Positions 1 through 64,000 of a stretch of 64,000 bases of DNA are shown one piece after another. The stretch spans positions 200,853-264,852 of the forward strand of contig CAWATZ010000006.1 of assembly GCA_963784995.1 (NCBI GenBank), written 5' to 3'. This DNA is from an uncultured Planctomycetota bacterium (lineage in GTDB: Bacteria; Planctomycetota; Planctomycetia; Gemmatales; Gemmataceae). How positions within the stretch are numbered: position 1 is the stretch's first letter; each line of letters opens with the position of its first letter. Made by a program: the position numbers and the translations under genes. Below the pieces are notes generated by a model that was given only the letters and a program-made list of their open reading frames with translations, searched no databases and was not told where the DNA came from.

Positions 1-211
1 CCGTCGAAGAAACCGATCACCTCTGCAGCCGGGCGGATTGGCTGGAGTTGGCTCAGGACGTGTCCGACCCATTCATGGTACAGCGTCGCTGCCCGTTCCG
101 GCCCGATGGTCACGGCGAGGCGCGTCTTGACCTTCCCGGGCTCCGGATTCTTCAGGAAGACGAGGACGGTCTCGCGTGCCGTTGTCAATGCGGCCCCTCC
201 TCCCAAGGAGA

Positions 212-1252
212 CTATCCCGTGATGGCCCCCTGGCAACCGGAGCCGCTGCCCGCGGTGCAGCCGTAGCAGTGCGGCCCGGTCACGATGGGCCGGTCCGCCA
301 GGGTCGTGAGATCGCAGTCGCGGACGTGCCGGGGCAGTCCTGGCATCAGCTCCAGGTCGAGCATCTGATTGAAGTCGCAGTCGTACAAGCGCCCATCCCA
401 GCCGACCGAGAGCGTGGTCCGGCACATGAGTCCCTCAACGGCCCGCGGGTTGTAAGCGGCAACGAGCTTGTCCAGGTACACCTCGTACCGGTCGCTGGCA
501 AGCAGGTCCTCCAGGAAACGGCTGATCGGCATGTTGGTGATGGTGAACAACTGCGTGAAGACAATCCCGAAGCGAGCCAGCAGTTCGCGCCGATACGCCG
601 CTTCCAGCACCGGCTGGCTCGGGGGCAGCGTGGGGCCGACGGGGTTGTAGACGAGCGTCAGGTTCAGACCCGTGTCCAGCTGACCGTAGCCGATGGCGTT
701 GAGTCGGCGCAAGGCCTCGATGGATTTGTCGAAGACGCCAGCCCCGCGCTGCCGATCCGTGTTCTCCGGTCCGTAGCACGGCAGCGAGGCGACGATCTCG
801 ACACGATGGCGGGCCAGGAAGTCCGGCAAATCCTCGAAGCGGGGAAGCAGCAGCACCGTGAGATTGCAGCGGTCGATGATGCGCTTGCCCAGCGTGCTCG
901 CCTGTTCGACCAGCCAGCGGAAGTGCGGGTTCAGTTCCGGAGCGCCACCCGTTATGTCCAGGGTCGGGATCGCTCCGCGCTCCAGCACGTCGAGGCAGAC
1001 CTGCATGGTCTCGCGGGACATCACCTCCTGCCGATCCGGCCCGGCATCGACGTGGCAGTGCCGGCACGTCTGGTTGCACAGCTTGCCGACGTTCACTTGC
1101 AGGACCTGGATTCCGCAGGCCCGCAGCGGCCACTGGCCACTTGCGGCAAGAGTTGCCTCGAAGGGAGGAATTCGCCCCTGGGCCAGCACCTGGCGTTGCC
1201 GGGCGGAGTTCGCCAGCGGGCTGTTCTGTCGCAGGAGGGTTAGCTGAGTCAT
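212..1252 (-). CDS. Radical SAM/Cys-rich domain protein (ArsS-like)
   Basis: CNQTCRHC (CxxxCxxC) radical SAM motif near the N-terminus and a Cys-rich C-terminus (CYGCTAGSGSGC). Start ATG at 1252 with GGAG 3 nt upstream; the longer ORF back to 1453 has no family-like N-terminus. Confidence 0.55.
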   Translation of the reverse strand: MTQLTLLRQNSPLANSARQRQVLAQGRIPPFEATLAASGQWPLRACGIQVLQVNVGKLCNQTCRHCHVDAGPDRQEVMSRETMQVCLDVLERGAIPTLDITGGAPELNPHFRWLVEQASTLGKRIIDRCNLTVLLLPRFEDLPDFLARHRVEIVASLPCYGPENTDRQRGAGVFDKSIEALRRLNAIGYGQLDTGLNLTLVYNPVGPTLPPSQPVLEAAYRRELLARFGIVFTQLFTITNMPISRFLEDLLASDRYEVYLDKLVAAYNPRAVEGLMCRTTLSVGWDGRLYDCDFNQMLDLELMPGLPRHVRDCDLTTLADRPIVTGPHCYGCTAGSGSGCQGAITG

Positions 1253-1593
1253 CTCCGGTTCCTTTACAAGCTCAATCCACCCTCTCTCCTGGAATGAAAA
1301 CAAACAGGTCCGCCGCCGGTCCATTCCGCAGCAGCTCCCACGCGGCCAGCGACACCACCGTTCGCCGGTCGCGCTGGGCGAACTTGGCGCAGTCGTCGTG
1401 CTGCCTGGTGGGCGGCATGCCAAACAGCACCTGGTAAAACGCCACCGACGCACGCAGATCGGAGACGTAGAGGGAACAGGTGAAAGCGAACAGTCATGGT
1501 TGCTCTCCGGCCTGTTGATCAGGGCAGTGACATTCTATAAACTGTTTGATTGTTGTGTGCCGGCCGACCGACTGGCGTCGCGGAGGGTGCTTG

Positions 1594-3154
1594 ATGCCTG
1601 GCCTTTCGATCCGTCTGAGTCTGTGTCTGACCTGCCTCGCCGCGTTGCCGGCAGCCCACGCCGCCGACCCGACCGACCCTCGGCAACTGGCCGCCCGCAT
1701 CGACCGCCGCCTCGCCAACCGCTGGGAAGCAGCCGGCGTGAAGCCGGCCGACCGCAGCGACGATGCCGAGTTTCTCCGCCGCCTCTCGCTCGACCTCACC
1801 GGCAAGATCCCTTCCGTCGCCGAGGTTCGCCGCTTCCTGGCCGACCGCGCACCCGACAAGCGAGCCGTCCTCGTCGAGCGAATGCTCGCCGGTCCCGGTT
1901 ACGTCACGCACTCCGCCGGGACCTGGCGTCGGCTGCTCGTTCCCGACAGCCGAAAATCAAGTCGGCCGCGAGGCAGCCGTACTCGCACTGGAGAAATGGC
2001 TCCAGAAGCAATTCGCCGACAACGTCGGCCTCGACCGGCTGGCCCGCGAGCTGCTCACCTTCTCGCTGGACGAAACCCGGCCCGGCCGGGTCGATCCCGC
2101 CGAGCCGTCGCCGCGGATGTTCTACGCCGGCCGGGAGGAGAAGCCCGACGAACTGGCCGCGTCGATGACGCGCCTGTTCCTGGGCGTCCGGCTGGAGTGC
2201 GCCCAGTGCCACGATCACCCCTTCGTTCGCTGGAAACGGCAGGACTTCTGGAGCCAGGCCGCCTTCTTCACCAGCCTCCGCCGTCCCGCGGCAGCGACCC
2301 GCGCATTGACCATCCCCGGCACGGAACGCACCGTCCGGGCCCGGTTCCTCGATGGCCAGGCGCTGCCCGACGGCAAGGGTGATGGCCGGCCCGTCCTTGC
2401 GGATTGGCTAACGAACTCCGAGAACCCGTTCTTCGCCCGGGCCGCCGTCAATCGGCTGTGGGGCCAGTTCTTCGGCGTCGGTCTGGTCGATCCGGTCGAT
2501 GACATGACCGAGGAGAATAAGCCCAGCCATCCCGAACTGCTCGATGAGCTGGCCCGTGCCTTCGTGGTCAATCGCTTTGACCGCAAGGTCGTCATCCGCG
2601 CCATCGTGCTGTCGGACGCTTACCAGCGGAGCAGCGTCCTGAATTTAGCCCCGAAGGGGCGACAGTCAATAGACCAGGGCGTGAGCCCTGGGTTAGGCGC
2701 AGCTCCGCCCGATCCGCGTCTGTTCAGCCGGATGAACGTCAAGAGCCTGACTCCGGAGCAGGTCTACGACAGCCTGATCGAGGCCACCGGCTACCGGGGC
2801 CGGGAGATCGCCCGCCAACGCGCTCAGCTGCTGACGCGCTTCCCAGGCGTCGAACAGGTGCTGGAAGGCCAGACCGGCATCCCGCAGGCCCTGGCCCTGA
2901 TGAACGGCGACCTGCTGACCAGCGCCCTCCGCCTGGACGGCGACAACACCCTCAGCGCCGTCGTCAACAGCCCGTTCCTGGACACGGCCGGACAGGTCGA
3001 GACGCTGTTCCTGGCCGCACTCGGCCGGCCGCCTCGTCCCGGGGAAAAGGCTCGCATGGTTGCCCACGTCGAGAAGAGTTCCGCGAAAGGCATCGCCCTG
3101 AGCGACGTCTTCTGGGCCCTGCTCAACAGCGCCGAGTTCGTCCATAACCACTGA
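1594..3154 (+). CDS. Secreted DUF1549 (PSCyt2) / DUF1553 (PSD1) protein with an apparent +1 frameshift near 1935-1950
   Basis: A signal peptide and the RRLSLDLTGKIPS...DKRAVLVERML motif are in frame 1. The PSD1 part (CAQCHDHPF...) continues in frame 2 from about 1940. Confidence 0.6.
2647..2692. repeat. Solo arm of the family-C palindromic element, inside the PSD1 coding region with the frame kept open
   Basis: 45/46 identity to arm 2 of the palindrome at 37998-38043 (agccccgaaggggcgacagtcaatagaccagggcgtgagccctggg). Read through as ...LNLAPKGRQSIDQGVSPG.... Confidence 0.6.
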
Positions 3155-3162
3155 GGAACGCC

Positions 3163-4443
3163 ATGACCGCCTCCAACCGGCATCCTTCGCGCAGAGACTT
3201 CCTGCGGCTGACCACGGCCGGCCTGGCCGGCGTGTCACTTTCCGCGTGGTTCTCCGCCCTGGCCGCCGACCCCCAACGGAAACGCTCGTGCATCCTGCTG
3301 TGGATGGCGGGCGGTCCTTCCCAGATGGACACGTTCGACCTCAAGCCCGGACACAAGAACGGCGGGCCGATCCAGGAGATCGCGACCAGCGTTCCCGGCA
3401 CCCGCATTAGCGAGAATCTGCCGCAGGTCGCCGCCCAGATGAAGTACCTGGCGATCGTCCGCTCGATGCACACCAAGGAAGGCGACCACGGCCGGGCGAC
3501 GTATCACCTGCGCACCGGCTATCCGCGGCAGGGACCGATCCACTACCCGGCCCTGGGCGCTCTGGTGTCCCACGAAATCGGCACGGCGGGAGCGGAGCTG
3601 CCGAACTTCGTCAGCATTGCCTCCGGGCGCGACAGAAACCCCGCAGCTTCCGGGCCGGGCTTTCTCGGTCCGCAGCATGCCCCGCTCGTCGTCGGAGGCG
3701 GCAGCGACAACCTGCAAGTGCAGGACCTGCGGCGCGGCGCGGGCGTCGGCGAGGCCCAGGCCGAGGCGCGCATCGACCTGCTCCGGGGACTGGAGAACGA
3801 CTTCGTCGAGAAGCATCCCGACCCCGGCCCGCAGGGGCATCAGGCGTCGTATGAGCGAGCCGTCCGCCTGATGAAACCGGACGCCGCCCGCGCCTTTTCC
3901 CTTGAGGAGGAGAAGTCGGCCCTGCGCGACCGCTACGGCCGGAACCGCTTCGGCCAGAGCTGCCTGCTGGCCCGCCGGCTCATTGAGCGCGGCGTGCCCT
4001 TCGTGGAGGTCAGCCTTGGCGGCTGGGACACGCACTTCCAGAACTTCCCTGCCGTCCGTCGGCTGTGCGAGACGCTGGACCCGGCCTGGGCGACGCTGCT
4101 GACCGACCTGGAGCAGCGCGGCCTGCTGGACACGACCCTGGTGGTGTGGATGGGCGAGTTCGGCCGGACGCCGCAGATCAACGGCCAGGTGGGACGCGAT
4201 CACTTCCCGGCCGCGTGGACGACGGTGCTGGGCGGAGGCGGCATTGCGGGCGGCCAGGTCGTCGGCCGGACCAGCGCCGACGGCGTCACGGTGGAGGATC
4301 GGCCGGTCTCGGTCCCCGACTTCATGGCGACCATCTGCCGGGCGATGGGACTCGACCCGGCCAAACAGAACCGCTCCAACGTCGGCCGGCCCATCCGCCT
4401 CGCCGACGCCGGAGCCACGCCGATCAAGGAGGTCCTCCGGTGA
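3163..4443 (+). CDS. DUF1501 family protein with a Tat signal
   Basis: RRDFLRLTTAGLAG twin-arginine motif. Conserved DUF1501 body. It lies immediately downstream of the PSCyt2/PSD1 gene, the usual Planctomycete pairing. Confidence 0.85.
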   Translation: MTASNRHPSRRDFLRLTTAGLAGVSLSAWFSALAADPQRKRSCILLWMAGGPSQMDTFDLKPGHKNGGPIQEIATSVPGTRISENLPQVAAQMKYLAIVRSMHTKEGDHGRATYHLRTGYPRQGPIHYPALGALVSHEIGTAGAELPNFVSIASGRDRNPAASGPGFLGPQHAPLVVGGGSDNLQVQDLRRGAGVGEAQAEARIDLLRGLENDFVEKHPDPGPQGHQASYERAVRLMKPDAARAFSLEEEKSALRDRYGRNRFGQSCLLARRLIERGVPFVEVSLGGWDTHFQNFPAVRRLCETLDPAWATLLTDLEQRGLLDTTLVVWMGEFGRTPQINGQVGRDHFPAAWTTVLGGGGIAGGQVVGRTSADGVTVEDRPVSVPDFMATICRAMGLDPAKQNRSNVGRPIRLADAGATPIKEVLR

Positions 4444-5927
4444 GGCGCCTCCTCGCGATCCTGGCACTGGCTGTTGCGGTTTCTCGGACCCGAGGAGCGG
4501 AGGAGACGCAGCGCGTGCTGCTGCTGGCCGAAACCCGCCCTGTCCTGGTGGGGTTCCAGGTCCGGCTCGACGGCAAGCCGCTGTCTGCCGCGTGGCGGAA
4601 CTATCTCGACCGGCTGTTTGATGATCTCGACCGCGATGGTGATGGAACTCTGAGCCGCGCCGAGGCCGCCCGAGCGCCGAGTGTCGGATTCCTGGCCACG
4701 TTCCTCCAAGGCGGATTGCCGCTGGAGTCGAGAACGAATCGGGCCGGATTCGAGTCGCTGGACGGCAACCGCGATGGCAAGGTCAGCCGGCAGGAGTTCG
4801 CCGCATACTACGGCGGCTGCGGCTTCGACCGCGTTCAGGTCGTCGCCGGGCCGGACCGCGACCAGGCTGCGGCCCTGACCAGCGTCCTGTTCTCGCTGCT
4901 GGACAGCAACCGGGACGGTCAGCTGTCGAAGGAGGAGCTGCTGCGATCCAGGGAAGTCCTGCACCGCATCGATCTCGACGAGGACGAGTGGATCACCCCC
5001 GAGGAGCTGCTGCTGCACCGGCCGCCGAAGTCGGAGAAATCCCGGAGTCGGGCAACACTGGAGAGCATCGGGTTTCTGCCCCTGCTTCGGGAGGACCTGA
5101 CGCCGGAACAAAAGGGACTCGTCCTGGGCCGTTATGGCAAGAACGCTCGGCTTGAGAAGATGCCGGAAGTCGAGCTGATTGCCCGCCTCGGCAAGGTTCC
5201 TGGCGGAGAAGCGCCGAGCGACCTGCTCAAGCCCGATTCAGGGAAGCCGCTGCGGACACGCGACGGAGCCTTGCAGGTTCCAGTCGAGGGTCTGGCCCTG
5301 GAGCTTTCCGTCGAGAAGAGCGGTGGCCGAGTGCGTGGCTTGCACGCCTTCTACCGCCAGCAGTTCGAGGCCTCAGACGCGGACCGGCGTGGCTTCCTCG
5401 AACGCAAGCAGACGGACGATGTCCCTTCGCTGGCGGCGCTGGCATTGCTTGCCGATCGTGATGCGGATGGCCGGCTGACCGCCAAGGAGCTTGACGCCTT
5501 TCTCGATCTGCACGCCCTGGGCACCGACAGCTTCGTCACGCTGACGGTCACCGATCAGAGCTTGAGCCTGTTCGACCTGCTGGACGAGGACAGCGACGGC
5601 CGGCTGTCGCTGCGTGAGCTGCACACCGCCTGGGCCCGGCTGCGTCGCTTCGACCGCGACGGCGACAGTCTCCTGGCACGGTCCGAGTTCCCGCGACGGC
5701 TGCAACTGCGAGCGAGCCGGGGGACGCCGGTCTCGCGTCCGGCCTCCGCAGCGAAGGTCGCCGCTGATCCGCCCCGGCAGCAGGGGCCGGCCTGGTTCCT
5801 CAAGATGGACCGCAACGGCGACGGATTTGTTTCGCGCCGTGAGTTTCTCGGGCCGGAAGCGGTGTTCAACCAACTGGACGCCGACGGCGATGGCCTGATC
5901 AGCCCCGAAGAAGCGTCCGCCAAATGA
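4440..5927 (+). CDS. Secreted multi-EF-hand calcium-binding protein
   Basis: GTG start overlaps the upstream stop (GTGA) and has a perfect AAGGAGG 8 nt upstream. About nine DxDxDG-type loops (DRDGDGTLS, DGNRDGKVS, DSNRDGQLS, DRDADGRLT, DEDSDGRLS, DRNGDGFVS, DADGDGLIS). Confidence 0.75.
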   Translation: MRRLLAILALAVAVSRTRGAEETQRVLLLAETRPVLVGFQVRLDGKPLSAAWRNYLDRLFDDLDRDGDGTLSRAEAARAPSVGFLATFLQGGLPLESRTNRAGFESLDGNRDGKVSRQEFAAYYGGCGFDRVQVVAGPDRDQAAALTSVLFSLLDSNRDGQLSKEELLRSREVLHRIDLDEDEWITPEELLLHRPPKSEKSRSRATLESIGFLPLLREDLTPEQKGLVLGRYGKNARLEKMPEVELIARLGKVPGGEAPSDLLKPDSGKPLRTRDGALQVPVEGLALELSVEKSGGRVRGLHAFYRQQFEASDADRRGFLERKQTDDVPSLAALALLADRDADGRLTAKELDAFLDLHALGTDSFVTLTVTDQSLSLFDLLDEDSDGRLSLRELHTAWARLRRFDRDGDSLLARSEFPRRLQLRASRGTPVSRPASAAKVAADPPRQQGPAWFLKMDRNGDGFVSRREFLGPEAVFNQLDADGDGLISPEEASAK

Positions 5928-5949
5928 CCTCCAACGCGGAGAACCTTCC

Positions 5950-7194
5950 ATGTCCTGCCGCATTGCGTTGCTTGTGCTGTTCCTGACCAGCTCGCTGGCC
6001 TCCGCGGGCGACTGGCCGCAATGGCTTGGCCCCAATCGCGATGGGGCGTCGGCCGAGACCATCAACGCCTGGAAGGAAGCTCCGAAAACCGTCTGGCGTC
6101 AAGTGGTCGGCGAGGGCTACAGCGTTCCGGTCGTGGCCGCCGGGCGGGTCTTTGTGCATGCCCGCGTGGCCGGCAAGGACGAGGAAGAATTGCTGGCCCT
6201 GGACGCGGCCAGCGGCAAGCAGCTCTGGCGCACCTCCTACAAACGCGCTCCCTATTCGAGCATCATCAACAACGGTCCGCAGGCGACACCCTGCGTGGTT
6301 CGCGGCCGGGTCTACACCTTCGGCATCACCGGCGTCCTGGGGTGCTTCGAGGCCGAGAGCGGCAAGGAAATCTGGAGGGTGGACGCGCCGAAGCAACTGA
6401 AGACCCGGGTGCCGCAATTCGGCATGACCTGCTCGCCGCTGGTGGTCGGCAATCGCGTCCTGGTCGCCGTCGGCGGCAAGGGCAGCGCCGTCGTCGCCTT
6501 CGACGCCGACACCGGCGAGGTCGCCTGGAAGGCGCTGGACGGGCCGATCAGCACGGCGTCGCCGATCACCTACCTCAACCGGGCGAAAAAAGACATGGCC
6601 TCGCTGGAGGCGGTCTTCATCAACAACCGCAGCCTGGTGGCGCTGAATCCCTTTGACGGCGAGGTCAGCTGGGAGTACGCCCTGTCGGACCAGGCGGTCG
6701 GCACGGCCCCGTCGCCGGTGGCGGTCGGCGACTTGCTGCTGGCCAGCACGGTGAAGGCCGGCGGCATCGGCGTCAAGCTGACGCACGAGGACGGCAAGAC
6801 GACCGCGGACGGGGCCTGGAAGAACGCGGACCTGACCGGCTATTTCTGCACCCCGCTGGCCGTCGGCAAGGACCACCTGTACGCGGTGACCTCGACGCTG
6901 CTGCCCCAGCCGACCAGCACGCTGCGCTGCATCGACGTCAAGACCGGAAAGGAGGTCTGGAGCGAGCCGAAGATCGGCATCTTCCACGCGGGCCTGGTGC
7001 GGACCGGCGGCAACCGGCTGCTGGTCCTCAACGATAGCGGCCTGCTCCGGCTGGTGGAACACGACCCCAAGGGCTACCGCGAGCTGGCGAAGGCCCAGGT
7101 ATGCGGCTCGACCTTCGTGACGCCGGCCCTGGCCAACGGCCGGCTCTATGCCCGGGACAACAAGGGCGTGGTTTGTGTCCAGTTGGGGGAATGA
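5950..7194 (+). CDS. PQQ-like beta-propeller repeat protein (BamB-like), secreted
   Basis: Signal peptide. GDWPQW...G.VWR...G.VYV.. repeats typical of PQQ enzyme repeats. Confidence 0.75.
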   Translation: MSCRIALLVLFLTSSLASAGDWPQWLGPNRDGASAETINAWKEAPKTVWRQVVGEGYSVPVVAAGRVFVHARVAGKDEEELLALDAASGKQLWRTSYKRAPYSSIINNGPQATPCVVRGRVYTFGITGVLGCFEAESGKEIWRVDAPKQLKTRVPQFGMTCSPLVVGNRVLVAVGGKGSAVVAFDADTGEVAWKALDGPISTASPITYLNRAKKDMASLEAVFINNRSLVALNPFDGEVSWEYALSDQAVGTAPSPVAVGDLLLASTVKAGGIGVKLTHEDGKTTADGAWKNADLTGYFCTPLAVGKDHLYAVTSTLLPQPTSTLRCIDVKTGKEVWSEPKIGIFHAGLVRTGGNRLLVLNDSGLLRLVEHDPKGYRELAKAQVCGSTFVTPALANGRLYARDNKGVVCVQLGE

Positions 7195-7267
7195 GGGATT
7201 GATGACGTGATCGCGGTGTGGGACGATCAGGTGTGACACAGCTGGGCAAACAATGGCGGAGTGAATC

Positions 7268-9050
7268 ATGTCAAAACAACACCGATTCCCGTTCTTGGGC
7301 CTGCTGACACTGATCTGGTTGGGGTGGGGGCTGACCAGCACCGCCGCCGAACCCCTTCCCTCGCTCGACGATCTGTTGCGAGAGTATCAAACGCTTGGCT
7401 TGCCGGTGCCGCCCAGGAAAGCCAAACTGGTGCGGTACGAGGCCGGAGGAGGCGGGATCGTTGACCGCAAAGTCCAGCCCAAGGTCTATGGTCTGGCTTT
7501 CGAGGTCAAACAGGGAACCAAAACAGAGCATCCTTTTCTTCTCCGTGGCACTCTCGAGTGGCAGCCGAGGTGGGACCCTCACACCCGCGAAGTGGACCCG
7601 GAGCCAGCTGCCATCAAGGACCTTGTTGTGGGCCCGTCTGACAGGCTGGTTCTGGCCATCCAGTGTCATGAACGCGGCTGGCACAAGCTAGCCACCCATC
7701 TGCTGGAGAGGAGCCACAAAAAGTGCAAACAGCCACTGCGGAATCCATTGCTTCCGCTAGCGTGGTCCTACTGGGAAGACCATCTGACCACGCCGAAGAT
7801 CGACCGTGCCCCCATTGCCAAAAGGCTGAAAGAGCTTATCCGGCAGGACAAAGAACTGGACACGGAAAGCAACCGGGCGCTGCTCCGGTCGCTGGATCTC
7901 GCTCTCGTGCCCAGTAAGGCCAAACCGGGGAGCATCCAGGCGATGATCGACGACCTTGTCGATTACGACGCCGACACGGGAACCATGGGGTTTTTCAGGC
8001 GGGAGGATCGCTACTGGCGCATTGCCAGGCTGGGTTTTGACGCCGTGCCCGCTCTGATCGAACACCTGGACGACGACCGTCTGACACGAGCCAGGATGAT
8101 TGGTTTCCACAACTTCGGCTCCTGGAACCTTCGTGTTCAGGACGTTGTCAGCGACCTGTTGGAGGATCTGGCGGGGCAGAACGTTGGAAGGAATTGGCTG
8201 CGGCGTCAGCAGGGCTTTGCCGTCCAGAAGGCCGAGGCCCAAAAGTGGTGGGAGCAAGCCCGCAAGGTTGGCGAGGAAACCTACCTGCTGGATCACGTCT
8301 TGCCCGCTAAAGCCAAGGAAGGCGGTCGTGACCAGGTCGAGCGCTCACCTGGTGGAATTGATTCTGTTCAAGTATCCAAAGCACGTACCTTCTCTCTACC
8401 GGAAGGTCCTCGACGTGCGTCCCGAACTGGACAGCTCGATGCTGGCAGACGCCGTCCTCCAGTGCAAACTCCCGGACAAGGATAAACTGGATCAGTTTCT
8501 GTACGCTGCCAACCGCAAAGACCTCAATCACCGCCTGCCAGCTTTCTACGCCATCAAGGACCTGGACAAGAAGCGATTCACCTCGCTCTGGCTTGCCACC
8601 GTCGAAGCTTTCCCGAAGGACGTTCCGGGGCCCTACTGGAAATGTCCCCAAGCTGACATCGCCAGCATGGCGATCGAAGCCGATGACCCCCGCGTCTGGC
8701 AGACCCTGGAGAGAGTCGCCAAACGCTCTGCCCTCGGCTTGCGGATGGAGTTGCTGCGTTCAGTCGGTGCGCCAGGAGACAAGCGGCATCGGCTGGAGCG
8801 GCTCCGTCTCCTGGCATGTTTCCTGGATGATGCGACCTTGCGGGACGAGGATTCCAGCAGCAAGTTTGCCGGGCCAGGCGCCGGGTTCCCCTACCACAAG
8901 ATTGAGGTAAGAGATTTCGTGGCACTGGAGATCGCGCAATTGCTGGGGAACGACGTCGAATGGAACCTGGAACGAACTCCGGAACAATGGGCGAAAATCC
9001 GCAGTCAGGTTCAGGAGGCATTGAAGCGCGAATTCAGCAAGACGAAGTAG
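7268..9050 (+). CDS. Hypothetical secreted protein, probably one gene with an apparent frameshift near 8315-8335
   Basis: Signal peptide at 7268. Protein-like sequence switches from frame 2 (ORF 7268-8485) to frame 3 (ORF 8100-9050) around the codons PAKAKE|VVTRSSAHLVELILFKYPKH. Confidence 0.4.
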
Positions 9051-9143
9051 CGCCAAAGCCTGGAACCAGCCACAGATTCAGTCTCGGCCTCACCTTCTGA
9101 GCGGCCGTGGAACTTCTGAGTGGAGGAGGCCACGGTCGAACAA

Positions 9144-10490
9144 TCACAGGTCCGGCTGGAGCAAGCGAACGTGCCTCCCCTGCCGCTCCAGCAGCGCCTC
9201 GGCGGCCAGGTAGCCGCTGCGCACCGCTCCCTCCATCGTGGCGGGCCAGCCGGTGTTTGTCCAGTCACCGGCCAGCAGCAGGTTCCGGATCGGCGATGCC
9301 TGGCTCGGCCGCCACCGGTCCACGCCAGGGACCACGCTGAACGTCGCGGCATGCTCCGTCACCACCCGTCCGCGCAGCAGCCGAGCCTTGCGGGCCTCGG
9401 GAAACAGGCTCGCCAGCTCCTCCACGATCCGCCGTTGCACCTCCTCGTGCCCCAGGCCACGGAACTCCCGGGCGGCACTGACCACCACCTGGACGTAATG
9501 CTCGCCGGGGGAGGACTGACCTCGGTTGAAGAGCCACTGACCTAGCGTTTGGAGCAGCACCACGTGCGGCAGCCGGGTGATCGGCCGATCGTACCAGAGA
9601 TGGACGCTGGTTATTGGCGAAATCTCCAGCCGACGCAGGTTGGCGAAGGTCGGCTCGCTCTCGACCACGTTCTCCGGCAGCAGGTCGAGCAATCGGTCAA
9701 AGGGCACCGCGGGGATGAACCAATCAGCCTCCACGGTGCTACCGTCACGCATTCGCAATTGCTGGATTCGGCCGTCGGTCAGGGTAAGCTGCTTGCCCCC
9801 CTGTCCCAGCAGCAAGCGGACCCCGTGCTTGTCGAGCCACCCCTGCAGCTCCTGACCATAGAGCCGGCCCAGCGGCACCGTGGGCACCGACACCTCGAAT
9901 CCTCGGCGATGGCGCAGGAAAGCGTCCACGAACACCTTGCGGGCGTATTTCAGCCCGATCCGTTCCGGCGTCTCGTTCAGGGCGCTGACCAGGACCACGC
10001 TCCAGAAGCGTTCGATGACGCCGGGCGTCTGGCGATGTCGTTGCAGCCACTCCAGGAACGGCACATCGGCATCGGCGGGCGTGCGCTTCAGACAGGCCAG
10101 GGCCCAGGCGATCCGCAGTTTCTCCAGCGGCCCGAGGTAATGCGCCCCCAGGAACGCCCGGGCCAGGTGCAGCGGCGCGGGCAGCGGGTCGGCCTGGAAC
10201 TTGCTGATCCGGCGGTCGGGGGTCATGAAGTAGAGACACGGTTGCGGCTGCAGCAGGTGCTGGATGCCGACGGTCCGGCAGAAGTGGGCCAGGTTGGTGC
10301 AGCAGCCCATGCTGACGTGCTGGCAGGCGTCGATCAGCTGGCCCGTGCTGGTGTCGGTGAAGCTGCCGGCCCGGCCGCCCAGGCGGTTGCGCGACTCCAG
10401 CACGGTCACGTCCAGCCCCTGGCCGGCCAGCGCTGTCGCCGCCGCAAGTCCGGCCAGTCCGCCGCCGACTATGATCACCCGCTCCGCCAT
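9144..10490 (-). CDS. FAD-dependent amine-oxidase-family desaturase (HpnE-like squalene-associated desaturase)
   Basis: VIIVGGGLAGLAAA Rossmann N-terminus. ...LESRNRLGGRAGSF...QHV.MGCCTNL matches the HpnE / phytoene-desaturase-like pattern. Confidence 0.5.
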   Translation of the reverse strand: MAERVIIVGGGLAGLAAATALAGQGLDVTVLESRNRLGGRAGSFTDTSTGQLIDACQHVSMGCCTNLAHFCRTVGIQHLLQPQPCLYFMTPDRRISKFQADPLPAPLHLARAFLGAHYLGPLEKLRIAWALACLKRTPADADVPFLEWLQRHRQTPGVIERFWSVVLVSALNETPERIGLKYARKVFVDAFLRHRRGFEVSVPTVPLGRLYGQELQGWLDKHGVRLLLGQGGKQLTLTDGRIQQLRMRDGSTVEADWFIPAVPFDRLLDLLPENVVESEPTFANLRRLEISPITSVHLWYDRPITRLPHVVLLQTLGQWLFNRGQSSPGEHYVQVVVSAAREFRGLGHEEVQRRIVEELASLFPEARKARLLRGRVVTEHAATFSVVPGVDRWRPSQASPIRNLLLAGDWTNTGWPATMEGAVRSGYLAAEALLERQGRHVRLLQPDL

Positions 10491-10871
10491 TGCTTTCTCC
10501 GCATTTCCTTGGCTGCCTGGCCCAGGAACACGGTTGAAGTGTACTGCAGGTCAGTGCGTTTTGCCCAGGGCAGATCGGAGGAGCGCGGAATGGACCTCTG
10601 ACGCAAAGCAACGGCAGTCGTCTCCTGGCAGGCTGGCAGGGAAGCCGAAAACATCCGTTTGCTATCGGCGGGAGTCGCTCAGCGACAGCCAGGGACATCG
10701 CCCGGCACGAGCGGCCTTGCCCCTCTTCTGACACGCTCTGGCAGGTGAGTGCGTCGCCTTCTCTCCGGACGGTGCCACCCTGGCCAACTGCGGCGAGACG
10801 CCCGCGAGGGCCGGCGAGGTGCTGCTCTGGCGGAGCGGCCGGCAGCTGGAGTTGGGCGAGCGGTGCTCAGA

Positions 10872-11050
10872 CAATCGAAGCCGGCCTGCCTGCCCTGCCG
10901 GCCACTTTGCTGGGAATGGCGGAGACGCCGGAAGCAGTCCGGCATTGTCCCACAGATGCCAGGAAGGGGCATTTCGGCGCGTGCCTGCCACGCGCCAGGG
11001 TATTCGGGAGGGGCTGGCGTTCAAGCTGCCTCGCTGTCAATCCGTGCCAG
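10872..11050 (+). repeat. Conserved noncoding element, copy 1 (candidate structured RNA or cis-regulatory leader)
   Basis: About 80% identical to the reverse complement of 44925-45105. Both copies carry a hairpin at the same position with different stem sequences (gccgga/tccggc here, gccagag/ctctggc in copy 2). Confidence 0.45.
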
Positions 11051-11117
11051 CCAGCAGCAAGGGCAGGCACGGTCCATTCGGAGTGGCTGCGATCCCTTGT
11101 TGCTTCCCAATCCCGAT

Positions 11118-11214
11118 GGCCGAACGCCAAGGATTCGATCCGAACTGCCGGCAGACACCGCGACCGTCTGCCAAGCCGGATCGGCAGTTCGGATCGAATC
11201 CTTGGCGTTCGGCC
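11118..11214. repeat. Perfect 33-bp inverted repeat (hairpin) with a 31-nt loop that holds a nested 6-bp hairpin; lies at the 3' end of the CPBP gene
   Basis: Arm 11118-11150 ggccgaacgccaaggattcgatccgaactgccg is the exact reverse complement of arm 11182-11214. The loop contains gcagac...gtctgc. Confidence 0.8.
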
Positions 11215-11221
11215 CGGTTTA

Positions 11222-11911
11222 TCAGGAGTAACCCATCACTGCAACGATATCGAATAATGCGTGCAGACAGATCCCAGGCACCAAGCTCCCTTGCCACAAG
11301 AAAAGGCCAGCAAAGAGCAGCCCGACAACGAAATAGACTGGGAACAGAACCAGCCCAGCGATGCCATGGACAAAGACGAATGCCAGCGTCGCCAAGCCGA
11401 CGGCCCGCCAAGTGCGCATGCCACGCCCCTTCAGGAGACGGATGCTGAACCCGCGGTAAACCAACTCCTCGCAAAACCCCGCAGTGAAACTCATGAAGAT
11501 CCAGAACACTCGTTCGCCCAAAGTATTCGGGGACATCCCCGAGCGCTCCGATAATGGTCCATCGTTGGCGGCCGGGCTTTCGTGCAGGAGAATCAAGGCG
11601 AGACCGGCTACGAGGGGGATTCCAACCATCGCTGCGACGCGGACCGCCGAGAGATCAAGCCCGATGTCGTCCAGTCGCCCGCCTGCCCGCTTGAGAAGCA
11701 CGACGATCAAGGCAACGCTGCCCCAGTGAAGCAGAGCAATCGAGGCCCAGAACGACAGGTAGAATGCGTGGTTGCGCCGGAACCAGAGGCCGACCGACCA
11801 AGGTAAGAAGCTGTTGGCCAGGTAGAGGATCGGTAGCCCGACGAACACGAGCAGCACCTGCCAATGGGGTAAGCTCGTCGCAAACGTCGGAGCGGGTTCC
11901 TTTGTGGCCAT
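11222..11911 (-). CDS. CPBP family intramembrane metalloprotease (CAAX-protease-like)
   Basis: Polytopic membrane protein with the EELVYRG and FxxxH motifs. Confidence 0.8.
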   Translation of the reverse strand: MATKEPAPTFATSLPHWQVLLVFVGLPILYLANSFLPWSVGLWFRRNHAFYLSFWASIALLHWGSVALIVVLLKRAGGRLDDIGLDLSAVRVAAMVGIPLVAGLALILLHESPAANDGPLSERSGMSPNTLGERVFWIFMSFTAGFCEELVYRGFSIRLLKGRGMRTWRAVGLATLAFVFVHGIAGLVLFPVYFVVGLLFAGLFLWQGSLVPGICLHALFDIVAVMGYS

Positions 11912-11960
11912 CTTGAAGCCTCCCAGGGCCGAATAGGGCGTTCAGCCTTTGCCGAGACCG

Positions 11961-12869
11961 TCAGCGCGGCCGCAGCGGCACGTAGACGTCCGTCACCAAG
12001 TCCTCGGGAGGGGTCTCCCGCAGCGAATTGCGAAAGACGACGAACCCCTGGCAATCGGCCGGCTCCCGACCGCTCTGCGGCAGCCAGTCCCCGTACAGGC
12101 GGTCGTACATTTCGTACAGGCCCTCGTAGGGGCCCTTGTGGGTGACGACCGCGTACTCGCCGGCGGGAAGTTCCTGCTTGCCGATCTCCCCCTCCGGCTG
12201 AAAGGGCCGGTCAGTGGAGATGCAGGCATCGTAGCGGAGCTTGTCCCTCGCCGTGACTTCCGGGTTGTCACGGCTAATGCCCACCTTGAGGCTGCGCGGA
12301 CCCAATAGGCCGCGCGCCTTGGCCCAGGTCAGGAGTTTCTCCCAGGCCTTCGCGATTGACTCAGTTTCGTAGGGGCCGATGTGCCGGATGAAAGCGACCG
12401 TCATCGGCGCCATGGTCTGAATGCGGACATCCATCGGGGGACCTCCTCGTTGCACGGGTTTGAAATCTTCCAACCTCCCTTCGGGGAGGTAGCGAACTCG
12501 GGACGGGGCGAGCGAGCGGACCCGCTCGCGCTGCCGCTTGCGGTAGCCTGAGGGCGAGGTGCCGAAGAGCGCCCGGAACGCCCGGGTGAAGGACTCGTGG
12601 GTCTCGTAGCCGGCGTCGAAAGCGATGCCGGTGACCGGCTGGTTGCTGAACAGGAGCCGGTGCGCCGCCCGCTCCAGGCGCAGCCGGCGGACGTGTTCTT
12701 GGACAGACTCGCCGACCATCGCCCCGAAAATGTAGTGAAAGTGATGCGGCGAGAAGCGCGCAACGCGGGCCAGGTCTTCCAACGACAAGGCCTCGTCCAG
12801 GTGCTCTTGAATATGCACCAGGACCCGCAAGACTCGCTCTGTGTACGTCCGCTCGGTCTCGGATCGCAT
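11961..12869 (-). CDS. AraC-family transcriptional regulator with a GyrI-like effector-binding domain
   Basis: N-terminal AraC HTH (FSPHHFHYIFGAMVGESVQEHVRRLRLERAA, HESFTRAFRALFGTSP). C-terminal GyrI-like domain. Confidence 0.8.
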   Translation of the reverse strand: MRSETERTYTERVLRVLVHIQEHLDEALSLEDLARVARFSPHHFHYIFGAMVGESVQEHVRRLRLERAAHRLLFSNQPVTGIAFDAGYETHESFTRAFRALFGTSPSGYRKRQRERVRSLAPSRVRYLPEGRLEDFKPVQRGGPPMDVRIQTMAPMTVAFIRHIGPYETESIAKAWEKLLTWAKARGLLGPRSLKVGISRDNPEVTARDKLRYDACISTDRPFQPEGEIGKQELPAGEYAVVTHKGPYEGLYEMYDRLYGDWLPQSGREPADCQGFVVFRNSLRETPPEDLVTDVYVPLRPR

Positions 12870-12989
12870 CGTCTCCTCCTTGTTCCAGATTATGCCGCCC
12901 GCGTGGTTGGTCTGCTTGACGGTTTTTCCGAAGTTGATCGTTGCTGGCCCGTCGAACCAGGAGGACTGGTGGCCAGGTCGAGAGGAGAA

Positions 12990-13058
12990 AGAGGAGAAAG
13001 GGGACGCATCTCAATAATACATCCTATTCAATTTGTGTTATTGAGATGTGCCCCCCCC
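12990..13058. promoter_or_regulatory. Conserved AT-rich inverted-repeat motif upstream of DUF4058 copy 1
   Basis: gagaaagg..acgcatctcaataa-N20-ttattgagatg. An 11-bp IR in an unusually AT-rich stretch about 100 nt upstream of the start. A near-identical motif sits at 13925-13990. Confidence 0.5.
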
Positions 13059-13157
13059 TTTTGCCTTGCCCCTGCCTGTCCCCCGTTTTCCCTTGTCCCG
13101 AGCTGCTGGGACTGACCGCGCGCGGGATCGTTTAGAATCACTGGGAGGAGAATAGCC

Positions 13158-13887
13158 ATGCCGCTTCGCAACCATTTCCGCGCCTCCGGTGTCTAAACGT
13201 GCCTCATGGGAAGGGTTTCACGTTCAGTGGCCCGCCATGATCGTCCAGCACTTGAGCTTCGTCTTGCCCGACGGCTACGTGGCTGAACCGCGCGTCCATC
13301 TCGGTCCCTACTTCGAGATAGTGACGGCGTTCGAGCGCGCGCAGCCACAGACCGCGACCGCAGCCGCTGGGGATGGCGGCGTTGCCACTGTCGCCTGGAG
13401 CGCGACGCAGCCGCTCCTGGACGTCGAGGCTGATTGGCCGGACCAATACGAGTACGAAGTGCTCGTCTTCGACCAGGAACGCGACCGGCGTCTGGTGGCG
13501 GCGGTGGAGCTGGTCAGTCCAGCGAACAAAGACCGGCCGGAATCGCGGCGGGCCTTGGTGACCAGGTGCGCTGCCCTCCTGCGCCAGGGGGTCGGCGTCG
13601 CCCTCGTGGACCTGGTGACGGTCCGCCGGTTCAACCTCTATGCCGAGCTGCTCGAATGGATCGGGCAAAACGACCCAGCACTGGGGGAGGAGCCCCCGGC
13701 GACTTATGCCGCTGCGCTGCGGTTTCAGAAGCCCGCGCAGCGCACGCATTTGCAAACTTGGGCGTATCCCCTGGTCATCGGCCAGCCGTTGCCGACGCTG
13801 CCGCTCTGGTTGTCGGCTGACCGCAGTATACCCCTGGACTTGGAGGCGAGCTACGAGGACACGTGCCGCCTGCTGCGGATCGCGTGA
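13158..13887 (+). CDS. DUF4058 family protein (PD-(D/E)XK-like fold), copy 1; apparent frameshift at about 13190 right after the start
   Basis: ATG 13158 encodes MPLRNHFRAS, matching the paralog's MPLRDHFRPP, then hits a stop. The body continues in the next frame from GTG 13189. Motif LVSPANKDRPESRR...GVGVALVDLVT. Confidence 0.6.
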
Positions 13888-13924
13888 GACACGAACAGGT
13901 GAACAGCCGGGCCGGTAGAACGGG

Positions 13925-13990
13925 GGGAGAAAGGACGACGCATCTCCAATCACACAATTCGGTCAATTCGTATGATGTGAGATGCGTTTC
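13925..13990. promoter_or_regulatory. Conserved inverted-repeat motif upstream of DUF4058 copy 2
   Basis: gagaaaggacgacgcatctccaat...gtatgatgtgagatgcg. Same architecture and spacing (about 90 nt to the start) as the motif at 12990. Confidence 0.5.
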
Positions 13991-14076
13991 CTTTGTTCTC
14001 GAGGCGACGGCCGCCCCGATGCCACAAGAGAAGAAGTGAGGGCAATCGTGACACAATGGTGGCGAAGGAGGTTCCC

Positions 14077-14808
14077 ATGCCGCTCCGCGATCATTTTCGA
14101 CCCCCGGTGAGTACCCGTGTTTCCTGGGAGGAAATTCATGGCATGTGGCCGGCCCGGATTGTGTTGCAGTTGCACACCGTCCTTCCAAAAGGCTATGTTG
14201 CAGGGCCGAAAATCCACGCCGGTTCGCAAGTCGAAATCGATGTGGCAACATTCGAGCAAGAGGATGCGCCGCGTCTAGAAAGTTCCGAGGAAGATGGCGG
14301 CGCAGCGACCGCTGCCTGGGCGCCGCCCGAGCCGACCGTTGCCGTCGAGACCGAGGTGCCGGATTACGATGAGTACGAGGTCCGCATCTATGACGCGGAA
14401 CGCGGGCGTCGGCTCGTGGCCGCGATCAAGCTGGTCAGTCCGGGGAACAAAGATCGGCCGGAGAAGCGCAACGCCTTCGTCGGCAAATGCGCGGCTCTGC
14501 TCCAAAAGGGGGTTGCCGTCAGCATCATCGACGTGGTTACGCCACGACAATTCAATCTCTATGCCGAGCTGTTGCAGTTTGTGGGACAGAACGACCCGAC
14601 CCTGGGCGAGCCGCTGCCGCATCTCTACGCCACGTCGTGTCGATGGCGGCCACAGGACAAGCGGATGCTGCTGCAAACCTGGTCGTACCCGCTCACGTTG
14701 GGTCATCCGTTGCCCACACTTCCGCTGTGGCTGACGGGGAAGCTGGCGATTCCCCTGGACCTGGAGCAGAGCTACGAACAGGCATGCCGCGATTTGTGGC
14801 TCACCTGA
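14077..14808 (+). CDS. DUF4058 family protein, copy 2 (intact)
   Basis: MPLRDHFRPPVS...LVSPGNKDRPEKRNAFVGKCAALLQKGVAVSIIDVVT. About 55% identical to copy 1. Confidence 0.65.
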   Translation: MPLRDHFRPPVSTRVSWEEIHGMWPARIVLQLHTVLPKGYVAGPKIHAGSQVEIDVATFEQEDAPRLESSEEDGGAATAAWAPPEPTVAVETEVPDYDEYEVRIYDAERGRRLVAAIKLVSPGNKDRPEKRNAFVGKCAALLQKGVAVSIIDVVTPRQFNLYAELLQFVGQNDPTLGEPLPHLYATSCRWRPQDKRMLLQTWSYPLTLGHPLPTLPLWLTGKLAIPLDLEQSYEQACRDLWLT

Positions 14809-14902
14809 GCCCGGCAGAGGCTCGGACATTCCCAGCTCCCTCTTGCGATCCCGCGTCAGGATGCGATAATAAGCTCTACCTGACCCTCCTGGAGTATCCT
14901 GC

Positions 14903-17900
14903 ATGAAACGCATCCTTCCGGCCCTTGCGCTGTGGCTCGCTGCCGCTTCCTGGTTTGTCGCCGCCGATCGTCCCGCACCGACCAAGCCGGATGCGTCCGG
15001 CCCGAAAGTCCAGCAGGTCCAACTCAACGGCCACACCTTTACCCTTCCCGAGGGGTTCGAGATCGAGGTGGCCGCCGGGCCGCCGCTGGTCGATCGGCCA
15101 ATCACGGCCGCCTTCGATGAGCAGGGCCGGCTCTACGTCGCCGACTCGTCCGGCTCCAACGAGAAGACGACCATCCAGCTTCAGAAGAAACCTCACCGCA
15201 TCGTCCGGCTCGAAGACAGCGACGGCGACGGCAAGTTCGACACCCGCGTTGTCTTCGCCGACCAGATGATGTTTCCCGAAGGGACGATGTGGTTTGCCGG
15301 CTCGCTCTACGTCGCGGCCCCGCCGAGCATCTGGAAGCTCACCGACACCGACGGCGACGGCAAGGCGGATCAGTGCCAGGAATGGTTCGAGGGCAAGACG
15401 CTGACTGGCTGCGCCAACGACCTGCACGGCCCCTACCTCGGCCCCGATGGCTGGGTCTACTGGGCCAAGGGGGCCTTTGCTCAACAAACGTATGAGCGGC
15501 CGGGGAAGAAGCCATTCAAGACGCGCGCCTCGCACCTCTTCCGCTGCCGGCCCGACGGCTCCGGGCTGGAGCCGGTCATGACCGGCGGCATGGACAACCC
15601 CATCGACGTGGTCTTCACTCCCGGCGGCGAGCGGATCTTTTCGACCACCTTCTTCCAGCACCCCGCTGACGGCAAGCGTGATGGTCTGATCCATGCCGCT
15701 TACGGTGCCGTTTACGGCAAGGACCATGCCCCCGTCCACGAACACCCCTGGACGTCGCCGGCGCTGATGCCGGTGCTGACGCACTTCGGCCCCGCCGCCC
15801 CGGCTGGCCTGCACCGCTACCAGTCCACCACGTTCGGTCCGGAGTACGCCGACAACCTGTTCGCCGTCCAGTTCAACCTGCGCAAGGTCAGCCGGCACGT
15901 GCTGACCCTGGAGGGAGCCACTTTTCGGAGCCAGGACGTCGATTTCCTCGTCTCAAACAACCACGACTTCCACCCGACGGACGTGATCGAGGACGCCGAT
16001 GGCAGCCTGCTGGTCGTCGATACCGGCGGCTGGTACAAGCTCTGCTGTCCCACGTCGCAGCTGGTCAAACCGGACGTGCTGGGTGCGGTTTATCGCATTC
16101 GCAAGAAGGGATCGCCGAAGGTCGAAGATCCGCGCGGGCTGAAGCTGCGCTGGAAGGACCTCGCGGTCGCCGAACTGGCCCGGCTCCTGGACGATCCCCG
16201 GCCTGCCGTGCGGCAGCGGGCGATTGAGACCCTTGCCGGCAAGGGACGCGAGGCGGCCCCGGCACTGCTGGGCGTCGCGGAAAACAAGACCAGCACGGTC
16301 GAGGCCCGTCGCAACGCTGTCTGGGCCTCGTGCTGGATTGACGAGCCGCTGCTGCGCTCCGTCGCCCGCACCGCCCTGGCCGATCGTGACGAGTCGGTGC
16401 GTCAGGTCGCCCTGCACGTGATCAGCGTCCGACGCGATGGCGAGGCCACTCCGAAGCTGGAGCGAGTCCTGAAGCAGGGCACGGCCCACAACCGCCGGGC
16501 CGCCGCTGAAGCGCTGGGCCGGATCGGGAACGGTTCAGCCGTGCCAGCCATTCTCGAAGCGCTGGCCGACGAGACCAACGATCGCTTTCTCGACCACTCG
16601 CTGACCTACGCGCTGCTGGAGATCGCTGCTCCGGAACGAACGGCAGCTGGCCTCAAGAGCCCGAATCCGCGCGTTCGTCGGGCCGTCCTGACCGCCCTCG
16701 ACCAGATGGAGGGTGGCAAGGTTGACGTGAAAACGGTCGCGGCCGAGATGACCTCACGGAACGAGCCTCTGAAGGAAACGGCGGCGTGGATCGCGGGCCG
16801 GCATCCGGAGTGGGGCGGCGAGCTGGCCGGCCACTTCCGCGATCGGCTGGCCGCCAAGGAGACCGACGCCGGGCGCGAAGACCTGGCCCGGCAGCTTTCG
16901 CGCTTTGCCGGCAACGAGGCGATCCAGACCCTGCTGGCCGATTGCGTGCAGAAAGCGGCCGGCTCGGCGGGAGCCTCGCCCTCCCTGCCGGCCCGGACGG
17001 CCCTCCGCGCCATGGCCGGGGCCCGGATCAAGCAGGCTCCGGAACGCTGGCTGACCGCGCTGACCGCCGCTCTCGCCAGCGCCGACGCGGACCTGGTGCG
17101 CGAGGCCATCCTGACGGTCCGGGCCTTGCCCCTCAAGACCATGCCGCAGTCACTCAGCAACGCCCTGGTCCGGATCGGCAAGGACGAGCGCCGGCCCGAG
17201 ACGACGCGGCTTTCCGCCCTGGCCGCGGTCCCGCCCGGATTGCTGAAGGTCGAGAACGGCCTGCTCGACTTCCTGCTGGCCCGGCTGGATCGCGAGCAGC
17301 CGGTAGCCCCCCGCTCCGCGGCCGTGGAGGTGCTGACGCGATCCGACCTCACGGCGGAGCAGCGGATTCGCCTGGCCGGTGCGCTCAAGACGACCGGACC
17401 GATGGAGGTCGGCCGGCTGCTCGACGCCTTTGCGCGAACGACTGACGAGAAAGTCGGGCTGGCCCTGATCGTCGCCCTGAACGATCCGGCCGTGCGAGCG
17501 GGATTGCGCACCGAGGCGGTCAAACCACGTCTGGAGAAGTACGGCCCCGCCGTGCAGAAGGATGCGGCCAAGCTGTACGCGACCCTGGACAGCGCCCTGG
17601 TCGGCCAGCGGGCGAAGCTGGAGCAGATGCTGGGGTCGATGAAGAACGGTGACATTCGCCGGGGACAGCTGGTCTTCAACAGCACCAAGACGGCGTGTGC
17701 GTCGTGTCACAAGATCGGCTACGTCGGCGGCACAGTCGGCCCCGACCTGACGCGAATCGGGAAGATCCGCAACGAGCGCGACCTGCTGGAGTCGATCGTC
17801 TTTCCGAGCGTCAGTTTTGTCCGCAGTTACGAGCCGGTCAACGTCACCACCAAGGCGGGCAAGCAGCTCAACGGCCTGATCCGCCGGGACAACCCGGACG

Positions 17901-18064
17901 AGATCGTGCTGGCCCTCAGCGGCACCGAGGAGGTCCGCATCAGCCGCAACGACATCGAGGAGATGCACCCCAGCACGCTTTCGATCATGCCCGCCGGGCT
18001 TGACCAGCAACTGACGCTCCAGGAACTCGCCGACCTGGTGGCGTTCTTGAAGGCGTGTCAGTAG
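14903..18064 (+). CDS. PVC-type membrane-bound dehydrogenase-domain / HEAT-repeat / cytochrome c (CxxCH) protein
   Basis: Signal peptide. N-terminal beta-propeller dehydrogenase-like domain (TIGR02604-like). Central HEAT repeats. C-terminal CASCHKIGYVGGTVGPDL heme-binding motif (TIGR02603-like). Confidence 0.8.
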   Translation: MKRILPALALWLAAASWFVAADRPAPTKPDASGPKVQQVQLNGHTFTLPEGFEIEVAAGPPLVDRPITAAFDEQGRLYVADSSGSNEKTTIQLQKKPHRIVRLEDSDGDGKFDTRVVFADQMMFPEGTMWFAGSLYVAAPPSIWKLTDTDGDGKADQCQEWFEGKTLTGCANDLHGPYLGPDGWVYWAKGAFAQQTYERPGKKPFKTRASHLFRCRPDGSGLEPVMTGGMDNPIDVVFTPGGERIFSTTFFQHPADGKRDGLIHAAYGAVYGKDHAPVHEHPWTSPALMPVLTHFGPAAPAGLHRYQSTTFGPEYADNLFAVQFNLRKVSRHVLTLEGATFRSQDVDFLVSNNHDFHPTDVIEDADGSLLVVDTGGWYKLCCPTSQLVKPDVLGAVYRIRKKGSPKVEDPRGLKLRWKDLAVAELARLLDDPRPAVRQRAIETLAGKGREAAPALLGVAENKTSTVEARRNAVWASCWIDEPLLRSVARTALADRDESVRQVALHVISVRRDGEATPKLERVLKQGTAHNRRAAAEALGRIGNGSAVPAILEALADETNDRFLDHSLTYALLEIAAPERTAAGLKSPNPRVRRAVLTALDQMEGGKVDVKTVAAEMTSRNEPLKETAAWIAGRHPEWGGELAGHFRDRLAAKETDAGREDLARQLSRFAGNEAIQTLLADCVQKAAGSAGASPSLPARTALRAMAGARIKQAPERWLTALTAALASADADLVREAILTVRALPLKTMPQSLSNALVRIGKDERRPETTRLSALAAVPPGLLKVENGLLDFLLARLDREQPVAPRSAAVEVLTRSDLTAEQRIRLAGALKTTGPMEVGRLLDAFARTTDEKVGLALIVALNDPAVRAGLRTEAVKPRLEKYGPAVQKDAAKLYATLDSALVGQRAKLEQMLGSMKNGDIRRGQLVFNSTKTACASCHKIGYVGGTVGPDLTRIGKIRNERDLLESIVFPSVSFVRSYEPVNVTTKAGKQLNGLIRRDNPDEIVLALSGTEEVRISRNDIEEMHPSTLSIMPAGLDQQLTLQELADLVAFLKACQ

Positions 18065-18076
18065 AGGTGGGCCGAC

Positions 18077-18115
18077 GCAGCGAGGCCCACCGCGAACCCC
18101 GGTGGGCCTCGCTGC
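18077..18115. terminator. GC-rich hairpin (15-bp stem, 9-nt loop) between two convergent genes
   Basis: gcagcgaggcccacc gcgaacccc ggtgggcctcgctgc starts 13 nt after the TAG at 18064. No U-tract. Confidence 0.5.
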
Positions 18116-18154
18116 GCTCGGCCCACCCTACGGGGCCACTTGGCCATTCGGTAG

Positions 18155-19372
18155 CTATCCGGCGAACGAAAGCGTCTGATACGCCTGGCCGTCCGGAGGT
18201 CCGGGCGCGACCAGCATTTGCGGCTTGTCCGCAAGCACCATGATCGTGGACGCGAAGGTGCAAACCTCCTTCGCGTTCTTGTACGGCCGGCAGACCGGAT
18301 GCTCGGCGACATCCTTCGCCGTGAGCGTTGCCTGGATGAGCTTCACCGTTCCCTCGTCTCCCTCCTTGCTCAGACGCTCACGCACCGACTGGAGCCGGGC
18401 CGCGCTGTTCGCCTGTGCCTTGTCCAGCTCCTTCTGTTTCCGCAGCAGTTCCCGATAGGCCGGCGTGTAATCGTCGCTGCTCAGCGGATGATTGGTGTGC
18501 CAGACCACACCGGGCCGGGCCTTCGGCGTCCACGGAGCGACCTTGCCGGCCGAGCACTCCACGTCCTGGACCTTGTCCCGGTCGCCGATGATATAGTTCT
18601 GCCCCGAGGCGTGCTTGACGTCGTGGAGGAACTTCAGGGCGGCCTGCCACGGTTGGCTGCCGCAAGACTCCCCGCACCACGCACGCCACCGGCAGGCCGT
18701 CCTGGCAGTGGGCCAACTGGCTCAGCGTGTTGCAGCAGATCCCCAGCGAGCGATTGTTCATCCCGTTCAACGCGATCAGTCCCGGATGGGTCAGCACGAG
18801 GCATTCATGTTTGGAATCGGCGTCCTTGATGCGCAAGACCGTCACGAAGCCGGAGCGGAAGCCCTCCAGGTCCATGTTCTGAGCAACGCAGGCCGGCTGA
18901 TCGCCGCGCCGGCCGATCCCCAGGGCGCTGCAATGCTCGCCGGCAACCCCCGGCCCATAGATCCAGTACTCGTCGATCAGCTGAAAGACCAGCATGGTGT
19001 CGAAGTCCAGGTCGGCGCCCGGGCGATGCCCCGAATCTCGTCGATCAGCTCCGGCGTCCACTTCTTCATCGCGGGGAGGTAATCGGTCTGCTGGAGGAAC
19101 TTCTTGACAAAGCTGTCGGCCGGCATCCGATAGCGCTGGGCGAGGTCGGCCTGCCAGACCTTGACGAGCGCCTGGATCGGCTCCTTCAGCTGCTTGCCGT
19201 GGCTCAGGCCGCGCTCGGTCGGAGAGCCTTCCAGCGTCACCACCCGGAGGCGATTCGGCTCCTTCGGCTCGGCGGAGGCGACGCCTGGCCGGCCGGCAAG
19301 CCACATCCCCAGAGCCGCGGAGGCCGATCCCTTGAGGAAGCCGCGCCGATTGGTTTTGCTCATGGTCTGCAA
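18155..19372 (-). pseudogene. C45-family peptidase / acyltransferase-like protein with a Tat signal, broken by two frameshifts (near 19015-19030 and 18650-18670)
   Basis: Three ORFs in three frames (18977-19372, the middle of 18378-19616, and 18155-18562) join into one protein. MQTMSKTNRRGFLKGS Tat motif ... NGMNNRSLGICCNTL ... HASGQNYIIGD. Confidence 0.45.
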
Positions 19373-19467
19373 ACTCCTCGGAAACTGCGAGCGAACCGGG
19401 CCCGCGGATGGTACAGTATACCTCCGGCGCCGGCCTGGCCAGCGATCCGATCCGGAGGTTTCGACTC

Positions 19468-20907
19468 ATGGGCGAACGGGAGCAAGCGGTCCCCCATCTG
19501 CGCCGCGTGATGCGGGCCCGGGAGTATTTCACCCTGGCGTTCGGCTCGATTGTCGGCGTCGGCTGGATGATCCTGATGGGCGACTGGCTGAGCCGGGGAG
19601 GGCCGGTCGGCGCCATGCTGGGTTTTCTCCTGGTCGGCGTCGCGCTGATCCCGGTGGTGGCGATCTACGGCCGGCTCTCGGCCAGCCTGCCCGAGGCGGG
19701 AACGGAGATCGCCTACACGGGAGCCGTGTTTCCGCGCTGGGTCAGTTTCGCCACCGGCTGGTCGATGACCCTGGCGACCGGAATCGTCTGCCCCTTCGAG
19801 GCCGTCGCCCTGGGCCAGGTCGCTGCTTACGTCATCCCCCAGATGAAGGAAGACCGCTTCGAGTTGTACCGGGTTGCGGGTGAGCCCGTCTATCTGCCGC
19901 AACTGCTGCTGGGGCTGGGCGCGGCCGTCGCGATCACCTGGATCAACTACCGCGGCATCCGCTTCAGCGCTCTGCTCCAGAACCTGACGACCTTTGGCCT
20001 GCTGGCGATCTTCGCCGTCTTCACCGTCCTCGGTCTCTCGCGCGGCCGGGTGGAGAACCTCGAACCCTACTTCGCGGGCCGCGTGGGGATCGAGGGCAAC
20101 CTGCTGGCCGTGTTCGCGATGCTTCAGATCACCCCGTATTTCATGATGGGCTTCGAGACGATCCCGAAATGCTCGGAGGAGGCCGCCCCCGGCTTCGAGG
20201 CCAAACGGTTTGGCGGGGTCATGCTCTGGGCCGTGGGCGTGGCCGTCTTCTTTTATGTGGCGGTCATCGGCGTGGTAGCCATGCTCCAGCCCTGGCAGTC
20301 GCTGGTCGAGGCGCATTTCCCAACGGCCGTGGCGTTCGAGAATGCGTTTGGCTGGCCCTGGCTGGTCCAGCTCATCATGGTCGGCGTGTTGTTGTCGCTG
20401 GTGAAGGTCTTCAACGGCAACTTCCTGGCGGCGACCCGGCTGCTCTACGCGATGGGGCAGCGCAATCTGGCCGGTGGCAAGCTCGGCGCCGTCCACCCGC
20501 GCTACCAGACACCGTTTGTCGCGATCACCCTGGTCGGTGGCCTGACGCTCGCGGCCACCTTTCTGGGCAAAGCGGTGCTGGTGCCGATCACCGACGTCGG
20601 CTCGCTCTGTGGTGCCGCCGTCTGGATGGCGACTGCGCTGGCGTACTTCTGTGGAGCGGCAAGTCGCGAGTACAAGCCCGGGGAGCCGACCTGGGGAAGG
20701 CGGGCGCTCGGGGCGGTCGGGACGGTGGTCGCCGGGTTGCTGGTGCTGATCGTTGCCCTGGGTTTCACGAGATACCACTGGATGGCCCTGGCCGCGTGGG
20801 TTCTGCTGGGGCTTGGGGTCTGGTTCGCCCGGCCTGGGTTCAGAGCGGACTCCTGGCCCGCCTCAGCTACTCACCACAAAAACGGATCGGGGTCAGGATC
20901 ATCCTGA
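19468..20907 (+). CDS. APC-family amino acid permease
   Basis: About 12 TM helices. N-terminal REYFTLAFGSIVGVGWM signature. The start could also be 19408. Confidence 0.8.
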   Translation: MGEREQAVPHLRRVMRAREYFTLAFGSIVGVGWMILMGDWLSRGGPVGAMLGFLLVGVALIPVVAIYGRLSASLPEAGTEIAYTGAVFPRWVSFATGWSMTLATGIVCPFEAVALGQVAAYVIPQMKEDRFELYRVAGEPVYLPQLLLGLGAAVAITWINYRGIRFSALLQNLTTFGLLAIFAVFTVLGLSRGRVENLEPYFAGRVGIEGNLLAVFAMLQITPYFMMGFETIPKCSEEAAPGFEAKRFGGVMLWAVGVAVFFYVAVIGVVAMLQPWQSLVEAHFPTAVAFENAFGWPWLVQLIMVGVLLSLVKVFNGNFLAATRLLYAMGQRNLAGGKLGAVHPRYQTPFVAITLVGGLTLAATFLGKAVLVPITDVGSLCGAAVWMATALAYFCGAASREYKPGEPTWGRRALGAVGTVVAGLLVLIVALGFTRYHWMALAAWVLLGLGVWFARPGFRADSWPASATHHKNGSGSGSS

Positions 20908-21347
20908 GCCGGGATGGGAAGACAAACGGGATAGCACGTATAGACTTCGTCTTCCAAGGTGTAGTGCCCACCTCCCCAGCATACGTCGAACGCCAGCGTC
21001 ACTTTGTCTCGATCCAGCGGCAGTCTGACCTTGGCGACGCGGTGATAAAGGTCGGGGGGATCGACCTCAACGAGCGGCAGTTCCTCATCGAGGTTCAGGT
21101 GCAACTGTCCACTTTCCGGGTCCCGAATGATTTCCGGGTTTCCGACCAGGAAACAGCGCACCCGCTCCCACCGCGGTCCGTTGGTGAACATGAGCAGAGT
21201 GGGGCGATCGCGGCGCACAGGCCACGGCTCGACGGCAACCTTAAACCGGAAGCCGTCTCCAAGTTGCCAGTCCCATACTCCCGTGCCATCCATCGGACCT
21301 GCCTCACGAACGATCAGCCCAGCTGCCCGGCCTGCTTGAGCGGTCAC
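20871..21347 (-). CDS. Hypothetical protein
   Basis: ORF only; no recognisable motif. Confidence 0.35.
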   Translation of the reverse strand: MTAQAGRAAGLIVREAGPMDGTGVWDWQLGDGFRFKVAVEPWPVRRDRPTLLMFTNGPRWERVRCFLVGNPEIIRDPESGQLHLNLDEELPLVEVDPPDLYHRVAKVRLPLDRDKVTLAFDVCWGGGHYTLEDEVYTCYPVCLPIPAQDDPDPDPFLW

Positions 21348-21373
21348 TCGATCACAACAAGCGAATCGAGTGG

Positions 21374-21760
21374 CTAGGCCCCATTGTACCCACAGTAAGG
21401 GGCGACCTCATAGCCCTCGCCCAGCAGCGCCTCCAATTCATCCGCGAACTGCTCCGTCACCGAGTGTTCGCGAGCGATGATCACGTCGGGGGCGAGCCCA
21501 TCGTTGCCCTCATCATCCCCGATGAAGTAGCCGGACAGAAACACCGCTACGCCCCATCCTCCCTCCAGGCGGTGCGCCCCACCGAAGCGCAGGTCGAAGT
21601 GGTCGAACGGGCCGATCCGATCCGGGCGGGTGAACTGGAGCGACCGAGCAGCGGATCGAATCCGGCGCTCGTCTTCCGGATTGGTCGGTTGACCGTCGGC
21701 TCGGAAGACGCTTACGTGTGACCCGAAGTCGGTGCTCACGTCACAAGCCTCCATTTCCAT
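21374..21760 (-). CDS. Hypothetical protein
   Basis: ORF only. Runs in the same direction as its two neighbours. Confidence 0.35.
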   Translation of the reverse strand: MEMEACDVSTDFGSHVSVFRADGQPTNPEDERRIRSAARSLQFTRPDRIGPFDHFDLRFGGAHRLEGGWGVAVFLSGYFIGDDEGNDGLAPDVIIAREHSVTEQFADELEALLGEGYEVAPYCGYNGA

Positions 21761-21803
21761 CTTCCGCTGCTGTAAATTGATGCGACCTCATGGTCCCCGG
21801 GAC

Positions 21804-22373
21804 TCACCAGAGGGACCGAAGCGCGAGCATCATTCCCAACAGAATCTGACACAGACCCCAGACAGCCACCGGGAAGCGGGTGAGCGGAAATCCTGGTGCC
21901 AGGTACATTATGTAAATGGACACGGTGCAGGCCAGAACCGGGATCAGGGCAAGCGCCGGCGACAGGAACCAGGCGAGAGACAATGCAAGCGGCGAGATTA
22001 CGGCAATCGTCAATACTGCCGTATCCCAGAGATCAAAGGGGATTGACGCAAGACATCGATTCCAGAGCGACGCCGGGCGAATGTCCTCAATGTCATTGGC
22101 GTCGAACGGGAGCGGGTACGGTTCAACGCCGCGGCGGATGTAAACTCCGACGCATAGGCCAACGCTGTCAATGACAAGGACGCCATCCCATTTGCCCGCG
22201 ACACGAACGTCCACGTAGTGGTTTCCATCCAAGGATGGAGACGGCAGCCGTCGCTGCAATTCCGGCCGAAGGGCGAACGGATATGGAGTCGTCGTTGTCA
22301 TTGAGCCAGTTTTCCGAAGCCGAATGGTGAAGAAGACTGTTCGCCTGGTCAACCTGTTTCGGTTCCCGGTCAC
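21804..22373 (-). CDS. Hypothetical membrane protein
   Basis: ORF with 3-4 predicted TM helices at the C-terminus. Confidence 0.35.
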   Translation of the reverse strand: MTGNRNRLTRRTVFFTIRLRKTGSMTTTTPYPFALRPELQRRLPSPSLDGNHYVDVRVAGKWDGVLVIDSVGLCVGVYIRRGVEPYPLPFDANDIEDIRPASLWNRCLASIPFDLWDTAVLTIAVISPLALSLAWFLSPALALIPVLACTVSIYIMYLAPGFPLTRFPVAVWGLCQILLGMMLALRSLW

Positions 22374-22611
22374 GTGAAGAGACTGGAAAAAGAGAGCGAC
22401 CGGTTGCCCGAGCTACTGACCTCCTGTTGTTCGAGCCGGCCGGTCGAATCAACCTATTGCATTCGACCGGCTGGCGAGTTTTGCCAGGCAGGCACTTCTT
22501 CCTTCCACGGCGTAACGCCGCAGCAGACGCTACCTCCGACGCAGCCGGCCGCTCTCCCGGGTGATCATAGGAGGAACGAAGGAGAAGGACAAGACGCAGC
22601 CCGAGCAGATA

Positions 22612-22645
22612 CCCAGGGCTCACGCCCTGGCTCGACTCGGGATTG
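22612..22645. repeat. Degenerate partial copy of the family-C element (first part of arm 1)
   Basis: cccagggctcacgccctgg is identical to 37945-37963. The following sequence is only partly similar. Confidence 0.4.
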
Positions 22646-22736
22646 TCCCGTGCAAAGGAGATTGCTAGAAAAGCGCTCTCAGGGCGTTCCCCCATTGAGA
22701 GACGCCTCCTCTCTTCCCCGGGGCAGCGGAGGGCCA

Positions 22737-23363
22737 ATGAACCCCAAAGCGATCTTCCTCGACAAGGACGGCACGCTCCTGGAGAACGTGCCTTACAACG
22801 TCGATCCGGAACAGGTCCGTCTGCTGCCCGGGGCCGTGGAAGGCCTGCTTCAGCTCCAGTCGGCCGGGTATCGTCTGGTGGTGGTGTCGAATCAGTCGGG
22901 TGTGGCCCGGGGCATGTTCCCGGAGCAGGCCCTGGTTGCCGTCGAGCAACGGCTGCGGAACCTGCTGAGCGCCGCGGGCGTGAACCTGGACCGCTGTTAC
23001 TTCTGTCCTCATCATCCCACGGGAGCGGTGTTGGATTATGCCATCGAGTGCGACTGCCGCAAACCTCGGCCGGGTTTGCTGATTCGGGCAGCACGGGAGT
23101 TGTCTCTCGACCTGGCTCAATGCTGGATGATCGGCGATTCGCCCAGCGACGTCGAGGCGGGGCAACGGGCCGGCTGCCGGACGCTGTTCATCGCCGATCC
23201 GCGCGAACCGCTGCCGCCGGGCATGCCCCAACCGAATGCCATGGTCGCCAACCTTATCGAGGCCGCTCGGCACGTCCTTCTTCCTGCTGCTCGGCTCACT
23301 TCCGCTGGGCCTTCTGTCCCTGGTCCTTTGTCCGATGGAAGGCACTGTAAATCAAGTGCTTGA
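22737..23363 (+). CDS. HAD-IIIA family hydrolase (D,D-heptose 1,7-bisphosphate phosphatase GmhB-like)
   Basis: FLDKDGTL (DxDGT) motif, VVVSNQSG, MIGDSPSD. Confidence 0.6.
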   Translation: MNPKAIFLDKDGTLLENVPYNVDPEQVRLLPGAVEGLLQLQSAGYRLVVVSNQSGVARGMFPEQALVAVEQRLRNLLSAAGVNLDRCYFCPHHPTGAVLDYAIECDCRKPRPGLLIRAARELSLDLAQCWMIGDSPSDVEAGQRAGCRTLFIADPREPLPPGMPQPNAMVANLIEAARHVLLPAARLTSAGPSVPGPLSDGRHCKSSA

Positions 23364-24726
23364 TCCGCCGCACCGGACTTGGGAACTCGCCAAGACCCAC
23401 TTGCTGACTCAGATGGTTGTTGTGCGGAAAGCGATCGACCGCCGCAATCAGTAAGATCGTCCAGACGCCCAGCACGGTTGTCACATATTTTCCATGACTG
23501 GCAAACAGCCGGCCTGCTTGCATCAAACCATAGGAAAGCAGCAGGGCCACTCCCAGCACGCTCACAATGCACTTGTAAGCCAGAAGGGGCACACAGAGGT
23601 AGGGCCGAAACTTGATGACCAGGTGTGTTGTAAATCCCATTCCGATCATCGCGAGCAAGACAAGTGGGATGATCGATTGCGCGCCCGGACTGTTCCAGAC
23701 CTTGCGCAGCGTGCGAGCGAAAGCCCACAGGAACACGACAAAGAACATGCCCGCGTAAAAGTGCCAGTAGAACAGATGGTGCATCGGCACCAGGTGCATT
23801 CCCTCCGGATGATAACCATGCTGTTCCGCAATGATTTTCTTGTCGCCATGATAGTACAGCGAGTTGGAAGAAACAACGAAGGAAGGAAGAAACGTACTCA
23901 CCGCAATGTATGGGTAGGTGATCAGGTTCGAGAGCACGTCTTCGGCAGCCATGATCGGATAGTGATAGGTGAAGATGGTATCCGATTCATGCCCGGGAGT
24001 GAAGTGCTCGCCACTGGAAGGCAGTTTTCCCGCGACGTAGCCAACGGTCACAAGGACGGTGGACAGGGCAACAAAGCGGACCCGGTGGAGATACTGCTTG
24101 CTCAGTTCAGGATGGCGACGCAGCAGCAGATAGAGGAAGGCGCAGCATGTCAGGAGGAACACGCAATAGTCGAGCCACTGCTCCCAGCACAGGGCAAACA
24201 CAATCAGGCTGACCACGAAACCGATCTTCGGGCCGCGCAGTTGCGTGGTGCGCGTTGCCAGTGCGTACAGGTAGAACAGGTTGATGAGCAAGTAGAGGAC
24301 AAACAGCACCCAGAGGTGGCCGCCGCTGTGGACGTAGGAGTAGTTGAACTGGGAACCAAAGCCCAGGCAAATGGCCAGGGTGCTGCTGAAGACTCGCGAG
24401 CGCAGCAGTACCCAGGAGCCAACGTAGGACACGACCACAAGCAGGCCCAGCAGTCCCACAAAGATCCAGGGCCCCGGCACCACCAGGTTCACCAGACCGA
24501 TCAGGGCAAAGCCCGTGGGCGTCCAGCGATAGCAGTCGCTGCCGAAATCGAACGGCAGCAGCAGCTTCCAGGGCTGGGCGACCAGCTTGGGGTCAAGAGG
24601 ATGGTTCAGCTCCCTGGGTCCGGTGGCCAGCGGCAGCCGGAGCAGCAGCCAGAGAAGCAGGATGGGCAGAAGCGGGAGCAAGCCGTGCAACCAGTCGCGC
24701 CTTGGAAGCGGTTGGGCACTGTCCAT
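23296..24726 (-). CDS. Polytopic integral membrane protein (hypothetical; glycosyltransferase-39 / DUF2079-like topology)
   Basis: More than 10 TM helices. Start taken at MDSAQPL (24726). The upstream part of the long ORF overlaps the family-A palindrome and is not protein-like. Confidence 0.5.
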   Translation of the reverse strand: MDSAQPLPRRDWLHGLLPLLPILLLWLLLRLPLATGPRELNHPLDPKLVAQPWKLLLPFDFGSDCYRWTPTGFALIGLVNLVVPGPWIFVGLLGLLVVVSYVGSWVLLRSRVFSSTLAICLGFGSQFNYSYVHSGGHLWVLFVLYLLINLFYLYALATRTTQLRGPKIGFVVSLIVFALCWEQWLDYCVFLLTCCAFLYLLLRRHPELSKQYLHRVRFVALSTVLVTVGYVAGKLPSSGEHFTPGHESDTIFTYHYPIMAAEDVLSNLITYPYIAVSTFLPSFVVSSNSLYYHGDKKIIAEQHGYHPEGMHLVPMHHLFYWHFYAGMFFVVFLWAFARTLRKVWNSPGAQSIIPLVLLAMIGMGFTTHLVIKFRPYLCVPLLAYKCIVSVLGVALLLSYGLMQAGRLFASHGKYVTTVLGVWTILLIAAVDRFPHNNHLSQQVGLGEFPSPVRRIKHLIYSAFHRTKDQGQKAQRK

Positions 24727-24791
24727 GCGATTCTCCTCCCATCCTGGGTGACGGGCGCCCCTCTGGATTTTGGCGGCGACGGGTCGCAGTG

Positions 24792-24870
24792 GCCGAGCCG
24801 CGCACGCAGCGCAGCGGAGTAAGCGGGCTTTCAGCCCGCTTACTCCGCTGCGCTGCGTGCGCGGCTCGGC
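24792..24870. repeat. Family-A palindromic element, copy 1: perfect 38-bp stem, 3-nt loop
   Basis: gccgagccgcgcacgcagcgcagcggagtaagcgggct ttc agcccgcttactccgctgcgctgcgtgcgcggctcggc. The 32-nt core is identical to copy 2 at 47840-47915. Confidence 0.85.
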
Positions 24871-25069
24871 GAACCTGCCAACATCGAGCAGCAACAGCCT
24901 ACCACGTTCTGGCGAGCCGGAGAAGAGCAGCTCGGCCGGCCCCGGCCGGGGTCGGGCCACGACGGAAGGGCCCGCCGGGACTTCGTCTTGCGTGCCTTGC
25001 CTTGACCGCCTACACTCTAGATCGGGTTAGACCCGCAGGGGTGGATCTGTCCTGCCGAGCTGGAGACGT

Positions 25070-26824
25070 ATGAACTATAATCCCGCCAATCCTCTTATCG
25101 TCGTCGCGGATCGCACGGTCCTGGTCGAGGTGGACAACCCTCTCTACGCGGAGGCCCGCGATGCCCTCGCTCCGTTCGCCGAGCTGGAGAAAAGCCCCGA
25201 GCACATCCACACCTATCGTCTGACCCCTCTGTCGCTGTGGAACGCCGCGGCCGCGGGCATGACCGCCGCGGCCATGATCGAAGTGCTGCAGCGCTATACC
25301 AAGTATCCGCTGCCGACCAACATCGGCACTGACATTGCCGACCTGGTCAGCCGCTATGGCCGGGTCAAACTGGTCCGGCACACCGAAGGTGCCACGGGTG
25401 ACGGCAGCGTGCCGCTCCGCCTGGTCTGTGCCGACGTGCCGCTGCTGGAGGAACTGGCCCGACAGCCCAAGGTCCGCGAGCATCTGGGCCCCCGGCTGGA
25501 CAGCACCAGCTTCCAGATTGACGCGGGCAAGCGCGGCGTCCTCAAACAGGCCCTGATCGGGGTCGGCTATCCTGCCGAGGACCTGGCCGGCTACACCGAG
25601 GGAGCGGCGCTGCCGATCCACCTGCGTGAACTGGGCCGAGTGCAGGGCCTGCCCTTCCACGTCCGCGACTATCAGCGCGAGGCCAGCGAGATCTTCTACG
25701 CCGGCGGCGATGCCCGCGGCGGCAGCGGCGTCATCGTGCTGCCCTGCGGAGCGGGCAAGACCATCGTCGGCATCGCCACCATGGCCCTGATGCAGCGCTC
25801 GACCCTGGTGCTGACCACCGGCATCACGGCTGTCAAGCAGTGGCGCCGCGAGATCCTGGACAAGACGGACCTGAGTGAGGATCAGATCTGCGAGTACACC
25901 GGCGAAAGCAAGGAGATTGGCCCGGTCACCCTGGCGACGTATCAGATCCTCACGTACCGCAATGACAGGAACGAGGAGTTCCCGCACTTCCACCTGTTCG
26001 ACCAGCGCGACTGGGGCCTGATCATCTATGACGAGGTCCACCTGCTGCCGGCCCCGGTCTTTCGGGTGACCGCCCAGATCCAGGCCCGCCGCCGGCTCGG
26101 CTTGACCGCCACCCTGGTGCGCGAGGACGGCCGGGAATCGGACGTGTTCAGCCTGATCGGACCCAAGAAATACGATGTTCCCTGGCGCGAGCTGGAGTCG
26201 CGCGGCTGGATCGCCGAGGCGGCCTGCACCGAGGTCCGCATCGGGCTGCCCGAGTCGATCCGCATGGAGTACGCGGTGGCCGAGCAGCGCAACAAGTACC
26301 GCATCGCCAGCGAGAACCCGGCCAAGGAGGACGTGATTGCCGCCCTGCTGGAGCGGCACAAGGATTGCCGGGTGCTGATCATCGGGCAGTATCTGAAACA
26401 GTTGCGCGACTTGCGCGAACGCTTCCAGATGCCGCTGATCACCGGACAGACCGCGAACTCCGAGCGTGAGGACCTTTACGGCAAGTTCCGCCGGGGCGAG
26501 ATCCGGCAGTTGATCCTGTCCAAGGTGGGCAACTTTGCGATCGACCTGCCGGACGCGAACGTACTGATTCAGGTGTCGGGCACGTTCGGCTCGCGCCAGG
26601 AGGAGGCCCAGCGGCTGGGGCGAATCCTGCGGCCCAAGTCGGGTGGCGAGGTGGCCCACTTTTACACGCTGGTGACGCGCAACACCCGCGAGCAGGAGTT
26701 CGCCCACCATCGCCAGCTGTTCCTGACCGAGCAGGGGTACAGTTACCAGATCGTCGATGGGACCGATTTGCTGGCGGGGGCGTCGGCCAACGGGGAGAGG
26801 GCGAAGTGTGCCCAGGCGGGGTGA
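25070..26824 (+). CDS. XPB/ERCC3-like superfamily-2 DNA helicase
   Basis: N-terminal damage-recognition-like domain. Walker A LPCGAGKT, DEVH box, helicase C motifs. Confidence 0.8.
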   Translation: MNYNPANPLIVVADRTVLVEVDNPLYAEARDALAPFAELEKSPEHIHTYRLTPLSLWNAAAAGMTAAAMIEVLQRYTKYPLPTNIGTDIADLVSRYGRVKLVRHTEGATGDGSVPLRLVCADVPLLEELARQPKVREHLGPRLDSTSFQIDAGKRGVLKQALIGVGYPAEDLAGYTEGAALPIHLRELGRVQGLPFHVRDYQREASEIFYAGGDARGGSGVIVLPCGAGKTIVGIATMALMQRSTLVLTTGITAVKQWRREILDKTDLSEDQICEYTGESKEIGPVTLATYQILTYRNDRNEEFPHFHLFDQRDWGLIIYDEVHLLPAPVFRVTAQIQARRRLGLTATLVREDGRESDVFSLIGPKKYDVPWRELESRGWIAEAACTEVRIGLPESIRMEYAVAEQRNKYRIASENPAKEDVIAALLERHKDCRVLIIGQYLKQLRDLRERFQMPLITGQTANSEREDLYGKFRRGEIRQLILSKVGNFAIDLPDANVLIQVSGTFGSRQEEAQRLGRILRPKSGGEVAHFYTLVTRNTREQEFAHHRQLFLTEQGYSYQIVDGTDLLAGASANGERAKCAQAG

Positions 26825-26835
26825 CGTGCGAGGGC

Positions 26836-26919
26836 CCCCGGGTTGCGCTGCGCTCCACCCGGGGCTTTAGTCCCAACACCCGGAGTAAAGCCCCGGGTGG
26901 AGCGCAGCGCAACCCGGGG
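26836..26919. repeat. Family-B palindromic element: perfect 34-bp stem, 16-nt loop, between the XPB gene and the downstream ORF
   Basis: ccccgggttgcgctgcgctccacccggggcttta ... taaagccccgggtggagcgcagcgcaacccgggg. Shares gcgctgcgc and ggagtaa(a)gc motifs with family A. Confidence 0.8.
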
Positions 26920-26945
26920 TGCCCCCCGGGAACGGAGAGGCGTTG

Positions 26946-27221
26946 ATGTTGAACGATCCGATCCGCCGGACGCCCACGGGCCGGCTGCCCATCAAGCTGC
27001 ACCGCCGCGTGTGCCTGGTGCAGACCGAGGACGCCGTGCTGGCCGAGGAGTTGCTGGCGCGCAAGAAGCTCGCCCAGGACATCGCCGGCCGGCTCACGGA
27101 GCGCGTTTTGCTGATCCGCAGCGGGCGGGTCGAGGCCGTGGTGCAGGAATTGCAGAAGATGGGGCACACGCCCCAGGTCAGCACACGCACGCTCGATGAC
27201 AAGGTGATTCCAGGGAAATGA
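26946..27221 (+). CDS. Small hypothetical protein co-operonic with the XPB-like helicase
   Basis: ORF of 91 aa. Its stop overlaps the next start (ATGA). Confidence 0.35.
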   Translation: MLNDPIRRTPTGRLPIKLHRRVCLVQTEDAVLAEELLARKKLAQDIAGRLTERVLLIRSGRVEAVVQELQKMGHTPQVSTRTLDDKVIPGK

Positions 27222-29455
27222 CTCCCGCTACAGACGCCTACTGGTCCGATCTGCTGCAGCGCACCCTGGCCTGCTACGACGAGCCGCTCTTGCGTCAGGT
27301 CGCGGGCCGACTGGTCAAGCCACGCAATCAGTGGCCAATCGAGGACCTGATCCAGCGCAGCGGGGACACGGCGACCAATCCCGCGGTCATCGATCGCCGG
27401 CTGCAGGAGTTGGAGCCAGCCAGCCGGCAAGTCCTGGCCCTGATCGGCTGCTCCCGGCAGCCACTGTGGCACCTGGGCAACCTGATCGAGATGGTCATGG
27501 CCCTGGGGCACAGCGATGGCCTCAAGCCGATCTTCACCCTGTTCGAGAACGGCCTGCTCTTTCCCCGCCTGCTGACGCTCGACACACCGAACTCTCTGGC
27601 CAGCAAGATCCGCTCGTTCGAGTTCTGGCTGGCCATCCCGGGGAGCAGCCGGCAGGTGTTCACGCACCCGCAGATCGCGGCCCGGGCGGTCAGCGAGCCG
27701 CTGGGCTTGCCCGACCTTTCCGTCCCGCTCTCGCCGGCCCCGCCGGCGAATGGTGAGCCAGTCGAGACTGAGGAGCGTTGCGCTCCGGCCGACAGGTCGG
27801 CCTGCGCTTCGCCGTTGCCCGATCTGACACCGGGGGGCGGCCCCCAGGAAGCGGACGGGCTGGAGTGGCTGCTGCGCCTGGCCGTGCTGTGGCAGCAGGT
27901 GACGACCTCCCCGCTCCGGCGGACACAGCAGGGCGGCTTTTTCAAGCGCGACCAGGAGCGCTTGCAGTCCGATCCGGTGCTGACCGCGGTGCCTCACGAA
28001 AACCTGGTCGAGACCCTCGATCCGGGCTTCCTGCTGGCCGCCCTGGCCGAGCAGCAGGGGCTGCTGGTCGAGGCCGATGGCGAGCTGCGTGCCGGGCCCT
28101 TGCCGGCCGCGTGGGAAGCAGGGCTGTGGCCAACACTGGAATCCTTCTGGTCCGAGCTGTGGCAGCTGGGGACGTGGAACCCAATGGACGGCTGGCGTGC
28201 CGAGCCGATGGCGGGCAATCCCTTCGCCTCTGCCTCCCTGCTGACCTTCCTGCTGCTAGCCCGCGTGGGCGGAGACTCCGCCCCCGGCTGGATGAGCCCC
28301 GCGGTGATCCAGAACTGGCTGCTGCGTCATCATCCCTTCTGGAAGGGCGACGCGCTCCGCCCGTCGTGGCAACAGCCGTGGCTTGAGCGCTTCTTGCTGG
28401 GCGTCGCTTACCACTTCCGCCTGGTACTCGCCGCCCGCTCCGCCGACGGCGGCTGGCTGGTCCGGCTGAGTCCCGTGGCCCGCTGGCTGCTCCATCAGGC
28501 CGAGCCGCCCGAGACGCCGCCGGTCTTTGCCCAGAGCCTGCTGATCCAACCCAACCTGGAGATCATCGCCTATCGCCAGGGGCTGACGCCTGCCCTGATC
28601 CAGAAGCTGACGCGCTTTGCCCGGTGGCGCAGCCTGGGAGCGGCCTGCACCTTGCAACTGGAGCCGGAGAGCGTCTACCGCGCCCTGGAAGGCGGCCAGA
28701 CGTTCGACAGTATCCGGCTGACGCTGGAGCAGCACGGCACCCGGGCGGTGCCGGCCGCGGTCCTCGACGCCCTGCGCACCTGGTCCAACAAGCGCGACCG
28801 GATCACCGTCTATCCCTCGGCCACGCTGCTGGAGTTCACCTGCGCCGAGGACCTCAACGACGCCCTGGCGCGGGGCTTGCCGGGGGTGCGCATCGCCGAC
28901 ACGCTGGCGGTGGTAGCCAGCGAGGACGACATCGACTTCAGTCACTTCCGGCTGACCGGCACGCGCGATTACAGTCTCCAGCCGGAGAAGTGCGTCACGC
29001 TGGAGCCGGACGGAGTGACGCTGACCGTGGACCTGAGCCGATCGGACCTGATGCTGGAGACGGAGCTGCCGCGCTTCGCCGACCCGCTCAGCACCTCGGC
29101 GGCCCAGAATCAACGCCAGTACCGGCTGACCCCGGCCTCGCTGGGTCGGGCGAGGAATGCGGGGATCGCGGCGACCACACTGGAAACGTGGTTCCAGCAG
29201 CGCTGCGGCCAGCCGCTGTCGCCGGCCGCCCGGATGCTGCTGGCCGGGACGCAGTTGCCCGCACCGCAGTTCCAGCGGTTACTGATCTTGCAGGTGCCCA
29301 GCGCCGAACTGGCCGACGGCCTGATGCAATGGCCGACCACGCGCGGGCTGATCGCCTCCCGGCTTGGTCCGACGGCGCTGGTCGTGACTGAGGAGCAGGC
29401 CCCGGTGCTGCGCGAACGGCTGCGCGAGGCCGGTCTGCCGGTGCCGGAGCTTTGA
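27218..29455 (+). CDS. Large conserved hypothetical protein translationally coupled to the XPB operon (possible Bax1-like helicase partner)
   Basis: 745-aa ORF with an ATGA overlap to the upstream gene. I could not recognise a family-level motif. Confidence 0.4.
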   Translation: MTPATDAYWSDLLQRTLACYDEPLLRQVAGRLVKPRNQWPIEDLIQRSGDTATNPAVIDRRLQELEPASRQVLALIGCSRQPLWHLGNLIEMVMALGHSDGLKPIFTLFENGLLFPRLLTLDTPNSLASKIRSFEFWLAIPGSSRQVFTHPQIAARAVSEPLGLPDLSVPLSPAPPANGEPVETEERCAPADRSACASPLPDLTPGGGPQEADGLEWLLRLAVLWQQVTTSPLRRTQQGGFFKRDQERLQSDPVLTAVPHENLVETLDPGFLLAALAEQQGLLVEADGELRAGPLPAAWEAGLWPTLESFWSELWQLGTWNPMDGWRAEPMAGNPFASASLLTFLLLARVGGDSAPGWMSPAVIQNWLLRHHPFWKGDALRPSWQQPWLERFLLGVAYHFRLVLAARSADGGWLVRLSPVARWLLHQAEPPETPPVFAQSLLIQPNLEIIAYRQGLTPALIQKLTRFARWRSLGAACTLQLEPESVYRALEGGQTFDSIRLTLEQHGTRAVPAAVLDALRTWSNKRDRITVYPSATLLEFTCAEDLNDALARGLPGVRIADTLAVVASEDDIDFSHFRLTGTRDYSLQPEKCVTLEPDGVTLTVDLSRSDLMLETELPRFADPLSTSAAQNQRQYRLTPASLGRARNAGIAATTLETWFQQRCGQPLSPAARMLLAGTQLPAPQFQRLLILQVPSAELADGLMQWPTTRGLIASRLGPTALVVTEEQAPVLRERLREAGLPVPEL

Positions 29456-29482
29456 GAAACCCTTCGCTGGAACGGCCCACGC

Positions 29483-30283
29483 ATGACTCCATCCATGGTC
29501 GATCGCCGAGACGTCTTCTGGCTGCGCCTGGCCCTGGCCTTCATCTGGCTGGCGACGGGAGCGAGTGTGGTCTTTCCGGCGTATCAGCAGGTTGGCCGGG
29601 CCTACCTGCTCCATCTTCGGCTGGATACGCTGATGAGCGACCGGGTCATGGGAGCGACCTGCCTGTTCGAGGTGCTGCTGGGCCTGCGTTTGCTGCTGGG
29701 GCCCGCCGGAACGTGGATGGCACTGCTGCAAGCGGCGATGATTGTCGGTTTCACCGTCATCCTGGCGATTGTCGAACCCGCGCTGCTCTGGAGCCCATTC
29801 GGGATGCTGACCAAGAACGTGCCGCTGCTGGCCCTGGTGGGGACGGTCTGGATGGTGGAGGGCAACGGCTGGACGCCGGGAGCGTTGTGGCTGCTGCGCG
29901 GCGGCATGGCGTCCATCTGGCTGCTGGAGGGGCTCCTGCCGGCCCTGCTGTTCCAGTCCGAAACGCTGCGGGAAGTGCTGGAGTCGAACGGCCTTGCCTG
30001 GATCGATCCCGGCGTGGAGCTGCGGATCATCGCCGTGCTGCAAATCCTATCCGCCGTGGCGGTGCTGGTGCTCCGCGGCTGGCCGCTGCGGCTCTTGCTG
30101 GGCTGCCACATTGTTGGCTTGGTCGCCATTTGTGTACTGATCGGCCGCTACGATAACGCGATGCTCGTGCATCCGTTCGGCCCGGTGACCAAGAACGTCT
30201 CGATCCTGATCGGCACCGTGGTGGTCCTGCGGCGGGTGAGCCTGCCAGTAACCCCTGGTGCGAAAGACCCAGCTCACCAGTAA
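29483..30283 (+). CDS. DoxX-like family membrane protein (two DoxX-like halves)
   Basis: Repeated SPFGMLTKNVPLL / HPFGPVTKNVSIL motifs. 6-8 TM helices. Confidence 0.6.
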   Translation: MTPSMVDRRDVFWLRLALAFIWLATGASVVFPAYQQVGRAYLLHLRLDTLMSDRVMGATCLFEVLLGLRLLLGPAGTWMALLQAAMIVGFTVILAIVEPALLWSPFGMLTKNVPLLALVGTVWMVEGNGWTPGALWLLRGGMASIWLLEGLLPALLFQSETLREVLESNGLAWIDPGVELRIIAVLQILSAVAVLVLRGWPLRLLLGCHIVGLVAICVLIGRYDNAMLVHPFGPVTKNVSILIGTVVVLRRVSLPVTPGAKDPAHQ

Positions 30284-30909
30284 ATGACGGTATCGGGCAC
30301 GTCGAAGGCGTCGCGCGCGATCAGGGTGGCGATGGCGTGGGCAATGCGTGCGCCGCCGCTGGACGAGGGTTCGATGGCGTTGGCGAAGTCGCTATCGGCC
30401 CGGCAGGTCTTGCGGAGGTCGAGCAGGGGCAGACCACGCTCGATGGCCTGCCGGAGAATCACGTCGTTAAACACCGACAGGGCAGTGACCGCCAGGCGCT
30501 GCTCCACCGGGTTGGCATAACGCGGTTCCCAGATGGTGCAGAGGGCGATCGGGCAGTCCACGGCGAGGACGGCATCGAGCATGGCGGCGTAATCGGAGGC
30601 GAACTCGGTCTGGATGTCGGCCAGCCGCTGGACCACCGCGGCAGCAGAGCGAGCGGATTCGCCGAGGACGCTCTTGTTGAAGAGAGCGTTGTTGCCCCCG
30701 ACACTGACGACCAGGTGGCTCCTGCTGGCTGGCAGATCGCGCATCTGCATGGGGACGTCGTGAGTGGTGCTGCCATCCTGGGCCCGGAGCGTGGCCCGCC
30801 AGCCGGCTGGCAGCGCCTGCCGCAGCCAGGCAATGAGCGGCGTGCCGCGCGGACCAACGTAGGCCGCGTTGTCGAAGATCGAATCGCCGAGCAGGACCAC
30901 GTGACTCAT
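30274..30909 (-). CDS. SGNH/GDSL hydrolase family protein
   Basis: VVLLGDSIFDN block I, GGNN block, DxxH region. Start taken at MSHVVLLGDS. Confidence 0.7.
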   Translation of the reverse strand: MSHVVLLGDSIFDNAAYVGPRGTPLIAWLRQALPAGWRATLRAQDGSTTHDVPMQMRDLPASRSHLVVSVGGNNALFNKSVLGESARSAAAVVQRLADIQTEFASDYAAMLDAVLAVDCPIALCTIWEPRYANPVEQRLAVTALSVFNDVILRQAIERGLPLLDLRKTCRADSDFANAIEPSSSGGARIAHAIATLIARDAFDVPDTVIYW

Positions 30910-31075
30910 GGCAGCATTCCTTGCAAAGGGCCCGCCACGCGGTCCGGGCAGTTGTGCCGGGTGGAGGCGCATCCAACTTACCGGCGACAGGGGGAGCCGT
31001 CAAAACAAAACTCGGAAGATTTGAAGAAGTCTGAAAAAAGTCGCTGCGCCCCTACCGGAACAGGGAACCCACTCC

Positions 31076-32083
31076 ATGAGCCCGAGGCCACGCATCGTCT
31101 GGTCGCCGCGTTACGATTTCTGGGTTCCGGTGCCCGGCCTGCAGCGGTTGCATCCGTTCGACGCCCGGAAATTCAGCCGGGTCCACCGCGAGCTGCGCCG
31201 CCGCTTCCCGGGTCAGCTGGATGGCTGGGTCACCTCACCGGCAGCGCCGGCTTCACGGGCTTACCTCGAAGAGGTGCATGATCCGGAATATCTGGATCGG
31301 CTGAATTCGTTCGAGGTCGTCTGCCGGGTGCTGGAGCTGCCGGGCCGGCTGCGCTGGTGGTTGACCCTGTTCCAGCGGTTGATGCCGTACTGGCGGCTGG
31401 GCTCGCTGATCCTGAAGCCGATGCTGTGGGGCACGATGGGAACGCTCCGAGCCGCCGAGCTGGCCCTGGAGCATGGCAGCGCGGTGAACCTCTCGGGCGG
31501 CTATCACCACGCCTGGCCCGATCATGGCGAAGGGTTCTGCTTCTTCGCCGACGTGGCCCTCGCCGTGCGGCATCTGTGGCGAACCGGCGAGCTGGGGCCG
31601 AGCGACCGGGTGCTGTACGTCGATCTGGACGCCCACCAGGGCAACGGCGTGGAGCGGGCTTTTTACGATGAGCCGCGGGTCTGCATCTACGACCAGTACA
31701 ACGCGGCGAATTTCCCGGGCGACAGCTACGCCCGCAGCCGGATCAACGAGGACGTGCCGCTGGACTGGGGCACGACAACCGAGCAATACCTGGCGATCCT
31801 GCGGCGCCGGCTGACCGATTACGTCAACGAGCTGGTCGCGACCGACCGGCCCCGGCTGGCGATTTACAACGCCGGGACCGACGTCTATGAAGGGGATGCC
31901 CTCGGAGGATTGGCCGTTTCCCGCCAGGGCGTGCTGGAGCGGGATCGGTTTGTCTTTGACACGCTGACCCAGGCCGGAATACCCTGGGTTATGGTCCTGA
32001 GCGGCGGCTACAGCGCGGAGAGTTACTTGTTGGTGGCCGAGAGTGTCTGTTATCTGATTGAGCAATGGCAGAAAGCGGAATGA
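31076..32083 (+). CDS. Histone deacetylase superfamily protein (HDAC/AcuC-like amidohydrolase)
   Basis: SGGYHHAWPDHGEGFCFFADVA and DLDAHQGNG motifs. Confidence 0.8.
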   Translation: MSPRPRIVWSPRYDFWVPVPGLQRLHPFDARKFSRVHRELRRRFPGQLDGWVTSPAAPASRAYLEEVHDPEYLDRLNSFEVVCRVLELPGRLRWWLTLFQRLMPYWRLGSLILKPMLWGTMGTLRAAELALEHGSAVNLSGGYHHAWPDHGEGFCFFADVALAVRHLWRTGELGPSDRVLYVDLDAHQGNGVERAFYDEPRVCIYDQYNAANFPGDSYARSRINEDVPLDWGTTTEQYLAILRRRLTDYVNELVATDRPRLAIYNAGTDVYEGDALGGLAVSRQGVLERDRFVFDTLTQAGIPWVMVLSGGYSAESYLLVAESVCYLIEQWQKAE

Positions 32084-32209
32084 AGCTTGCCAACAGAGGC
32101 GTTTCTGGGGAAGGATCTGGGACTTTGCAAGAAGACCGCCGGGATAAACCCGGCGGCTCATTGGGGCGTGAGGAGAACAAGACTCACTCTCCTCGGTCTC
32201 CCCGCAAGA

Positions 32210-33073
32210 CTAACGCCCTCGGTTCGCCAGCAGCGCCCGGACGGCCGCGGTCATGCGTGGGTTTGACAGCAGCTCCGCCAGGTCGCGCTCCAGCACGTTC
32301 CGCAGCAGGTCCAGCGGCCCCCGGCCGGCCACCAGCCGGGCCAGGGCGGCGTCGGCGTCCTTCTTCAGCTTCTCCAGGTCGGTCTCGCGGGAGCGCCGGC
32401 CCGCCTCCAGCAGGGCTGTCACCGCTTCTACCGCTCGTTTGTGTTCGGCCTCGCGCACCCCGGCCAGCAGGTCGGCGGCCTCCTCCGCTGCCTCGTCGCG
32501 CAACTCCTTCCACGCCTCGGCTGCCAGCGACCGGCCCTTGACTCCGGCCGTCAGGATCAGCATCCGCAGGTCGGGAACCTCCTCACGCTCGGCCAGGAAG
32601 TGCATCACTTGCCGGGGCGTCAGCAGCCGCAGGAACTCGCCCGCCAGGGGGCGGGCACGGGCGCTGATCTCGATCCCATCATCCAGGTCCGGGTGTTCCT
32701 CCGTTTCCAGCTCGTCCAGCCGATCGTGCATTGCATCGATCTCCTTCTCCGCGCCGAGGATCAGCGCGGCCCGCAGATCGACCAAGGCCTTGCGGTAACG
32801 GCCGGTCACCTTCGTCGGCTGACGCATGTCTTTGCCGGCAGCCAATCCTCCGGTCCGGGCCAGCACCTGAAGCTGTTCCGGGGTTACCTGGAGCCGATGC
32901 AGCATCTTCAGCGCGGCCACCTCCAGACTCAGCTCATTCAGGTCGGTTGGACCGGCCGGGACCGCCTTGCTCGGAGGTTGGGCGGGCGCGGCCCCCGCCA
33001 GGCCCACAAGCCCCGCAAGACCAGCGAACAGGACACCAAGCAGTGCAAGCGTTCGGACTGTGCGATCGTCCAT
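32210..33073 (-). CDS. Hypothetical secreted protein
   Basis: Signal peptide after MDDRTVRT. Charged, alpha-helical. No motif recognised. Confidence 0.4.
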   Translation of the reverse strand: MDDRTVRTLALLGVLFAGLAGLVGLAGAAPAQPPSKAVPAGPTDLNELSLEVAALKMLHRLQVTPEQLQVLARTGGLAAGKDMRQPTKVTGRYRKALVDLRAALILGAEKEIDAMHDRLDELETEEHPDLDDGIEISARARPLAGEFLRLLTPRQVMHFLAEREEVPDLRMLILTAGVKGRSLAAEAWKELRDEAAEEAADLLAGVREAEHKRAVEAVTALLEAGRRSRETDLEKLKKDADAALARLVAGRGPLDLLRNVLERDLAELLSNPRMTAAVRALLANRGR

Positions 33074-33130
33074 TTCGGCTCCCTTCACGTGGATCAAACG
33101 GATCGGATGACGGAATCGAGGATCGGTTGG

Positions 33131-33472
33131 TTAGCGCCGCAGCAGGGATTGCAAATCCTGCTCGGCCTGCTGGAGGTCCTTCTGCGCATTTCTCAGGACC
33201 TGGTTGCGGTTCGTGTTCTGGCGATTCTTGCCGTTCTTGCCGTTCTTGCCGCGCTTGCCGCGCTTGTGGTGTTTGCGGTGCTTGCGCTGCGTTTGTTGCT
33301 TCCGCAGCGTTTGTTGCTTCCGCTGCTTCGTCGCCTGACCCTTCTGTTTCTTGACCGGCGTGGTTCGCGCCTTGCCGGCCGCCGGGGCCGCACTCGCCTC
33401 CTGGGTCGTGGACGCTCCGACGAAGAGCATCAGACCCAGAAGCACCACTGCCAGGATCTTCTTGTACGACAT
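33131..33472 (-). CDS. Small secreted highly basic (Lys/Arg/Gln-rich) protein encoded by tandem DNA repeats
   Basis: Signal peptide. KRGKRGKNGKNGKNRQN. The DNA holds ggcaagaac x3 and an 18-bp repeat x2. Confidence 0.4.
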   Translation of the reverse strand: MSYKKILAVVLLGLMLFVGASTTQEASAAPAAGKARTTPVKKQKGQATKQRKQQTLRKQQTQRKHRKHHKRGKRGKNGKNGKNRQNTNRNQVLRNAQKDLQQAEQDLQSLLRR

Positions 33473-33608
33473 GGTCGTTCCTCCCATGGGATCGGAGAGG
33501 ACCGGTCCCGACCTTGCGGGGCCTTCTGGTCCTCCCCTTGATCCTCAGCGACAACGGCGTGCGGAGAGTGCGCGCGGAAAGAGAGATTTGTCCAAACGGT
33601 TCGCGAGA

Positions 33609-36600
33609 TCAGTCGGGAGAAGAGAACTGGTGCGGGAACTCGCGGCGCAGCTGGGGCCAGAGGTCCTTGAAATACCCCGGCTCCGTGAGTTCCAGGCCGC
33701 CGCTGCGCGGCAGGAGCCGTTGTCCCGCCAGGGCGCGGGCCATCCAGACCAGGTCGTCGGCGGAGTGATTGTCCGACGTCAGCGGCCAGCGCGTCACGGT
33801 GCCGTCCCTGGTGCGCGTCAGGATAGCGTCCCCGGACCGGGTGAACACTGTCTCGGCCACCGGGCCGGCGTGGGGGAGGGGCGGGGTCACCGGCAAGCCG
33901 CTGTCCACGTCCCAGACAATCACGACGCCGTCGGTCTGGGCGGTGGCCAGCAAGTGCAGCGGCGCCGGGCCGAACACGGCCCGCTCGACCGGGTGGGGAT
34001 GGTGCAGCGACAGCTGGACCGGTTCGCCCGTCTCCGTCTGCCACAGTCCCACCTTGCCGTCCTTGAACCCGGCCAGGAACAGCTGGCCATCGTCGCGGAA
34101 AGCCAGGCAGGATGCCTCGGTCAGGCCCCGCTGCGCCGGGCCCAACTGCCGGCCCGTGGTCGCTTCGCGCATCTCGACCTGCCGGCGCTCCCGGATCAGG
34201 GCCAGGACAACGAACCGGCCGTCGGGACTCAGCTGCCGCAGGCCCGCCCGGCCTGCCGGGCCCCCCCCACCAGGGGCGGGGACCTTCGCGCTATGGACCA
34301 CCTTCCCCTCTGTGGTCCACTGCCGCAGTTCGTTGCCCTCATCGAGCACAAGCAGCCGGGGACGTTCCGGGTCGAAGGTCATTTGCCAGGGGACCGCGTT
34401 CAGCTTCAGGTCCGGGGAAGTCGGTTTGGCGGTCAGGGTGTCCCAGATGCGAACGGTCCTGTCTCCGGACGTGGCCAGCCAGCGGCCATCCCGGCTGAAG
34501 ACCGCCTGGGTCCAGATCAGCTGGCTGTTTGGTCCCGGCAGTGGGCGACCCTTGTGGCCGTCCCACAAGGACACCGTGCCGTCCGGGTGCTTCACCACCT
34601 GACAGTGGCCGTCGGGACTGAGAGCCAGCACCGAGCCGGGGGGCGCGGACGGGCCGGCCAGGACCTGGCGATTGCGAGGAGTCAGATTGTACACCTTCAC
34701 GGCCGAATCCATCGTGAGGACCACCAGACGCAGACCGTTCATGCTCAGACGGACCTCCTTGACCGGTGCGCCGACCTGGAGAGACGGAGTCAACGGCTCT
34801 CCCGTGAGGGCATTCCAGACCCGAGGGGCCGTGGCCGCCACAGTCACGATCCGGCGTCCGTCGCTGCTGAAGGCGGCGCGGCGCACCACGCCGGCGTGCG
34901 CCAGCACCGGCTCCTCCCGCAGGTGGCCTTTCAGGTCGCGCTGAAGCAGCTGAGGGCCGTGGGCCGTCAGGATCGTTCCCGTCTGGGGTCCCAGCAACTC
35001 GCCGGCCGGTTCCACGAGGTTGGTCAGGGTCCCGAATTCGAGTTTCCCGGTGGCGGCATCCCAGAGGCGAGACGGCCCCTTGTTGGGCACGGTCAGAAGG
35101 GACTTGCCATCCCCGCTGAAGGCCAGGGAGCGGATGCCCTGCTGCCCTTCGGGGCCCCCCGGGCGTAACTTCAGGACGGTGGAAGTCGGCAGCGGACCCG
35201 GGAACCCGGTCCAGATGCGCACCTCCTGCACGTGCTCGGCCGACGGGCCCGTCACCGCTGCCAGCGACCGGCCGTCCGGACTGAAGACGAGATGGAAGAT
35301 GCGGGCGCTGTGCTTCATAACGGCCGCGATGACCCTGCCGTTTCTGGGGTCGCGCACGGAGACGGTGTTGTCGCTGTCGGCCAGGGCCAGGCGCTTGCCG
35401 TCCGGGCTGAGGGCCAGCTGCTGCACCGGGTTGCTTGTCGGCTGCCAGGCCGTGGGCTGGCCGCTGGTCAGGTCCAGCAGTCTGGCATTGTCCTTCTCGT
35501 CCAGGTAGGCCAGCAGGGGCCAGCGGGCCGCCGTGACGGCGTGTCGGGCTTTGTCCGGCAGCGTCATCAGCTCACCGCTGCCGACCTTGCCGATCTGGAC
35601 CGTTCGGTCCTTGCCGAGCAGCACGACTTTCCGGGCTTCCGGGCTGAGCAGCACCGACTCGATCGGCCGCTCGGGGAACCAGGCCTGGATCAGCCGGGGA
35701 CAGCGCCGCAGGGCCTCGGCGATCCGCACCCGCTCCACCGCCGCGGCCCGGGGCTGGCGGCTTTCCAGCTGTAATGCCTCGGTCAACCACACCAGCGCCA
35801 CGGTCGGGTTGCCCGCCTCCAGTTCCTCCATCCCCTGGCCGACGTAGAGCCGGGCCAGCAAGGTGTTGTTGTCCTCGCGCAGCTGGTGCTCGCGCTCCAG
35901 GCCCGCCCGCAGGGTGAGCATGGCGTCCTCGTTCAAGGCACGCAAGTCCCGCTCTTCCTGGGCTTGCTTCTCCACCTGCTCGCGCAAGGCTTTCTCGGTG
36001 TCGGCCCGCCGGGCCTCCCGGTCGCGGTCGGCGACAACGTTGACCACGCCCAGGCTCAAGGCGATGGCCAGCAGCACCAGGCCCAGACAGGAGGCCAGCA
36101 GAATCCCGGCCGCCACCGGCCGGCGGCGAAACCAGTGCCGCAGCCGGCCGGCGCGGGTGGGCGGACTGATTGTCACCGGATCGCCGCGCCGCCAGTTTTC
36201 CAGGTCCTGAGCCAGCGCTGCCGCCGAGCGATAGCGCTGGGCCGGCTCCTTGTTCAGACAGCGCAGCACGATCTTTTCCAGGACGGGATCAACCCGGGCA
36301 TCGATCTGCCGGAGCGGCGTCGGTGGTTCCTCAACCGCCTTGAGGAGCGTGTCGAAAGGCGTTTCGCCAACAAACGGAGGCCGGCCCGCCAGCAGGAAGT
36401 ACAGGATCGCCCCCAGGCTGTAAACGTCGGCGGCCACCGTGAGCGGGAAGCGGGACGGAAAGGCCTGCTCCGGAGCCATGTAACAGGCGGTGCCGACAAT
36501 GCTCATCGACTGGGTGATCTGACTGGCCCGACGGAACACCTTGGCCAGCCCGAAGTCAGTGACCACCGGTTCGGGCGGATGGTCCCCGGCCTCCGCCGGC

Positions 36601-37292
36601 TCGGCCATCAGCAGGATGTTGGCCGGTTTCAGGTCGCGGTGCAGGACGCCCTGGTCGTGGGCATGCTGCACCGCCCGGGCCACCGTGGCCAGCAGCGCGG
36701 CGGCCAGTTGCTGCCGTTGCCGGAAGAGGCGGCTCGGCTGCTGCTGGCTGCCGGTCCAGCCCTGCCGTTCCGCCCACTGGGCGAGGTTGCCGCCGGCGAG
36801 GTACTGCATGCTGAAGTAGAGCTGCTGGTCGATCTCGCCGAACTCGTAAACGGTGACGATGTGCGGGCTGTCGAGCCGGCCAATGACCTCGGCCTCGGTC
36901 AGGAATCGCTGCCGGCCCTCGGCGTCGGTCAGCTCGGGGCGGATGGTCTTGATGGCGACGATGCGGTTGAGCGAGCGCTGCCGGGCCCGGTAGACAATGC
37001 CCATGCCGCCGCGAGCGATCTCTTGAAGCAGGTCGTAATCGCCCAGGCGCAGCAGCATCGGCCCATTCAGGTCGGGAGCCGTTGGAGGAGGGGCCGCGGG
37101 ATTGTTGGCCAGGGGCTGCAAGCACTGGCGATTGTCGAGGAAGCTTTCTAGCTCTTCGGCCAGGTCGGGGTGAGCGCGCAGCAGCGCGGCCCGATCAGGG
37201 GCCCGGCCGTTTTCGACCGCCTCCAGGTACTCGGCCAGCACTTCGTTGAGACGCTGCTCGCGCTGGGACGTCCGCGAACGGGTCACTCCCAT
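33609..37292 (-). CDS. Serine/threonine protein kinase with a C-terminal WD40 beta-propeller
   Basis: Kinase subdomains (GGMGIVYRA, HRDLKPANILL, DFGLAK), a TM segment, then multiple WD40-like repeats. Confidence 0.85.
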   Translation of the reverse strand: MGVTRSRTSQREQRLNEVLAEYLEAVENGRAPDRAALLRAHPDLAEELESFLDNRQCLQPLANNPAAPPPTAPDLNGPMLLRLGDYDLLQEIARGGMGIVYRARQRSLNRIVAIKTIRPELTDAEGRQRFLTEAEVIGRLDSPHIVTVYEFGEIDQQLYFSMQYLAGGNLAQWAERQGWTGSQQQPSRLFRQRQQLAAALLATVARAVQHAHDQGVLHRDLKPANILLMAEPAEAGDHPPEPVVTDFGLAKVFRRASQITQSMSIVGTACYMAPEQAFPSRFPLTVAADVYSLGAILYFLLAGRPPFVGETPFDTLLKAVEEPPTPLRQIDARVDPVLEKIVLRCLNKEPAQRYRSAAALAQDLENWRRGDPVTISPPTRAGRLRHWFRRRPVAAGILLASCLGLVLLAIALSLGVVNVVADRDREARRADTEKALREQVEKQAQEERDLRALNEDAMLTLRAGLEREHQLREDNNTLLARLYVGQGMEELEAGNPTVALVWLTEALQLESRQPRAAAVERVRIAEALRRCPRLIQAWFPERPIESVLLSPEARKVVLLGKDRTVQIGKVGSGELMTLPDKARHAVTAARWPLLAYLDEKDNARLLDLTSGQPTAWQPTSNPVQQLALSPDGKRLALADSDNTVSVRDPRNGRVIAAVMKHSARIFHLVFSPDGRSLAAVTGPSAEHVQEVRIWTGFPGPLPTSTVLKLRPGGPEGQQGIRSLAFSGDGKSLLTVPNKGPSRLWDAATGKLEFGTLTNLVEPAGELLGPQTGTILTAHGPQLLQRDLKGHLREEPVLAHAGVVRRAAFSSDGRRIVTVAATAPRVWNALTGEPLTPSLQVGAPVKEVRLSMNGLRLVVLTMDSAVKVYNLTPRNRQVLAGPSAPPGSVLALSPDGHCQVVKHPDGTVSLWDGHKGRPLPGPNSQLIWTQAVFSRDGRWLATSGDRTVRIWDTLTAKPTSPDLKLNAVPWQMTFDPERPRLLVLDEGNELRQWTTEGKVVHSAKVPAPGGGGPAGRAGLRQLSPDGRFVVLALIRERRQVEMREATTGRQLGPAQRGLTEASCLAFRDDGQLFLAGFKDGKVGLWQTETGEPVQLSLHHPHPVERAVFGPAPLHLLATAQTDGVVIVWDVDSGLPVTPPLPHAGPVAETVFTRSGDAILTRTRDGTVTRWPLTSDNHSADDLVWMARALAGQRLLPRSGGLELTEPGYFKDLWPQLRREFPHQFSSPD

Positions 37293-37293
37293 G

Positions 37294-37899
37294 TCAAGGT
37301 TCCTCCGCCCCGGCCAGCAATTCCCGCAACCGATGCAGTCCCCGGTGCAGCAGCCCGGCCACGGCCGGGCGGGTACAGCCGAGGGTCTCCGCCACCTCGA
37401 CCAGCGGCCGGCCCTGGAGATGGTGCAGCTCGACCGCCAGCCGTTGTTTCTCGGGAAGGGCCTGCAAGGCGCGGGTCAGCCGGACGACTTCCTCTTGCCG
37501 GACCATGCGGGCGCTGGGCGAACTCTGGTCGGCGGCCAGGAACGCCTCCAGCCGGGCCGAGGACTGGTCCATCTCGGCCTGCAGCGCCTTCTCCCGGCCC
37601 ACGTCCCGGCGAGCGCGGCCAAGCCGGCGCAGCTCGTCGGTGAGGTTGTTGGACAGGATGCGCCGCAGCAGCGGCAGATACTGGTCCGAGGGCGGGGCCA
37701 GTTCCTGCAACAGCTTGCAGGCCTCGAAGAGTGTCTGCTGGATGACACCGGACAGGTCCACCTTGCCCTGCCAGCGCTGCTCGACGTGCAGCCGGGCCAG
37801 CAAGGCCAGGTAATCACGGTAGGACTCCAGGTGTCGGGCCAACTCGTCGGCGGAGTCGCTCACGGTTCCCTCGCTGATGGCTTCCTGGGAAATGCACAT
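37294..37899 (-). CDS. ECF-type RNA polymerase sigma factor, 1 bp upstream of the kinase gene
   Basis: Sigma-70 region 2 (YRDYLALLARL) and region 4 (LPEKQRLAVELHHLQGRPLVEVAETLG). Confidence 0.8.
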   Translation of the reverse strand: MCISQEAISEGTVSDSADELARHLESYRDYLALLARLHVEQRWQGKVDLSGVIQQTLFEACKLLQELAPPSDQYLPLLRRILSNNLTDELRRLGRARRDVGREKALQAEMDQSSARLEAFLAADQSSPSARMVRQEEVVRLTRALQALPEKQRLAVELHHLQGRPLVEVAETLGCTRPAVAGLLHRGLHRLRELLAGAEEP

Positions 37900-37944
37900 T
37901 CTGATTGTACGAGGTTGGTTGGCGAGACCGCAAGATGCCCCGCA

Positions 37945-38043
37945 CCCAGGGCTCACGCCCTGGTCTATTGACTGCCGCCCCTTCGGGGCTGATTCTTAGC
38001 CCCGAAGGGGCGGCAGTCAATAGACCAGGGCGTGAGCCCTGGG
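37945..38043. repeat. Family-C palindromic element: perfect 46-bp stem, 7-nt loop, in the divergent promoter region upstream of the ECF sigma gene
   Basis: cccagggctcacgccctggtctattgactgccgccccttcggggct gattctt agccccgaaggggcggcagtcaatagaccagggcgtgagccctggg. Partial copies at 2647-2692 and 22612-22645. Confidence 0.85.
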
Positions 38044-38119
38044 GTGGTTTCCGGTTGACTCCATTGGCGAAGCCGCTATCGTCCGCCGGGATTTTGCTCC
38101 GACCCTGGAGGACACGGAC

Positions 38120-38560
38120 ATGAAACGAATCGGTATCCTTTGCAGCGTGGGTGGCTTGCTCATGGTGCTGGGCGTGGTCTGGCTGGGACCAGCCGACGCG
38201 CAGCCGGTGCCTCCTGGCGGTCCGGTATCGCCTCCTACCGCTCCCCTTCCCACGCCTGCTGTTTCAGTTCCGCAGCCCCCGCCTCCACCCGTAGATCAGA
38301 AACAACCCGACAACGTCTACGAGTTGCTCACCAAGCTGGCTTCCATCAAGGCCAAGAAGGCGGAACTGGACAAGGCCGAGAGCGAGACGATGGCCCTGCT
38401 AAAGAAGGAACTCTCGCAGTTGAAGCAACAATCCAAGAAGCTCGGAGTCAGTCTCGAGGAGGAACGCGAGTCCCAACCTGCGGTGGACCTGTCGTGTCCC
38501 AAGGGTCTGCTCCCCAGAATAGTTCCGGGGCTGGCTCCGCCTGCTGGTCCGGCAAGTTAA
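38120..38560 (+). CDS. Small secreted Pro-rich / coiled-coil protein
   Basis: Signal peptide, PPPP stretch, K/E-rich helix. Confidence 0.4.
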   Translation: MKRIGILCSVGGLLMVLGVVWLGPADAQPVPPGGPVSPPTAPLPTPAVSVPQPPPPPVDQKQPDNVYELLTKLASIKAKKAELDKAESETMALLKKELSQLKQQSKKLGVSLEEERESQPAVDLSCPKGLLPRIVPGLAPPAGPAS

Positions 38561-38605
38561 TTCACTGCTACTGTACACCTGCTTGCCCACCAACCACGTT
38601 TGCTC

Positions 38606-38634
38606 TTGACGACCCGGTGCGCGCCCGCTAGAAA
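38606..38634 (+). promoter_or_regulatory. Sigma-70-like promoter candidate (TTGACG-N17-TAGAAA) in the purA upstream region
   Basis: -35 at 38606-38611, 17-nt spacer, -10 at 38629-38634. Confidence 0.35.
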
Positions 38635-38667
38635 AAACCTGCCCACTTTGCGCATAACACCTTGACA

Positions 38668-38701
38668 GCCTGTGGCCTTGGGTCTCAGGCGTTTTTTCTT
38701 T
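38668..38701 (+). terminator. Hairpin plus T-run (gcctg...caggc gttttttcttt) about 35 nt downstream of the candidate promoter; possible attenuator or end of a short RNA
   Basis: 5-bp stem 38668-38690 followed by gttttttcttt. Confidence 0.3.
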
Positions 38702-38759
38702 GCGGTCGGGTCGCCGGCCTGTTCCGAGTCCGGACCGATCGGGAGCCAGGTAATTCTCC

Positions 38760-40052
38760 ATGCCCAGCACCTGTGTGGTTGGACTGCAGTGGGGCGATGA
38801 GGCCAAGGGCAAGATCGTTGACCTGTTGACGGAGCAGCACGACCTGGTGGTCCGCTACAACGGCGGGGCCAACGCCGGCCATACCGTCGTCGCCGGCGAG
38901 CAGACCTTTCGGCTGTCGCTGCTGCCGACGGGAGTGCTTCGTGGGCACATCACCTCGGTGATCGGCAACGGCGTCGTGGTCGATCCGTTCCGCTTCGAGC
39001 AGGAAATCGACGACATGCGCAAGGCCGGCGTGGCCATCAGCCCCGAGCGGCTTTTCGTCAGCAACCATGCCCACGTCATCTTCCCCTACCACAAGAAGGA
39101 AGAGGAGCTGCGCGAGCAGTCGGCCGGCCAGGCGCTGGGCACCACGATGCGCGGCATCGGCCCCTGCTACCAGGACAAGCTCGGCCGGAGCCACGCGGTC
39201 CGCGTCGGCGAATTGCTGGACGAGGGCCATCTGCGCTCGCGCTTGACCGAGATCGTCGCCTTCAAGAACCGGCTGCTGCGCGGCCTGAGCCCCAACCTGG
39301 AGCCGTTCTCCGCCGACCAGCTGCTCGACCAGTATCGGGCCAGCATCCAGACGCTGCGTCCCCACGTCACCGACACGGTGTCGCTGCTGCACAGGGCCCT
39401 CGGCCAGGGCAAGCGGCTGCTGTACGAGGCGGCGCAGGGCAGCCTCCTTGATGTGGACCACGGCACCTATCCCTTCGTGACCAGCTCCAACAGCTCCGTG
39501 GCCGGCGTCTGGAGCGGCTCGGGAGTGCCGGCTCGCCACTTGACCCGGATTGTCGGCGTCATCAAGGCGTACAGCACCCGCGTCGGCGCCGGCCCCTTCC
39601 CCACCGAGCTGAACGACGGCCCGCAGGGGATCGGCCAGCGACTGCGCACCACGGGACGCGAGTATGGCGTGGTGACGGGGCGACCCCGGCGCTGTGGGTG
39701 GTTTGACGCGGTGGCGGTGCGCTACTCGGCAGCCCTGAACGGGGCGGACGAGCTGGCCCTGATGCTGCTGGACGTGCTGAGCGAGGTGGACGAGGTCCTC
39801 ATCGCGACCGCCTACGACCTCGACGGCCAGCGGCTGGAGGAGTTCCCGGCCGATTCGCACTTGCTTCAGCGCTGCCGTCCCGTGTATGAGGCCCTTCCGG
39901 GCTGGCGCACGGACATTTCCGGCGCCCGCCGGCTGGAAGACCTGCCGGCCAACGCCCGGCGTTACCTGGATCGCCTGGCCGAGCTGCTGCGGCTGCCCAT
40001 CTCGATTGTCTCGGTCGGCCGGGATCGCTGTCAGACGCTGTTTACCCGGTAG
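38760..40052 (+). CDS. purA: Adenylosuccinate synthetase
   Basis: QWGDEAKGKIVD P-loop, GGANAGHTVV, full-length conservation. Confidence 0.95.
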   Translation: MPSTCVVGLQWGDEAKGKIVDLLTEQHDLVVRYNGGANAGHTVVAGEQTFRLSLLPTGVLRGHITSVIGNGVVVDPFRFEQEIDDMRKAGVAISPERLFVSNHAHVIFPYHKKEEELREQSAGQALGTTMRGIGPCYQDKLGRSHAVRVGELLDEGHLRSRLTEIVAFKNRLLRGLSPNLEPFSADQLLDQYRASIQTLRPHVTDTVSLLHRALGQGKRLLYEAAQGSLLDVDHGTYPFVTSSNSSVAGVWSGSGVPARHLTRIVGVIKAYSTRVGAGPFPTELNDGPQGIGQRLRTTGREYGVVTGRPRRCGWFDAVAVRYSAALNGADELALMLLDVLSEVDEVLIATAYDLDGQRLEEFPADSHLLQRCRPVYEALPGWRTDISGARRLEDLPANARRYLDRLAELLRLPISIVSVGRDRCQTLFTR

Positions 40053-40131
40053 CCGCAAGCTTTAGCTTGCGTGAGGCTTGCTGTAATGTAGCGCAGGCTA
40101 AAGCCTGCGGCTACTGTCGGAGGAGCCGCGA

Positions 40132-40899
40132 TTGCCTGCGACGTCTCTGCGAACTCCGGAAACCTTGCAACGGCTGGCCGAGGCGGGCCTCGATCCGGCC
40201 CGCTTGCCTGACCACGTGGCTATCATCATGGACGGCAACGGCCGCTGGGCCCAGCAGCGCGGCCTGCCGCGGATCGAGGGCCATGCGCGCGGCGTCCAGA
40301 GTGTGCGCTCCACCGTCGAGGAGTGCTGCCAGCTGGGGATCGGCCAGTTGACACTCTATTGCCTCAGCAGCGAGAACTGGAAACGGCCCCAGACCGAACT
40401 CGATTTCCTGATGGCGCTGCTGGAGCAGTACCTGATCCAGGAACGCGAAGAGATCATCCGCGAGAACATTCGCTTCAGCGTGATCGGCCGGCGTTCGGGG
40501 CTGTCCGACCAGGTGCTGCAGGAGATCGACACCAACGTCCGCCTCAGCCAGGACAACACGGGCACGGGCCTGTGCCTGGCGATCAACTACGGCGGCCGAA
40601 CCGAACTGATTGATGCGGTGCGGGGGCTGTGCGCCCAGGTCAAGGCAGGCCAGCTGGAGCCGGAGCAGATTGACGAGGCGGTGGTCAGCAACGCCCTGTA
40701 CACGTCGGGGATGCCCGATCCGGACCTGCTGATCCGGACCGCGGGTGAGATGCGCGTGAGCAACTTCCTTCTGTGGCAAATCTCCTATGCCGAGTTGTGG
40801 GTGACCGATCGTTGCTGGCCCGATTTCGACCGGACCGCGCTGCACGAGGCGCTGCGCGCCTACGCCGGCAGGGAACGCCGCTATGGCGGTCTGGGCTAA
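40132..40899 (+). CDS. uppS: Isoprenyl transferase (undecaprenyl diphosphate synthase)
   Basis: HVAIIMDGNGRWA and RTAGEMRVSNFLLWQ motifs. Confidence 0.9.
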   Translation: MPATSLRTPETLQRLAEAGLDPARLPDHVAIIMDGNGRWAQQRGLPRIEGHARGVQSVRSTVEECCQLGIGQLTLYCLSSENWKRPQTELDFLMALLEQYLIQEREEIIRENIRFSVIGRRSGLSDQVLQEIDTNVRLSQDNTGTGLCLAINYGGRTELIDAVRGLCAQVKAGQLEPEQIDEAVVSNALYTSGMPDPDLLIRTAGEMRVSNFLLWQISYAELWVTDRCWPDFDRTALHEALRAYAGRERRYGGLG

Positions 40900-40911
40900 A
40901 GGAGCGCCGCA

Positions 40912-41796
40912 TTGCTGCGCACACGGCTCTGGGTGGGTATCGGCCTCATCCTGCTTGCCGGGACCTTACTGGTCCTGGATCAGCCGACAGCGCCGTTTTT
41001 TCCGTTCCTGCTGCTCCTGGCCGGCGCGCTGTCTGTCCTGGCCACCTGGGAATTGACGCACCTCCTGGCCGGGCCCTCGCAACCGCGCGCCTGGTTTTGC
41101 CTGGCGGCGGTGTTACTGGTCTTGCTGGCCAACTGGCCGGCTCACGTCTGGCCTGCTCTGAAAGACTGGTGGAAATGGGAATCGCCCAGCTCCGATCCCT
41201 GGCACTGGATTTTCGGCGTCTTCACCGCGGTGGTGCTGGCCGCGTTCCTGGTCGAGATCGCTTACTTCCGCACACCGGGCGGGATCGTGGAGCGGATCGC
41301 CCTGACCGTCTGGATCGTGGCCTACCTGGGACTGCTGCCCAGCTTTCTGTTTCAGCTGCGCTGGCTGCCGGAGCGCGGCAAAACCAGCGGCTGGCCCCAG
41401 GGGTTGCTGGCCGTGGCCCTGGGGATTTTCATTCCCAAGGTCTGCGACATCGGCGCCTACTTCACCGGCCGGCTGCTGGGCCGGCACAAGATGACGCCGC
41501 TGCTCAGTCCCAACAAGACCTGGGAAGGCCTGGCAGGAGGGCTGGGAGCGGCGGTCCTGGCCGCGGTGGGCATCAACCACTGGATGCCCGTGATTGCCGG
41601 CGGCGACCTGGGAGCGGTCGGCTTTGGCGTGACGGTCGGCCTGGCCGGTGTGCTGGGCGACCTGGCCGAGTCGCTGATCAAGCGCGACTGCCGGCAAAAG
41701 GACGCCTCCCAGGTCGTGCCCGGCTTTGGCGGCGTCCTGGACGTGATCGATGCGATTGTGTTCGCCGCTCCGGTGGTCTGGTGCTGGTTGCGGTGA
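40912..41796 (+). CDS. cdsA: Phosphatidate cytidylyltransferase
   Basis: KTWEG and C-terminal CTP_transf_1 signature. TTG start. Confidence 0.85.
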   Translation: MLRTRLWVGIGLILLAGTLLVLDQPTAPFFPFLLLLAGALSVLATWELTHLLAGPSQPRAWFCLAAVLLVLLANWPAHVWPALKDWWKWESPSSDPWHWIFGVFTAVVLAAFLVEIAYFRTPGGIVERIALTVWIVAYLGLLPSFLFQLRWLPERGKTSGWPQGLLAVALGIFIPKVCDIGAYFTGRLLGRHKMTPLLSPNKTWEGLAGGLGAAVLAAVGINHWMPVIAGGDLGAVGFGVTVGLAGVLGDLAESLIKRDCRQKDASQVVPGFGGVLDVIDAIVFAAPVVWCWLR

Positions 41797-41834
41797 ACGC
41801 GAAAGGCAGGGAGTGTGTCCAGATTGGATAACCC

Positions 41835-41919
41835 CCAGGCGAGCGGCGCGGCGTCAGCCCGCCGGTATCGGTGCCAGCGTCGGATACACCGGCGGGCTGA
41901 CGCCGCGCCGCTCGCCTGG
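41835..41919. repeat. Perfect 32-bp-stem palindrome (21-nt loop) between cdsA and the PhoH-like gene
   Basis: Arm 41835-41866 ccaggcgagcggcgcggcgtcagcccgccggt is the exact reverse complement of arm 41888-41919. Confidence 0.8.
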
Positions 41920-41943
41920 CAGCACCCTCAGTGAGTTCAAGAA

Positions 41944-42912
41944 ATGAGCGATACTACCATTACCCTCGACAGTCGCGAAGAAGCGGTCTTGCTTTTTGGC
42001 AGCCGGGATCAGTATCTGCGGGAAATCCGCAACGTGCTTGGCGTGCAGCTTGTTGGGCGGGGCGATCAGATCCTGGCCAAGGGCAGCGACGAGCAACTGG
42101 CCCTGGTCGAGCGTGTGTTCGGGCAGTTGCGGACCATGCTGCGGCAGCAGGGCCAGCTGTCCCAGGAGGACGTGCGGACCGTGCTGGAGGTCGTCAACCA
42201 GGGCGGCGAACGGCTCGGTCCCAGCGGCGACGTTCAGCCCAGCGAATTCAGCAGCAAGTACGTCCGTCCCCGGACCGACGGCCAGGCCCGCTACGTCCGG
42301 GCCATGCGTGAGCATGACCTGACCCTGTGCGTCGGCCCCGCCGGCAGCGGCAAGAGCTACCTGGCCGTGGGCATGGCCGTCAGCATGCTGCGCCAGAGCC
42401 AGATCAAGAAGATCGTGCTGGTTCGCCCGGCCGTCGAGGCCGGCGAGCGCCTCGGGTATCTGCCCGGCGACCTGGTGGCCAAGATCAACCCGTATCTCCG
42501 GCCGCTGTTCGATGCGCTCAACGAGATGATGGAGCCCGAACAGGTCAAGCGCTACATGGAGAACGACATCATCGAGATTGTCCCCCTGGCGTACATGCGT
42601 GGCCGGACGCTGTCGTCGGCGGTGATCATTCTGGACGAGGGCCAGAACACGACGGTGGCGCAGATGAAGATGTTCCTGACGCGGATGGGCACCGGCTCGA
42701 AGATCATCGTGACAGGCGACGTGACGCAGGTGGACCTGCCCCGGCAGATGCGGAGCGGGTTGATTGATGCGGTCGCGCGTCTGCGCAACGTGGAGCGCAT
42801 TGCCATCGTTCACCTGGACGAGAACGACATCGTTCGTCATCCGTTGGTGCAGCAGATCCTCCGGGCCTACGACGAGCCGAAGAAGTCCAAGGCTCATGGG
42901 CGCGGAGACTGA
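41944..42912 (+). CDS. PhoH-like ATPase
   Basis: GPAGSGKSYLAV Walker A and PhoH family conservation. Confidence 0.85.
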   Translation: MSDTTITLDSREEAVLLFGSRDQYLREIRNVLGVQLVGRGDQILAKGSDEQLALVERVFGQLRTMLRQQGQLSQEDVRTVLEVVNQGGERLGPSGDVQPSEFSSKYVRPRTDGQARYVRAMREHDLTLCVGPAGSGKSYLAVGMAVSMLRQSQIKKIVLVRPAVEAGERLGYLPGDLVAKINPYLRPLFDALNEMMEPEQVKRYMENDIIEIVPLAYMRGRTLSSAVIILDEGQNTTVAQMKMFLTRMGTGSKIIVTGDVTQVDLPRQMRSGLIDAVARLRNVERIAIVHLDENDIVRHPLVQQILRAYDEPKKSKAHGRGD

Positions 42913-43040
42913 TCCGAAACGTAGGGCGGGCTGTCGCAGCGAGGCCCGTCGGCAGAGTTCCGCGCCCGGTGGGCCAAGCGCTCGGCCACCTACCGCCCCG
43001 GAACGTCGGGAGTCGCTGCCGGAAAGCAAAGGAACTGCTA

Positions 43041-44827
43041 TGTTCGGCTGGAAGAAGTCGTCGCGGCTGATTCAGTGGGATGGCCGGCGTCGCTCTTCGC
43101 GCAGTGAGGAGCCGGTGTTGCCGCGGCTGTGGCTGCGCGGCAACCTGGTGCGTCTCGGCGCCGTGCTGCTGACCGTGCTGTCGGCCACCTGCATGGCCTG
43201 CTTCTGCTGGCCGACACCGGGGTTCCGGGTCGGGCAGATGTTCCGGTATGAGTTGCGTTCCCGGGTCTATTTCGAGGTGGTCAACCAGGCCCTGACCCAG
43301 CGGCACCGCGACGAGGCGGTGGAACGGCTGCCGAACGAGCTGCGTTCCGATGCGGTCGCCTGCGAAGCGGCCAAGGCGGCGGAGCCGCCCGTCGTCGATC
43401 GCTACCCGGCCGGCTCCCTGCTGGTGCCGCGCAACCACCCGATCAGCGAATCGCAGCTGGCCCTGCTGCATCAGGAGAACGCCGCTTTCCTGGCCAGCCG
43501 CAGCCTGGCCGATTCCGTGTACCGCACCGCCGCGCTGTTTCTGGTGCTGAGCTTGCTCTCCCTGCTGGTCGTTCTCTACGTCGTTCGCTTCCAGCCCAGC
43601 CTGGCCCAGAGTCTTACCAAGGTGGTCGGCATCTGCTGTCTGACGCTGCTCACCCTGGCCCTGGCGTTCCTGTGCAATCCCTCGCCCTATCACGCCATCC
43701 TGGTGCCGCTGACGGTGACGGCCCTGATCCTGACCATCGCCTACAATCCACAGTTTGCCCTGGTGATGTCGCTGGCCCTGACCCTGGCGGGGGTGGTCGC
43801 CACGTCTGCCCGGATGACCGACCTGCTGGTGGCGCTGGGCGGACAGGCCACCGCCATCCTGGTGCTGCGCAGCGTTCGGACGCGGACCCGGCTGGTCGAG
43901 ATCGGTGCCGTGGCGGGGGTCGCCTACGCCGCCATGACCGTGGCCACCGGTCTGCACTCGGGCCAGCCCTGGCTGCTGATCACGATGGACAGTCTGCGTG
44001 GCCTGGCCTGGGGAGTGCTGTCGGGCTTCCTGGTGAGCGGCATGCTGCCCGCGGTGGAGCGCTGCTTTGGCGTGGTCACCGACGTGAGCCTGATCGAGCT
44101 GGGCGACGGCTCGCATCCGCTCTTGCAGGAGCTGGTCCGCCGGGCCCCGGGCACGTACACGCACAGCATGACCGTGGCCACCCTGGCCGAGCCCGCCGCC
44201 GAGGCGATCGGCGCCAACCCGCTGCTGGCCCGGGTCGGCAGCTATTTCCACGACATCGGCAAGATGCTCAAGCCGCAGTACTTCATCGAGAACCAGACCG
44301 GCCAGAACCGCCACGACAACCTGGAGCCGGCCCTGAGTACGCTGATCATCATCGGCCACGTCAAGGACGGCGTCGCCCTGGCCGAGCAGTATCGTCTGCC
44401 GCGCTCGATCATCGCCTTTATCCAGCAGCACCACGGCACCACGCTGGTGGAGTATTTCTACCGGGAGGCGTTACGGCTCCAGGAAGTGCAAGGCCACGCC
44501 CCCGCCGTGGCCGACGGCCAGCCCAACCCGCTGGAGACGTCGTTCCGCTACCCCGGCCCCAAGCCGCAGACGCGCGAGAGCGGCATCGTCCTGCTGGCCG
44601 ACGCCGTGGAGTCGTCGAGCCGGGCCCTGGCGTCGCCGACGCCGGGCAGCCTGCGCAAGCTGGTGCATGACCTGCTGATGAAGCGGCTGCTGGACGGCCA
44701 GTTCGAGGAGAGCGGCCTGACGCTGACGGAGCTGCACGTCATCGAGGAGTCGCTGGCCAAGGGGCTGATCGCGCTGTACCATTCGCGGATCAAGTACCCC
44801 GAGGCCAGTGCCCGCAAGGCGTCGTGA
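43041..44827 (+). CDS. 7TM-receptor with intracellular HD hydrolase (HDIG domain protein, YqfF-like)
   Basis: N-terminal extracellular region, 7 TM helices, C-terminal HD domain with YFHDIGK. Conserved position after phoH. Confidence 0.8.
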
Positions 44828-44924
44828 GGTCCGGGGTCGTTTGTTCAGCGCCCGTCGAAATGCGATCTGCCGCACAACAGCAGAACGGTGGTTGCCCGGC
44901 GGCTCCTGCACTTCACGTGTATCC

Positions 44925-45105
44925 GCAAATAAAACACTCCTGGCACGCCATGCAGCGAAATGCGGCCAGCCTTGCCCGAATACCCTGGCAGATGGCAGGC
45001 AGACAGAAAAATGACCCTCAAAGACGCCCGTCCGACAGCCAGAGGCACGCTCTGGCCTGTCCGCCACTTCAAAAGAATTGGCAGGCAGGGCAGGCAGAGA
45101 AGTGG
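44925..45105 (-). repeat. Conserved noncoding element, copy 2 (inverted relative to copy 1 at 10872-11050)
   Basis: Reverse complement aligns with 10872-11050, with a 50-nt core at about 80% identity (catttttctgtctgcctgccatctgccagggtattcgggcaaggctggcc). Contains ggcaggcag repeats. Confidence 0.45.
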
Positions 45106-45290
45106 AGACCTGTCGCGCCTCTGCTCCTTCCGGAACGGTGAAAGACACGCGAAATCGGTTCCCCTTTCCCTTCCGGAACGGTAGAATCCTGTCAGCATCG
45201 TCTGGCCCCGGAGTGCTCACGGGCTGGCGTCCGACCAGAGCAGTCGGCCCGGACTCCGTGAAGGAACCGGGCGCGAGGGGGAGCAAGGGC

Positions 45291-46184
45291 ATGCAGTGGC
45301 ACCCGATCCTGGCTCAGCTGTTGCGGCCCCTGGTGCAGGACTACTACGAGGTCCAGACCGATTTGCCGGTTGGCGATCTGCCGCGCCAGGCCGACGTTGT
45401 CCTGCTGCGACGCCGGGCGGCCGATCCTCCCTTTGTGGGCATCTGGCGGCATCTGCGCGTCTGGAACGTGCTGGAGTTCAAGGGGCCCAGCGACGACCCG
45501 GCCTTGCGCGATCTGGATCTGCTGCTGGAGCTGGGGCTGGGCATCGATCGGCGGCTGAACGAGCAGCGGCAGGAGCAGAAAGAGCCGTTGCTGAAACGTG
45601 TCGAGGTCGCCTGGTGGTTTCTCGCCAACCACCTGGGACGGCGGTTTCGGGCCGAGGTGGAAGCGGTGGTGGGATCACCCTTGCAGCAACTGGGCGAGGG
45701 GCTTTGGTCCTGTCCAGCGCTGGGGCGGGTGCTGTACCTGATTAGTCGGGACGCCTTGCCGGTGGAGCGGGAGAGCGTGCCGCTGCATCTGGTGACCGAG
45801 GAACCGTTGGAGCGGGTGGAGGCCCTGGCCCGCGTGCTGGTGCAGCAACCGGGCTTCTGGGATCTGTACGGGGGCTGGCTCGCCCAACTCAACCCCGAAA
45901 TCTGGGAGGAGCTTCAAACCATGATCCGCAAGATGGGTGCCGAGCCCAATCTCGATCTGCGCTGGCTGATCGATCAGGTCGGGCTCAAGCAAGTCATCGA
46001 CCAGGTTGGGCTCAAACAGGTCATTGACCAGGTGGGGTTCAAGCAGATCATCGACTTGGTGGGGTGGCAAGAGGTGTTCCAGACAGTTCCCCTTGGAGAA
46101 GTCATCGCCGCCATGGGAATGGACTGGTTTGTATCTCAGCTAAGCCCGGAACAACTCCAGGAGCTGAAAAGCCGCTTGCCTTGA
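45291..46184 (+). CDS. PD-(D/E)XK nuclease-family protein (Rpn/YhgA-like 'transposase_31') with C-terminal DUF4351-like region and tandem 9-aa repeats
   Basis: D...E.K motif (QADVVLL...NVLEFKGPSDD). C-terminal IDQVGLKQV x4 encoded by 27-bp tandem repeats at about 45955-46062. ...SPEQLQELKSRL tail. Confidence 0.5.
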   Translation: MQWHPILAQLLRPLVQDYYEVQTDLPVGDLPRQADVVLLRRRAADPPFVGIWRHLRVWNVLEFKGPSDDPALRDLDLLLELGLGIDRRLNEQRQEQKEPLLKRVEVAWWFLANHLGRRFRAEVEAVVGSPLQQLGEGLWSCPALGRVLYLISRDALPVERESVPLHLVTEEPLERVEALARVLVQQPGFWDLYGGWLAQLNPEIWEELQTMIRKMGAEPNLDLRWLIDQVGLKQVIDQVGLKQVIDQVGFKQIIDLVGWQEVFQTVPLGEVIAAMGMDWFVSQLSPEQLQELKSRLP

Positions 46185-46596
46185 GGCCGCTCCCAGCCTC
46201 AGTGGACCAAGCCGCCTCCAGCATTCCCGGAAAAAATCCCGCAGCAACCATTGCCCTGCACGCCTCGCCCCTCTATCATATCTTCCTGACAATCTGGTGA
46301 GTATCTTATCCAGAGTGGCTGAGGGTACAGGCCCTGCGATGCCACAGCAACCGGCTTCCCCCAGGAAGTGCTGGTGCTACCTCCTGCCCGGGACTCCCGG
46401 GAGAGATAAGATCGTGTGCCTCACACGCCTCTTCTTCTCGATCAGACCCGCGCGATCGACCCCGATCACCGCGGTCTTCCTTCCTGGATGATACACACCT
46501 CCACAACAATGACCGCCAGGACCAGCGCGAGTGCCTCGGCCTGGCCGTGAATTGCTTAAGGGAGGGTCCTTCGTGTCGTCTTCTTTTGTCCGCGGA

Positions 46597-47826
46597 ATGA
46601 AGTGCCGGCTGTGCGGCAAGCTGTATCCGGTCGGTCCGATCCAGTTCTGCGAGGAGGATTTCGGCCCCCTCGAGGTCGATTACGATTACACCGCCATCGC
46701 CGAGGCCGTCAGCCGGGAAAAGATCGCCCATCGGCCCTGGAACATGTGGCGCTACGAGGAGCTGCTGCCCCTGGACCGGGAGCCGACCGTTGGCACGCAG
46801 GTCGGGGGCACGCCGTTGCTCAAGGCGGATCGGCTGGCCGCCGCCCTGGGCGTCGAGAAGCTCTGGCTCAAGAACGACGCCGTCAACTTCCCCACGCTGT
46901 CGTTCAAGGACCGCGTCGTGGCCGTAGCCCTGAGCAAGGCCAAGGAAATGGGCTTCACCACCGTCGGCTGCGCCTCCACCGGCAACCTGGCCAACAGCGT
47001 CGCCGCCAACGCCGCCGCGGCGGGTCTGAGCAGTTACATCTTCGTGCCGGCCGATCTGGAGCGCTCCAAGATCCTCAATACCAGCGTCTACGGAGCCCAT
47101 CTGATCGGCGTCCGCGGCACCTATGACGAGGTCAACCGGCTCTGCACCCAGGTGGCCTTCAAGTTCGGCTGGGCGTTCGTCAACATCAACCTCCGGCCGT
47201 TCTACGCCGAGGGGTCCAAGTCGATGGGCTTCGAGATCGCCGAGCAGCTGGGCTGGCGCACCCCACAGCACGTCGTCTGCCCGATGGCCGGCGGCAGCCT
47301 GATCGGCAAGATCCACAAGGCGTTTCACGAGCTGCACAAGGTCGGCCTGCTGGAGCAGGAGCCCCGCTGCAAGATGTACGGGGCTCAGGCTAGCGGGTGT
47401 AGTCCGATCAGCACGGCGGTCAAGAACGGCTGGGACTCCCATCGCCCGGTGCGCAAGCCCTGCACCATCGCCAAGTCGCTGGCCATCGGCGACCCGGCCG
47501 ACGGCTACTTCGCTGCCCGGGTCATCCGCGAGACCGGCGGCTGGTCCGAGGACGTCTCCGATCAGGAGATCGCCCAGGCGATGGTCCTGCTCGGCCAAAC
47601 CGAGGGCGTCTTCGCCGAGACGGCCGGCGGCGTCACCGTGGCCGTGGCCCGCAAGCTGATCGAGCAGGGGCGGATTCCGCGCGACGAGGAGATCGTCCTG
47701 TGCATCACCGGCAACGGCCTCAAGACGCAGGACGCCGTGGTGGACTACCTGGAAAAGCCCGCGGTCATCGGGCCGACCCTGGAGGAGTTCGAGCCGCTGG
47801 TGGCCGGGGAAGCGGTGTTGGTGTAA
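46597..47826 (+). CDS. thrC: Threonine synthase (variant with an N-terminal Zn-ribbon)
   Basis: CRLCGK...C zinc ribbon, PLP-lysine motif (PTLSFKDRVVAV) and ThrC conservation. The start could be GTG 46573. Confidence 0.8.
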   Translation: MKCRLCGKLYPVGPIQFCEEDFGPLEVDYDYTAIAEAVSREKIAHRPWNMWRYEELLPLDREPTVGTQVGGTPLLKADRLAAALGVEKLWLKNDAVNFPTLSFKDRVVAVALSKAKEMGFTTVGCASTGNLANSVAANAAAAGLSSYIFVPADLERSKILNTSVYGAHLIGVRGTYDEVNRLCTQVAFKFGWAFVNINLRPFYAEGSKSMGFEIAEQLGWRTPQHVVCPMAGGSLIGKIHKAFHELHKVGLLEQEPRCKMYGAQASGCSPISTAVKNGWDSHRPVRKPCTIAKSLAIGDPADGYFAARVIRETGGWSEDVSDQEIAQAMVLLGQTEGVFAETAGGVTVAVARKLIEQGRIPRDEEIVLCITGNGLKTQDAVVDYLEKPAVIGPTLEEFEPLVAGEAVLV

Positions 47827-47839
47827 ACTGCGTTCGTCC

Positions 47840-47915
47840 GAGCCGCGCACGCAGCGCAGCGGAGTAAGCGGCCCGCAGGAAGACCGCTTACTCCGCTGCG
47901 CTGCGTGCGCGGCTC
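47840..47915. repeat. Family-A palindromic element, copy 2: perfect 32-bp stem, 12-nt loop, between thrC and the MoaD-like gene
   Basis: gagccgcgcacgcagcgcagcggagtaagcgg cccgcaggaaga ccgcttactccgctgcgctgcgtgcgcggctc. Confidence 0.85.
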
Positions 47916-47946
47916 AGAAAGAAAATCGTCCTTCGGAGGATAAGAT

Positions 47947-48219
47947 ATGTCCGTGAAGGTTCAGATTCCCACCCCGATGCGGCAGCACACCGAGGGCAAG
48001 ACCACCGTCGAGGCCCAGGGCAGCACGGTCCAGGCGGTGCTCGCCGACCTGGGAGCGAAGTATCCCGCCCTCACCGGCCGGCTGTTCGACAACGGCCAGC
48101 TGCGCCGGTTCATCAACCTGTTCCTCAACAACGAGGACATCCGTTACCTGTCCAACCTGGAAACGCCCGTCAAGGACGGCGACGAGCTGGCCATCATTCC
48201 CGCGGTCGCTGGAGGTTGA
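47947..48219 (+). CDS. MoaD/ThiS-family sulfur-carrier protein ending in Gly-Gly
   Basis: 90 aa, beta-grasp-like, C-terminal ...IIPAVAGG-stop. Confidence 0.7.
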   Translation: MSVKVQIPTPMRQHTEGKTTVEAQGSTVQAVLADLGAKYPALTGRLFDNGQLRRFINLFLNNEDIRYLSNLETPVKDGDELAIIPAVAGG

Positions 48220-48220
48220 C

Positions 48221-48571
48221 ATGGCGGACGAGGACGACGCCGGCCTGCCGGCGCCGGATGCCCAGGTGCCGGAAGGGGCGGCGGTCTTTCCCGAGATCCC
48301 CGAGGAGCTGGGCGTCGATCCCCTGTTCCTGGCCATGCTGCATGCCACCGTCTTCCTGGCCGGCTCGACCGAGGAGGTCGTCAACGGCGAGGCCGCCGAC
48401 GAGGCGGTGCAGGCGATGGCCGGGTATCTGCGGCGGCTGACGGGGAAGGAGCTGGCCCGGGTGCGCGAGGACCTGGAGTGTCTGGTGGGTTACGCCCGGC
48501 AATGCGAGTGGCCACGGGAGATGGTGCGCTTCCTCAAGAGCTTCCTGGCCGACTACGGCATCAGCCGTTAG
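48221..48571 (+). CDS. Hypothetical acidic protein (not JAMM-like)
   Basis: ORF begins 1 nt after the MoaD-like stop. No HxH or other metalloprotease motif. Confidence 0.4.
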   Translation: MADEDDAGLPAPDAQVPEGAAVFPEIPEELGVDPLFLAMLHATVFLAGSTEEVVNGEAADEAVQAMAGYLRRLTGKELARVREDLECLVGYARQCEWPREMVRFLKSFLADYGISR

Positions 48572-48658
48572 CCCGACGCGCCAGCGAGGGAGAGGACAAA
48601 ACCCTCGCTGGCGCGTCGGGCTAACGGCCGACTACGGCATCAGCACGGGAGAGACGAA

Positions 48659-49699
48659 ATGACGCGGGATGGGTCGCTGGAACGCTACAGCCGGCAGATG
48701 CGCTTTCACGGCATCGGCGAGGAGGGCCAGCGCCGCCTGGAGCGCGCCCGGGTCACCCTCTGTGGCTGTGGGGCCCTCGGCACCGTCCTGGCCAACGCTC
48801 TCGTCCGGGCCGGCGTCGGGCATCTGCGGCTGATCGACCGCGACTTCATTGAGATGAGCAACCTCCAGCGGCAGGTGCTTTTCGACGAGCATGACGTGGC
48901 CGAGAACCTGCCCAAGGCCGAGGCCGCTGCTCGCAAGCTCGCCGCCATCAACTCCAGCGTCCACGTCGAGCCGGTCGTCACCGACATCGATCGGACCAAC
49001 ATCCTGGAGCTGTGCTCCGACGCCGACCTGATCCTCGATGGGACGGACAATTTCGAGATCCGCTATCTGATCAACGACGTGGCGGTCAAGCTGAACAAGC
49101 CCTGGGTCTACGGTGGCTGCATCGGCAGCCACGGTCAGACCATGACCATCCTGCCCGGCCAGACGCCGTGCCTGCGCTGCGTCTTCGAGGCAGCCCCCGC
49201 CCCGGGCGAAACCGGCACCTGCGAGACGGCCGGCGTGCTGGGGCCGATCGTCAACGTGATCGCCAGCTACCAGGCAGCCGAGGCGATGAAGGTCCTGACG
49301 GGGCACCTGGAACAGGTCAACCGGGAGCTGCTGTACTTCGACCTGTGGGAGAACACATTCCGCCGGATCAAGATTGCCCCGCTGCTTGGCAAGGTCGATT
49401 GTCCCTGCTGCGGTCAGCGCCGCTTCGAGTGGCTGGAGGGAGCGTTCGGCTCGCAGACCACCAGCCTGTGCGGCCGCAATGCGGTGCAGGTGTCACAGCG
49501 GTCGGCGAGCAAGCTCAATTTCGAGGGACTGGCCCGAGACCTGGAACAGCTGGGCACGGTCAGCTACAACCGCTTCCTGCTCAAGTTCAACGCAGAAGGG
49601 TTCGAGTTCACCGTCTTCCCGGATGGCCGAGCGATCATCAAAGGCACCTCTGACGAGGACAGGGCCCGGTCGCTCTACGCGCGGTACATCGGACATTAG
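48659..49699 (+). CDS. ThiF/MoeB-family E1-like adenylyltransferase with a C-terminal extension
   Basis: YSRQ...GCGALG nucleotide-binding motif, CxxC...CPCC zinc motif, and about 100 extra C-terminal residues. Confidence 0.75.
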   Translation: MTRDGSLERYSRQMRFHGIGEEGQRRLERARVTLCGCGALGTVLANALVRAGVGHLRLIDRDFIEMSNLQRQVLFDEHDVAENLPKAEAAARKLAAINSSVHVEPVVTDIDRTNILELCSDADLILDGTDNFEIRYLINDVAVKLNKPWVYGGCIGSHGQTMTILPGQTPCLRCVFEAAPAPGETGTCETAGVLGPIVNVIASYQAAEAMKVLTGHLEQVNRELLYFDLWENTFRRIKIAPLLGKVDCPCCGQRRFEWLEGAFGSQTTSLCGRNAVQVSQRSASKLNFEGLARDLEQLGTVSYNRFLLKFNAEGFEFTVFPDGRAIIKGTSDEDRARSLYARYIGH

Positions 49700-50839
49700 T
49701 GCGGTCCCGCCACCGTTTGCCACCAATGTTCCGCCATGCCCAGTGACAGCGTCATGCCGGTCCCGCCCGTGGCCGTCATGATCGTCACTCCTCGGTCGCG
49801 GCTGGGCCGTGAACACCGGCAAGCTCGGGTGCTTGCCATACAGGCCGTGCCAGCGGCCAGCAATCGTCCAGTCGGGCAACTGCACCATCCCACGCAGATA
49901 GTCCAGGATCAGCTGATCGATCTCGGTCTTGTCAAACGGCTCGATCGCCTCGTCGTACTCGTGGGAATCGCCGATGACGACCTCCCCCAGATGATTCTGG
50001 GATGCCATGACGTGGATGCCGTGACGGACGAACTGCGGCAACTCCTCCTCGATGCGTTGCCGCAGCCGGGGCAGCGACGGACAGACGCGGAATGTCGGAT
50101 AGTGGCACAGCGTCAGCCCGCTGGCCAGGTGTGGGCCGAGAGTCCAGCCGGCCGGCTGCGGCACCGTGCGCATCATCTGCAGCTTGCAGCGGCGGATGCC
50201 CGAGCCGGCAAATACTTCGGGAAACAGCGTCTGGAAGTCGATACCGCCGGCCACGATCACCTGTTCCGCCTGCCAGGTGCGACCGTCCGCGGCGTGGACG
50301 TGCGGTGGGTCCACGGCCGTCACCGTCGTGCCGAAATGCACTTCCACCGGGTAGGTCCGGCTCAGGTACTCGGGAATGGTCGCGATCGCCTGGCGTGGAT
50401 CGACGCACAGCTCGGTCGGACTCCAGAGGGCCCCGAGCAATCCGTCGGGACGCACGGCCGGCGACCGGCGGAGCGTTTCCGCGAGGGTCAGCAGCTGGCA
50501 GTCAAAACCCAGGCCGGCGGATTGGCTGACGAACTCCTCCAGCACTGCCAGCTCGTCGTCCCGGTAAGCCAGGTGCAAGGAACCACAAGCGTTGATCCAG
50601 AAGCCCGCCTGCCGGGCCAGTTCCAGCCACAGCTCCCGGCTGCGCAGGGCCCGCTGGTGCATCTCGCCGGGAGTCTGGCCGATGGGCCAGATCATGCCGA
50701 AGTTGCGGATGGACGCCCCCCGCGGCCTGGGGTCGCGGTCAAACAGGCCGACCGAAAGCCCACGCCGGGCGGCCGACAAGGCATGGGCCAAACCCACGAT
50801 GCCGCCGCCGACCACCGCCACGTCCCGTTGTCGCCGCAT
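49696..50839 (-). CDS. FAD-dependent oxidoreductase (DAO family, TIGR03364-like); apparent frameshift near 49790-49805 removes the native C-terminus
   Basis: DVAVVGGGIVGLAHAL...SIRNFGMIWPIGQ. The native tail ...TGGTGMTLSLGMAEHWW is in the adjacent frame (ORF 49696-49893). Confidence 0.6.
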
Positions 50840-51032
50840 CTGTTTTCTCTTCCTGGTCCTCGATCGTTCCTTTGTGACAGCGTAGGGAACCACTGCCAGG
50901 GACGCCAGCGTTCATCGCTGGCATGGTCATTCTTTCGGCGGTCTTGTGCCCACCCCTTGCAAATCGCCTCCCGACCGGAGAAGATAACTCCAGCTTGCCC
51001 TGATTGACCCGACCCGAAGCTGGACTTCTCAA

Positions 51033-52154
51033 ATGAAGACACGCTCACGCGACGCCAAGCCAACGGCCGCCTCAACCGGCGTCACCGCAACCCCTCCCGC
51101 CGCGCACCAGGGCCAGACCCTCCCCGGTCCTGGTCGAGCCGTACCACCGCTGCACCGCGGCCGCTGGTGGCTGGCTGCCTTCGTCTTGCTGCTGGTTACG
51201 GTCGGCGTCGGTGCCTTTGCCCTGCTGAAGGAAGCGTCTCCCGAGGGGATGGTCTGGGTTCCCGGCGGAGACTTCGTGATGGGCGACGAACGCTTTGAGG
51301 ATGCCGGGCCGCTGCACAAGGTCCACGTCGATGGCTTCTGGATGGACAAAACCGAGGTCACCAACGCCCAGTTCGCCCGCTTCGTCGAGGCCACCGGCTA
51401 CAAGACCATCGCCGAACAGCAGCCCACCGAGCAGCAATATCCAGGTGCCAAGAAGGAGAACCTGGTTCCTGGCTCCATCGTCTTCGCGCCGCCCAGGGAC
51501 TGCAATCTCAAGGAGTGCAAGGCGTGCGGCGAGTGTCGCTGGTGGATCTACAAACCCGGCGCCAGCTGGAAGCATCCCGAAGGGCCCGACACCGACCTCA
51601 AGGGCAAGGAGAATCACCCGGTGGTCCACATTGCTTACGTGGACGCCGTGGCTTACGCCAAATGGACCGGCAAGCGGCTGCCGACCGAGGCCGAGTGGGA
51701 GTTCGCGGCCCGCGGCGGTCTGGAGGGCAAACCCTATTACTGGGGCGACAAGCTGAAACCGGACGGCAAGTGGATGGCCAACATCTTCCAGGGCGACTTC
51801 CCCAACAAGAACACCGCCGAGGACGGCTACCGCACCACGGCCCCCGTGGGCTCGTTCCCGGCCAACGCCTATGGCCTGCACGACATGTCCGGCAACGTCT
51901 GGGAGTGGTGCAGCGACTGGTATCGGCCCGATTACTATGCCACCTGCCTCGCAGAGAAAATCCGCGACAATCCGCAAGGGCCGCGTGACAGCGTCGATCC
52001 AAACCGGCGCGGGGAACCCAAGCGCGTGCTGCGCGGCGGCTCGTTCGAGTGCAGCGACCAGTATTGCAACCGCTACCTGGCCGGGGCTCGGCACCACGGC
52101 TCACCGGATACGGGCGCGATGCACAACGGCTTCCGCTGCGTCAAGTCAAAATGA
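51033..52154 (+). CDS. Formylglycine-generating enzyme family protein (SUMF1-like), membrane-anchored
   Basis: N-terminal TM anchor. Motifs GNVWEWCSDWY and RGGSF. Confidence 0.8.
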   Translation: MKTRSRDAKPTAASTGVTATPPAAHQGQTLPGPGRAVPPLHRGRWWLAAFVLLLVTVGVGAFALLKEASPEGMVWVPGGDFVMGDERFEDAGPLHKVHVDGFWMDKTEVTNAQFARFVEATGYKTIAEQQPTEQQYPGAKKENLVPGSIVFAPPRDCNLKECKACGECRWWIYKPGASWKHPEGPDTDLKGKENHPVVHIAYVDAVAYAKWTGKRLPTEAEWEFAARGGLEGKPYYWGDKLKPDGKWMANIFQGDFPNKNTAEDGYRTTAPVGSFPANAYGLHDMSGNVWEWCSDWYRPDYYATCLAEKIRDNPQGPRDSVDPNRRGEPKRVLRGGSFECSDQYCNRYLAGARHHGSPDTGAMHNGFRCVKSK

Positions 52155-52155
52155 A

Positions 52156-52266
52156 CCACAGAGGACACAGAGGACACAGAGAAAACCATCCCATGCGCGA
52201 CTCCAGGCTTCCTTTTTTCCTCTCCCTCGTCTTCCTATCTTCTCTGTGTCCTCTGTGCCTCTGTGG
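52156..52266. promoter_or_regulatory. 27/28-bp inverted repeat bracketing the RBS, start codon and signal-peptide codons of the downstream dehydrogenase gene
   Basis: ccacagaggacacagaggacacagagaa (52156-52183) versus ttctctgtgtcctctgtgcctctgtgg (52240-52266), 1 mismatch. The right arm encodes SLCPLCLCG. Confidence 0.55.
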
Positions 52267-55154
52267 TGAATCCTCTGGCCTGCGGCTGCCGGAGGGGTTC
52301 GAGGTGGTCGAGTGGGCCGACAGCAGCCTGGCCAACGACATTTACTGCCTCACCGTCGGCCCGTCCGGGCAGGTGGTCGTCTCGGGGCGCGGCTACGTCC
52401 GGCAGCTGGTCGATGAGAAAGGGGCCGGCAAGGCGACCCGGGCCCTGGACTTTGCCGAGGCACCGCGTGACGGGGCGATGGGCCTGTGCTGGGACGGCGA
52501 CGACCTGTACTGCATGGGCGACGGTGGTTTGCGGCGGTATCGCCAGGCCGGCGGCGCGGGACGCACCAGACCGTCCGAGCTGCTGTATCCGTTCAAAACC
52601 GGCGGCGAACACAGCGCCCACGCCATCCTCCGCGGCCCGGACGGCTGGTTGTACGTCATCGGCGGCGACGGCACGGGCATCTCACGGAAGGAAGCGAGCC
52701 TGCCGACCTCGCCGATCAAGGAACCCATCGGCGGTGGCGTGGTTCGCTTCACCCCGGACTTTCGCGGCAGCGAGATCGTCGCCGACGGCTTCCGCAACGC
52801 CTACGGCATGGACTTCAACCCCGACGGCGAGCTGTTCACTTTCGACAGTGACAACGAACGCTGTGTCTCGCTGCCGTGGTACGAGCAGTGCCGCTTCTAC
52901 CACGTTGCTGCGGGGAGCCATCATGGCTGGCAGGCCCATCAGCACGCCCAGACCTGGCGGCAGCCGCCGTATTTCCTCGACGTCACTCCGCCCGTGGCCC
53001 ACTTGGAGCGCGGCTCGCCGACCGGTGTGGTCTGCTATCGGCATACACAGTTCCCGCCGCATTACCGGGGCGGCTTGTTCCTGCTCGACTGGACTTTTGG
53101 CCGGGTGTGGTTCCTGAAGCTGGAACGAGCCGGCAGTTCCTACACCGCTCAGCGTGAAGTGTTCCTGCAAGCCACCGGTGAGGACGGCTTCGCCCCCACG
53201 GCGGCTGCCGTCGATCCGCGCAACGGCGATCTGTACCTGAGCATCGGCGGCCGGGGCACTCGCGGTGCCGTGTATCGGATTCGCTATCCGCAAGGGGCAA
53301 AGTCGATCACGGCTGAGGGCGTGGCCCGGCTCCAGCCCGCACGGCGCATCCTGGACTGGAAGCCGGACCTGGCGGCCGTCACGGATCGAGAAGGCGACCG
53401 CCGGCAATCCAGGCGAGCGGCTGGAAGCACTGCAATGGCTGCTGCGCCACCGTGAACGGCTGGAGGCGAGCCAGGCGGAGCAGGCGGTCGAGACCAACCT
53501 GAAGCAAACCGACCGCTTGCTGCGTCAGGCAACCGCGCGGCTGCTGGCGAGCATGCCTCCGGAAAAGCAGCAGCAACTGAGCCTCCGAGCGAAGAAGCCC
53601 GAGGCACGGCTGACGGTGGGCCTGGCCCAGCACGGCGCCGTCCTGCTGGACCTGATCGCGGATTCGCGTCTTGCCCCACGGCTCCGCCTGGACGCCGTGC
53701 GCCTGCTCCAGTTGCATCTGGGCGACATTGGTGACAAGTCATCCAAGGGCACACTCTGGGAGGGCTACAGCCGGCGGCAGCCGAAGCCCGAGAGCAGCCC
53801 GGCGATGTGCCAGGCCCTGCGCGACAGCTTCCCTTCGGGACATGCCGATCTGGACCGCGAATTGCTCCGGACACTGGCTCTGCTCCAGGACGACAACCCG
53901 GACCTGCCGCCACACTTGACCGCCCGCTTGACCGAGGCGTCCCATCCAACTGACGATTTCCACGTCCTGACCGTGCTGGCCCGGCTGCGCGGCGGCTTTT
54001 CCGACGCGGTGGTCCGGCAGACCGCCCATGCTCTGCTGCGGCTCGACGCCAAGGTGATGGCTCGCAAGATGAACCGCGAACGCAACTGGGACGATCGCCT
54101 GCGGGAGCTGGTCGCGGCCCTGGTCCGCAAGGAGCCGAAGCTGCCACTCGCCCTGCTGGACGACAACGAGTTCGGCCGGGCCGACCACGTCTGTTTCGTG
54201 GAATCGCTCCGGACCGGACGCGACCGGGCGGCCGAGAAGTTCCTGGCGACGGCCCAGCGCGAGCCGAACTTTGCCTGGAATGCCGGCCTGATTGGACTGG
54301 TGGGTGAGTTGCCCGAGGAGCGCTCCTTGCCAATCCTGCGGAAGCTCTGGGGCCAGGCCGGGCAGGACGAGGCGATCCTGGAAGTGCTGGCGCGGAAGCC
54401 CCGTCTCGCCGACCGGGACCGGTTTGTCGAGAGCCTGAAGTCGGGCCGGATGCAAACGATCGCCGCCGCCGTGCAATCGCTGGCGTCGCTAAAGGTCAAG
54501 CTGACGCGGGACGAGGTGCTGGCCCTGGTGCTGGCCCTGCGCGGCCTGCCGCCAGGCAAGGAGGGCGAGCCGATCCGCAAGCACGTTCTGCCGCTGCTCA
54601 AGGCGCAGACGGACCAGGGCCTGCCCGACGCCGATGCCTGGAGCAAGTGGGTCGCCCGCACCTGGCCCGACTTTGCCCCACGGGTCCGCAACCTCGACGG
54701 CGTCGATGAAGGGGCCTGGGAGCGGCGGCTGGCGGGCATCGACTGGAGCCAGGGAACCAGCGAGGCCGGTCGGCAGGTGTTCGTCCGGGCGCAGTGCAGC
54801 AGCTGTCACTCGGGGTCTCAGGCCCTCGGCCCGGACCTCAAGGGCGTGTCCGGCCGCTTCTCGCGGGCCGACCTGTTCACCGCCATCCTCCAGCCGAGCA
54901 AGGAGGTGCCGCCGCGCTACCGCACCACGCTGCTGACCACCACCGCGGGCAAGACCTACCAGGGGATGATCGTCTACGAGGCGCTCGACAGCCTGATCCT
55001 GCAAACGGGGCCGCTAACCACGGTGCGCGTGACCGAGACGCAGATCAGCGAACGCCAGCCAAGTACGCGGTCGCTGATGCCGGCAGGCCTGCTCGACCGG
55101 CTCAGCGACCGGGAGATTGCCGATCTGTATGCGTATTTGAAGGGGTTGAAGTGA
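52193..55154 (+). CDS. PVC-type membrane-bound dehydrogenase-domain / HEAT / cytochrome c (CxxCH) protein, paralog 2; apparent frameshift near 53385-53400
   Basis: Same architecture as 14903-18064. C-terminal CSSCHSG heme motif. The frame switches from 2 to 3 between ORF 52049-53455 and ORF 53265-55154. Confidence 0.65.
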
Positions 55155-55189
55155 TCCGCCAGGGGATCGTATCACAACCCCTCCCCCAG

Positions 55190-55212
55190 CCCCTCCCCGA
55201 AGCGGGGAGGGG
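55190..55212 (+). terminator. GC-rich hairpin (cccctcccc gaagc ggggagggg) nested inside an 11-bp inverted repeat (55165-55175 / 55247-55257), after the dehydrogenase gene
   Basis: 9-bp G/C stem 36 nt after the stop. The outer IR is gatcgtatcac/gtgatacgatc. Confidence 0.4.
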
Positions 55213-55297
55213 AGCAAATCGGCCGGCTTGGCAAACCTCTGCCGGAGTGATACGATCATCCTGAACCAACCCTCTCATCCCGGCAAGGAGTGCCGCC

Positions 55298-57800
55298 ATG
55301 CGAATCGTGTCGTGGGTCGTGTCTGCCATTCTTCTCGGTGTTGTGGCGACTGCTGCGCCAGGTCAGCCCGGGATACCTCTGCTCCCAAACCCAAAGTTCG
55401 TGCCGGCGCCTGAGGCCCCTCGCGCCTCTATCTTGGGCGCTCACGCTGCCGTGAACCCTGCCCCGGTCGTCACGGACGAACAGAAGCTGCGGGGTGCTGG
55501 CCTGCGCGTCGATGGCCCGTCCCTGGTGGAGTTCTTTCGGCAACGTGCTTCGCAGGCCACGGACCCCGAAGAGATTAACCCCTGGATCAAGCGCCTGGTG
55601 GATGAGGATGTCGCGGTCCGCTCCCGGGCGGCACGAGTGTTACTGGGCCGCGGCGCTGCCGCGTTGCCTCTGCTGCGGCGGGCGGCCAACGACCTGGGCA
55701 ACCCCGAACTGGCAAGCCAGGCCCAGCGCTGCCTGCGGTTGATCGAAGGAGAAGGCACAACGGTTGTGCCGGCCGCTGCCGTACGCCTGCTGGTCCAGCG
55801 CAAGCCAGCCGGGGCCGTGGAAGCGCTGCTGGACTACCTGCCGGCGGCGGAGACTCCCGCCCTTATCGAGGAAGTGGCCAGCGCCTTGACCGCTCTGGCG
55901 TATCCCAACGACAAGCCGCACTCCGCCTTGCTCGAAGCGCTGACCGACGCCGTGCCGCTGCGTCGTGCGGTGGCCGGCAGCGTCCTGGCCGGCAAGGACC
56001 ACCCCCAGGCACGGCCGTACGTCCGCAAGCTGCTGCGTGATCCCAGGCCGCTGGTGCGGCTGCGTATCGGGCTGGCCCTGGCTGAAGCCAACGACCTGGA
56101 CGGAGTGCCCGTGCTCATCGAGTTGCTGGCCGAGGCGCCTGCCCCGCAGCACAAGCCCATCGAGGAGCTGCTGCGTCGTCTGGCAGGCGAATGGGCGCCG
56201 ACCACGCCACAAGGCGACGATGAGGTTGCCCGCCGCATTCGTCGTGGCGCCTGGGCCAGCTGGTGGCGCGAGAGCGACGGCCCGGCTCTGCTGGCCCAGC
56301 TGCGGCGGCATACGCTCAGCACCAAGGACCAGGCCAGGGTCCAGGCGCTCGATCGAGAAGCTGGGAGACGACGACTTTGAGGTGCGGCAGAACGCCTCGG
56401 GCGAACTGACCGAGTTTGGTGCGCTGGCCGTGCCGCTGCTGCGTGAAGCCAGCCACAGCACGGACGCGGAACGGGCCCGCCGAGCCGAGGAGTGTCTCAA
56501 GGACATTGCCGACAAGGGTGGCAAACCTCTGCCGGAACCTGTCTTGCGGCTGCTGAGCGTGCGCAAGCCAGCCGGGGCCGTGGAGGCGATCCTCGACTAT
56601 CTGCCCTTTGCCGACACTGAGCAGAGGAGAGAAGAGGCACGGACGGCCCTGGCGGTCCTGGCGGTGCGTGAGGGTCGGTTGGAGCCGGCGTTGCTGCGGG
56701 CGCTGGAAGATCCGCTGCCGCTGCGGCGGCTGACCGCCGCGGAGGCCATCCTGGCGGCGAGCCCCCTGGAGCAGCGGGACGCCGTGCGCAAGCTGCTGCG
56801 TGACAGCGACCCGCTGGTGCGGCTGCGTACCGCCGTGGCCCTGGCCGTCAAGCGTGATCGGGAAGCGATCCCGGTGCTGATCGAGTCGCTAGCCGAGGAA
56901 CCCTCCGACGCCAGCGGCGATGCGGAGGAAATCCTGTACCGCCTGGCCGGAGAAAATGGACCGAAGACGTTGCCGGTCAGCGGCACCGCCGACCGCCGCC
57001 AGCGCCGCGATGCCTGGGCGGCTTGGTGGAAGGCGTCCGGTTCGTCGGTCGATCTGGCCGTGCTTGAGAACCACACGCGCTTGCTGGGGTATACACTTCT
57101 GATAAGTTCGGCGGCCGGTCGGGTGCTAGAACTGGGCCGGGACGGCAAGCCGCGCTGGGTCATTGCCGGGCTGGCGAATCCGTTGGATGCCGTCATTCTG
57201 TCCGGTGACCGCGTGCTGATCGCGGAATACACCGGCAAGCGTGTGACCGAACGCGATTTCCAGGGCAAGATCCTCTGGCAAAAGGACGGGCTGGGAGCCG
57301 ATCCGGTCAACGTGCAGCGTCTGGCCAACGGCAACACCTTTATCGCCACGGAGAAGGAGTTGCTTGAGGTCGATCGCGCCGGCAAGACGGTCTGGAGCCA
57401 GTCTTTTCCGAACCTCATGGCAGCGTCCAGATCTCGGGATGGCAGCATCACGTGCCTGGACCAGGCTGGCCAGTGTGTTCGGCTCTCCTCTGACGGCAAG
57501 GAACTGAAGCGGTTTCCTTCCGGAGACAAGGCAGTTTATCACGGCTGCCTCGAAGTGACGGCCAACGGCCGGATCTTGATCGCGCAGCACAATGAGAACA
57601 GGGTAATAGAAATGGACGCCGAAGGCAGAGTTCTCTGGCAAGCCGCGGCACCGAAAATTGCCAGAGCCACGCCTATGCCCAACGGGCACGTACTGGTCGC
57701 CAGCTGCGACAATCAGCTGGTGACCGAACTGGATCGAGCCGGAAAGGTCGTTTGGGAATACAAGACCGGCATGCCGGTCTCGCGAGCCCGGCGGCGCTGA
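55298..57800 (+). CDS. Secreted HEAT-repeat + beta-propeller protein, tandem paralog A; single-base frameshift (extra g at about 56351)
   Basis: Collinear with intact paralog B. The frame breaks at ...QARVQAL|IEKLGDDDFEVRQNASG. Confidence 0.6.
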
Positions 57801-57872
57801 CCTGTCCGCTCCCTATGATGGGGATTCCGACCACCCTTGGGCACTCGCCCCATTCAGGCCAGGAGAGCCTCC

Positions 57873-60359
57873 ATGCGCAACGTAGTGCGGCTGGTGTTCG
57901 CCCTCGTTCTTTTCTGCGTGGCTTCCACGGCGTTTGGCCGGCAGCCGGGCGATCTTCCCAGAGCCCGAGTCGTTCCCGTGGGGCCTTCGTCAGCGGCCCC
58001 GGCTGCTGGGGATTCCGGCTCTCCCGCCCAGGACGAAGAGAGACTCCGGACCGCGGGGCTGCGCGTCGATGGGCCGTCCCTGGTGGAGTTCTTGCGGCAG
58101 CGGGCTCAACTGGAGACCGACCCCGACGGGCTCAACGCCTGGATCAGGCGGCTGAATGACGCTGATCCGGGAGTCCGCTCGCGTGCCGCGCGCACCTTGC
58201 TGGGTCGCGGCAAGGCGGCGCTGCCCCTGCTGCATCGCGCGGCCAACGATCTGGGCGACCCCGAACTGGCTGGCCGGGCGCAGCACTGTATCGAGGTCAT
58301 CGAATGGCAAGGTAGCACCTTGCCGGCCGCGGCCGCACGGCTGCTGGCCCATCACAAACCGGCCGGGGCGGTGGAAGCGCTGCTGGCCTATCTGCCCGCC
58401 GCCGAGACTCCTGCCCTCGTCGAGGAAGTGGCCAGCGCCCTCACGGCCCTGGCTTATCCGGACGACAAACCGCACGCCGCTTTGCTCGCAGCGCTCACCG
58501 ACGCCGTGCCGCTGCGTCGCGCCGTGGCCGGCAGCGCACTGGCCGGCAAGGATCATCCCCAAGCACGACCAGCCGTTCGCAAGCTGCTGCGTGATCCCAG
58601 GCCGCTGGTCCGTCTCCGTGTCGCGCTGGCCCTGGCCGAGGCCAACGACCTCGAAGGCGTGCCCGTTCTGATTGATCTGCTGGCAGAGGTTGTGCCGCCG
58701 CGGGACAAGCCCATCGAGGAACTGCTGCGGCGGCTGGCGGGCGAATGGGCGCCGACGCCGCCGGCCGGAGACGATGCGGTCGCCCGGCGGATTCGCCGGG
58801 ACAGCTGGGCCGTCTGGTGGCGCGACAGCGATGGCCCCGCCCTGCTGGCCGAAGTGCGCAGCCACACCCTGAGCGGCAAGGACCAGGCCCGGGTGCTGGA
58901 CCTGATCGACAAACTGGGCGCCGACGACTTCGAGATGCGGCAGAATGCTTCCGGCGCGTTGACCGAGTTCGGGGCCCGGGCCGTGCCGCTGCTGCGGGAA
59001 GCCACGCACAGTCCCGATGCGGAACGGGCACGGCGGGCCGAAACGTGTCTGCAGGAGATTGCCGACAAGGGCGGCAAACCCTTGCCGGAACCCGTGTTGC
59101 GGCTGCTGAGGGTGCGCAAACCGGCCGGCGCGGTGGAGGCGTTGCTGGCTTATCTGCCCTTTGCCGACAACGAGCAACGAAGTGAGGAGGTGCGCCAGAC
59201 GCTGGCGTCCCTGGCGGTGCGTGAGGGCCAGCTGGAACCAGCCTTGTCGCGGGCGCTGGAAGATCCACTGCCGCTGCGGCGGCTGGCCGCTGCCGAGGCC
59301 ATCCTGGCAGCGGGAGCCCTGGAGCAACGGGACGCCGTGCGCAAACTGCTGCGTGACGGTGATCCGCTGGTGCGGCTGCGGACCGCCCTGGCCCTGGCCG
59401 TCAAGCGTGATCGGGAAGCGATCCCGGTGCTGATCGAGTCGCTGGCCGAGGAACCCTCCGACGCCAGCAGCGAAGCGGAGGAAATCCTGTATCGCCTGGC
59501 CGGCGAGGGCGGGCCGAAGGTCGAGCCGGCCGGCGACACAGCCGGTCGGCATCAGCGCCGTGACGCCTGGGCGGCCTGGTGGAAGGCGTCCGGTTCGTCG
59601 GTCGATCTGGCCGTGCTGGAGAACCACGTGCGCCAACTGGGGTACACGCTCCTGGCAATGGGGGAAAGTGAAAAGGATGGTCAGGTGCTGGAACTGGGCC
59701 GGGACGGCAAGCCGCGCTGGATCATTACCGGGCTGGCGGCTCCAGTAGACGCCTACGTCCTTCCCGGCGATCGCGTGCTGATCGCGGAATACCTCCTCAA
59801 GCGTGTGACCGAACGCGATTTCAAGGGCAACATCCTCTGGCAGCGAAACCTGGGCACCCATCCGGTCAACGCGCAGCGTCTGGCCAATGGCAACACCTTC
59901 ATCGCCACGGACAACGAGTTGCTCGAGGTCGATCGCGCCGGCAAGACCGTCTGGAGTCAGGCTTTCTCGAACCTTCCGGCGGCGTACAAATCCCGGGATG
60001 GCAGCATCACTTGCCTGGACGGCAGTGGCCAGTGTGTTCGCCTCTCCTCGGCCGGCAAGGAACTGAAGCGGTTTCCTTCTGGAACCTCCGAAGTGAGCGT
60101 CGGTGGCATCGACGTGCTGGCCAATGGCCGGATCTTGATCGCGCAGCGCAAGGAGAACCGGGTAGTGGAACTGGACGCCGAAGGCAAAGTCCTCTGGCAA
60201 ACCGCCGCGCCGGGAAGTTTCTCGGCCACACGCCTGCCCAACGGGCATACGCTCGTTGCCAGCACCGACAACAAGATAGTGACCGAACTGGACCGGGCCG
60301 GAAAGGTCGTCTGGGAACACAAGGCGGGGATGGAGGTCTTCCGAGCGCGACGGCGCTGA
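57873..60359 (+). CDS. Secreted HEAT-repeat + beta-propeller protein, tandem paralog B (intact)
   Basis: Signal peptide. Two internally duplicated HEAT modules (PAGAVEALLAYLP..., DPLVRLR.ALALA...). C-terminal 4-6-blade propeller (ANGNTFIAT..., DGSITCLD...). Confidence 0.75.
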   Translation: MRNVVRLVFALVLFCVASTAFGRQPGDLPRARVVPVGPSSAAPAAGDSGSPAQDEERLRTAGLRVDGPSLVEFLRQRAQLETDPDGLNAWIRRLNDADPGVRSRAARTLLGRGKAALPLLHRAANDLGDPELAGRAQHCIEVIEWQGSTLPAAAARLLAHHKPAGAVEALLAYLPAAETPALVEEVASALTALAYPDDKPHAALLAALTDAVPLRRAVAGSALAGKDHPQARPAVRKLLRDPRPLVRLRVALALAEANDLEGVPVLIDLLAEVVPPRDKPIEELLRRLAGEWAPTPPAGDDAVARRIRRDSWAVWWRDSDGPALLAEVRSHTLSGKDQARVLDLIDKLGADDFEMRQNASGALTEFGARAVPLLREATHSPDAERARRAETCLQEIADKGGKPLPEPVLRLLRVRKPAGAVEALLAYLPFADNEQRSEEVRQTLASLAVREGQLEPALSRALEDPLPLRRLAAAEAILAAGALEQRDAVRKLLRDGDPLVRLRTALALAVKRDREAIPVLIESLAEEPSDASSEAEEILYRLAGEGGPKVEPAGDTAGRHQRRDAWAAWWKASGSSVDLAVLENHVRQLGYTLLAMGESEKDGQVLELGRDGKPRWIITGLAAPVDAYVLPGDRVLIAEYLLKRVTERDFKGNILWQRNLGTHPVNAQRLANGNTFIATDNELLEVDRAGKTVWSQAFSNLPAAYKSRDGSITCLDGSGQCVRLSSAGKELKRFPSGTSEVSVGGIDVLANGRILIAQRKENRVVELDAEGKVLWQTAAPGSFSATRLPNGHTLVASTDNKIVTELDRAGKVVWEHKAGMEVFRARRR

Positions 60360-60437
60360 CCGGCCTGTCCGCTCCCCCGGCAGCGGGGATTCCGACCACC
60401 CTTGGGAACTCGCCCCCTTCAGGCCAGGAGAGCCTCC

Positions 60438-62924
60438 ATGCGCAGCGTATCGCGGTTGACGTTCGCCCTCGTTCTTTTCTGCGTGGCTTCCGCGGCGTTT
60501 GGCCGGCAGCCGGGCGATCTTCCCAAAGGCCGAGTCGTTCCCCTGGGGCCTTCGTCAGCGGCCCCGTCTGCCGGGGATTCCGGCTCTCCCGCCCAGGACG
60601 AAGAGAGACTCCGGACCGCGGGGCTGCGCGTCGATGGGCCGTCCCTGGTGGAGTTCTTGCGGCAGCGGGCTCAACTGGAGACCGACCCCGACGGGCTCAA
60701 CGCCTGGATCAGGCGGCTGAATGACGCTGATCCGGGAGTCCGCTCGCGTGCCGCGCGCACCTTGCTGGGTCGCGGCAAGGCGGCGCTGCCCCTGCTGCAT
60801 CGCGCGGCCAACGATCTGGGCGACCCCGAACTGGCTGGCCGGGCGCAGCACTGTATCGAGGTCATCGAATGGCGAGGCAGCGCCGTTGCCGGCCGCGGCC
60901 GCACGGCTGCTGGCCCATCACAAGCCTGCCGGGGCGGTGGAAGCGCTGCTGGCCTACCTGCCCGCCGCCGAGACTCCTGCCCTCGTGGAGGAAGTGGCCC
61001 GCGCCCTCACGGCCCTGGCTTATCCGGACGACAAACCGCACGCCGCCTTGCTCGCCGCGTTGACCGACGCCTTGCCGCTGCGTCGCGCCGTGGCCGGCAG
61101 CGCCCTGGCCGGCAAGGATCATCCCCAGGCACGACCAGCCGTTCGCAAGCTGCTGCGCGATCCCAGGCCGCTGGTGCGTCTGCGTGTCGCCCTGGCCCTG
61201 GCCGAGGCCAATGACCTCGAAGGGGTGCCCGTTCTGATTGATCTGCTGACTGAGGTTGCGCCGCCGCGGGACAAGCCCATCGAGGACCTGCTGCGGCGGC
61301 TGGCGGGCGAATGGACGCCGACGCCGCCGGCCGGAGACGATGCGGTCGCCCGGCGGATTCGCCGCGACAGCTGGGCCGTCTGGTGGCGCGACAGCGATGG
61401 CCCCGCCCTGCTGGCCGAAGTGCGCAGCCACACCCTGAGCGGCAAGGACCAGGCCCGGGTGCTGGACCTGATCGACAAACTGGGCGCCGACGACTTCGAG
61501 ATGCGGCAGAATGCTTCCGGCGCGTTGACCGAGTTCGGGGCCCGGGCCGTGCCGCTGCTGCGTCAAGCCAGGCACAGTCCCGATGCGGAACGGGCAAAGC
61601 GTGCGGAAGAGTGTCTGAAGGATATTGCCGACAGGGGCAGCAAACCCTTGCCGGAACCCGTGTTGCGGCTGCTGAGGGTGCGCAAGCCTGCCGGGGCCGT
61701 GGAGGCGTTGCTGGATTATCTGCCTTTTGCCGACAACGAGCAACGAAAAGATGAGGCTCGCAAGGCGCTGGTGGCTCTGGCGGTGCGTGAAGGCCGGCTG
61801 GACCCCGCCTTGTCGCGGGTGCTGGAAGATCCGCTGCCGCTGCGGCGGCTGGCCGCTGCCGAGGCCATCCTGGCAGCGAGTCCCCTGGAGCAGCGGGATG
61901 CCGTGCGCAAGCTGCTGCGGGACGCTGATCCGCTGGTGCGGCTGCGTACCGCCGTGGCCCTGGCCGTCAAGCGTGATCGGGAAGCGATCCCGGTGCTGAT
62001 CGAGTCGCTGGCCGAGGAACCCTCCGACGCCAGCGGCGAAGCGGAGGAACTCCTGTCCCGTCTGGCCGGCGAGGGCGCGCCGAAGGTCGAGCCGACCGGG
62101 GGCACGGCCGGTCGCCGCCAGCGCCGTGACGCCTGGGCCGGCCTGGTGGAAGGAGTCCGGTTCGTCGGTCGATCTGGCCGTGCTGGAGAACCACACGCGC
62201 CTGCTGGGGTACACCCTCCTGGCAATGGGAGGAAAAGGATGGTCAGGTGCTGGAACTGGGCCGGGACGGCAAGCCGCGCTGGATCATTACCGGGCTGGCG
62301 ATTCCGGTAGACGCCCACGTCCTTCCCGGCAACCGTGTGCTGATTGCCGAGATCCAGGGCAAGCGTGTAACCGAACGCGATTTCCAGGGCAAGATCCTCT
62401 GGCAAAAGGAGAGGCTGGAAGCCAGGCCGGTCAACGCGCAGCGTCTGGCCAATGGCAACACCTTTATTGCCACGGAGGCCGGGTTGCTTGAGGTCGATCG
62501 AACCGGCAAGACCATCTGGAGTCAGGCTTTTCCGAACCTCATGGCAGCGTACAAATCCCGGGATGGCAGCATCACCTGCTTTGACAAAGCTGGCCAGTGT
62601 GTTCGCCTCTCCTCGGCCGGCAAGGAGCTGAAGCGGTTTCCTTCGGGAAGCTCCGACTTGAGAGTTGGTGGCATTGACGTGACGGCCAATGGCCGGATCT
62701 TGATCGCGCAGCGCAAGGAGAACAGGGTGTCGGAACTGAACGCCGAAGGCAAAGTCCTTTGGCAAGCCGCCGCGCCGGGAATTTTCTCGGCCACACGCGT
62801 GCCCAACGGACATACGCTCGTTGCTGGCCGCGATACCAAGCTGGTGACCGAACTGGACCGGGCCGGAAAGGCCGTCTGGGAACACAAGGTGGAGAAGGAG
62901 GTCTTTCGGGCGCGGCGGCGCTGA
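60438..62924 (+). pseudogene. HEAT + beta-propeller tandem paralog C with at least 3 indels relative to B (+1 at about 60883, +1 at about 62137, -5 at about 62230)
   Basis: Spread over three frames (ORFs 60402-61214, 60721-62310, 62247-62924). Nucleotide alignment to B pinpoints the indels. Confidence 0.6.
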
Positions 62925-63002
62925 CCGGCCTGTCCGTTCCCCTTGGCGGGGGTTACGATCATCCTTGAGGAAACCCTTCCATACCTGACCAGGAGTGCTT
63001 CC

Positions 63003-64000
63003 ATGCGCAGCGTATCGTGGCTGGTGTTGGCGATCCTTCTTTTCCTGCGGGGCTGCCGCGGCGCTTGGCCGACAGCCGGGTGATCTTCCCAAAACCCGAG
63101 TCGTCTCTGTGGGATCCTCGCCCGCCCTGCCAGCCGGGGATTCCAGTTCCCCCAGCCAGGACGAAGAGAAACTCCGGACGGCGGGCCTGCGTGTCGATGG
63201 CCCGTCCCTGGTGGAGTTCTTTCGGCAACGGGCCCAACTGCAAGCCGACCCGGAAGAGCTCAACACCTGGATCAGGCGTCTGAATGACGCGGACCCGGAA
63301 GTCCGTTCTCGTGCCGCAGGCAAGTTGCTGGGCCGAGGCACGGCGGCCTTGCCCCTGCTGCGTCGCGCGGCCAACGACCTGGGCGACCCCGAACTGGCTG
63401 ACCGGGCCCGGCACTGCATCGAGCTGATCGACAGGCACGGCACGACGACCGTGACAACGGCCGCGGCCGTTCGCCTGCTGGTCCAGCAGAAACCGGCCGG
63501 GGCCGTGGAAGCGCTGCTGGCCTATCTTGCCGGCTGCCGAGACTCCCGCTCTTGTGGAGGAAGTGGCCCGGGCCCTGACCGCAATGGCTTATCCTGACGA
63601 GAAACCGCATGCCGCCTTGCTCGCAGCGCTCACGGATGCCTTACCGCTGCGCCGTGCCGTGGCCGGTTGGGCCCTGGCCGGCAAGGACCATCCCGAAGCC
63701 CGGCCGTACGTCCGCAAGCTGCTGCGCGATCCCAAACCGCTGGTGCGTCTCCGCGTCGCCCTGGCCCTGGCCGAGGCCAACGACCTCGAAGGAGTGCCCG
63801 TTCTGATTGATCTGCTCGCCGAAGTTCCACCTCCGCGGCACAAGGCCATCGAGGAGCTGCTGGGCCGGCTGGCGGGCGAATGGGCACCGACTGCACCACA
63901 AGGCGACGATGCGGTTGCCCGCCGGATTCGTCGTGGTGCCTGGGCCAGCTGGTGGCGCGAGAGCGACGGCCCGGCTCTGCTGGCCCAGGTACGTCGGCAC
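63003..64000 (+). CDS. HEAT + beta-propeller tandem paralog D (partial, runs off the window end); at least 2 single-base frameshifts (about 63045-63070 and about 63530)
   Basis: Collinear with B from MRSVSWLVLAILLF. Each break is a +1 insertion relative to B. Confidence 0.5.

Follow-up and report, generated by a model that had tools for sequence, protein, structure and literature searches.

The 64-kb window analyzed here (the whole stretch of DNA, 64,000 nucleotides long) carries, inside the reading frame of a gene for a secreted PSCyt2/PSD1 protein, one arm of a palindromic repeat that recurs 35 kb away. The initial annotation of the sequence took this to be either an in-frame insertion of a repeat arm into a conserved domain or coding sequence that the repeat had captured. 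We therefore asked which of the two had occurred, what kind of element the repeat is, and how a unit of this size could have come to lie within a gene. The features that bear on these questions are as follows.

1594 to 3154, plus strand: gene for a secreted PSCyt2 (DUF1549) + PSD1 (DUF1553) protein, identified with Pfam
1950 to 1958, plus strand: +1 frameshift site, CCGAAAATC, with one base more than the orthologue
2645 to 2692, plus strand: putative insert of 48 nt, TT + the 46-nt unit, read as the 16 codons LAPKGRQSIDQGVSPG and delimited by codon phase
2647 to 2692, minus strand: complete two-hairpin Acido-Lenti-1 unit of 46 nt (RF01687, 49.7 bits, model positions 1-46/46)
3163 to 4443, plus strand: intact DUF1501 gene (PF07394, E 6e-117, 391.5 bits, profile positions 2-390/390)
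22613 to 22630, plus strand: partial element, conserved hairpin CCAGGGCTCACGCCCTGG only (exact 18-mer match)
37945 to 38043, no strand assigned: intergenic inverted doublet of units 37945-37990 (plus) and 37998-38043 (minus), 49.9 bits each, model positions 1-46/46

Pfam recognized PSD1 (PF07587; E 1.3e-42, 146.4 bits) and PSCyt2 (PF07583; 74.5 and 62.3 bits, split over two frames) in the host gene, in each case above the gathering score, so that PF07583, PF07587 and an adjacent DUF1501 gene are all present. DUF1501 is the usual partner of PSCyt2/PSD1 genes and here adjoins the host gene on its 3′ side; the DUF1501 gene is syntenic with one on JGI contig L001, and the two DUF1501 proteins are 77% identical.

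The gene copy of the repeat (2647-2692) is identical at 45 of 46 bases to both arms of the palindrome at 37945-38043. A 45-mer, AGCCCCGAAGGGGCG[A/G]CAGTCAATAGACCAGGGCGTGAGCCCTGG, is found at 2647-2691 (plus), 37946-37990 (minus) and 37998-38042 (plus), and was matched by chance in 0 of 100 dinucleotide-preserving shuffles. In the gene this 45-mer reads AGCCCCGAAGGGGCGACAGTCAATAGACCAGGGCGTGAGCCCTGG, its 16th base being A, with G in the two distant copies; this sole mismatch, at 2662, is synonymous (CGA/CGG, arginine). The local frame is open, without a stop codon, across 2647-2692 and translates as ...SSVLNLAPKGRQSIDQGVSPGLGAAPPDPR..., or more widely as ...AYQRSSVLNLAPKGRQSIDQGVSPGLGAAPPDPRLFSRMNVK..., with the protein junction ...VLNLAPKGR / QSIDQGVSPGLGAAPPDPR... 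at the insert. Given these matches and the PSD1 assignment, the statements of the initial annotation that a repeat arm lies inside the DUF1553 ORF and that the frame stays open through it were both borne out, the latter locally.

To identify the repeat, we scanned the whole window with Rfam cmscan at gathering thresholds, which returned three full-length matches to Acido-Lenti-1 (RF01687; threshold, 37 bits) and a SAM riboswitch. The gene copy spans the full model at 49.7 bits against that threshold and, like the published family, has two hairpins, a conserved GCUCACGC loop region and a CUA after it. In the Rfam orientation it runs antisense to the coding strand of the PSD1 region. Each of its strands folds as two hairpins (−25.1 and −23.6 kcal/mol; z, −3.85 and −3.71), and no terminator-like site was found at the gene copy.

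The three full units in the 64-kb window include one inverted dimer, the doublet at 37945-38043, whose 46-nt arms are 100% complementary, are separated by a 7-nt spacer and fold as one hairpin (−119.7 kcal/mol; z, −16.9). It is flanked by an ECF sigma-factor gene (minus strand, ORF 37294-37956) and by plus-strand ORFs from about 38120. This doublet is REPIN-like and is probably the sister or source of the gene copy 35 kb away. A third, degenerate copy had been noted upstream of a gmhB-like gene. The 18-nt hairpin at 22613-22630, CCAGGGCGTGAGCCCTGG, is indeed an exact match, and the HAD-hydrolase (gmhB-like) domain starts about 120 nt downstream of it, but this copy is only half an element, covering model positions 2-19 and scoring 17.8 bits against the threshold of 37.

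If the repeat had been inserted, relatives of the protein should lack the residues that it encodes. Among 5.8 billion proteins searched, thousands of homologues were recovered along with the product of the window itself, the nearest non-self protein being 78% identical, and we aligned the window protein with 25 homologues at 52-82% identity. All 25 had a gap exactly at the repeat-encoded LAPKGRQSIDQGVSPG(L), of 16 residues in 24 of them, consistent with a gain of 48 nt, and of 17 residues in the closest one (P0002). P0002 is encoded on L001, where PSD1, DUF1501 and EF-hand genes follow one another downstream just as they do in the window, and we therefore regard it as the orthologue of the window gene; the two proteins are 78-82% identical. 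At the DNA level, the stretch between well-aligned flanks measures 66 nt in the window and 15 nt in L001, a net difference of +51 nt. The alignment with PSD1 homologues had been named beforehand as the test of an in-frame insertion, and the gap of about 16 residues throughout, together with an uninterrupted version in a syntenic orthologue (78% identical in protein), came out in its favor. Since all 25 homologues have the gap and L001 lacks the segment, the repeat was very probably inserted into the gene, in the lineage of the window, and its near-identity to the doublet arms, combined with its absence from the orthologue, implies that this event was recent.

The most parsimonious extent of the insertion, judged from the sequence, is 2645-2692 (48 nt), which places it between two codons (AAT | TTA GCC ... 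CCT GGG | TTA GGC). The TT, indeed TTAG, is repeated at 2693-2696, right after the insert, and may represent a 2-nt duplication, part of a 48-nt unit or chance. The protein collection contained no close relative with an empty site (best non-self identity, 78%), so the exact boundaries and any target duplication are deduced from these more distant comparisons. Four of the six reading frames of the unit, two in each orientation, contain no stop codon, so that a unit landing in coding DNA would leave the frame open in about two-thirds of cases; as TT plus the unit also makes up exactly 16 codons, the frame could have been preserved without selection. We infer that the preserved frame is a property of the length and sequence of the unit and not a sign of selection.

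The insertion site lies between conserved blocks, in a stretch that varies in both length and sequence across the 25-homologue alignment. In an AlphaFold (AF2) model built from the same alignment, which was of moderate confidence (mean pLDDT, 65.7), the insert occupies query residues 229-245, within a coil segment (219-261) with a pLDDT below 50. The model suggests that the site is probably a disordered or flexible linker inside the PSD1 domain, and the protein presumably tolerated the insert as a hydrophilic extra loop, rich in Gly, Pro and Ser, at a surface position where length already varies. The description of the target as a conserved domain thus holds insofar as the repeat is inside the PSD1 envelope, but the site itself is a variable, poorly conserved linker and not the conserved core.

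The host gene also carries a frameshift upstream of the repeat, near 1950, which was absent from the initial annotation. Frame 1 encodes residues 1 to about 119, including the signal peptide and the first 77 PSCyt2 positions (1594 to about 1950), and frame 2 encodes the remainder; in tblastn with the orthologue, residues 21-134 aligned to 1588-1947 (frame 1) and residues 140-517 to 1964-3151 (frame 2). Removing one A from the AAAA run at 1953-1956 yielded a collinear full-length protein of 519 amino acids. The sequence is compatible with either an assembly indel or a true pseudogenizing mutation; programmed frameshifting was dropped by judgment, the site having no recognized slippery context. 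Further frame breaks occur in an array of four tandem 2.56-kb paralogues at 55.3-64 kb, where one copy is intact and the other three depart from its frame once, three times and once (at least five changes in total). These breaks are 1-nt indels at runs of no more than two bases, plus one 5-nt deletion, and reflect either residual assembly indels or widespread gene decay. Frame breaks are therefore not rare in the window sequence. A locally open frame does not show that the full-length protein is made, and because the host gene is frameshifted upstream, tolerance of the insert by the protein may be irrelevant.

We then looked for the repeat in other genomes. An exact 24-mer of the linker of the window copies (GGCGNCAGTCAATAGACCAGGGCG) had no match in the GTDB representatives or the JGI metagenomes, implying that these collections include neither the source genome nor its near relatives. 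A 19-mer from the conserved hairpin, CCAGGGCGTGAGCCCTGGG, was far more widespread, with at least 118 stretches containing it among the GTDB species representatives, and the hosts, as labeled among the matches listed, included Acidobacteriota, Planctomycetota, Verrucomicrobiota and Victivallales, as well as Bacteroidota/Ignavibacteria, Anaerolineales, Sumerlaeia and Desulfobacterota. The copies share a common architecture, namely, an A, a variable hairpin, a linker of about 13 nt, TAG and the conserved hairpin. The variable hairpin was represented by 55 different stems, with 91% Watson-Crick pairs. Across 126 copies, the tag directly 5′ of the conserved hairpin was T in 83, A in 117 and G in 118 at its three positions, and no conserved sequence, target or duplication was found outside the 46-nt unit; the base before TAG was G in 37 of the 126, and the window copies have ATAG followed by A. 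No second convincing in-gene copy was found when stop-to-stop ORFs spanning the unit were inspected at 118 of the hairpin loci. Two candidates (L043 and L008) were rejected because their Pfam domains start well downstream, the motif probably preceding the true start, and three others (L045, L098 and L030) gave no Pfam match and are probably spurious GC-rich ORFs.

In the 64-kb window itself we found no gene for a Y1 transposase. Using an IS200-like protein sequence solely as a tblastn probe, we detected ORFs in four of the hairpin loci, and Pfam confirmed Y1_Tnp in all four. In three of these loci, from Terriglobia (L027), Planctomycetota (L074) and Thermoanaerobaculia (L014), the Y1_Tnp ORF sits between two inverted, threshold-passing RF01687 matches. 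The reciprocal test took 80 metagenomic loci that encode relatives of these Y1 proteins; 54 of them contained at least one threshold-passing Acido-Lenti-1 match, with 107 matches in 201 kb, compared with three in the 64 kb of the window. Flank distances were tabulated for 40 of the 80 loci, with proximity defined as within 250 nt. On the upstream side, a minus-oriented copy lay this close to the start codon in 23 of the 35 loci whose flank was long enough, usually 40-47 nt from it; on the downstream side, a plus-oriented copy lay this close to the ORF end in 19 of 35, usually 42-50 nt from it. Of these, 14 of the 30 tabulated loci with both flanks had both copies. Dimers and arrays are common in the related loci, and plus-then-minus doublets, the type seen in the window, and same-orientation arrays also occur beside Y1 genes. 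The inverted pairs at the ends of the Y1 genes and the presence of the motif in 54 of 80 loci indicate that the motif behaves like a REP/REPIN element.

The Y1 proteins themselves carry DHVH, WQ and YIxxQxxHH (Y---Q--HH) motifs and a conserved C-terminal extension. They pass the NCBI model for IS200/IS605 family transposases (NF033573; 57.7-80.7 bits, with a cutoff of 55) and fail that for RAYTs (NF047646; 20.9-26.7 bits, with a cutoff of 80). We did not find a link between RF01687 and this Y1 clade in the searchable literature, although such a search cannot prove that the link is unpublished.

Several other explanations of the gene copy have to be set against a recent insertion. The second possibility raised by the initial annotation, that the repeat captured coding sequence, so that the arm came from this gene and its residues are ancestral to the PSD1 family, draws on the sequence identity of the copies and nothing further. 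The residues are missing from all 25 homologues, the motif belongs to an Rfam family already established from acidobacterial and lentisphaeral seed sequences (one of them from Koribacter versatilis, NC_008009), and the same type of repeat is present in intergenic DNA across many phyla and cannot, therefore, derive from this gene; we reject capture, giving it practically no credence. Only slightly less implausible is a misassembly that spliced a repeat into the gene. The several frame breaks and the probable origin of the sequence from a metagenome-type contig could be taken to point that way, but the 48 nt are precisely codon aligned with unique, collinear gene sequence on either side, the gene copy differs by one base from the other copies, and assemblers break or collapse at repeats and do not intercalate one 46-nt unit. 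Of a different order is the suggestion that the host gene was already a recent pseudogene, such that the repeat landed or persisted in nonfunctional DNA and its open frame is coincidental, which is compatible with the insertion mechanism and differs only in its consequence. It would account for the N-terminal 110-120 residues and the remainder of the protein lying in different frames and for the extra base relative to the orthologue, and it gains from the fact that about two-thirds of random phases keep the unit open, which makes the open frame weak evidence of function. Deletion of a single A nevertheless restores a collinear 519-residue protein of normal length; apart from this one shift, the gene runs for 1.5 kb without stops or shifts at 78-82% identity to the orthologue; and the at least five breaks in the paralogue array of the same window suggest assembly indels or general decay. 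We consider a gene that was already dead to be possible but unlikely.

The remaining alternative is that the copy is a functional RNA, either an Acido-Lenti-1 sRNA antisense to the gene or a regulatory hairpin in the mRNA, and not selfish DNA. Rfam types RF01687 as "Gene; sRNA," and the authors who described the family judged from covariation that it is probably an RNA, trans-acting and not cis-regulatory (Weinberg et al. 2010, PMC2864571); they found it in Acidobacteria and Lentisphaerae, sometimes near group II introns, and gave no function for it. [quoted passage not shown] In the window copy, the linker TTGACT and flanking bases give a 9/12 sigma-70-like match on the Rfam strand, but this is a weak consensus match, and host promoters may differ. 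The distribution of the motif is that of something else; it occurs in both orientations, in perfect inverted doublets and in arrays, it brackets transposase genes at fixed distances, and the copy here is inside a coding region and has no terminator. Moreover, mismatches in the variable stems are equally rare as G:U (32) and A:C (23), as scored with a crude hairpin caller, and this lack of strand asymmetry offers no support for an RNA-only constraint and fits a DNA palindrome better than an RNA made from one strand. A functional RNA at this locus accordingly seems to us improbable. Compared with the published accounts of Acido-Lenti-1, the present copy is in a planctomycete host and antisense within a coding region, and the family as sampled here acts like mobile DNA that keeps company with genes for Y1 transposases.

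Taken together, the alignment, the syntenic orthologue and the behavior of the family lead us to conclude, with a probability of roughly 0.8, that the segment is a recently inserted, single REP-like mobile repeat unit (RF01687) in a variable PSD1 linker. In-frame insertion is in itself ordinary for REP-type elements and is of a kind already known. Di Nocera et al. (2013, PMC3733652) reported dozens of in-frame intragenic REPs, found by alignment to shorter homologues in many species and in the greatest numbers in Opitutus terrae (PVC superphylum) and Rickettsia conorii (RPE elements). The GTAG/CGTC-tagged intragenic REPs resemble the window copy in being short palindromic repeats that are wholly within ORFs and are read through in frame. 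A tagged REP of that definition is a short stem-loop with an unpaired GTAG tag at one end, dispersed through the genome in many copies and often as inverted dimers. Most such units consist of one hairpin of about 20-40 bp and contribute 7-9 residues, whereas the unit here has 46 nt, two hairpins and 16 residues, and the Acido-Lenti-1 tag is (T)AG rather than a strict GTAG. The Acido-Lenti-1 sequence and its encoded peptides were absent from the parts of the supplementary files of that study that we could consult, and on that footing we set aside its GTAG families and "TIR" repeats as the identity of the element; its acidobacterial TIRYT proteins were likewise set aside as the partner, being NPV-type, RAYT-like and of a different clade. 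The likeness to the Rickettsia palindromic elements is an analogy of behavior only, that is, of in-frame insertion into ORFs.

REPINs and REPtrons (Bertels & Rainey 2011, PMC3116915) offer a mechanistic parallel, in that inverted doublets form long hairpins, as at 37945-38043, and a Y1 HUH gene is bracketed by inverted repeats, as seen in the related loci and not in the window. The enzyme here is nonetheless IS200-type and not a RAYT by the NCBI model, so that "REP/RAYT" denotes analogy and not membership. REPIN theory also holds that doublets, and not singlets, are mobile, and the insertion of a singlet in this gene counts against our preferred explanation. As for the enzyme, Quentin et al. 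(2018, PMC6006769) described a "subclass 1.2" of TnpA-Y1 proteins without IS features and generally without terminal secondary structures, mostly in Cyanobacteria and Bacteroidetes. The Y1 proteins found here resemble that subclass in DHVH, WQ, Y---Q--HH and the C-terminal extension, an assignment made by motif inspection only, and differ from it in that they occur in Acidobacteriota and Planctomycetota with a regular inverted pair of hairpin motifs.

We propose that the units would be moved in trans, as single-stranded hairpin DNA, by a Y1 HUH transposase whose gene lies in another part of the source genome, in the manner thought to apply to REPs/REPINs and RAYTs. A single 46-nt unit with TT would then have landed between two codons, allowing the gene to read through it as LAPKGRQSIDQGVSPG. 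By analogy with the related loci, we lean toward mobilization by a Y1 transposase, with less assurance than we have in the insertion itself. For the broader proposal, that Acido-Lenti-1 is not an RNA gene but the cis-acting DNA partner, equivalent to a REP/REPIN, of a Y1 clade, we put the chances at about even. That clade may be the widespread, so far partnerless, IS200-type and "subclass 1.2"-like group, and it may range over Acidobacteriota, Planctomycetota, Verrucomicrobiota, Bacteroidota and others.

The insertion adds a further case in which a short palindromic repeat is read as protein, lengthening a surface loop without cost to the frame. Were the mechanism correct, the window would represent a natural filled site in which a single 46-nt unit moved alone and added a frame-neutral loop of 16 residues. 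In our view, the insertion is of less interest than the new light in which it places an orphan Rfam "sRNA" family. If Acido-Lenti-1 is mobile DNA, annotations of "sRNA" that rest on matches to RF01687 would need a different reading, an orphan transposase subclass would gain a testable DNA substrate, and REP-type systems would extend well beyond the Proteobacteria.

All three full copies of Acido-Lenti-1 (Rfam RF01687) in the window, the single unit inside the PSCyt2-PSD1 gene (2647-2692) and the two units of the inverted doublet (37945-38043), have an A immediately before the 19-mer of the conserved hairpin, a position occupied by C in 120 of the 126 aligned copies. This A disrupts the outermost pair of the hairpin. 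It is a subfamily signature common to the three copies, consistent with recent amplification of one master copy within the genome. TTGACT is present in the subfamily's linker and, together with bases past the variable hairpin, makes up two sigma-70-like matches that read outward from the unit (9/12; 2642-2669 and 37992-38020, both minus strand); these are weak consensus hits of uncertain relevance in a planctomycete.

In other genomes, same-orientation arrays of Acido-Lenti-1 with a period of ~124 to 151 nt adjoin some of the IS200-type Y1 transposase genes. At some loci from Terriglobia MAGs, the units form part of larger mosaics with extra hairpins (GCCCTTTCAGGGC) at both sides, an arrangement reminiscent of BIME-type mosaics. 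Arrays or mosaics lie at the following loci:

L181, 1148-1770
L184, 1987-2280
L025, L066, L073 and L079

The PSCyt2-PSD1 gene itself carries a +1 frameshift at 1950-1958 (CCGAAAATC), and removal of one A there yields a 519-amino-acid product that is collinear with the homologous proteins. In the window, the PSD1 and DUF1501 genes lie next to each other, whereas in L001, the contig with the syntenic orthologue, they are separated by a four-gene island of ~4.3 kb (7856-11676) that includes a gene for a DUF4365 protein.

Two further features of the window are a riboswitch and a paralogue array:

46303-46412, plus strand, SAM riboswitch (RF00162, 81.5 bits) upstream of a plus-strand ORF
55280-64000, four tandem paralogues of ~2.56 kb each
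57837-60359, paralogue copy 2 (840 amino acids), the sole intact copy

Relative to copy 2, copies 1, 3 and 4 contain one, three and one frame changes, respectively, arising from 1-nt indels and one 5-nt deletion, and reflecting either assembly error or paralogues in decay.

Palindromic doublets of five more families also occur in the window; they are perfect or nearly so, and have 30- to 38-nt arms and 3- to 31-nt spacers:

24792-24870 and 47837-47918, doublets of a single family
26836-26919, doublet
11118-11214, doublet
41835-41919, doublet
48561-48631, doublet

None of these five families reached any Rfam threshold, and they may represent other REP-like families of the source genome.

Follow-up and report, generated by a model that had tools for sequence, protein, structure and literature searches.

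The 64,000-nt stretch of Gemmataceae DNA analysed here (the window) carries many interrupted reading frames in otherwise conserved genes, which raises the question of whether these genes are dying or whether the deposited sequence is at fault. An earlier note, made from the letters alone, had listed 13 single-base breaks, each with protein-like sequence continuing in an adjacent frame, and had named long-read indel error as the likeliest cause. All 13 breaks are indeed present in the deposited sequence and each was confirmed by comparison with a paralog or a full-length homolog. We consider it probable, at roughly four in five, that they are consensus indel errors of a long-read metagenome contig, and among the explanations weighed below this one is best supported, namely by the gap between long-read and short-read relatives, by the lack of other signs of decay and by the type of contig.

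Thirteen single-base breaks interrupt nine genes

Positions of the breaks were refined by alignment to homologs and paralogs and lie within ~15 nt of the earlier coordinates, except for the first, which is bracketed only. The remaining 12 of the 13 sites are located to within a few nucleotides or less, and at these a single-base edit restores a protein that is collinear with its homologs. The breaks affect nine of the ~44 genes in the window (~20%), and full-length single-frame homologs are abundant for all nine. Removal of one nucleotide per site yields full-length proteins with no internal stops, as seen for HEAT-propeller paralogs A, C and D and for the C45-like, FAD oxidoreductase, dehydrogenase paralog 2 and 7268-9050 genes described below. 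A codon-usage Viterbi decoder independently recovered 10 of the 13 breaks. As to their kind, 12 are +1 nt changes and one is a -1 change, that is a G missing from a GGGG run at position 19019. This bias in direction departs from a 50:50 expectation (binomial p=0.0017).

The insertions in paralogs A, C and D had been described as lying in G/C runs. A single extra nucleotide in G+C-rich surroundings was found in each case, but the homopolymer part of the claim did not hold: none of the 11 insertions that can be placed falls within a run of three or more bases, the longest run after insertion being two, and the description is therefore wrong. A run of at least three bases is present at only one of the 13 breaks, the deletion in the G4 run at 19019, whereas the insertions sit in G+C-rich sequence outside homopolymers. 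An apparent rule by which every insertion would be a G placed between two codons was discarded, as it depends on how the junctions are parsed; under their most parsimonious reading, G, C, T and A all occur among the inserted bases. A motif-specific process was likewise rejected. Of the shared sequences, GATCGAGAAG is found at two breaks as well as once between genes, and GCGAGGCAGC at two breaks, a degree of sharing that is unremarkable upon resampling (P=0.15), and GCCGGC, found near three breaks, occurs every 350 nt.

Broken single genes outside the HEAT-propeller array

The PSCyt2/PSD1 (DUF1549/DUF1553) gene (1594..3154, plus strand) carries a +1 break between 1944 and 1988. Homologs from the related loci L029, L012 and L020 span both frames, their match to frame 1 ending at 1941-1944 and that to frame 2 starting at 1988, and the Viterbi path switches at 1925. 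In agreement, Pfam places the N-terminal part of PSCyt2 in the upstream frame, and PSCyt2 profile positions 97-208 together with PSD1 in the downstream frame only. A conserved hypothetical gene of a ~600-aa family (7268..9050, plus strand) contains one extra nucleotide at 8339 (GTC[G]AGC). Its fused protein has the full-length homologs P0121 (72% identity, 100% coverage) and P0122, and residues 356|357 of the latter correspond to nt 8338|8340, close to a switch in codon-position GC at ~8330. The 405-aa protein P0129, encoded on a contig of 1,441,126 bp, is identical to the ORF 7268-8485 of the window, down to the out-of-frame tail. DUF4058 copy 1 (13158..13887, plus strand) has one extra nucleotide at ~13182 (CGC[G]CCT). 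Here, MPLRNHFR is followed in the next frame by PPVSKRASWEGF, in agreement with copy 2 (13993-14808) and with the homolog from locus L003; the succession of MPLRNHFR and PPVSKRASWEG agrees with both.

On the minus strand, the C45/AAT-like (isopenicillin-N acyltransferase-like) gene with its TAT signal (18161..19363) combines the 1-nt deletion at 19019 (CGG(G)GC) with a 1-nt insertion at ~18641-18645. The homolog P0241 delimits both: the end of its residue 112 and the start of residue 113 fall on nt 19019, while 18645 is the last nucleotide of residue 237 and 18640 the first of residue 239. The fused protein of 401 aa matches homologs of ~400 aa with up to 76% identity and 100% coverage. The FAD-dependent oxidoreductase of the DAO family (49696..50842, minus strand) contains one extra nucleotide at 49792 (CCG[A]GGA). 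When corrected, its 380-aa product aligns end-to-end with homologs of ~380 aa (residues 4-379 with 5-380 of P0361), and its C-terminus corresponds to DAO profile positions 263-348. At the junction, EPLP|GVTV of P0364 maps over 49793|49791 with residues P and G contiguous. The corrected stop codon adjoins that of the convergent ThiF gene, whereas the uncorrected ORF overlaps ThiF by 200 nt. Finally, paralog 2 of the DUF7133-HEAT-cytochrome c 'membrane-bound dehydrogenase-like' proteins (52193..55154, plus strand) has one extra nucleotide at ~53384 (ACG[G]ATC). The fused protein finds hundreds of homologs of ~1000 aa at 97-100% coverage, the best of which (P0001, 77% identity) aligns across the junction without a gap, and both halves are matched by dehydrogenase paralog 1 (14903-18064).

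The HEAT-propeller array and selection on its broken copies

The array of HEAT + beta-propeller genes on the plus strand holds six of the 13 breaks within 8.7 kb. Paralog B (57873..60359) is intact and served as template for the other copies; its one ORF encodes 828 aa that include HEAT_2 and PQQ_2-like propeller domains. In paralog A (55298..57800), tblastn with B passes from frame 2 to frame 3 at 56341/56352, and the DNA alignment and the translations agree on one extra nucleotide at 56349/56350 (CT[C]GATC). Its correction gives 834 aa with no internal stops. Paralog C (60438..62924) has extra nucleotides at 60885, 62138 and 62231 and runs through frames 3, 1, 2 and again 3, as seen by tblastn, alignment and translations alike; without these three bases it encodes 828 aa, free of internal stops and ~92% identical to B. 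The break at 62231 appears as -5 relative to B, which resolves into an in-frame length difference of 6 nt in a variable linker plus one extra nucleotide. Paralog D (63003..64000), cut by the window end, has extra nucleotides at 63044 (TTC[C]TGC) and 63527 (CT[T]G), and the 332 aa of its corrected window part contain no stops.

The broken copies show no relaxed selection. Values of dN/dS are 0.29 for A-B and 0.24 for B-D, the range for A and D being 0.24-0.31, and the comparisons involving broken copies (A-B, B-D and the C branch) span 0.24-0.35. Nonsynonymous and synonymous changes number 22/24 on the branch of C, which carries three breaks, as compared to 31/28 on the branch of intact B; neutrality would predict ~73% nonsynonymous changes. 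Frameshifted C is thus no more relaxed than intact B. Neither nonsense codons nor larger out-of-frame deletions were found in the corrected copies or in the homolog alignments of the broken genes.

Frame breaks are clustered in the window and common in long-read relatives

The breaks are spread unevenly. A density of one per 5 kb had been quoted, but a stretch of 30.8 kb rich in housekeeping genes (19.0-49.8 kb) contains none, which is longer than expected for a maximal gap (p=0.0026). Within this central block (19408..49699) the Viterbi path shows ordinary gene boundaries only and the Pfam domains are complete; its genes encode an amino-acid permease, XPB helicase, a Ser/Thr kinase with WD40 repeats, a 7TM-HD protein, a PALP enzyme, ThiS and ThiF and include purA, uppS, cdsA and phoH. 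At the level of genes, the concentration of 13 breaks in at most nine distinct genes is not significant (p=0.11).

To compare related Gemmataceae loci, the Viterbi decoder was used as a proxy for frame switches in 11 long-read and 35 short-read loci. The former yielded 95 events in 201.5 kb of coding sequence (4.7 per 10 kb), the latter 12 events in 454 kb (0.26 per 10 kb), a ratio of ~18, and the window itself had 10 flagged events in 54.4 kb (1.8 per 10 kb). The gap holds for HEAT-propeller copies (4.27 vs 0.17 per 10 kb) and for other genes (4.89 vs 0.32 per 10 kb) alike. Homology-based frame switches were seen in L003, L010, L014, L017, L021 and L022, while short-read arrays of up to six copies are single-frame, with three events in 174 kb; a switch in this family may be present in the short-read contig L058 and possibly in L049. 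The comparison with related genomes for which the earlier note had called supports its reading, since long-read relatives are frameshifted likewise and short-read relatives almost never. Long-read loci also lean towards +1 (65:30), although the 12:1 bias of the window exceeds this ratio of ~2:1 with borderline significance (p≈0.05), and they too show clusters of events, as in L019 at 3.1-5.5 kb and L066 at 17.2-18.3 kb. The relatives are distant: the closest matches to window proteins have 72-77% protein identity, scans of genomes and metagenomes with paralog B retrieved relatives that are at most 50% identical with little synteny past the array, and the neighbourhood of P0001 has only an FGE-sulfatase + DUF7133 pair in common with the window. 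Two of them, L010 (MFD00731.bin.2.201) and P0001 (ENA ERZ25039590 contig_60125), belong to the Microflora Danica (MFD) Nanopore MAGs.

Origin of the breaks

The source contig of 1,441,126 bp resembles the MFD-LR MAGs in size and in its database signature, NCBI and ENA entries that carry no protein names, and for this reason we infer that it is most probably a Nanopore-only assembly of the Flye + Medaka type without short-read polishing. The MFD-LR MAGs come from Nanopore reads alone, with Flye --meta as assembler followed by a single Medaka round (PMC12313526), and R10.4 bins below 40x coverage require Illumina polishing (PMC9262707). Single-base indels that split conserved genes are what IDEEL-type truncated-protein tests detect in Nanopore-only data (Sereika et al. 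2022, PMC9262707; PMC12313526). Further likenesses to such assemblies are the great length of the metagenome contig, which is presumably unpolished, a density comparable to that of MFD Gemmataceae MAG loci (0.9-10.7 events per 10 kb by the same proxy) and genes that are otherwise undamaged. The window differs in that its breaks are unevenly placed, 12 of the 13 being insertions outside runs of three or more bases, and in that the Nanopore platform is here deduced from the length and database signature of the contig. Homopolymer runs are the textbook context of Nanopore errors, and classic indels of such assemblies are found there. Under the assembly-error reading, the nine genes would most likely be intact single ORFs in the organism, and one spurious base (once, a missing base) would split each of them into two to four pieces in the deposited sequence, the errors being isolated single-base insertions in G+C-rich sequence rather than homopolymer miscalls. 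Their uneven spread, likewise seen in MAG contigs of long-read relatives, might be due to low local coverage or a mixed-strain consensus at variable accessory genes.

A mixed population as the source, in place of errors in raw basecalling, is a variant of the same explanation: co-assembled strains that differ, or near-identical tandem paralogs, may have produced a chimeric consensus whose spurious indels would accumulate in variable accessory genes and in the B/C/D array. The strong clustering of events in the window and in the long-read loci L019 and L066, the enrichment in the array (six breaks in 8.7 kb), the position of the breaks outside homopolymers and the similarity of B and C, which have a dS of 0.13 and are nearly identical over their first 100 codons, are all consistent with it. 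However, in long-read loci the array family has no excess of events over other genes (4.27 vs 4.89 events per 10 kb), and we regard this variant as a tentative one with odds well below even. Of a different nature is the possibility that single-base insertions recently disabled genes that are dispensable or have paralogs, whereas those for housekeeping are preserved by selection. Frameshift pseudogenes occur in reductive genomes such as that of Mycobacterium leprae, and the likeness extends to ORFs disrupted relative to their homologs, repeated breaks per gene, paralogous or dispensable genes as targets and spared housekeeping genes. Among the genes hit would be three HEAT-propeller copies out of four and one member each of the DUF4058 and dehydrogenase pairs, and for several of them the window also contains an intact paralog. 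Real mutations under purifying selection would give the same pattern of six breaks in the 8.7-kb array and none in the 30.8-kb housekeeping block (p=0.0026), and because of this block real pseudogenes at some sites are conceivable. Repeated breaks, as found in C (three), D (two) and the C45-like gene (two), are expected once a gene is dead, but their concentration does not reach significance (p=0.11). The one or two short-read contigs with a possible switch in the family (L058, possibly L049) also point in this direction.

Set against this, the broken genes differ from those of the Mycobacterium leprae type in showing no relaxed selection (dN/dS 0.24-0.35; C constrained like intact B), no nonsense codons and no larger out-of-frame deletions. 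Their lesions, 12 of 13 being +1 and outside homopolymers, are unlike the expected slippage spectrum, in which homopolymers are the main sites and indels are mixed or biased towards deletions. In a large-genome, free-living bacterium, breakage of ~20% of genes would be extreme, and in short-read Gemmataceae switches are ~18-25-fold fewer, both for this family and for the genes next to it. Thus, recent pseudogenes are an unlikely source of the breaks. True decay of the array, as had been suggested, is conceivable for individual sites but disfavoured, since short-read arrays of the family are almost never frameshifted. For the insertions to be real nonetheless, this free-living Gemmataceae lineage would need strongly insertion-biased, non-homopolymer indels, for instance through a polymerase or repair defect, in a burst of pseudogenisation that hit accessory genes and tandem paralogs alone, and so recently that dN/dS is still unchanged, a combination that we judge highly improbable. 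Programmed +1 ribosomal frameshifting, known from the prfB type, or another form of recoding would account for the +1 direction of 12 sites, and at two of them, 53384 and 56351, the exact 10-mer GATCGAGAAG recurs in one and the same phase, the old frame reading CGA, a rare-looking codon. Unlike at prfB, however, the sites lie in many unrelated genes, they have no conserved shift motif in common, the old frame holds no stop codon at the shift site and one site is -1, while the sharing of 10-mers among the sequences around the 13 breaks is no more than resampling produces (P(>=2 pairs)=0.15). Orthologs (60-77% identity) as well as paralog B, DUF4058 copy 2 and dehydrogenase paralog 1 are single-frame at the equivalent positions, and because the shift is not conserved, recoding is effectively refuted.

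Consequences for annotation

If the breaks are assembly errors rather than dying genes, they are a matter of data quality. About 20% of the genes in the window would be annotated as truncated, split or pseudogene, and paralog counts, domain architectures and conclusions on "genome decay" drawn from this MAG would be wrong. As a rule of thumb, Gemmataceae Nanopore-only MAG contigs carry ~18 times the frame switches of short-read contigs. Since the errors are mostly +1 insertions outside homopolymers, homopolymer-aware correction alone would be insufficient.

Two other sites in the window have ordinary explanations. The Viterbi switch at 1295 in a radical-SAM (ArsS-like) gene was considered as a frameshift and instead marks the true start, MTQLTLL. 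An in-frame stop at 33131, considered as a nonsense mutation, separates two adjoining genes in the same frame, each with its own signal peptide. Further, a small glyoxalase-like ORF on the minus strand may contain a 14th break, at ~1478.

Confirmation and placement of the frame breaks

Searching the window by tblastn with the intact HEAT plus beta-propeller paralog B (57873-60359) revealed frame switches in paralogs A (55298-57800), C (60438-62924) and D (63003-64000), at the places reported in the earlier note. A MAFFT DNA alignment and three-frame translations assigned one extra nucleotide to each of the six array sites, that is 56349/50 in A, 60885, 62138 and 62231 in C, and 63044 and 63527 in D. 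The apparent difference of -5 at 62231 arises from one extra base together with an in-frame length change of 6 nt in a variable linker; at this linker position, paralog A differs in frame by 9 nt.

Outside the array, breaks were placed by homologs. Homologs of PSCyt2/PSD1 in the related Gemmataceae loci L029, L012 and L020 match frame 1 as far as 1941-1944 and, from 1988 onwards, frame 2. Gene 7268-9050 contains exactly one extra base at 8339 (residues 356/357 of database homolog P0122 correspond to nt 8338/8340), and homologs of ~600 aa cover the fused protein. In DUF4058 copy 1, the extra base lies at ~13182, where MPLRNHFR plus PPVSKRASWEG align with copy 2 and a homolog from locus L003. 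Comparison of the minus-strand C45/AAT-like gene (18161-19363) with P0241 (76% identical, 100% coverage) showed that one nucleotide is missing from a G run at 19019 and that one is inserted at ~18641-18645. The minus-strand FAD oxidoreductase gene (49696-50842) has an extra base at 49792, as placed by P0364, and its corrected product of 380 aa aligns end to end with ~380-aa homologs. For dehydrogenase paralog 2, a DUF7133-HEAT-cytochrome c gene (52193-55154), gapless alignment with P0001 sets the junction at ~53384, and hundreds of ~1000-aa homologs cover the fused protein. A codon-usage Viterbi decoder trained on the intact window genes independently recovered 10 of the 13 breaks and detected no additional switch within well-scoring coding sequence of the window. 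Thus, all 13 breaks are confirmed. Twelve of them are +1 and one, the deletion at 19019, is -1. The location in G/C runs that the earlier note gave for the array breaks does not hold: of the 11 insertions that could be placed, not one sits within a run of three or more bases.

Frame switches in long-read and short-read relatives

Many Gemmataceae carry the HEAT plus beta-propeller family as tandem arrays with 2-6 copies. We collected 65 related loci by scans with paralog B and one by look-up of P0001. Array copies on contigs from short-read assemblers are almost always single-frame, whereas individual copies in Microflora Danica (MFD) MAGs carry one to three frame switches. All loci of 5 kb or longer were scored with a Viterbi proxy that counts same-strand switches where the upstream frame was open for at least 25 nt. 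The proxy yielded 95 events in 201.5 kb of coding sequence in 11 long-read loci (4.7 per 10 kb; +1:-1 ratio 65:30), as compared to 12 events in 454 kb in 35 short-read loci (0.26 per 10 kb; 9:3) and 10 events in 54.4 kb in the window (1.8 per 10 kb; 9:1). The excess in long-read loci extends beyond the family, with 4.27 events per 10 kb in HEAT-propeller matches and 4.89 in other coding sequence (short-read loci: 0.17 and 0.32, respectively). The same artefact is exemplified by urocanase, a conserved single-copy enzyme, which in the long-read MAG locus L066 (17202-18630; ENA ERZ25039590 contig_60125) is called in small fragments as Urocanase_N (92 aa) and Urocanase_C (123 aa). Therefore, the frame switches track assembly technology rather than gene biology.

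The database protein P0129 shares its full sequence with window ORF 7268-8485, out-of-frame tail included, and is encoded on one contig of 1,441,126 bp, present in NCBI and ENA without a product name; for an uncultured soil-type planctomycete, a 1.44 Mb contig effectively requires long reads. MFD MAG proteins (P0001; P0165/L010) bear the same database signature as P0129. The MFD-LR catalogue rests on Nanopore data alone, assembled with Flye (--meta --nano-hq) followed by a single Medaka round, and its authors noted Nanopore-associated errors in MAGs of lower coverage (PMC12313526). The same group found that R10.4 metagenome bins below ~40x still need Illumina polishing (PMC9262707). We infer that the source contig is of this Nanopore-only kind.

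Sequencing error versus gene decay

Taken together, the breaks are probably long-read indel errors, the cause preferred in the earlier note and an assembly-quality artefact of an already known kind (probability roughly 0.78). Real pseudogenes at some or all sites are unlikely, even though selection on real mutations would be expected to generate uneven placement and a concentration in the array. The breaks are not evenly spaced: none lies between 19,019 and 49,792 (max-gap test, p=0.0026), a block containing housekeeping genes, and the paralog array accounts for six of the 13 within 8.7 kb. However, clustering is equally strong in long-read relatives, where 2.4 kb of locus L019 contain nine events and 1.1 kb of L066 contain seven, and local differences in consensus quality, caused by coverage or strain mixture, could suffice to explain it. 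As for the count of distinct genes hit, it is not significantly low (p=0.11).

Sequence constraint also speaks against decay. Once a single base is removed at each site, no internal stop remains in A (834 aa), C (828 aa) or the portion of D inside the window (332 aa). Nei-Gojobori dN/dS values are 0.29 for A-B, 0.24 for B-D and 0.49 for B-C (dS 0.13). When changes were polarised with A as outgroup, the branch to triple-frameshifted C showed 24 synonymous and 22 nonsynonymous changes and that to intact B 28 and 31, respectively, as compared to ~73% nonsynonymous changes expected under neutral evolution. Thus, C is at least as constrained as B, and its three frameshifts, if real, must be too recent for accompanying neutral substitutions. 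Finally, 12 of the 13 breaks are +1 (p=0.0017 versus 50:50), a bias in the same direction as in the long-read loci and stronger. Such a near-exclusive +1 direction is difficult to square with natural indel spectra, which are either mixed or biased towards deletions and concentrate at homopolymers. Programmed +1 frameshifting was rejected: the sites share no common motif, none of them carries a stop where the frame shifts, and the orthologs and paralogs each read in a single frame.

Three copies of the exact 10-mer GATCGAGAAG are present in the window: two precisely at breaks and in the same phase (53384-53393, dehydrogenase paralog 2; 56351-56360, paralog A), and one in an intergenic region (46434-46443, minus strand). 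Likewise, the PSD1 break has GCGAGGCAGC in common with the first of the three breaks in C. On resampling, neither sharing is significant, and the 10-mer was dismissed as a meaningful signal; a context-specific basecalling error is conceivable for both.

Gene content and further observations

The window (~66% G+C, about 44 genes) has its closest database relatives among Gemmataceae MAGs. It encodes a PSCyt2/PSD1 plus DUF1501 gene pair (1.6-4.4 kb), DUF4058 proteins, DUF7133-HEAT-cytochrome c "dehydrogenase-like" proteins, a Ser/Thr kinase with WD40 repeats, purA, uppS, cdsA, phoH, XPB helicase, ThiS/ThiF and the tandem array of four paralogs (55298-64000). In L029, L012, L036/L037 and L020, the PSCyt2/PSD1 plus DUF1501 pair directly adjoins the array; in the window they are 50 kb apart. 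B and C are very recent duplicates (overall dS 0.13), and their first 100 codons (57873-58170 and 60438-60740) have a dS of 0.026 yet 10 nonsynonymous differences, a sequence pattern suggestive of gene conversion or of a mosaic history.

An XPB/Rad25-type helicase (584 aa) precedes a protein of 745 aa that likewise contains a Helicase_C_3 domain, both intact (25070-29455). A PALP enzyme, ThiS, a 116-aa ORF and ThiF/MoeB form an intact cluster (46531-49699) whose gene content resembles a sulfur-carrier (CysO-type) pathway for cysteine or thiocarboxylate. The convergent FAD oxidoreductase gene, once corrected, has a stop that overlaps the ThiF stop by a few bases. An in-frame stop at 33131-33133 (minus strand) was rejected as a nonsense mutation; it separates two same-frame ORFs for small secreted proteins, both of which have a signal peptide of their own. 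Around a HAD-hydrolase ORF (21600-23300), G+C drops locally to 0.59 and the coding signal is weak; no frame switch was detected there, at low sensitivity, and the segment could be of foreign origin or evolving rapidly. A small minus-strand ORF (1268-1500), located between the genes for the ArsS-like radical SAM protein and PSD1, aligns with the Glyoxalase/VOC profile over positions 1-45 of 121 only (E=1.6e-5), and its likely start (MTVRFHL) is in an adjacent frame. A 14th +1 break at ~1478, truncation to a remnant, or a combination of the two could account for it.

Follow-up and report, generated by a model that had tools for sequence, protein, structure and literature searches.

Two diverged inverted copies of a conserved sequence of about 135–180 nt in the window (the whole stretch of 64,000 nucleotides analysed here, with a G+C content of 59–69%) belong to a previously undescribed family of non-coding elements carried by a narrow lineage of Gemmataceae (Planctomycetota). 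In our opinion, they are members of a new modular family of dispersed intergenic elements with conserved recognition boxes, comparable to the ERIC and BOX repeats of other bacteria, and a rough probability of 0.45 may be given to this reading. It is preferred because the genes next to the copies are unrelated, the orientation is mixed, the relatives sampled showed no element, conservation is confined to blocks, the modules are separable, local hairpins are present and no database entry matches. The organism is assigned to Gemmataceae because the names attached to homologues point there.

The Two Copies in the Window

In what follows, orientation A (strand A) is the strand shown for copy 1, that is, the plus strand, and the minus strand for copy 2; orientation B (strand B) is the opposite one. 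The conserved cores are located as follows:

10886–11018, plus strand (orientation A): core of copy 1, 133 nt, delimited by the ungapped match to copy 2, by nhmmer and by a covariance model
44965–45097, minus strand: conserved core of copy 2, delimited by the match to copy 1, by nhmmer and by the covariance model

The first of these stretches is aligned without gaps with the reverse complement of the second, and 88 of 133 positions are identical (66%; blastn E 3e-13). The inverted pair of conserved sequences reported in a preliminary description of this DNA is therefore real, and the fainter similarity that was said to reach about 11050 and about 44925 is present as well. The longest identical runs between the copies comprise 15, 14 and 9 nt, and permutation showed the matches to be clustered, with p = 0.0014 when the two longest runs are taken and p = 0.0034 when the squares of the run lengths are added up. 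Conserved blocks common to both copies are box A (CTGCCTGCCCTGCC.GCCA), TGGCGGA, GGG.CATTT and box B (TGCCTGCCA-nnn-GCCAGGGTATTCGGG-nnnn-GCTGGC). Box B keeps 27 of its 30 positions between the window copies, and the remainder is near random similarity. The 27-nt pattern of box B, TGCCTGCCAnnnGCCAGGGTATTCGGG, was found exactly twice in the 64-kb window and in none of 100 shuffles.

Both copies are recognized with high scores by the covariance model (134.7 bits for copy 1 and 127.5 bits for copy 2, the next best match in the window reaching 12.6 bits) and by nhmmer (E 6e-43 and 5e-40, respectively). A third copy was found in the 64 kb neither with the HMM of two sequences, nor with that of nine sequences, nor with the covariance model with its filters off.

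Distribution of the Family

Using the pattern CTGCC-N(2-8)-GCCAGGGTATTCGGG as a seed, 18 contigs were obtained from JGI metagenomes. Seven of them, originating from three samples, carry a full-length homologue (nhmmer E 1e-47 to 3e-34; 100–151 bits with the covariance model), and five of the seven come from the metagenome Ga0182024. Together with the two window copies, nine full-length members are thus known:

L022, 640–815, plus strand: full-length homologue, metagenome contig
L024, 16–191, minus strand: full-length homologue, metagenome contig
L021, 1330–1512, plus strand: full-length homologue, metagenome contig
L020, 498–672, plus strand: full-length homologue, metagenome contig
L016, 523–697, plus strand: full-length homologue, metagenome contig
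L030, 1620–1796, minus strand: full-length homologue, metagenome contig
L019, 1605–1790, plus strand: full-length homologue, metagenome contig

The covariance-model search proposed in the preliminary description, together with the pattern search, recovered seven further homologues, and the conserved non-coding element is genuine. All seven were selected on an exact box B, so the conservation of this box among them is imposed and decayed copies are invisible to the search. Copy 1 has its nearest relative in the member of L022 (about 85% identity) and is more distant from copy 2 (66%), and the closest pair in the family is about 87% identical. In addition, a sequence identical to copy 2 is carried by the Logan contig L008.

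Two further, near-identical contigs (L013 and L027) contain the box B module alone, at model positions 75–135 and with 33 bits; the matched stretch consists of a short CAGC...GCTG hairpin, box B and CTGGC. Since these contigs carry the module without the rest of the element, box B may be regarded as a separable module. A complete group II intron lies in L013 on the opposite strand and starts 50–90 nt downstream of the module in orientation B; it gives 92 bits to RF02005 and encodes a reverse transcriptase of 416 amino acids, and its domain V is found at the contig end.

Searches elsewhere were negative. In Rfam 15, cmscan of the window at gathering thresholds gave no family at either copy, the two loci examined at E up to 10 gave just chance matches of miRNA type on other segments, and nothing was found at the element in the seven homologous loci (E 0.01). 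A pattern scan of 185,579 species-representative genomes yielded seven matches, all at chance level and in unrelated taxa, the source genome not being among them. No match to the element was found in viral contigs, plasmids and phages, and none to the box B sequence in a text search of the literature. The 64-kb window contains no tRNA or tmRNA that could be considered as the origin of the element. Five related contigs (L009, L011, L012, L031 and L032; about 76 kb) also have no copy.

Modular Organization

The family core has a length of 133 nt, and subgroups extend to about 185–200 nt. The order of modules is box A fused to the hairpin P1, which is conserved in sequence; the hairpin P2, which is variable in sequence; a conserved middle block GATGCCAGCAAGGGGCATTT; and the box B module, which in the family has the form TGCCTGCCAC-nnn-GCCAGGGTATTCGGGAG...CTGGC. 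Extensions specific to subgroups are situated outside these modules on the 5' and 3' sides. The parts of the two window copies are the following:

10886–10905, plus strand: box A of copy 1, CTGCCTGCCCTGCCgGCCAC, with a mean pairwise identity of 0.85 over nine members, outside the search pattern
10899–10922, plus strand: hairpin P1 of copy 1, C.GCCAC / loop TTTGCTGGGA /.TGGC.G, judged by z against dinucleotide shuffles
10927–10943, plus strand: hairpin P2 of copy 1, gccgga-agcag-tccggc, z -3.0
10982–11018, plus strand: box B module of copy 1, TGCCTGCCA-cgc-GCCAGGGTATTCGGG-aggg-GCTGGC, containing the exact 27-nt pattern common to both copies
11019–11069, plus strand: 3' extension of copy 1, ..TCCGTGCCAGC.., common to L021, L020 and L016
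45078–45097, minus strand: box A of copy 2, CTGCCTGCCCTGCCtGCCAA, conserved with copy 1
45038–45056, minus strand: hairpin P2 of copy 2, gccagag-cgtgc-ctctggc, z -3.0, extendable to an 11-bp stem with one bulge
44965–45001, minus strand: box B module of copy 2, TGCCTGCCA-tct-GCCAGGGTATTCGGG-caag-GCTGGC, containing the exact pattern
44925–44964, minus strand: 3' extension of copy 2, weakly conserved, ..GGCGTGCCAGG.. followed by GTGTTTTATTTG, with homology to +41 with L024 and L021

Box A gives the family a sharp shared 5' boundary, and the 5' strand of hairpin P1 is formed by the 3' half of this box. Pairwise homology, measured relative to box B, starts at -108 (the start of box A) in most pairs and ends at +25. 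Mean pairwise identity is 0.85 in box A, 0.90 in the left half of box B and 1.00 in CTGGC, as compared with 0.40–0.64 in the variable segments. The CTGGC that follows box B is invariant in all nine members though it lies outside the search pattern, and L019 has retained it despite a loop insertion of 10 nt. The motifs TGCC(T)GCC and GCCAG are repeated within the element.

An additional 30–45 nt on the 5' side is common to the subgroup of copy 1, L022, L016 and L020. Two distinct 3' extensions exist, one in copy 1, L021, L020 and L016, where pairwise homology goes out to +57..+83, and the other in L022 and L024; the combinations of 5' and 3' extensions differ from member to member. In copy 1, the 3' extension ends in AGGGCAGGCA (11060–11069), a perfect inverted copy of TGCCTGCCCT (10887–10896).

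Absence of Coding Capacity

The element has no coding capacity. The preliminary description had left room for a small protein, encoded in a frame with the peptide LPALPA..GHF..CLP.ARVFG.GW; an ATG-initiated frame of the opposite strand may be considered as well. This peptide is indeed found in one frame of both window copies, the frames are open in both of them, 24 of 44 residues are identical in one frame, and ATG occurs at the same place on the opposite strand. However, no frame stands out, since 19–24 of 44 residues are identical in every one of the six, and the place with "ATG/GTG" in common is simply the 3' strand of hairpin P1 (GTGGC). The distance between box A and box B is 100 nt in six members, 99 nt in two and 102 nt in one, so that no frame spans both boxes. 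Mismatches in the LPALPA frame are distributed over the codon positions as 10/16/19, without a bias to the third position. When 5.8 billion proteins were searched with a profile of the six-frame peptides of both copies, no match appeared at E up to 10, and the ORFs of the element have no Pfam match. Taken together, the frame-breaking indels, the distribution of mismatches and the empty protein search exclude the small-protein alternative, which we consider to be the least probable of all the explanations discussed.

Genomic Environment

All members are situated between genes, and these have no function in common. The following neighbours were recorded:

Copy 1: 731-nt spacer between hpnE (9144–10490, minus strand) and the gene of a CPBP/Rce1-like protease (11222–11911, minus strand)
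Copy 2: 463-nt spacer between the 7TM-HD gene (ending at 44827, plus strand) and ORF 45291–46184 (plus strand)
L021: MacB/FtsX permease and aspartyl protease, convergent genes
L020: WD40-PSCyt1
L030: HlyD
L019: ComM
L022: a gene of no assigned function and vapBC
L016: membrane protein
L024: IS66 transposase fragments, on the outer side

The product of hpnE shows 71% identity to a protein named HpnE by NCBI from a Gemmataceae bacterium, and ORF 45291–46184 has no Pfam or NCBIfam match. A planctomycete cytochrome domain was noted in the flank of L020.

Orientation B is co-directional with all four genes that flank the window copies, which are located upstream on strand B, 395 nt from hpnE and 193 nt from ORF 45291–46184. 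To this extent the geometry given in the preliminary description, which placed each copy in the 5' leader of a gene, is correct. A cis-acting structured leader of the riboswitch type for these two genes is nevertheless highly improbable. Downstream of the seven other members, neither hpnE nor a homologue of ORF 45291–46184 occurs, and the orientation to the downstream gene varies. According to gene predictions made with a model of the codon usage in the window, both neighbours run in the direction of orientation A in L022 and L016, so that on strand B the member in L022 is antisense to both its neighbours, and that in L021 is flanked by the 3' ends of two genes. Moreover, the orthologues of hpnE and of the 7TM-HD gene have no element. 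At the three closest loci of hpnE (84, 84 and 80% identity), none is found within 8–21 kb, and synteny is also absent. The spacers after the 7TM-HD gene in relatives with 77–86% identity are 37, 70 and 301 nt long; the shortest, in the relative with 86% identity, is too short to hold the element, and the relatives with readable DNA (L031 and L032) do not contain it. The element is thus independent of the genes beside it. It was also considered whether box B regularly points to the 3' end of a gene running in its own direction; this is so in five of six cases, the exception being L022 (vapBC), and is not significant.

The block purA-uppS-cdsA-phoH-7TM-HD is syntenic in the relatives that carry the 7TM-HD gene, and the breakpoints of synteny coincide exactly with both window copies. 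The inverted arrangement with box A outermost was examined as the possible ends of a 34-kb transposon (10.9–45.1 kb), and this was rejected, as the interior is core genome. The DNA between the copies contains purA, uppS, cdsA, phoH, the genes of the 7TM-HD protein and of an XPB-like helicase, and others, and no transposase; the interior block from purA to 7TM-HD is also syntenic in relatives without the element.

Local Hairpins and the Strand

The hairpins P1 and P2 are real and stand at fixed positions in the element. P1 consists of C.GCCAC, a U-rich loop and GUGGC.G, and its sequence is conserved, the loop included. Against dinucleotide shuffles, its mean z amounts to -2.4 for strand A and -2.8 for strand B, with 86.7% of cells paired; copy 1 has a weak form of it and most other members a strong one. 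P2 is present in the two copies at the places indicated earlier (gccgga/agcag/tccggc at 10927–10943 and gccagag/cgtgc/ctctggc at 45056–45038, minus strand). Its mean z in the family is -1.2 and -1.5 on the two strands, and in the common register pairing extends to 61.7% of cells. Copy 1, copy 2, L022 and L020 have a strong P2 and L024, L021 and L016 a weak one, and in L019 and L030 its place is occupied by different hairpins.

The difference between the P2 sequences of the two window copies had been regarded as covariation of the kind seen in functional RNA. This interpretation could not be maintained. The registers of the two hairpins are 1–2 nt apart, and they are therefore two different hairpins and not an example of column-by-column compensation. 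Two-sided changes were seen in P2 at 53–63 (GC/CG/AU) and 51–65 (CG/AU), and also at 21–44 (UG/AU/GC), but the covariation score over nine sequences, seven of them selected on box B, was 0.095–0.114 as against 0.087–0.106 in shuffles, and 106–172 of 500 shuffles scored as high, so that covariation is not significant. The outcome was alike on the sequence alignment and on the model-fitted alignment.

The element as a whole has an ordinary folding energy (mean z about -0.8 on either strand for the nine members), and in the region of box B stability does not exceed that of shuffles (z about 0). Pairing of GCCAG in box B with the following CTGGC would give a stem of 5 bp (P6) that encloses the conserved loop; because no position in it varies, P6 is uninformative for covariation. 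An assignment of the strand by the number of G-U and A-C cells was attempted and rejected, as the two hairpins contradict each other: P1 has 17 G-U against 2 A-C cells, which favours strand A, and P2 has 1 against 8, which favours strand B. On the whole, these data point only weakly to an element that acts as a folded RNA or to a strand-specific fold.

A consensus scan of both copies on both strands found no sigma-70-like promoter and no intrinsic terminator, it being understood that planctomycete promoters are poorly defined, and no AT-rich -10 upstream of box A is common to the members. A candidate sigma-54 promoter on strand B, TGGC-nnn-TGGCAGGCA, has the GG-N10-GC spacing but AGGCA rather than TTGCA as its -12 element, and was for this reason rejected as a canonical promoter; a second overlapping GG-N10-GC candidate is missing from copy 1, copy 2 and L030. 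GGA motifs of the CsrA type, at about 3.2 per copy versus about 2 expected, are unconvincing.

Nature of the Element

The element is non-coding, intergenic, found in either orientation, modular and conserved between species, as ERIC- and BOX-like elements are. In our preferred reading, it would be deposited or retained in intergenic DNA near gene ends, in either orientation and whatever the neighbours encode, and would work at the level of nucleic acid. The invariant unstructured boxes may be sequence-specific sites at which a protein or a complementary nucleic acid acts in trans. The hairpins P1 and P2 could form on either strand, and transcription from a neighbouring gene would then place them in its untranslated region, where they may affect stability or the formation of the 3' end. 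Such a partner, the choice of the active strand and an effect on expression are inferred. Against such a family stand the small number of copies seen (two in 64 kb and none in the relatives sampled), the lack of near-identical copies (about 87% in the closest pair and 66% in the window pair), which does not speak for recent spread, and the inconsistency of terminal inverted repeats among the members. Moreover, perfectly kept boxes beside near-random segments indicate purifying selection on each copy, and the pattern of conservation therefore fits an RNA gene equally well.

A family of stand-alone genes for trans-acting small RNAs of about 140–190 nt, with several diverged paralogues per genome, is the main rival; we regard it as possible, and as the less probable of the two. 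Seed pairing or protein binding would then take place at box A, which is rich in C and U on strand A, and at box B, both being single-stranded; the hairpins P1 and P2, with P6 or the stems of the tail, would serve as scaffold or terminator. Block-wise conservation with invariant unstructured boxes and variable stems agrees with such genes, as do the intergenic sites independent of the orientation of neighbours, the sharp common 5' boundary at box A, as expected for a transcription start, the preservation of P2 with different sequences and the excess of G-U cells in P1 on strand A. The lower identity between the window copies than between copy 1 and L022 of another organism suggests old paralogues under selection. 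However, promoter, terminator and common -10 were not found by scan, covariation is not significant, the overall stability does not exceed that of shuffles, and the strand signals conflict. The group II intron of L013 and five of the six neighbouring gene ends that face box B lie on strand B, and box B also occurs as a detached module in L013. The element might also represent a new RNA class, structured or bound by protein, that is peculiar to Gemmataceae. Its invariant box B loop GGUAUUCGGGAG, with GCCAG/CUGGC as the closing stem, would in this case be an independent functional domain, which occurs beside a group II intron in L013/L027 as well, and the pairing of box A with box B would close a multi-helix fold; we consider this unlikely.

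It is somewhat less likely still that the copies descend from a classical transposon and are no longer mobile, being either a MITE or solitary ends of insertion sequences; their boxes would be former transposase-binding sites, and their similarity would reflect descent from active master copies and not a function for the host. The perfect 10-bp inverted terminus of copy 1, TGCCTGCCCT...AGGGCAGGCA (p 0.013), speaks in favour of this, together with a weaker one at the same relative position in L020 (p 0.07), the recurrence of TGCC(T)GCC and GCCAG, the position of L024 beside IS66 fragments, the patchy distribution and the location of copies at synteny breakpoints. On the other hand, inverted termini above chance are absent from the remaining seven of the nine members, no target-site duplication is recognizable, and neither a candidate mobilizing enzyme nor a clean empty site was found, the DNA past the 7TM-HD gene differing in every relative. 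The only transposase beside any member is represented by the IS66 fragments on the outer side of L024, the 34-kb interior belongs to the core genome, and neutral decay would not preserve 27 of 30 positions of box B. Quite improbable, in our opinion, is a regulatory module of double-stranded DNA with clustered sites (TGCCTGCC, GCCAG/CTGGC) for a DNA-binding protein, for example, a nucleoid-associated or regulatory factor, acting at adjacent promoters. It would account for the concentration of conservation in unstructured boxes in which short motifs recur, for the lack of an overall strand preference and for the spacing held at 99–102 nt; but the neighbour genes have no common function, the member in L021, with a gene 3' end on each side, has no promoter to act on, and P2, fixed in position and not in sequence, is not explained by binding to a duplex.

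Comparison with Known Elements

Repeats of the ERIC and BOX types usually number tens to hundreds per genome. The element resembles ERIC in being about 130 nt long, non-coding and strictly intergenic, in standing in either orientation near gene ends, and in its strong conservation between copies and species, its tolerance of internal insertions and the lack of an associated transposase. ERIC, however, is built as a single long imperfect palindrome, of which enterobacteria carry tens to hundreds of copies. The present element is not one palindrome; it combines two local hairpins with unstructured boxes, was seen twice in 64 kb, comes from another phylum and shows no sequence similarity. With BOX of Streptococcus pneumoniae (boxA-boxB-boxC) it shares a mosaic of modules that can be separated or recombined, the intergenic position without coding capacity and a possible pairing of terminal modules, here UGCCCUG of box A with CAGGGUA of box B. 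There is, however, no relation in sequence, BOX has more than 100 copies per genome, and its repeated internal boxB units have no counterpart here.

The size range, non-coding character, intergenic location and patchy distribution are similar to those of MITEs (Correia/NEMIS of Neisseria, RUP), but consistent terminal inverted repeats, target-site duplications and near-identical copies were not found. Multi-copy small RNAs, such as the rhizobial alpha-r14 'cuckoo' RNAs and Qrr, to which AbcR may be added as another multi-paralogue family, are comparable in their diverged paralogues, short C/U-rich boxes, variable stems and intergenic sites in any orientation; the element differs in being longer than most of them, in the detached occurrence of box B and in having no promoter or terminator detectable by scan. 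REP/BIME units are palindromes of 20–40 nt with a GTAG or CGTC head, often in inverted pairs and with a RAYT gene in the genome. The present element differs from REP/BIME (REPIN) as a non-palindromic unit of 133 nt, whose P1 stem GCCAC/GTGGC has no GTAG or CGTC head.

Conclusions

To our knowledge, almost no non-coding elements have been characterised in planctomycetes. It may be concluded that the element is not a regulatory leader of hopanoid (hpnE) biosynthesis, and a false lead is thereby removed. As a small RNA family, it would be among the first multi-copy regulatory RNAs described in Planctomycetota. As a repeat family, it would provide a marker of genome rearrangement in Gemmataceae, the window copies being situated at synteny breakpoints, and a handle on the factor that recognizes the invariant boxes.

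Surroundings of the two copies in the window

Around copy 1 of the element family, motifs of several kinds were found, and another repeat was detected near copy 2.

10627-10644: GGCAGGCTGGCAGG, an inverted motif resembling box A (the 5' boundary of the family), 240 nt upstream, near copy 1
10828-10846: TGGCGGAGCGGCCGGCAGC, 84% identical to element segment 10917-10935 and 89 nt upstream of it
11118-11214: 97-nt palindrome, 33-nt arms, 100% complementarity
45126-45139 and 45169-45182: exact 14-nt direct repeat CCTTCCGGAACGGT

The first two motifs may be the remains of further element copies. The palindrome separates copy 1 from the stop codon of the CPBP/Rce1-like gene, and similar long palindromes occur 3' of the 7TM-HD stop codon in two related contigs (L031, about 6110-6160; L032, about 11820-11900); in our opinion, all of these are probably lineage-typical terminators.

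The CCTTCCGGAACGGT pair occupies the spacer from copy 2 to the ORF at 45291-46184 (+), contains the palindrome TTCCGGAA within the repeat and is followed, directly after its second copy, by TAGAAT. This direct repeat may be regarded as a candidate operator or promoter. A motif resembling it, CCGTTCCGGA, was found upstream of the member on metagenome contig L019. The ORF itself, identical on Logan contig L008 (run ERR11523662), was labelled PD-(D/E)XK in the preliminary description; no match to it was obtained in Pfam or NCBIfam.

Neighbourhoods of members and of the box B module on other contigs

L019 1215-1365: partial comM duplicate of about 150 nt, copied from an internal comM segment
L024 546-2323: IS66-family transposase, as two fragments
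L013 1-1960, minus strand: complete group II intron (RF02005, 92 bits), also on near-duplicate L027

The comM duplicate, located directly 3' of intact comM and about 240 nt ahead of the element, may be the trace left by an integration or duplication event at this gene. The IS66 fragments lie beyond the box A end of the L024 member, the C-terminal piece coming before the N-terminal one. The reverse transcriptase encoded by the L013 intron is 416 aa long and lacks an endonuclease domain, and domain V of the intron falls at the end of the contig; on the intron's strand, box B, the conserved 3' module of the family, precedes it by 50-90 nt.

Known RNA motifs in the window

46303-46412, plus strand: SAM-I riboswitch (RF00162, 81.5 bits, E 1e-17)
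2647-2692, minus strand: Acido-Lenti-1 RNA motif (RF01687, about 50 bits)
37945-37990, plus strand: the same motif (about 50 bits)
37998-38043, minus strand: the same motif (about 50 bits)

The riboswitch is positioned directly 3' of ORF 45291-46184, the one after copy 2, and upstream of a PLP-dependent enzyme gene (46531-47826). Two of the three Acido-Lenti-1 motifs form a close inverted pair, and their host here is apparently a Gemmataceae planctomycete, not an acidobacterium or a lentisphaera.

Follow-up and report, generated by a model that had tools for sequence, protein, structure and literature searches.

A 64,000-nt stretch of Gemmataceae DNA (hereafter the window) contains a series of very long hairpins, which raises the question of what these structures are and how they came to be there. 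These long, perfect hairpins are genuine and not chance products. A repeat search over the window and an independent recomputation of the arms gave perfect stems of 32–46 bp for all six hairpins listed in the initial annotation, and reproduced their coordinates and stem lengths (Table 1). The real window holds nine perfect stems of at least 16 bp, whereas 100 dinucleotide-preserving shuffles produced none of this length, their longest perfect stem being 14 bp. Single-strand folding of the long hairpins yielded energies of -42 to -69 kcal/mol, with z-scores of -11.6 to -18.8. The neighbouring genes were as originally named (CTP_transf_1 and PhoH, PALP and ThiS, XPB and its Helicase_C_3 partner, and a gene for an ECF-type sigma factor), and family A indeed has two copies with a common arm core, 34 identical bases per arm, and different loops. 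The motif sharing described between families A and B held for GGAGTAA(A)GC but not for gcgctgcgc, which is present in B only, family A having just the 8-mer cgctgcgc.

The hairpins had been presented as uniformly perfect. This is true of the six listed stems, but less perfect elements had been overlooked (48561-48631, 18061-18131, 40049-40114, 13000-13055 and 52157-52257, together with a solitary arm at 2647-2692), so that the impression of perfection was partly a selection effect. All elements of the window are inverted doublets. Whether the repeat at 13000..13055 belongs with the other palindromic elements is uncertain. The hairpin at 52157..52257 represents a distinct tandem-repeat type, which is found in relatives too.

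Table 1. Palindromic elements and related repeat units of the 64,000-nt window.
Element	Coordinates	Strand	Structure	Site
Family A, copy 1	24792..24870	none	38-bp perfect stem; 3-nt loop	divergent region, between gene 23296-24690(-) and XPB 25070-26824(+)
Family A, copy 2	47837..47918	none	32 bp perfect (47840-47915), 35 bp with one mismatch (47837-47918); 12-nt loop; arms TCCGAG...GCGG and CCGC...CTCAGA	inside operon, between PALP (thrC-like) and ThiS
Family B	26836..26919	none	34-bp perfect stem, 38 bp if one mismatch is allowed; arm = own hairpin (CCCCGGGT-13 nt-ACCCGGGG) + GGAGTAAAG	between XPB stop codon and following small gene
Family C	37945..38043	none	inverted doublet of two full-length Acido-Lenti-1 (RF01687) units; 46-bp perfect stem; 7-nt loop	divergent region, upstream of ECF-type sigma factor gene
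Solitary Acido-Lenti-1 unit	2647..2692	-	45/46 identical to the 37945 arms	in frame in PSCyt2/PSD1 (DUF1549/DUF1553) gene, ORF 1763-3154
Partial Acido-Lenti-1 copy	22612..22630	+	19 nt identical to the unit's first hairpin	
Family D	41835..41919	none	32-bp perfect stem; arm = CCAGGCGAGCG + GC-rich stem with GTCA loop + GGT	between cdsA and phoH
Family E	11118..11214	none	33-bp perfect stem; 31-nt loop with nested hairpin	7 nt past 3' end of Rce1-like gene 11222-11911(-)
Family F	48561..48631	none	30-nt arms, 97% complementary, 27 bp perfect; TTAG foot	between 116-aa gene and ThiF; TAG 48569-48571 is the stop codon of the 116-aa gene
GTAG...CTAC 'double-foot' REP doublet	18061..18131	none	32-nt arms, 78% complementary; arm = own hairpin (GGTGGGCC-10 nt-GGCCCACC)	GTAG foot includes TAG stop of gene 14903-18064
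Inverted pair of canonical GTAG REPs (imperfect REPIN)	40049..40114	none	GTAGCCGCAAGCTTTAGCTTGCG ... CGCAGGCTAAAGCCTGCGGCTAC	foot includes purA stop codon TAG
Inverted repeat	13000..13055	none	22-nt arms, 86% complementary; GGGG ends; AT-rich core	divergent intergenic region
Inverted repeat	52157..52257	none	tandem CACAGAGGA units as arms, 23 nt, 87% complementary; 55-nt spacer	directly after FGE-sulfatase gene

Comparison with related genomes established that the hairpins are copies of several small palindromic repeat families spread through the intergenic DNA of this genome and its relatives. Family A consists of a 35-nt arm, TCCGAGCCGCGCACGCAGCGCAGCGGAGTAAGCGG, a short loop and the reverse complement of the arm; unlike the arms of classical REPs, its arms contain no hairpin of their own. 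Its core was found at no fewer than 62 places in other Gemmataceae and Isosphaeraceae MAGs and, among the matches listed, at least 30 copies fell in one MAG and about 14 in another. All five short contigs obtained whole among the matches listed carry the element at a contig end (5/5), as expected because assembly breaks at repeats. The arm boundary is sharp, with a T at position -9 in 79 of 89 copies and random sequence beyond it; the arm itself (n=89) begins with TC, followed by a variable base (C in 74 copies, G in 7, T in 6, A in 2) and GAG, after which the stem starts. The flanks of about 50 family-A copies showed no target-site duplication, direct repeats or conserved target. Loops are common to the copies within a genome and differ between genomes, the subfamilies being GGCCATTCGG and CGTCTGTCCG in SMAG_U3862 and CCTGCCAGCCAAAC in a 'Singulisphaera' MAG, which indicates that the hairpin is copied as a unit. 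The arm sequence is found unchanged in Gemmataceae, Isosphaeraceae-labelled and possibly proteobacterial MAGs, whereas the loops vary freely.

Other families of the window recur as well. Family D arms are also present in the related loci L013 (30/30 identical), L025 and L001, and family F occurs in L086 and L087, at the orthologous junction, and elsewhere in L074; no second copy of families B and E was found in 1.29 Mb sampled from related loci. Of 151 hairpins for which the site was determined, 7 lie within genes and 23 at locus edges, the other 121 having a called gene on either side. In the window, the junction between XPB and the following small gene contains element B and measures 121 nt; two relatives have 18-19 nt there, and a GTAG doublet, which is a different element, occupies this junction in L001. 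In 11 relatives, only 2-5 nt separate the 116-aa gene from thiF, and other relatives have hairpins of at least five types at this place; the junction between thrC and thiS is likewise empty or hairpin-bearing. The initial annotation had suggested REP- or MITE-like spread, to be checked by looking for empty sites at orthologous loci. The suggestion was supported: arms recur at unrelated sites in many genomes, and at the orthologous junctions relatives have either an empty site (2-5 nt) or hairpins of other families.

On this basis, we consider it probable that the hairpins are mobile elements of the REP/REPIN type, in several coexisting families of short (70-100 nt) palindromes that are non-autonomous and moved by HUH-Y1 transposases. 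Individual elements take the form either of two inverted 30-46-nt units or of a 'double-foot' palindrome of the sort described by Quentin et al. 2018 (PMC6006769). The families are new but their kind is known from the REPs and REPINs of other bacteria, and they do not constitute a novel kind of genetic element. They share with REPINs, which are associated with RAYT transposases (Bertels & Rainey 2011, PMC3116915), two inverted units forming a long hairpin of 70-100 nt, intergenic location, multiple copies without target-site duplication, master-plus-mutant populations within a genome, and occurrence as singlets, doublets and clusters. Two window elements (18061 and 40049) further carry GTAG/CTAC feet, and a RAYT-like gene flanked by such REPs exists in a Gemmataceae relative. 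The differences are that the stems here are longer and often perfect, that the GTAG foot is missing from several families, that no cognate transposase was found for the window families, and that REPINs are usually lineage-specific, while family A has the same arms in several genera and families. The GT[AG]G foot is found on 18061-18131 and 40049-40114, with the variants ATAG on Acido-Lenti-1 and TTAG on family F; it is not present in families A, B, D and E.

Family C links the window to a described motif. The covariance model of RF01687, which has a gathering threshold of 37, scored the two arms of 37945-38043 and the copy at 2647-2692 at 49.9, 49.9 and 49.7 bits, each over positions 1-46 of 46. 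The Acido-Lenti-1 RNA motif (Weinberg et al. 2010, PMC2864571) is listed in Rfam as an sRNA of Acidobacteria and Lentisphaerae, whereas the Gemmataceae window has it in a perfect inverted doublet and as an insertion lying in frame within a gene. The Rfam seed alignment, which shows covariation, includes Rhodopirellula baltica, and in Lentisphaera the motif occurs in clusters. Read in reverse, the unit consists of an xTAG (ATAG) foot and a hairpin with a GTGA or GTAA loop. The solitary unit adds about 16 aa relative to paralogues, a single case in which paralogues rather than orthologues were compared; in being in frame within a coding gene and adding about 16 residues, it resembles the Rickettsia palindromic elements and intragenic REPs. 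The inverted doublet, the copy inside an ORF and the clusters in seed genomes are features of a REP-like DNA repeat rather than of an RNA gene, so that the genomic behaviour of these units, as judged from sequence, argues against a role as a trans-acting sRNA.

The earlier statement that no described repeat class like this was known from Planctomycetes is not supported. The 46-nt arm is RF01687, whose seed alignment contains R. baltica; GTAG REPs with RAYT/TIRYT have already been reported in R. baltica, which is cited as rich in systems of these types (PMC3733652); and the class 3 Y1 repeats, which are high-copy, have atypical secondary structures and bear a 5' CnGA foot, are reported mainly from Planctomycetes and Acidobacteria (PMC6006769). 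We found no description of these particular Gemmataceae families in the literature.

Could the hairpins instead be structured RNAs under selection, that is, sRNAs, hairpins that stabilise or process mRNA, or factor-independent terminators, functional and not mobile? The Rfam match with its covariation in the seed, the location of 93 of the 151 hairpins between co-directional genes, the frequent GNRA-like tetraloops in the arms and the precedent of E. coli REPs, for which stabilisation of upstream mRNA is established (summarised in PMC6006769), would all fit such a role. We nevertheless regard this explanation as unlikely. Decayed copies show no sense-strand wobble bias (30 G·U against 29 A·C), orthologous junctions are empty in many relatives, and the Acido-Lenti-1 unit stands in both orientations within one hairpin and also inside an ORF. 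The elements at 24792 and 37945 lie in divergent promoter regions, where a 3' end is not needed, and no long stem is followed by a T-tract. A terminator scan flagged none of the long hairpins as an intrinsic terminator. The elements may still have a secondary effect at the RNA level.

A different form of mobility also deserves consideration, namely that the elements are MITEs, deletion derivatives of DDE-type insertion sequences whose arms are the IS terminal inverted repeats and which are moved by a DDE transposase. The architecture, two long inverted repeats flanking a short variable core, would agree with this, and DDE transposase genes are present in relatives. However, about 50 family-A copies lack a target-site duplication and have flanks that are random up to the terminal T, and several families bear GTAG/xTAG feet, a typical mark of Y1 substrates. 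Moreover, no inverted arm pair 300-3000 nt apart around a transposase gene was found in 1.25 Mb, a search that recovered its RAYT positive control. A derivation from DDE elements thus appears improbable.

The initial annotation had further proposed that symmetry might be regenerated in place by template switching. Under such local regeneration, one arm would be turned into a palindrome by template switching or snap-back synthesis, or gene conversion between the arms of an extruded hairpin would correct its mismatches. Solitary arms do exist (at 2647, and in L008 and L013), and some stems run 1-3 bp past the family consensus into unique sequence, although extensions of this size equal the chance expectation. 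The substitutions speak against the proposal: in family-A doublets, 61 affect one arm only and 2 are mirrored in both (2/63), and many doublets retain 1-4 unrepaired mismatches. Loops common to the copies within a genome likewise indicate that doublets are inherited as units. Local regeneration is therefore very improbable, and symmetry is inherited from palindromic master copies. The data show that the families derive from perfectly palindromic masters, with the whole hairpin and its loop copied to new intergenic sites without target-site duplication, and that copies decay independently, arm by arm, after insertion. A perfect stem thus identifies a copy as young, and its symmetry requires no process acting locally. 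Some library preparations are known to generate palindromes, but an origin in assembly or sequencing, such as chimeric fold-back reads, can be practically dismissed, since family A recurs with the same ends in dozens of independent assemblies from different projects, at many loci and inside long contigs.

L148, a Gemmataceae MAG, encodes a divergent RAYT-like homologue of the R. baltica RAYT rba11751 (60% identity), with clusters of GTAGCCGAAGTCGCCAGACTTCGG REPs of the GTAG kind and doublets on both sides. This is a REPtron, although its REP sequence differs from the families of the window. In profile searches the protein did not reach the curated cut-offs: NCBIfam REP_Tyr_transpos gave 30.9 bits (E=2e-7), the cut-off being 80, and Pfam Y1_Tnp gave E=0.47. 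A perfect 29-bp hairpin built from this REP type occurs in L004, another Gemmataceae MAG. Apart from the loci retrieved with the RAYT query, neither the window nor 1.29 Mb of related loci yielded a Y1 transposase gene, and a scan of 1.25 Mb for the class 3 tnpA(Y1) motif NHVH ... YV[VI]xEQ gave no match. No RAYT was seen with arms of family A, B, D or E beside it, so for these four families we can only infer the link to an enzyme. Among other Y1-associated systems, the TIRYT/'TIRtrons' have TIR units that are often dimers and lack a GTAG tag (Di Nocera et al. 2013, PMC3733652), and thus resemble the elements with long inverted-repeat units and no GTAG tag; two aba1552-type TIRtrons (L066 and L147), however, have other TIRs, which match neither Acido-Lenti-1 nor the window families. 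Family A, starting T-C[C/T/G/A]GA-G, agrees with the CnGA foot of the class 3 repeats, a resemblance confined to this tetranucleotide, the second base of which is the most variable position of the arm.

We propose that HUH-Y1 (IS200-like) transposases would copy the elements in trans, recognising on single-stranded DNA a hairpin together with its short 5' foot. The xTAG-footed families (18061, 40049, 48561 and Acido-Lenti-1) would be substrates of RAYT-type enzymes, and family A, with its CCGA/CnGA foot, might be served by the class 3 Y1 enzymes described from Planctomycetes. If enzyme recognition constrains the arms, their identity across genera and the drift of the loops would both be accounted for. 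For the host, putative by-products would be the separation of coupled genes, the supply of stop codons, the addition of 16 aa and barriers at RNA 3' ends.

REPINs normally co-diverge with their host, and the 100% conservation of the family A arms across bacterial families is unusual for them. It is conceivable, although we advance this tentatively, that family A is more than an ordinary REPIN and is mobilised by class 3 HUH-Y1 enzymes, and that Acido-Lenti-1 should be reclassified as REP-like mobile DNA. If so, family A would be the first tractable substrate family for these barely characterised enzymes and a REPIN lineage that either persists for an unusually long time or moves horizontally, and an Rfam 'sRNA' would turn out to be mobile DNA that can enter genes in frame. 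In practical terms, the elements break short-read assemblies, can provide stop codons or extra peptide segments, and give false 'sRNA' or microRNA-like matches in RNA-family scans. Work on REPs and REPINs has so far dealt almost entirely with Proteobacteria; here, at least six palindromic families occur in one Gemmataceae stretch, the same operon junctions hold different families in different relatives, and one family is conserved to the base in different genera. This makes a natural system for asking how Y1 enzymes choose their substrates, how long such elements last and how they affect operon expression in Planctomycetes.

All six long hairpins of the initial annotation were confirmed by a repeat scan and by recomputation, with positions and perfect stem lengths as first called (see table). 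Chance does not explain them: with loops of up to 60 nt allowed, 100 shuffles that preserved the window's dinucleotides gave no perfect stem longer than 14 bp. The real sequence has nine of at least 16 bp. Single-strand folding of the elements gave energies between −42 and −69 kcal/mol, and z-scores relative to shuffles ranged from −11.6 to −18.8. The flanking genes were likewise upheld (CTP_transf_1/PhoH, PALP/ThiS, XPB and its Helicase_C_3 partner, and an ECF-type sigma factor), as was the pairing of the two family-A copies, which share 34 identical bases per arm around unrelated loops. The apparent uniformity held only in part: the six stems are indeed perfect, but the same scans also revealed less perfect elements that had been overlooked, so the impression is partly a selection effect.

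Hairpin elements and associated features in the window and in compared loci (L numbers, from related genomes, MAGs or metagenomes); "added" marks inverted repeats absent from the initial annotation
Feature	Locus	Position	Description	Status
Acido-Lenti-1, solitary	window	2647-2692		
Family E	window	11118-11214	33-bp perfect stem	
Inverted repeat	window	13000-13055	GGGG ends, AT-rich core; divergent promoter region	added
GTAG doublet	window	18061-18131	32-nt arms, 78%; starts GTAG, ends CTAC	added
Acido-Lenti-1, fragment	window	22612	19 nt	
Family A	window	24792-24870	38-bp perfect stem	
Family B	window	26836-26919	34-bp perfect stem	
Family C (Acido-Lenti-1 doublet)	window	37945-38043	46-bp perfect stem	
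Sigma-70-like −35/−10 matches	window	37992-38020 (−), 38055-38082 (+)		
GTAG doublet	window	40049-40114	canonical GTAG REP pair	added
Family D	window	41835-41919	32-bp perfect stem	
SAM-I riboswitch (RF00162)	window	46303-46412 (+)	81.5 bits	
Operon downstream of SAM-I	window	46597-49699		
Family A	window	47837-47918	32-bp perfect stem (47840-47915)	
Family F	window	48561-48631	30-nt arms, 97%; TTAG foot	added
Tandem-repeat-arm hairpin	window	52157-52257		added
Tandem-repeat-arm hairpins	L001	12709-12798, 16094-16177		
Tandem-repeat-arm hairpin	L002	18274-18344		
Tandem-repeat-arm hairpin	L047	3080-3139		
Hairpins with microRNA-type matches	L001	12716-12791, 16087-16176, 19689-19772	perfect	
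Family-A tandem direct array	L055	6688-6948	period 41 nt	
Family-A tandem direct array	L039	26-267	period 109 nt	
RAYT-like gene	L148	6001-6582		

By XPB and its other proteins, the window belongs to Gemmataceae; an exact protein search gave no match, and none of the fetched loci overlaps the window. The 24-nt core of family A was scanned against species-representative genomes, and at least 62 stretches were recovered. Among the matches listed, at least 30 lie in one Gemmataceae MAG and at least about 14 in another, and further ones in a Singulisphaera-labelled MAG, a Gemmatales MAG and bins labelled Alcaligenaceae and Alphaproteobacteria; two additional copies were present in IMG/VR contigs. 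Nearly all copies are inverted doublets composed of the consensus TCCGAGCCGCGCACGCAGCGCAGCGGAGTAAGCGG, a loop of 3-18 nt and the reverse complement; some copies are cut short where the contig stops, and two occur as genuine singlets. The arm logo showed a sharp outer edge, with T at −9 in 79 of 89 copies and random sequence outside, and contained neither a target duplication nor a conserved target. Within the arm, variation is greatest at base two of CCGA (C74/G7/T6/A2). Loops form genome-specific subfamilies, seen in both orientations, indicating that the hairpin is copied whole within a genome; between genomes, only the arms stay constant. In one subfamily (L026, L056, L064, L039, L040, L015), the second arm carries an extra insertion of 5-20 nt, for example CCGCTTACTCCGC-GAGTA-CGCTGCG..., which yields an asymmetric, branched hairpin. 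Arms also occur as tandem direct arrays, including one in L015 at 396. The array contigs are binned as Alphaproteobacteria or Alcaligenaceae and may represent a true cross-phylum occurrence, L055 carrying a TRAP DctM gene; the alternative is bin contamination, and their Pfam content is not diagnostic for mis-binning. Every short contig returned whole in the scan (L018, L034, L037, L038, L045) has the element at its end, and the repeats thus fragment short-read MAG assemblies.

A mechanism regenerating perfect symmetry in place had been considered as one source of the perfect stems. Across 33 complete family-A doublets, however, 61 departures from the consensus affect one arm only versus 2 that are mirrored, and copies therefore decay arm by arm without such restoration. 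Nine of the 33 are perfect across all 35 bp; a perfect copy is a young one, derived from a palindromic master.

The elements would be fixed structures rather than mobile ones if their arms occurred nowhere else and relatives carried the same sequence at the same loci; the opposite was found. Empty and ALTERNATIVELY filled sites were observed at the XPB/small-gene junction, which spans 121 nt including element B in the window, and 18-19 nt both in the relative with the closest XPB in the protein collection (94% identical) and in L002; in L001 it holds another element, a GTAG doublet. Among 80 metagenomic loci fetched with a ThrC query, those that are Gemmataceae-like share a conserved thrC-thiS-116aa-thiF operon. 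The 116aa/thiF spacer measures 2-5 nt in 11 Gemmataceae-like loci and 75-180 nt elsewhere, where it contains hairpins of at least five types, with the window's family F in L086/L087; the thrC/thiS spacer shows the same empty-or-filled pattern. In the window, a SAM-I riboswitch lies upstream of the operon genes, which encode a PALP (thrC/cysM-like) enzyme, a ThiS-type sulfur carrier, the 116-aa protein and a ThiF-type activating enzyme; the arrangement resembles a sulfur-carrier-protein-dependent methionine/homocysteine-type pathway controlled by SAM.

Families D and F recur in other genomes, and no recurrence of families B and E was found in the 1.29 Mb sampled. The family-D element represents a widespread arm type, in which a GGCGA[GA]CG head is followed by a GC stem carrying a GNNA loop, and then by GGT. 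Outside family A, 38 stems in the first 542 kb of window and related DNA are perfect over at least 22 bp, and long perfect hairpins are therefore a general property of these genomes. In a second kind of long hairpin, the arms are tandem repeats of 7-9 nt (CACAGAGGA, GTGACGA, GATTGCG, GGAGTGA), and repeats of the CCACAGAG type are found again between genes in several relatives, including the spacers of L073, L081 and L086/L087. The GGGG-ended inverted repeat bears a loose resemblance to the GGGGWSAS-type TIRs beside TIRYT genes (PMC3733652). An apex pattern, GCCCGCCGGT-N-ACCGGCGGGC, was discarded, as its 54 matches in viral contigs reflect an uninformative, generic GC-rich stem. Both GTAG doublets have a hairpin of their own in each unit, and their arms, like those of families D and F, resemble REPs in design. 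At three sites, the TAG within the foot also ends the reading frame of the gene upstream (GTAG at 18062-64 and 40050-52, TTAG at 48569-71), so that these insertions reshaped the 3′ ends of the genes.

The 46-bp hairpin of family C connects these elements to a family catalogued as an sRNA: its two arms, on opposite strands, match the whole Acido-Lenti-1 model (RF01687) at 49.9 bits (threshold 37). The Rfam scan of the window also detected a third, solitary copy. In the seed alignment (Weinberg 2010, supplement), Lentisphaera copies are clustered at distances of 70-200 nt, about a dozen copies come from Koribacter and two from Rhodopirellula baltica; such a distribution resembles that of a repeat family. 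Seen from the other strand, Acido-Lenti-1 has the layout of a REP: xTAG, then a GC-rich stem carrying a GTGA/GTAA loop. The solitary unit lies in frame within a PSCyt2/PSD1 gene (ORF 1763-3154, PSD1/DUF1553 domain) and reads roughly LAPKGRQSIDQGVSPG in translation. Two paralogues (L035, L005; these were compared, not orthologues) have a gap of ~14-17 residues exactly at this site, which suggests an intragenic insertion. Together, these observations are evidence that the Rfam "sRNA" Acido-Lenti-1 behaves as a mobile DNA repeat. Its identity as the TIR of the Koribacter aba1552-type RAYT, an idea suggested by PMC3733652, was ruled out: aba1552 homologues yielded two TIRtrons (L066, 68% identity; L147, 87% identity) with two-hairpin TIRs, GTATCAGGGCAGCGCTTCAGCGCTGCC...GGGCTTCAGCCC, which gave no Acido-Lenti-1 match even at E≤1. 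The window's doublet lies between divergent genes, on the upstream side of the sigma factor gene; its linker contains TTGACT, and sigma-70-like sites, consensus matches only, overlap or adjoin the doublet.

A role of the stems in RNA received little support. We compiled 151 hairpins (at least 20 bp, at least 85% paired) from GC-rich loci, with approximate, codon-bias-based gene calls; 93 lie between co-directional, 15 between divergent and 13 between convergent genes, 7 are intragenic and 23 are at locus edges. Sense-strand mismatches comprise 30 G·U versus 29 A·C, and hence give no sign of selection on transcript pairing. T-tracts were absent after the long stems of the window, where a terminator scan flagged 0 of the long hairpins and two of these sit between divergent genes. 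The sub-threshold matches of three L001 hairpins to animal and plant microRNA precursor families merely reflect long perfect stems, and are a predictable class of false positives for such elements.

A cognate transposase near the elements was not borne out: tblastn with 13 RAYT/TIRYT sequences (PMC3733652 supplement) and HUH...Y motif scans of the window and 1.25 Mb of loci returned only the positive controls, and no Y1 gene was found in the window or the sampled loci. No transposase adjoins the solitary family-A arms in L008 and L013, and arm pairs that enclose a gene, as in a TIRtron, were recovered only in the control. GTAG REPs and RAYT/TIRYT genes are known in R. baltica (PMC3733652), and its RAYT rba11751 (PMC3733652 supplement) used as a query led to a protein of 60% identity encoded in a Gemmataceae MAG. 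The L148 locus is a REPtron, its RAYT-like gene bearing clusters of GTAGCCGAAGTCGCCAGACTTCGG REPs and inverted doublets on both flanks; the protein matched NCBIfam REP_Tyr_transpos below threshold (E=2e-7). With a compensatory stem change, this REP type makes up a perfect 29-bp hairpin in another Gemmataceae MAG (L004). Double-foot REPs have already been described, as has a mainly planctomycetal and acidobacterial class 3 of Y1 genes, which lie between high-copy structures bearing a CnGA foot (PMC6006769). The TC[n]GAG end of family A fits this foot at the tetranucleotide.

The elements thus behave like non-autonomous mobile palindromes of the REP/REPIN type. They are multi-copy, end sharply without duplication, are copied as units, occupy sites that are filled in some genomes and empty in others, and decay independently in each arm. 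Repeat behaviour, doublet structure and the lack of a TSD agree with REPs and REPINs; a GTAG foot is present only in two elements. Mobilisation would be by HUH-Y1 transposases, with RAYT-like enzymes probably serving the xTAG-footed families and class 3 enzymes possibly serving family A. Three points are the most unusual: family A is conserved base for base across genera, many families coexist and replace one another at the same operon junctions, and there is evidence for an Rfam "sRNA" acting as a mobile DNA repeat.
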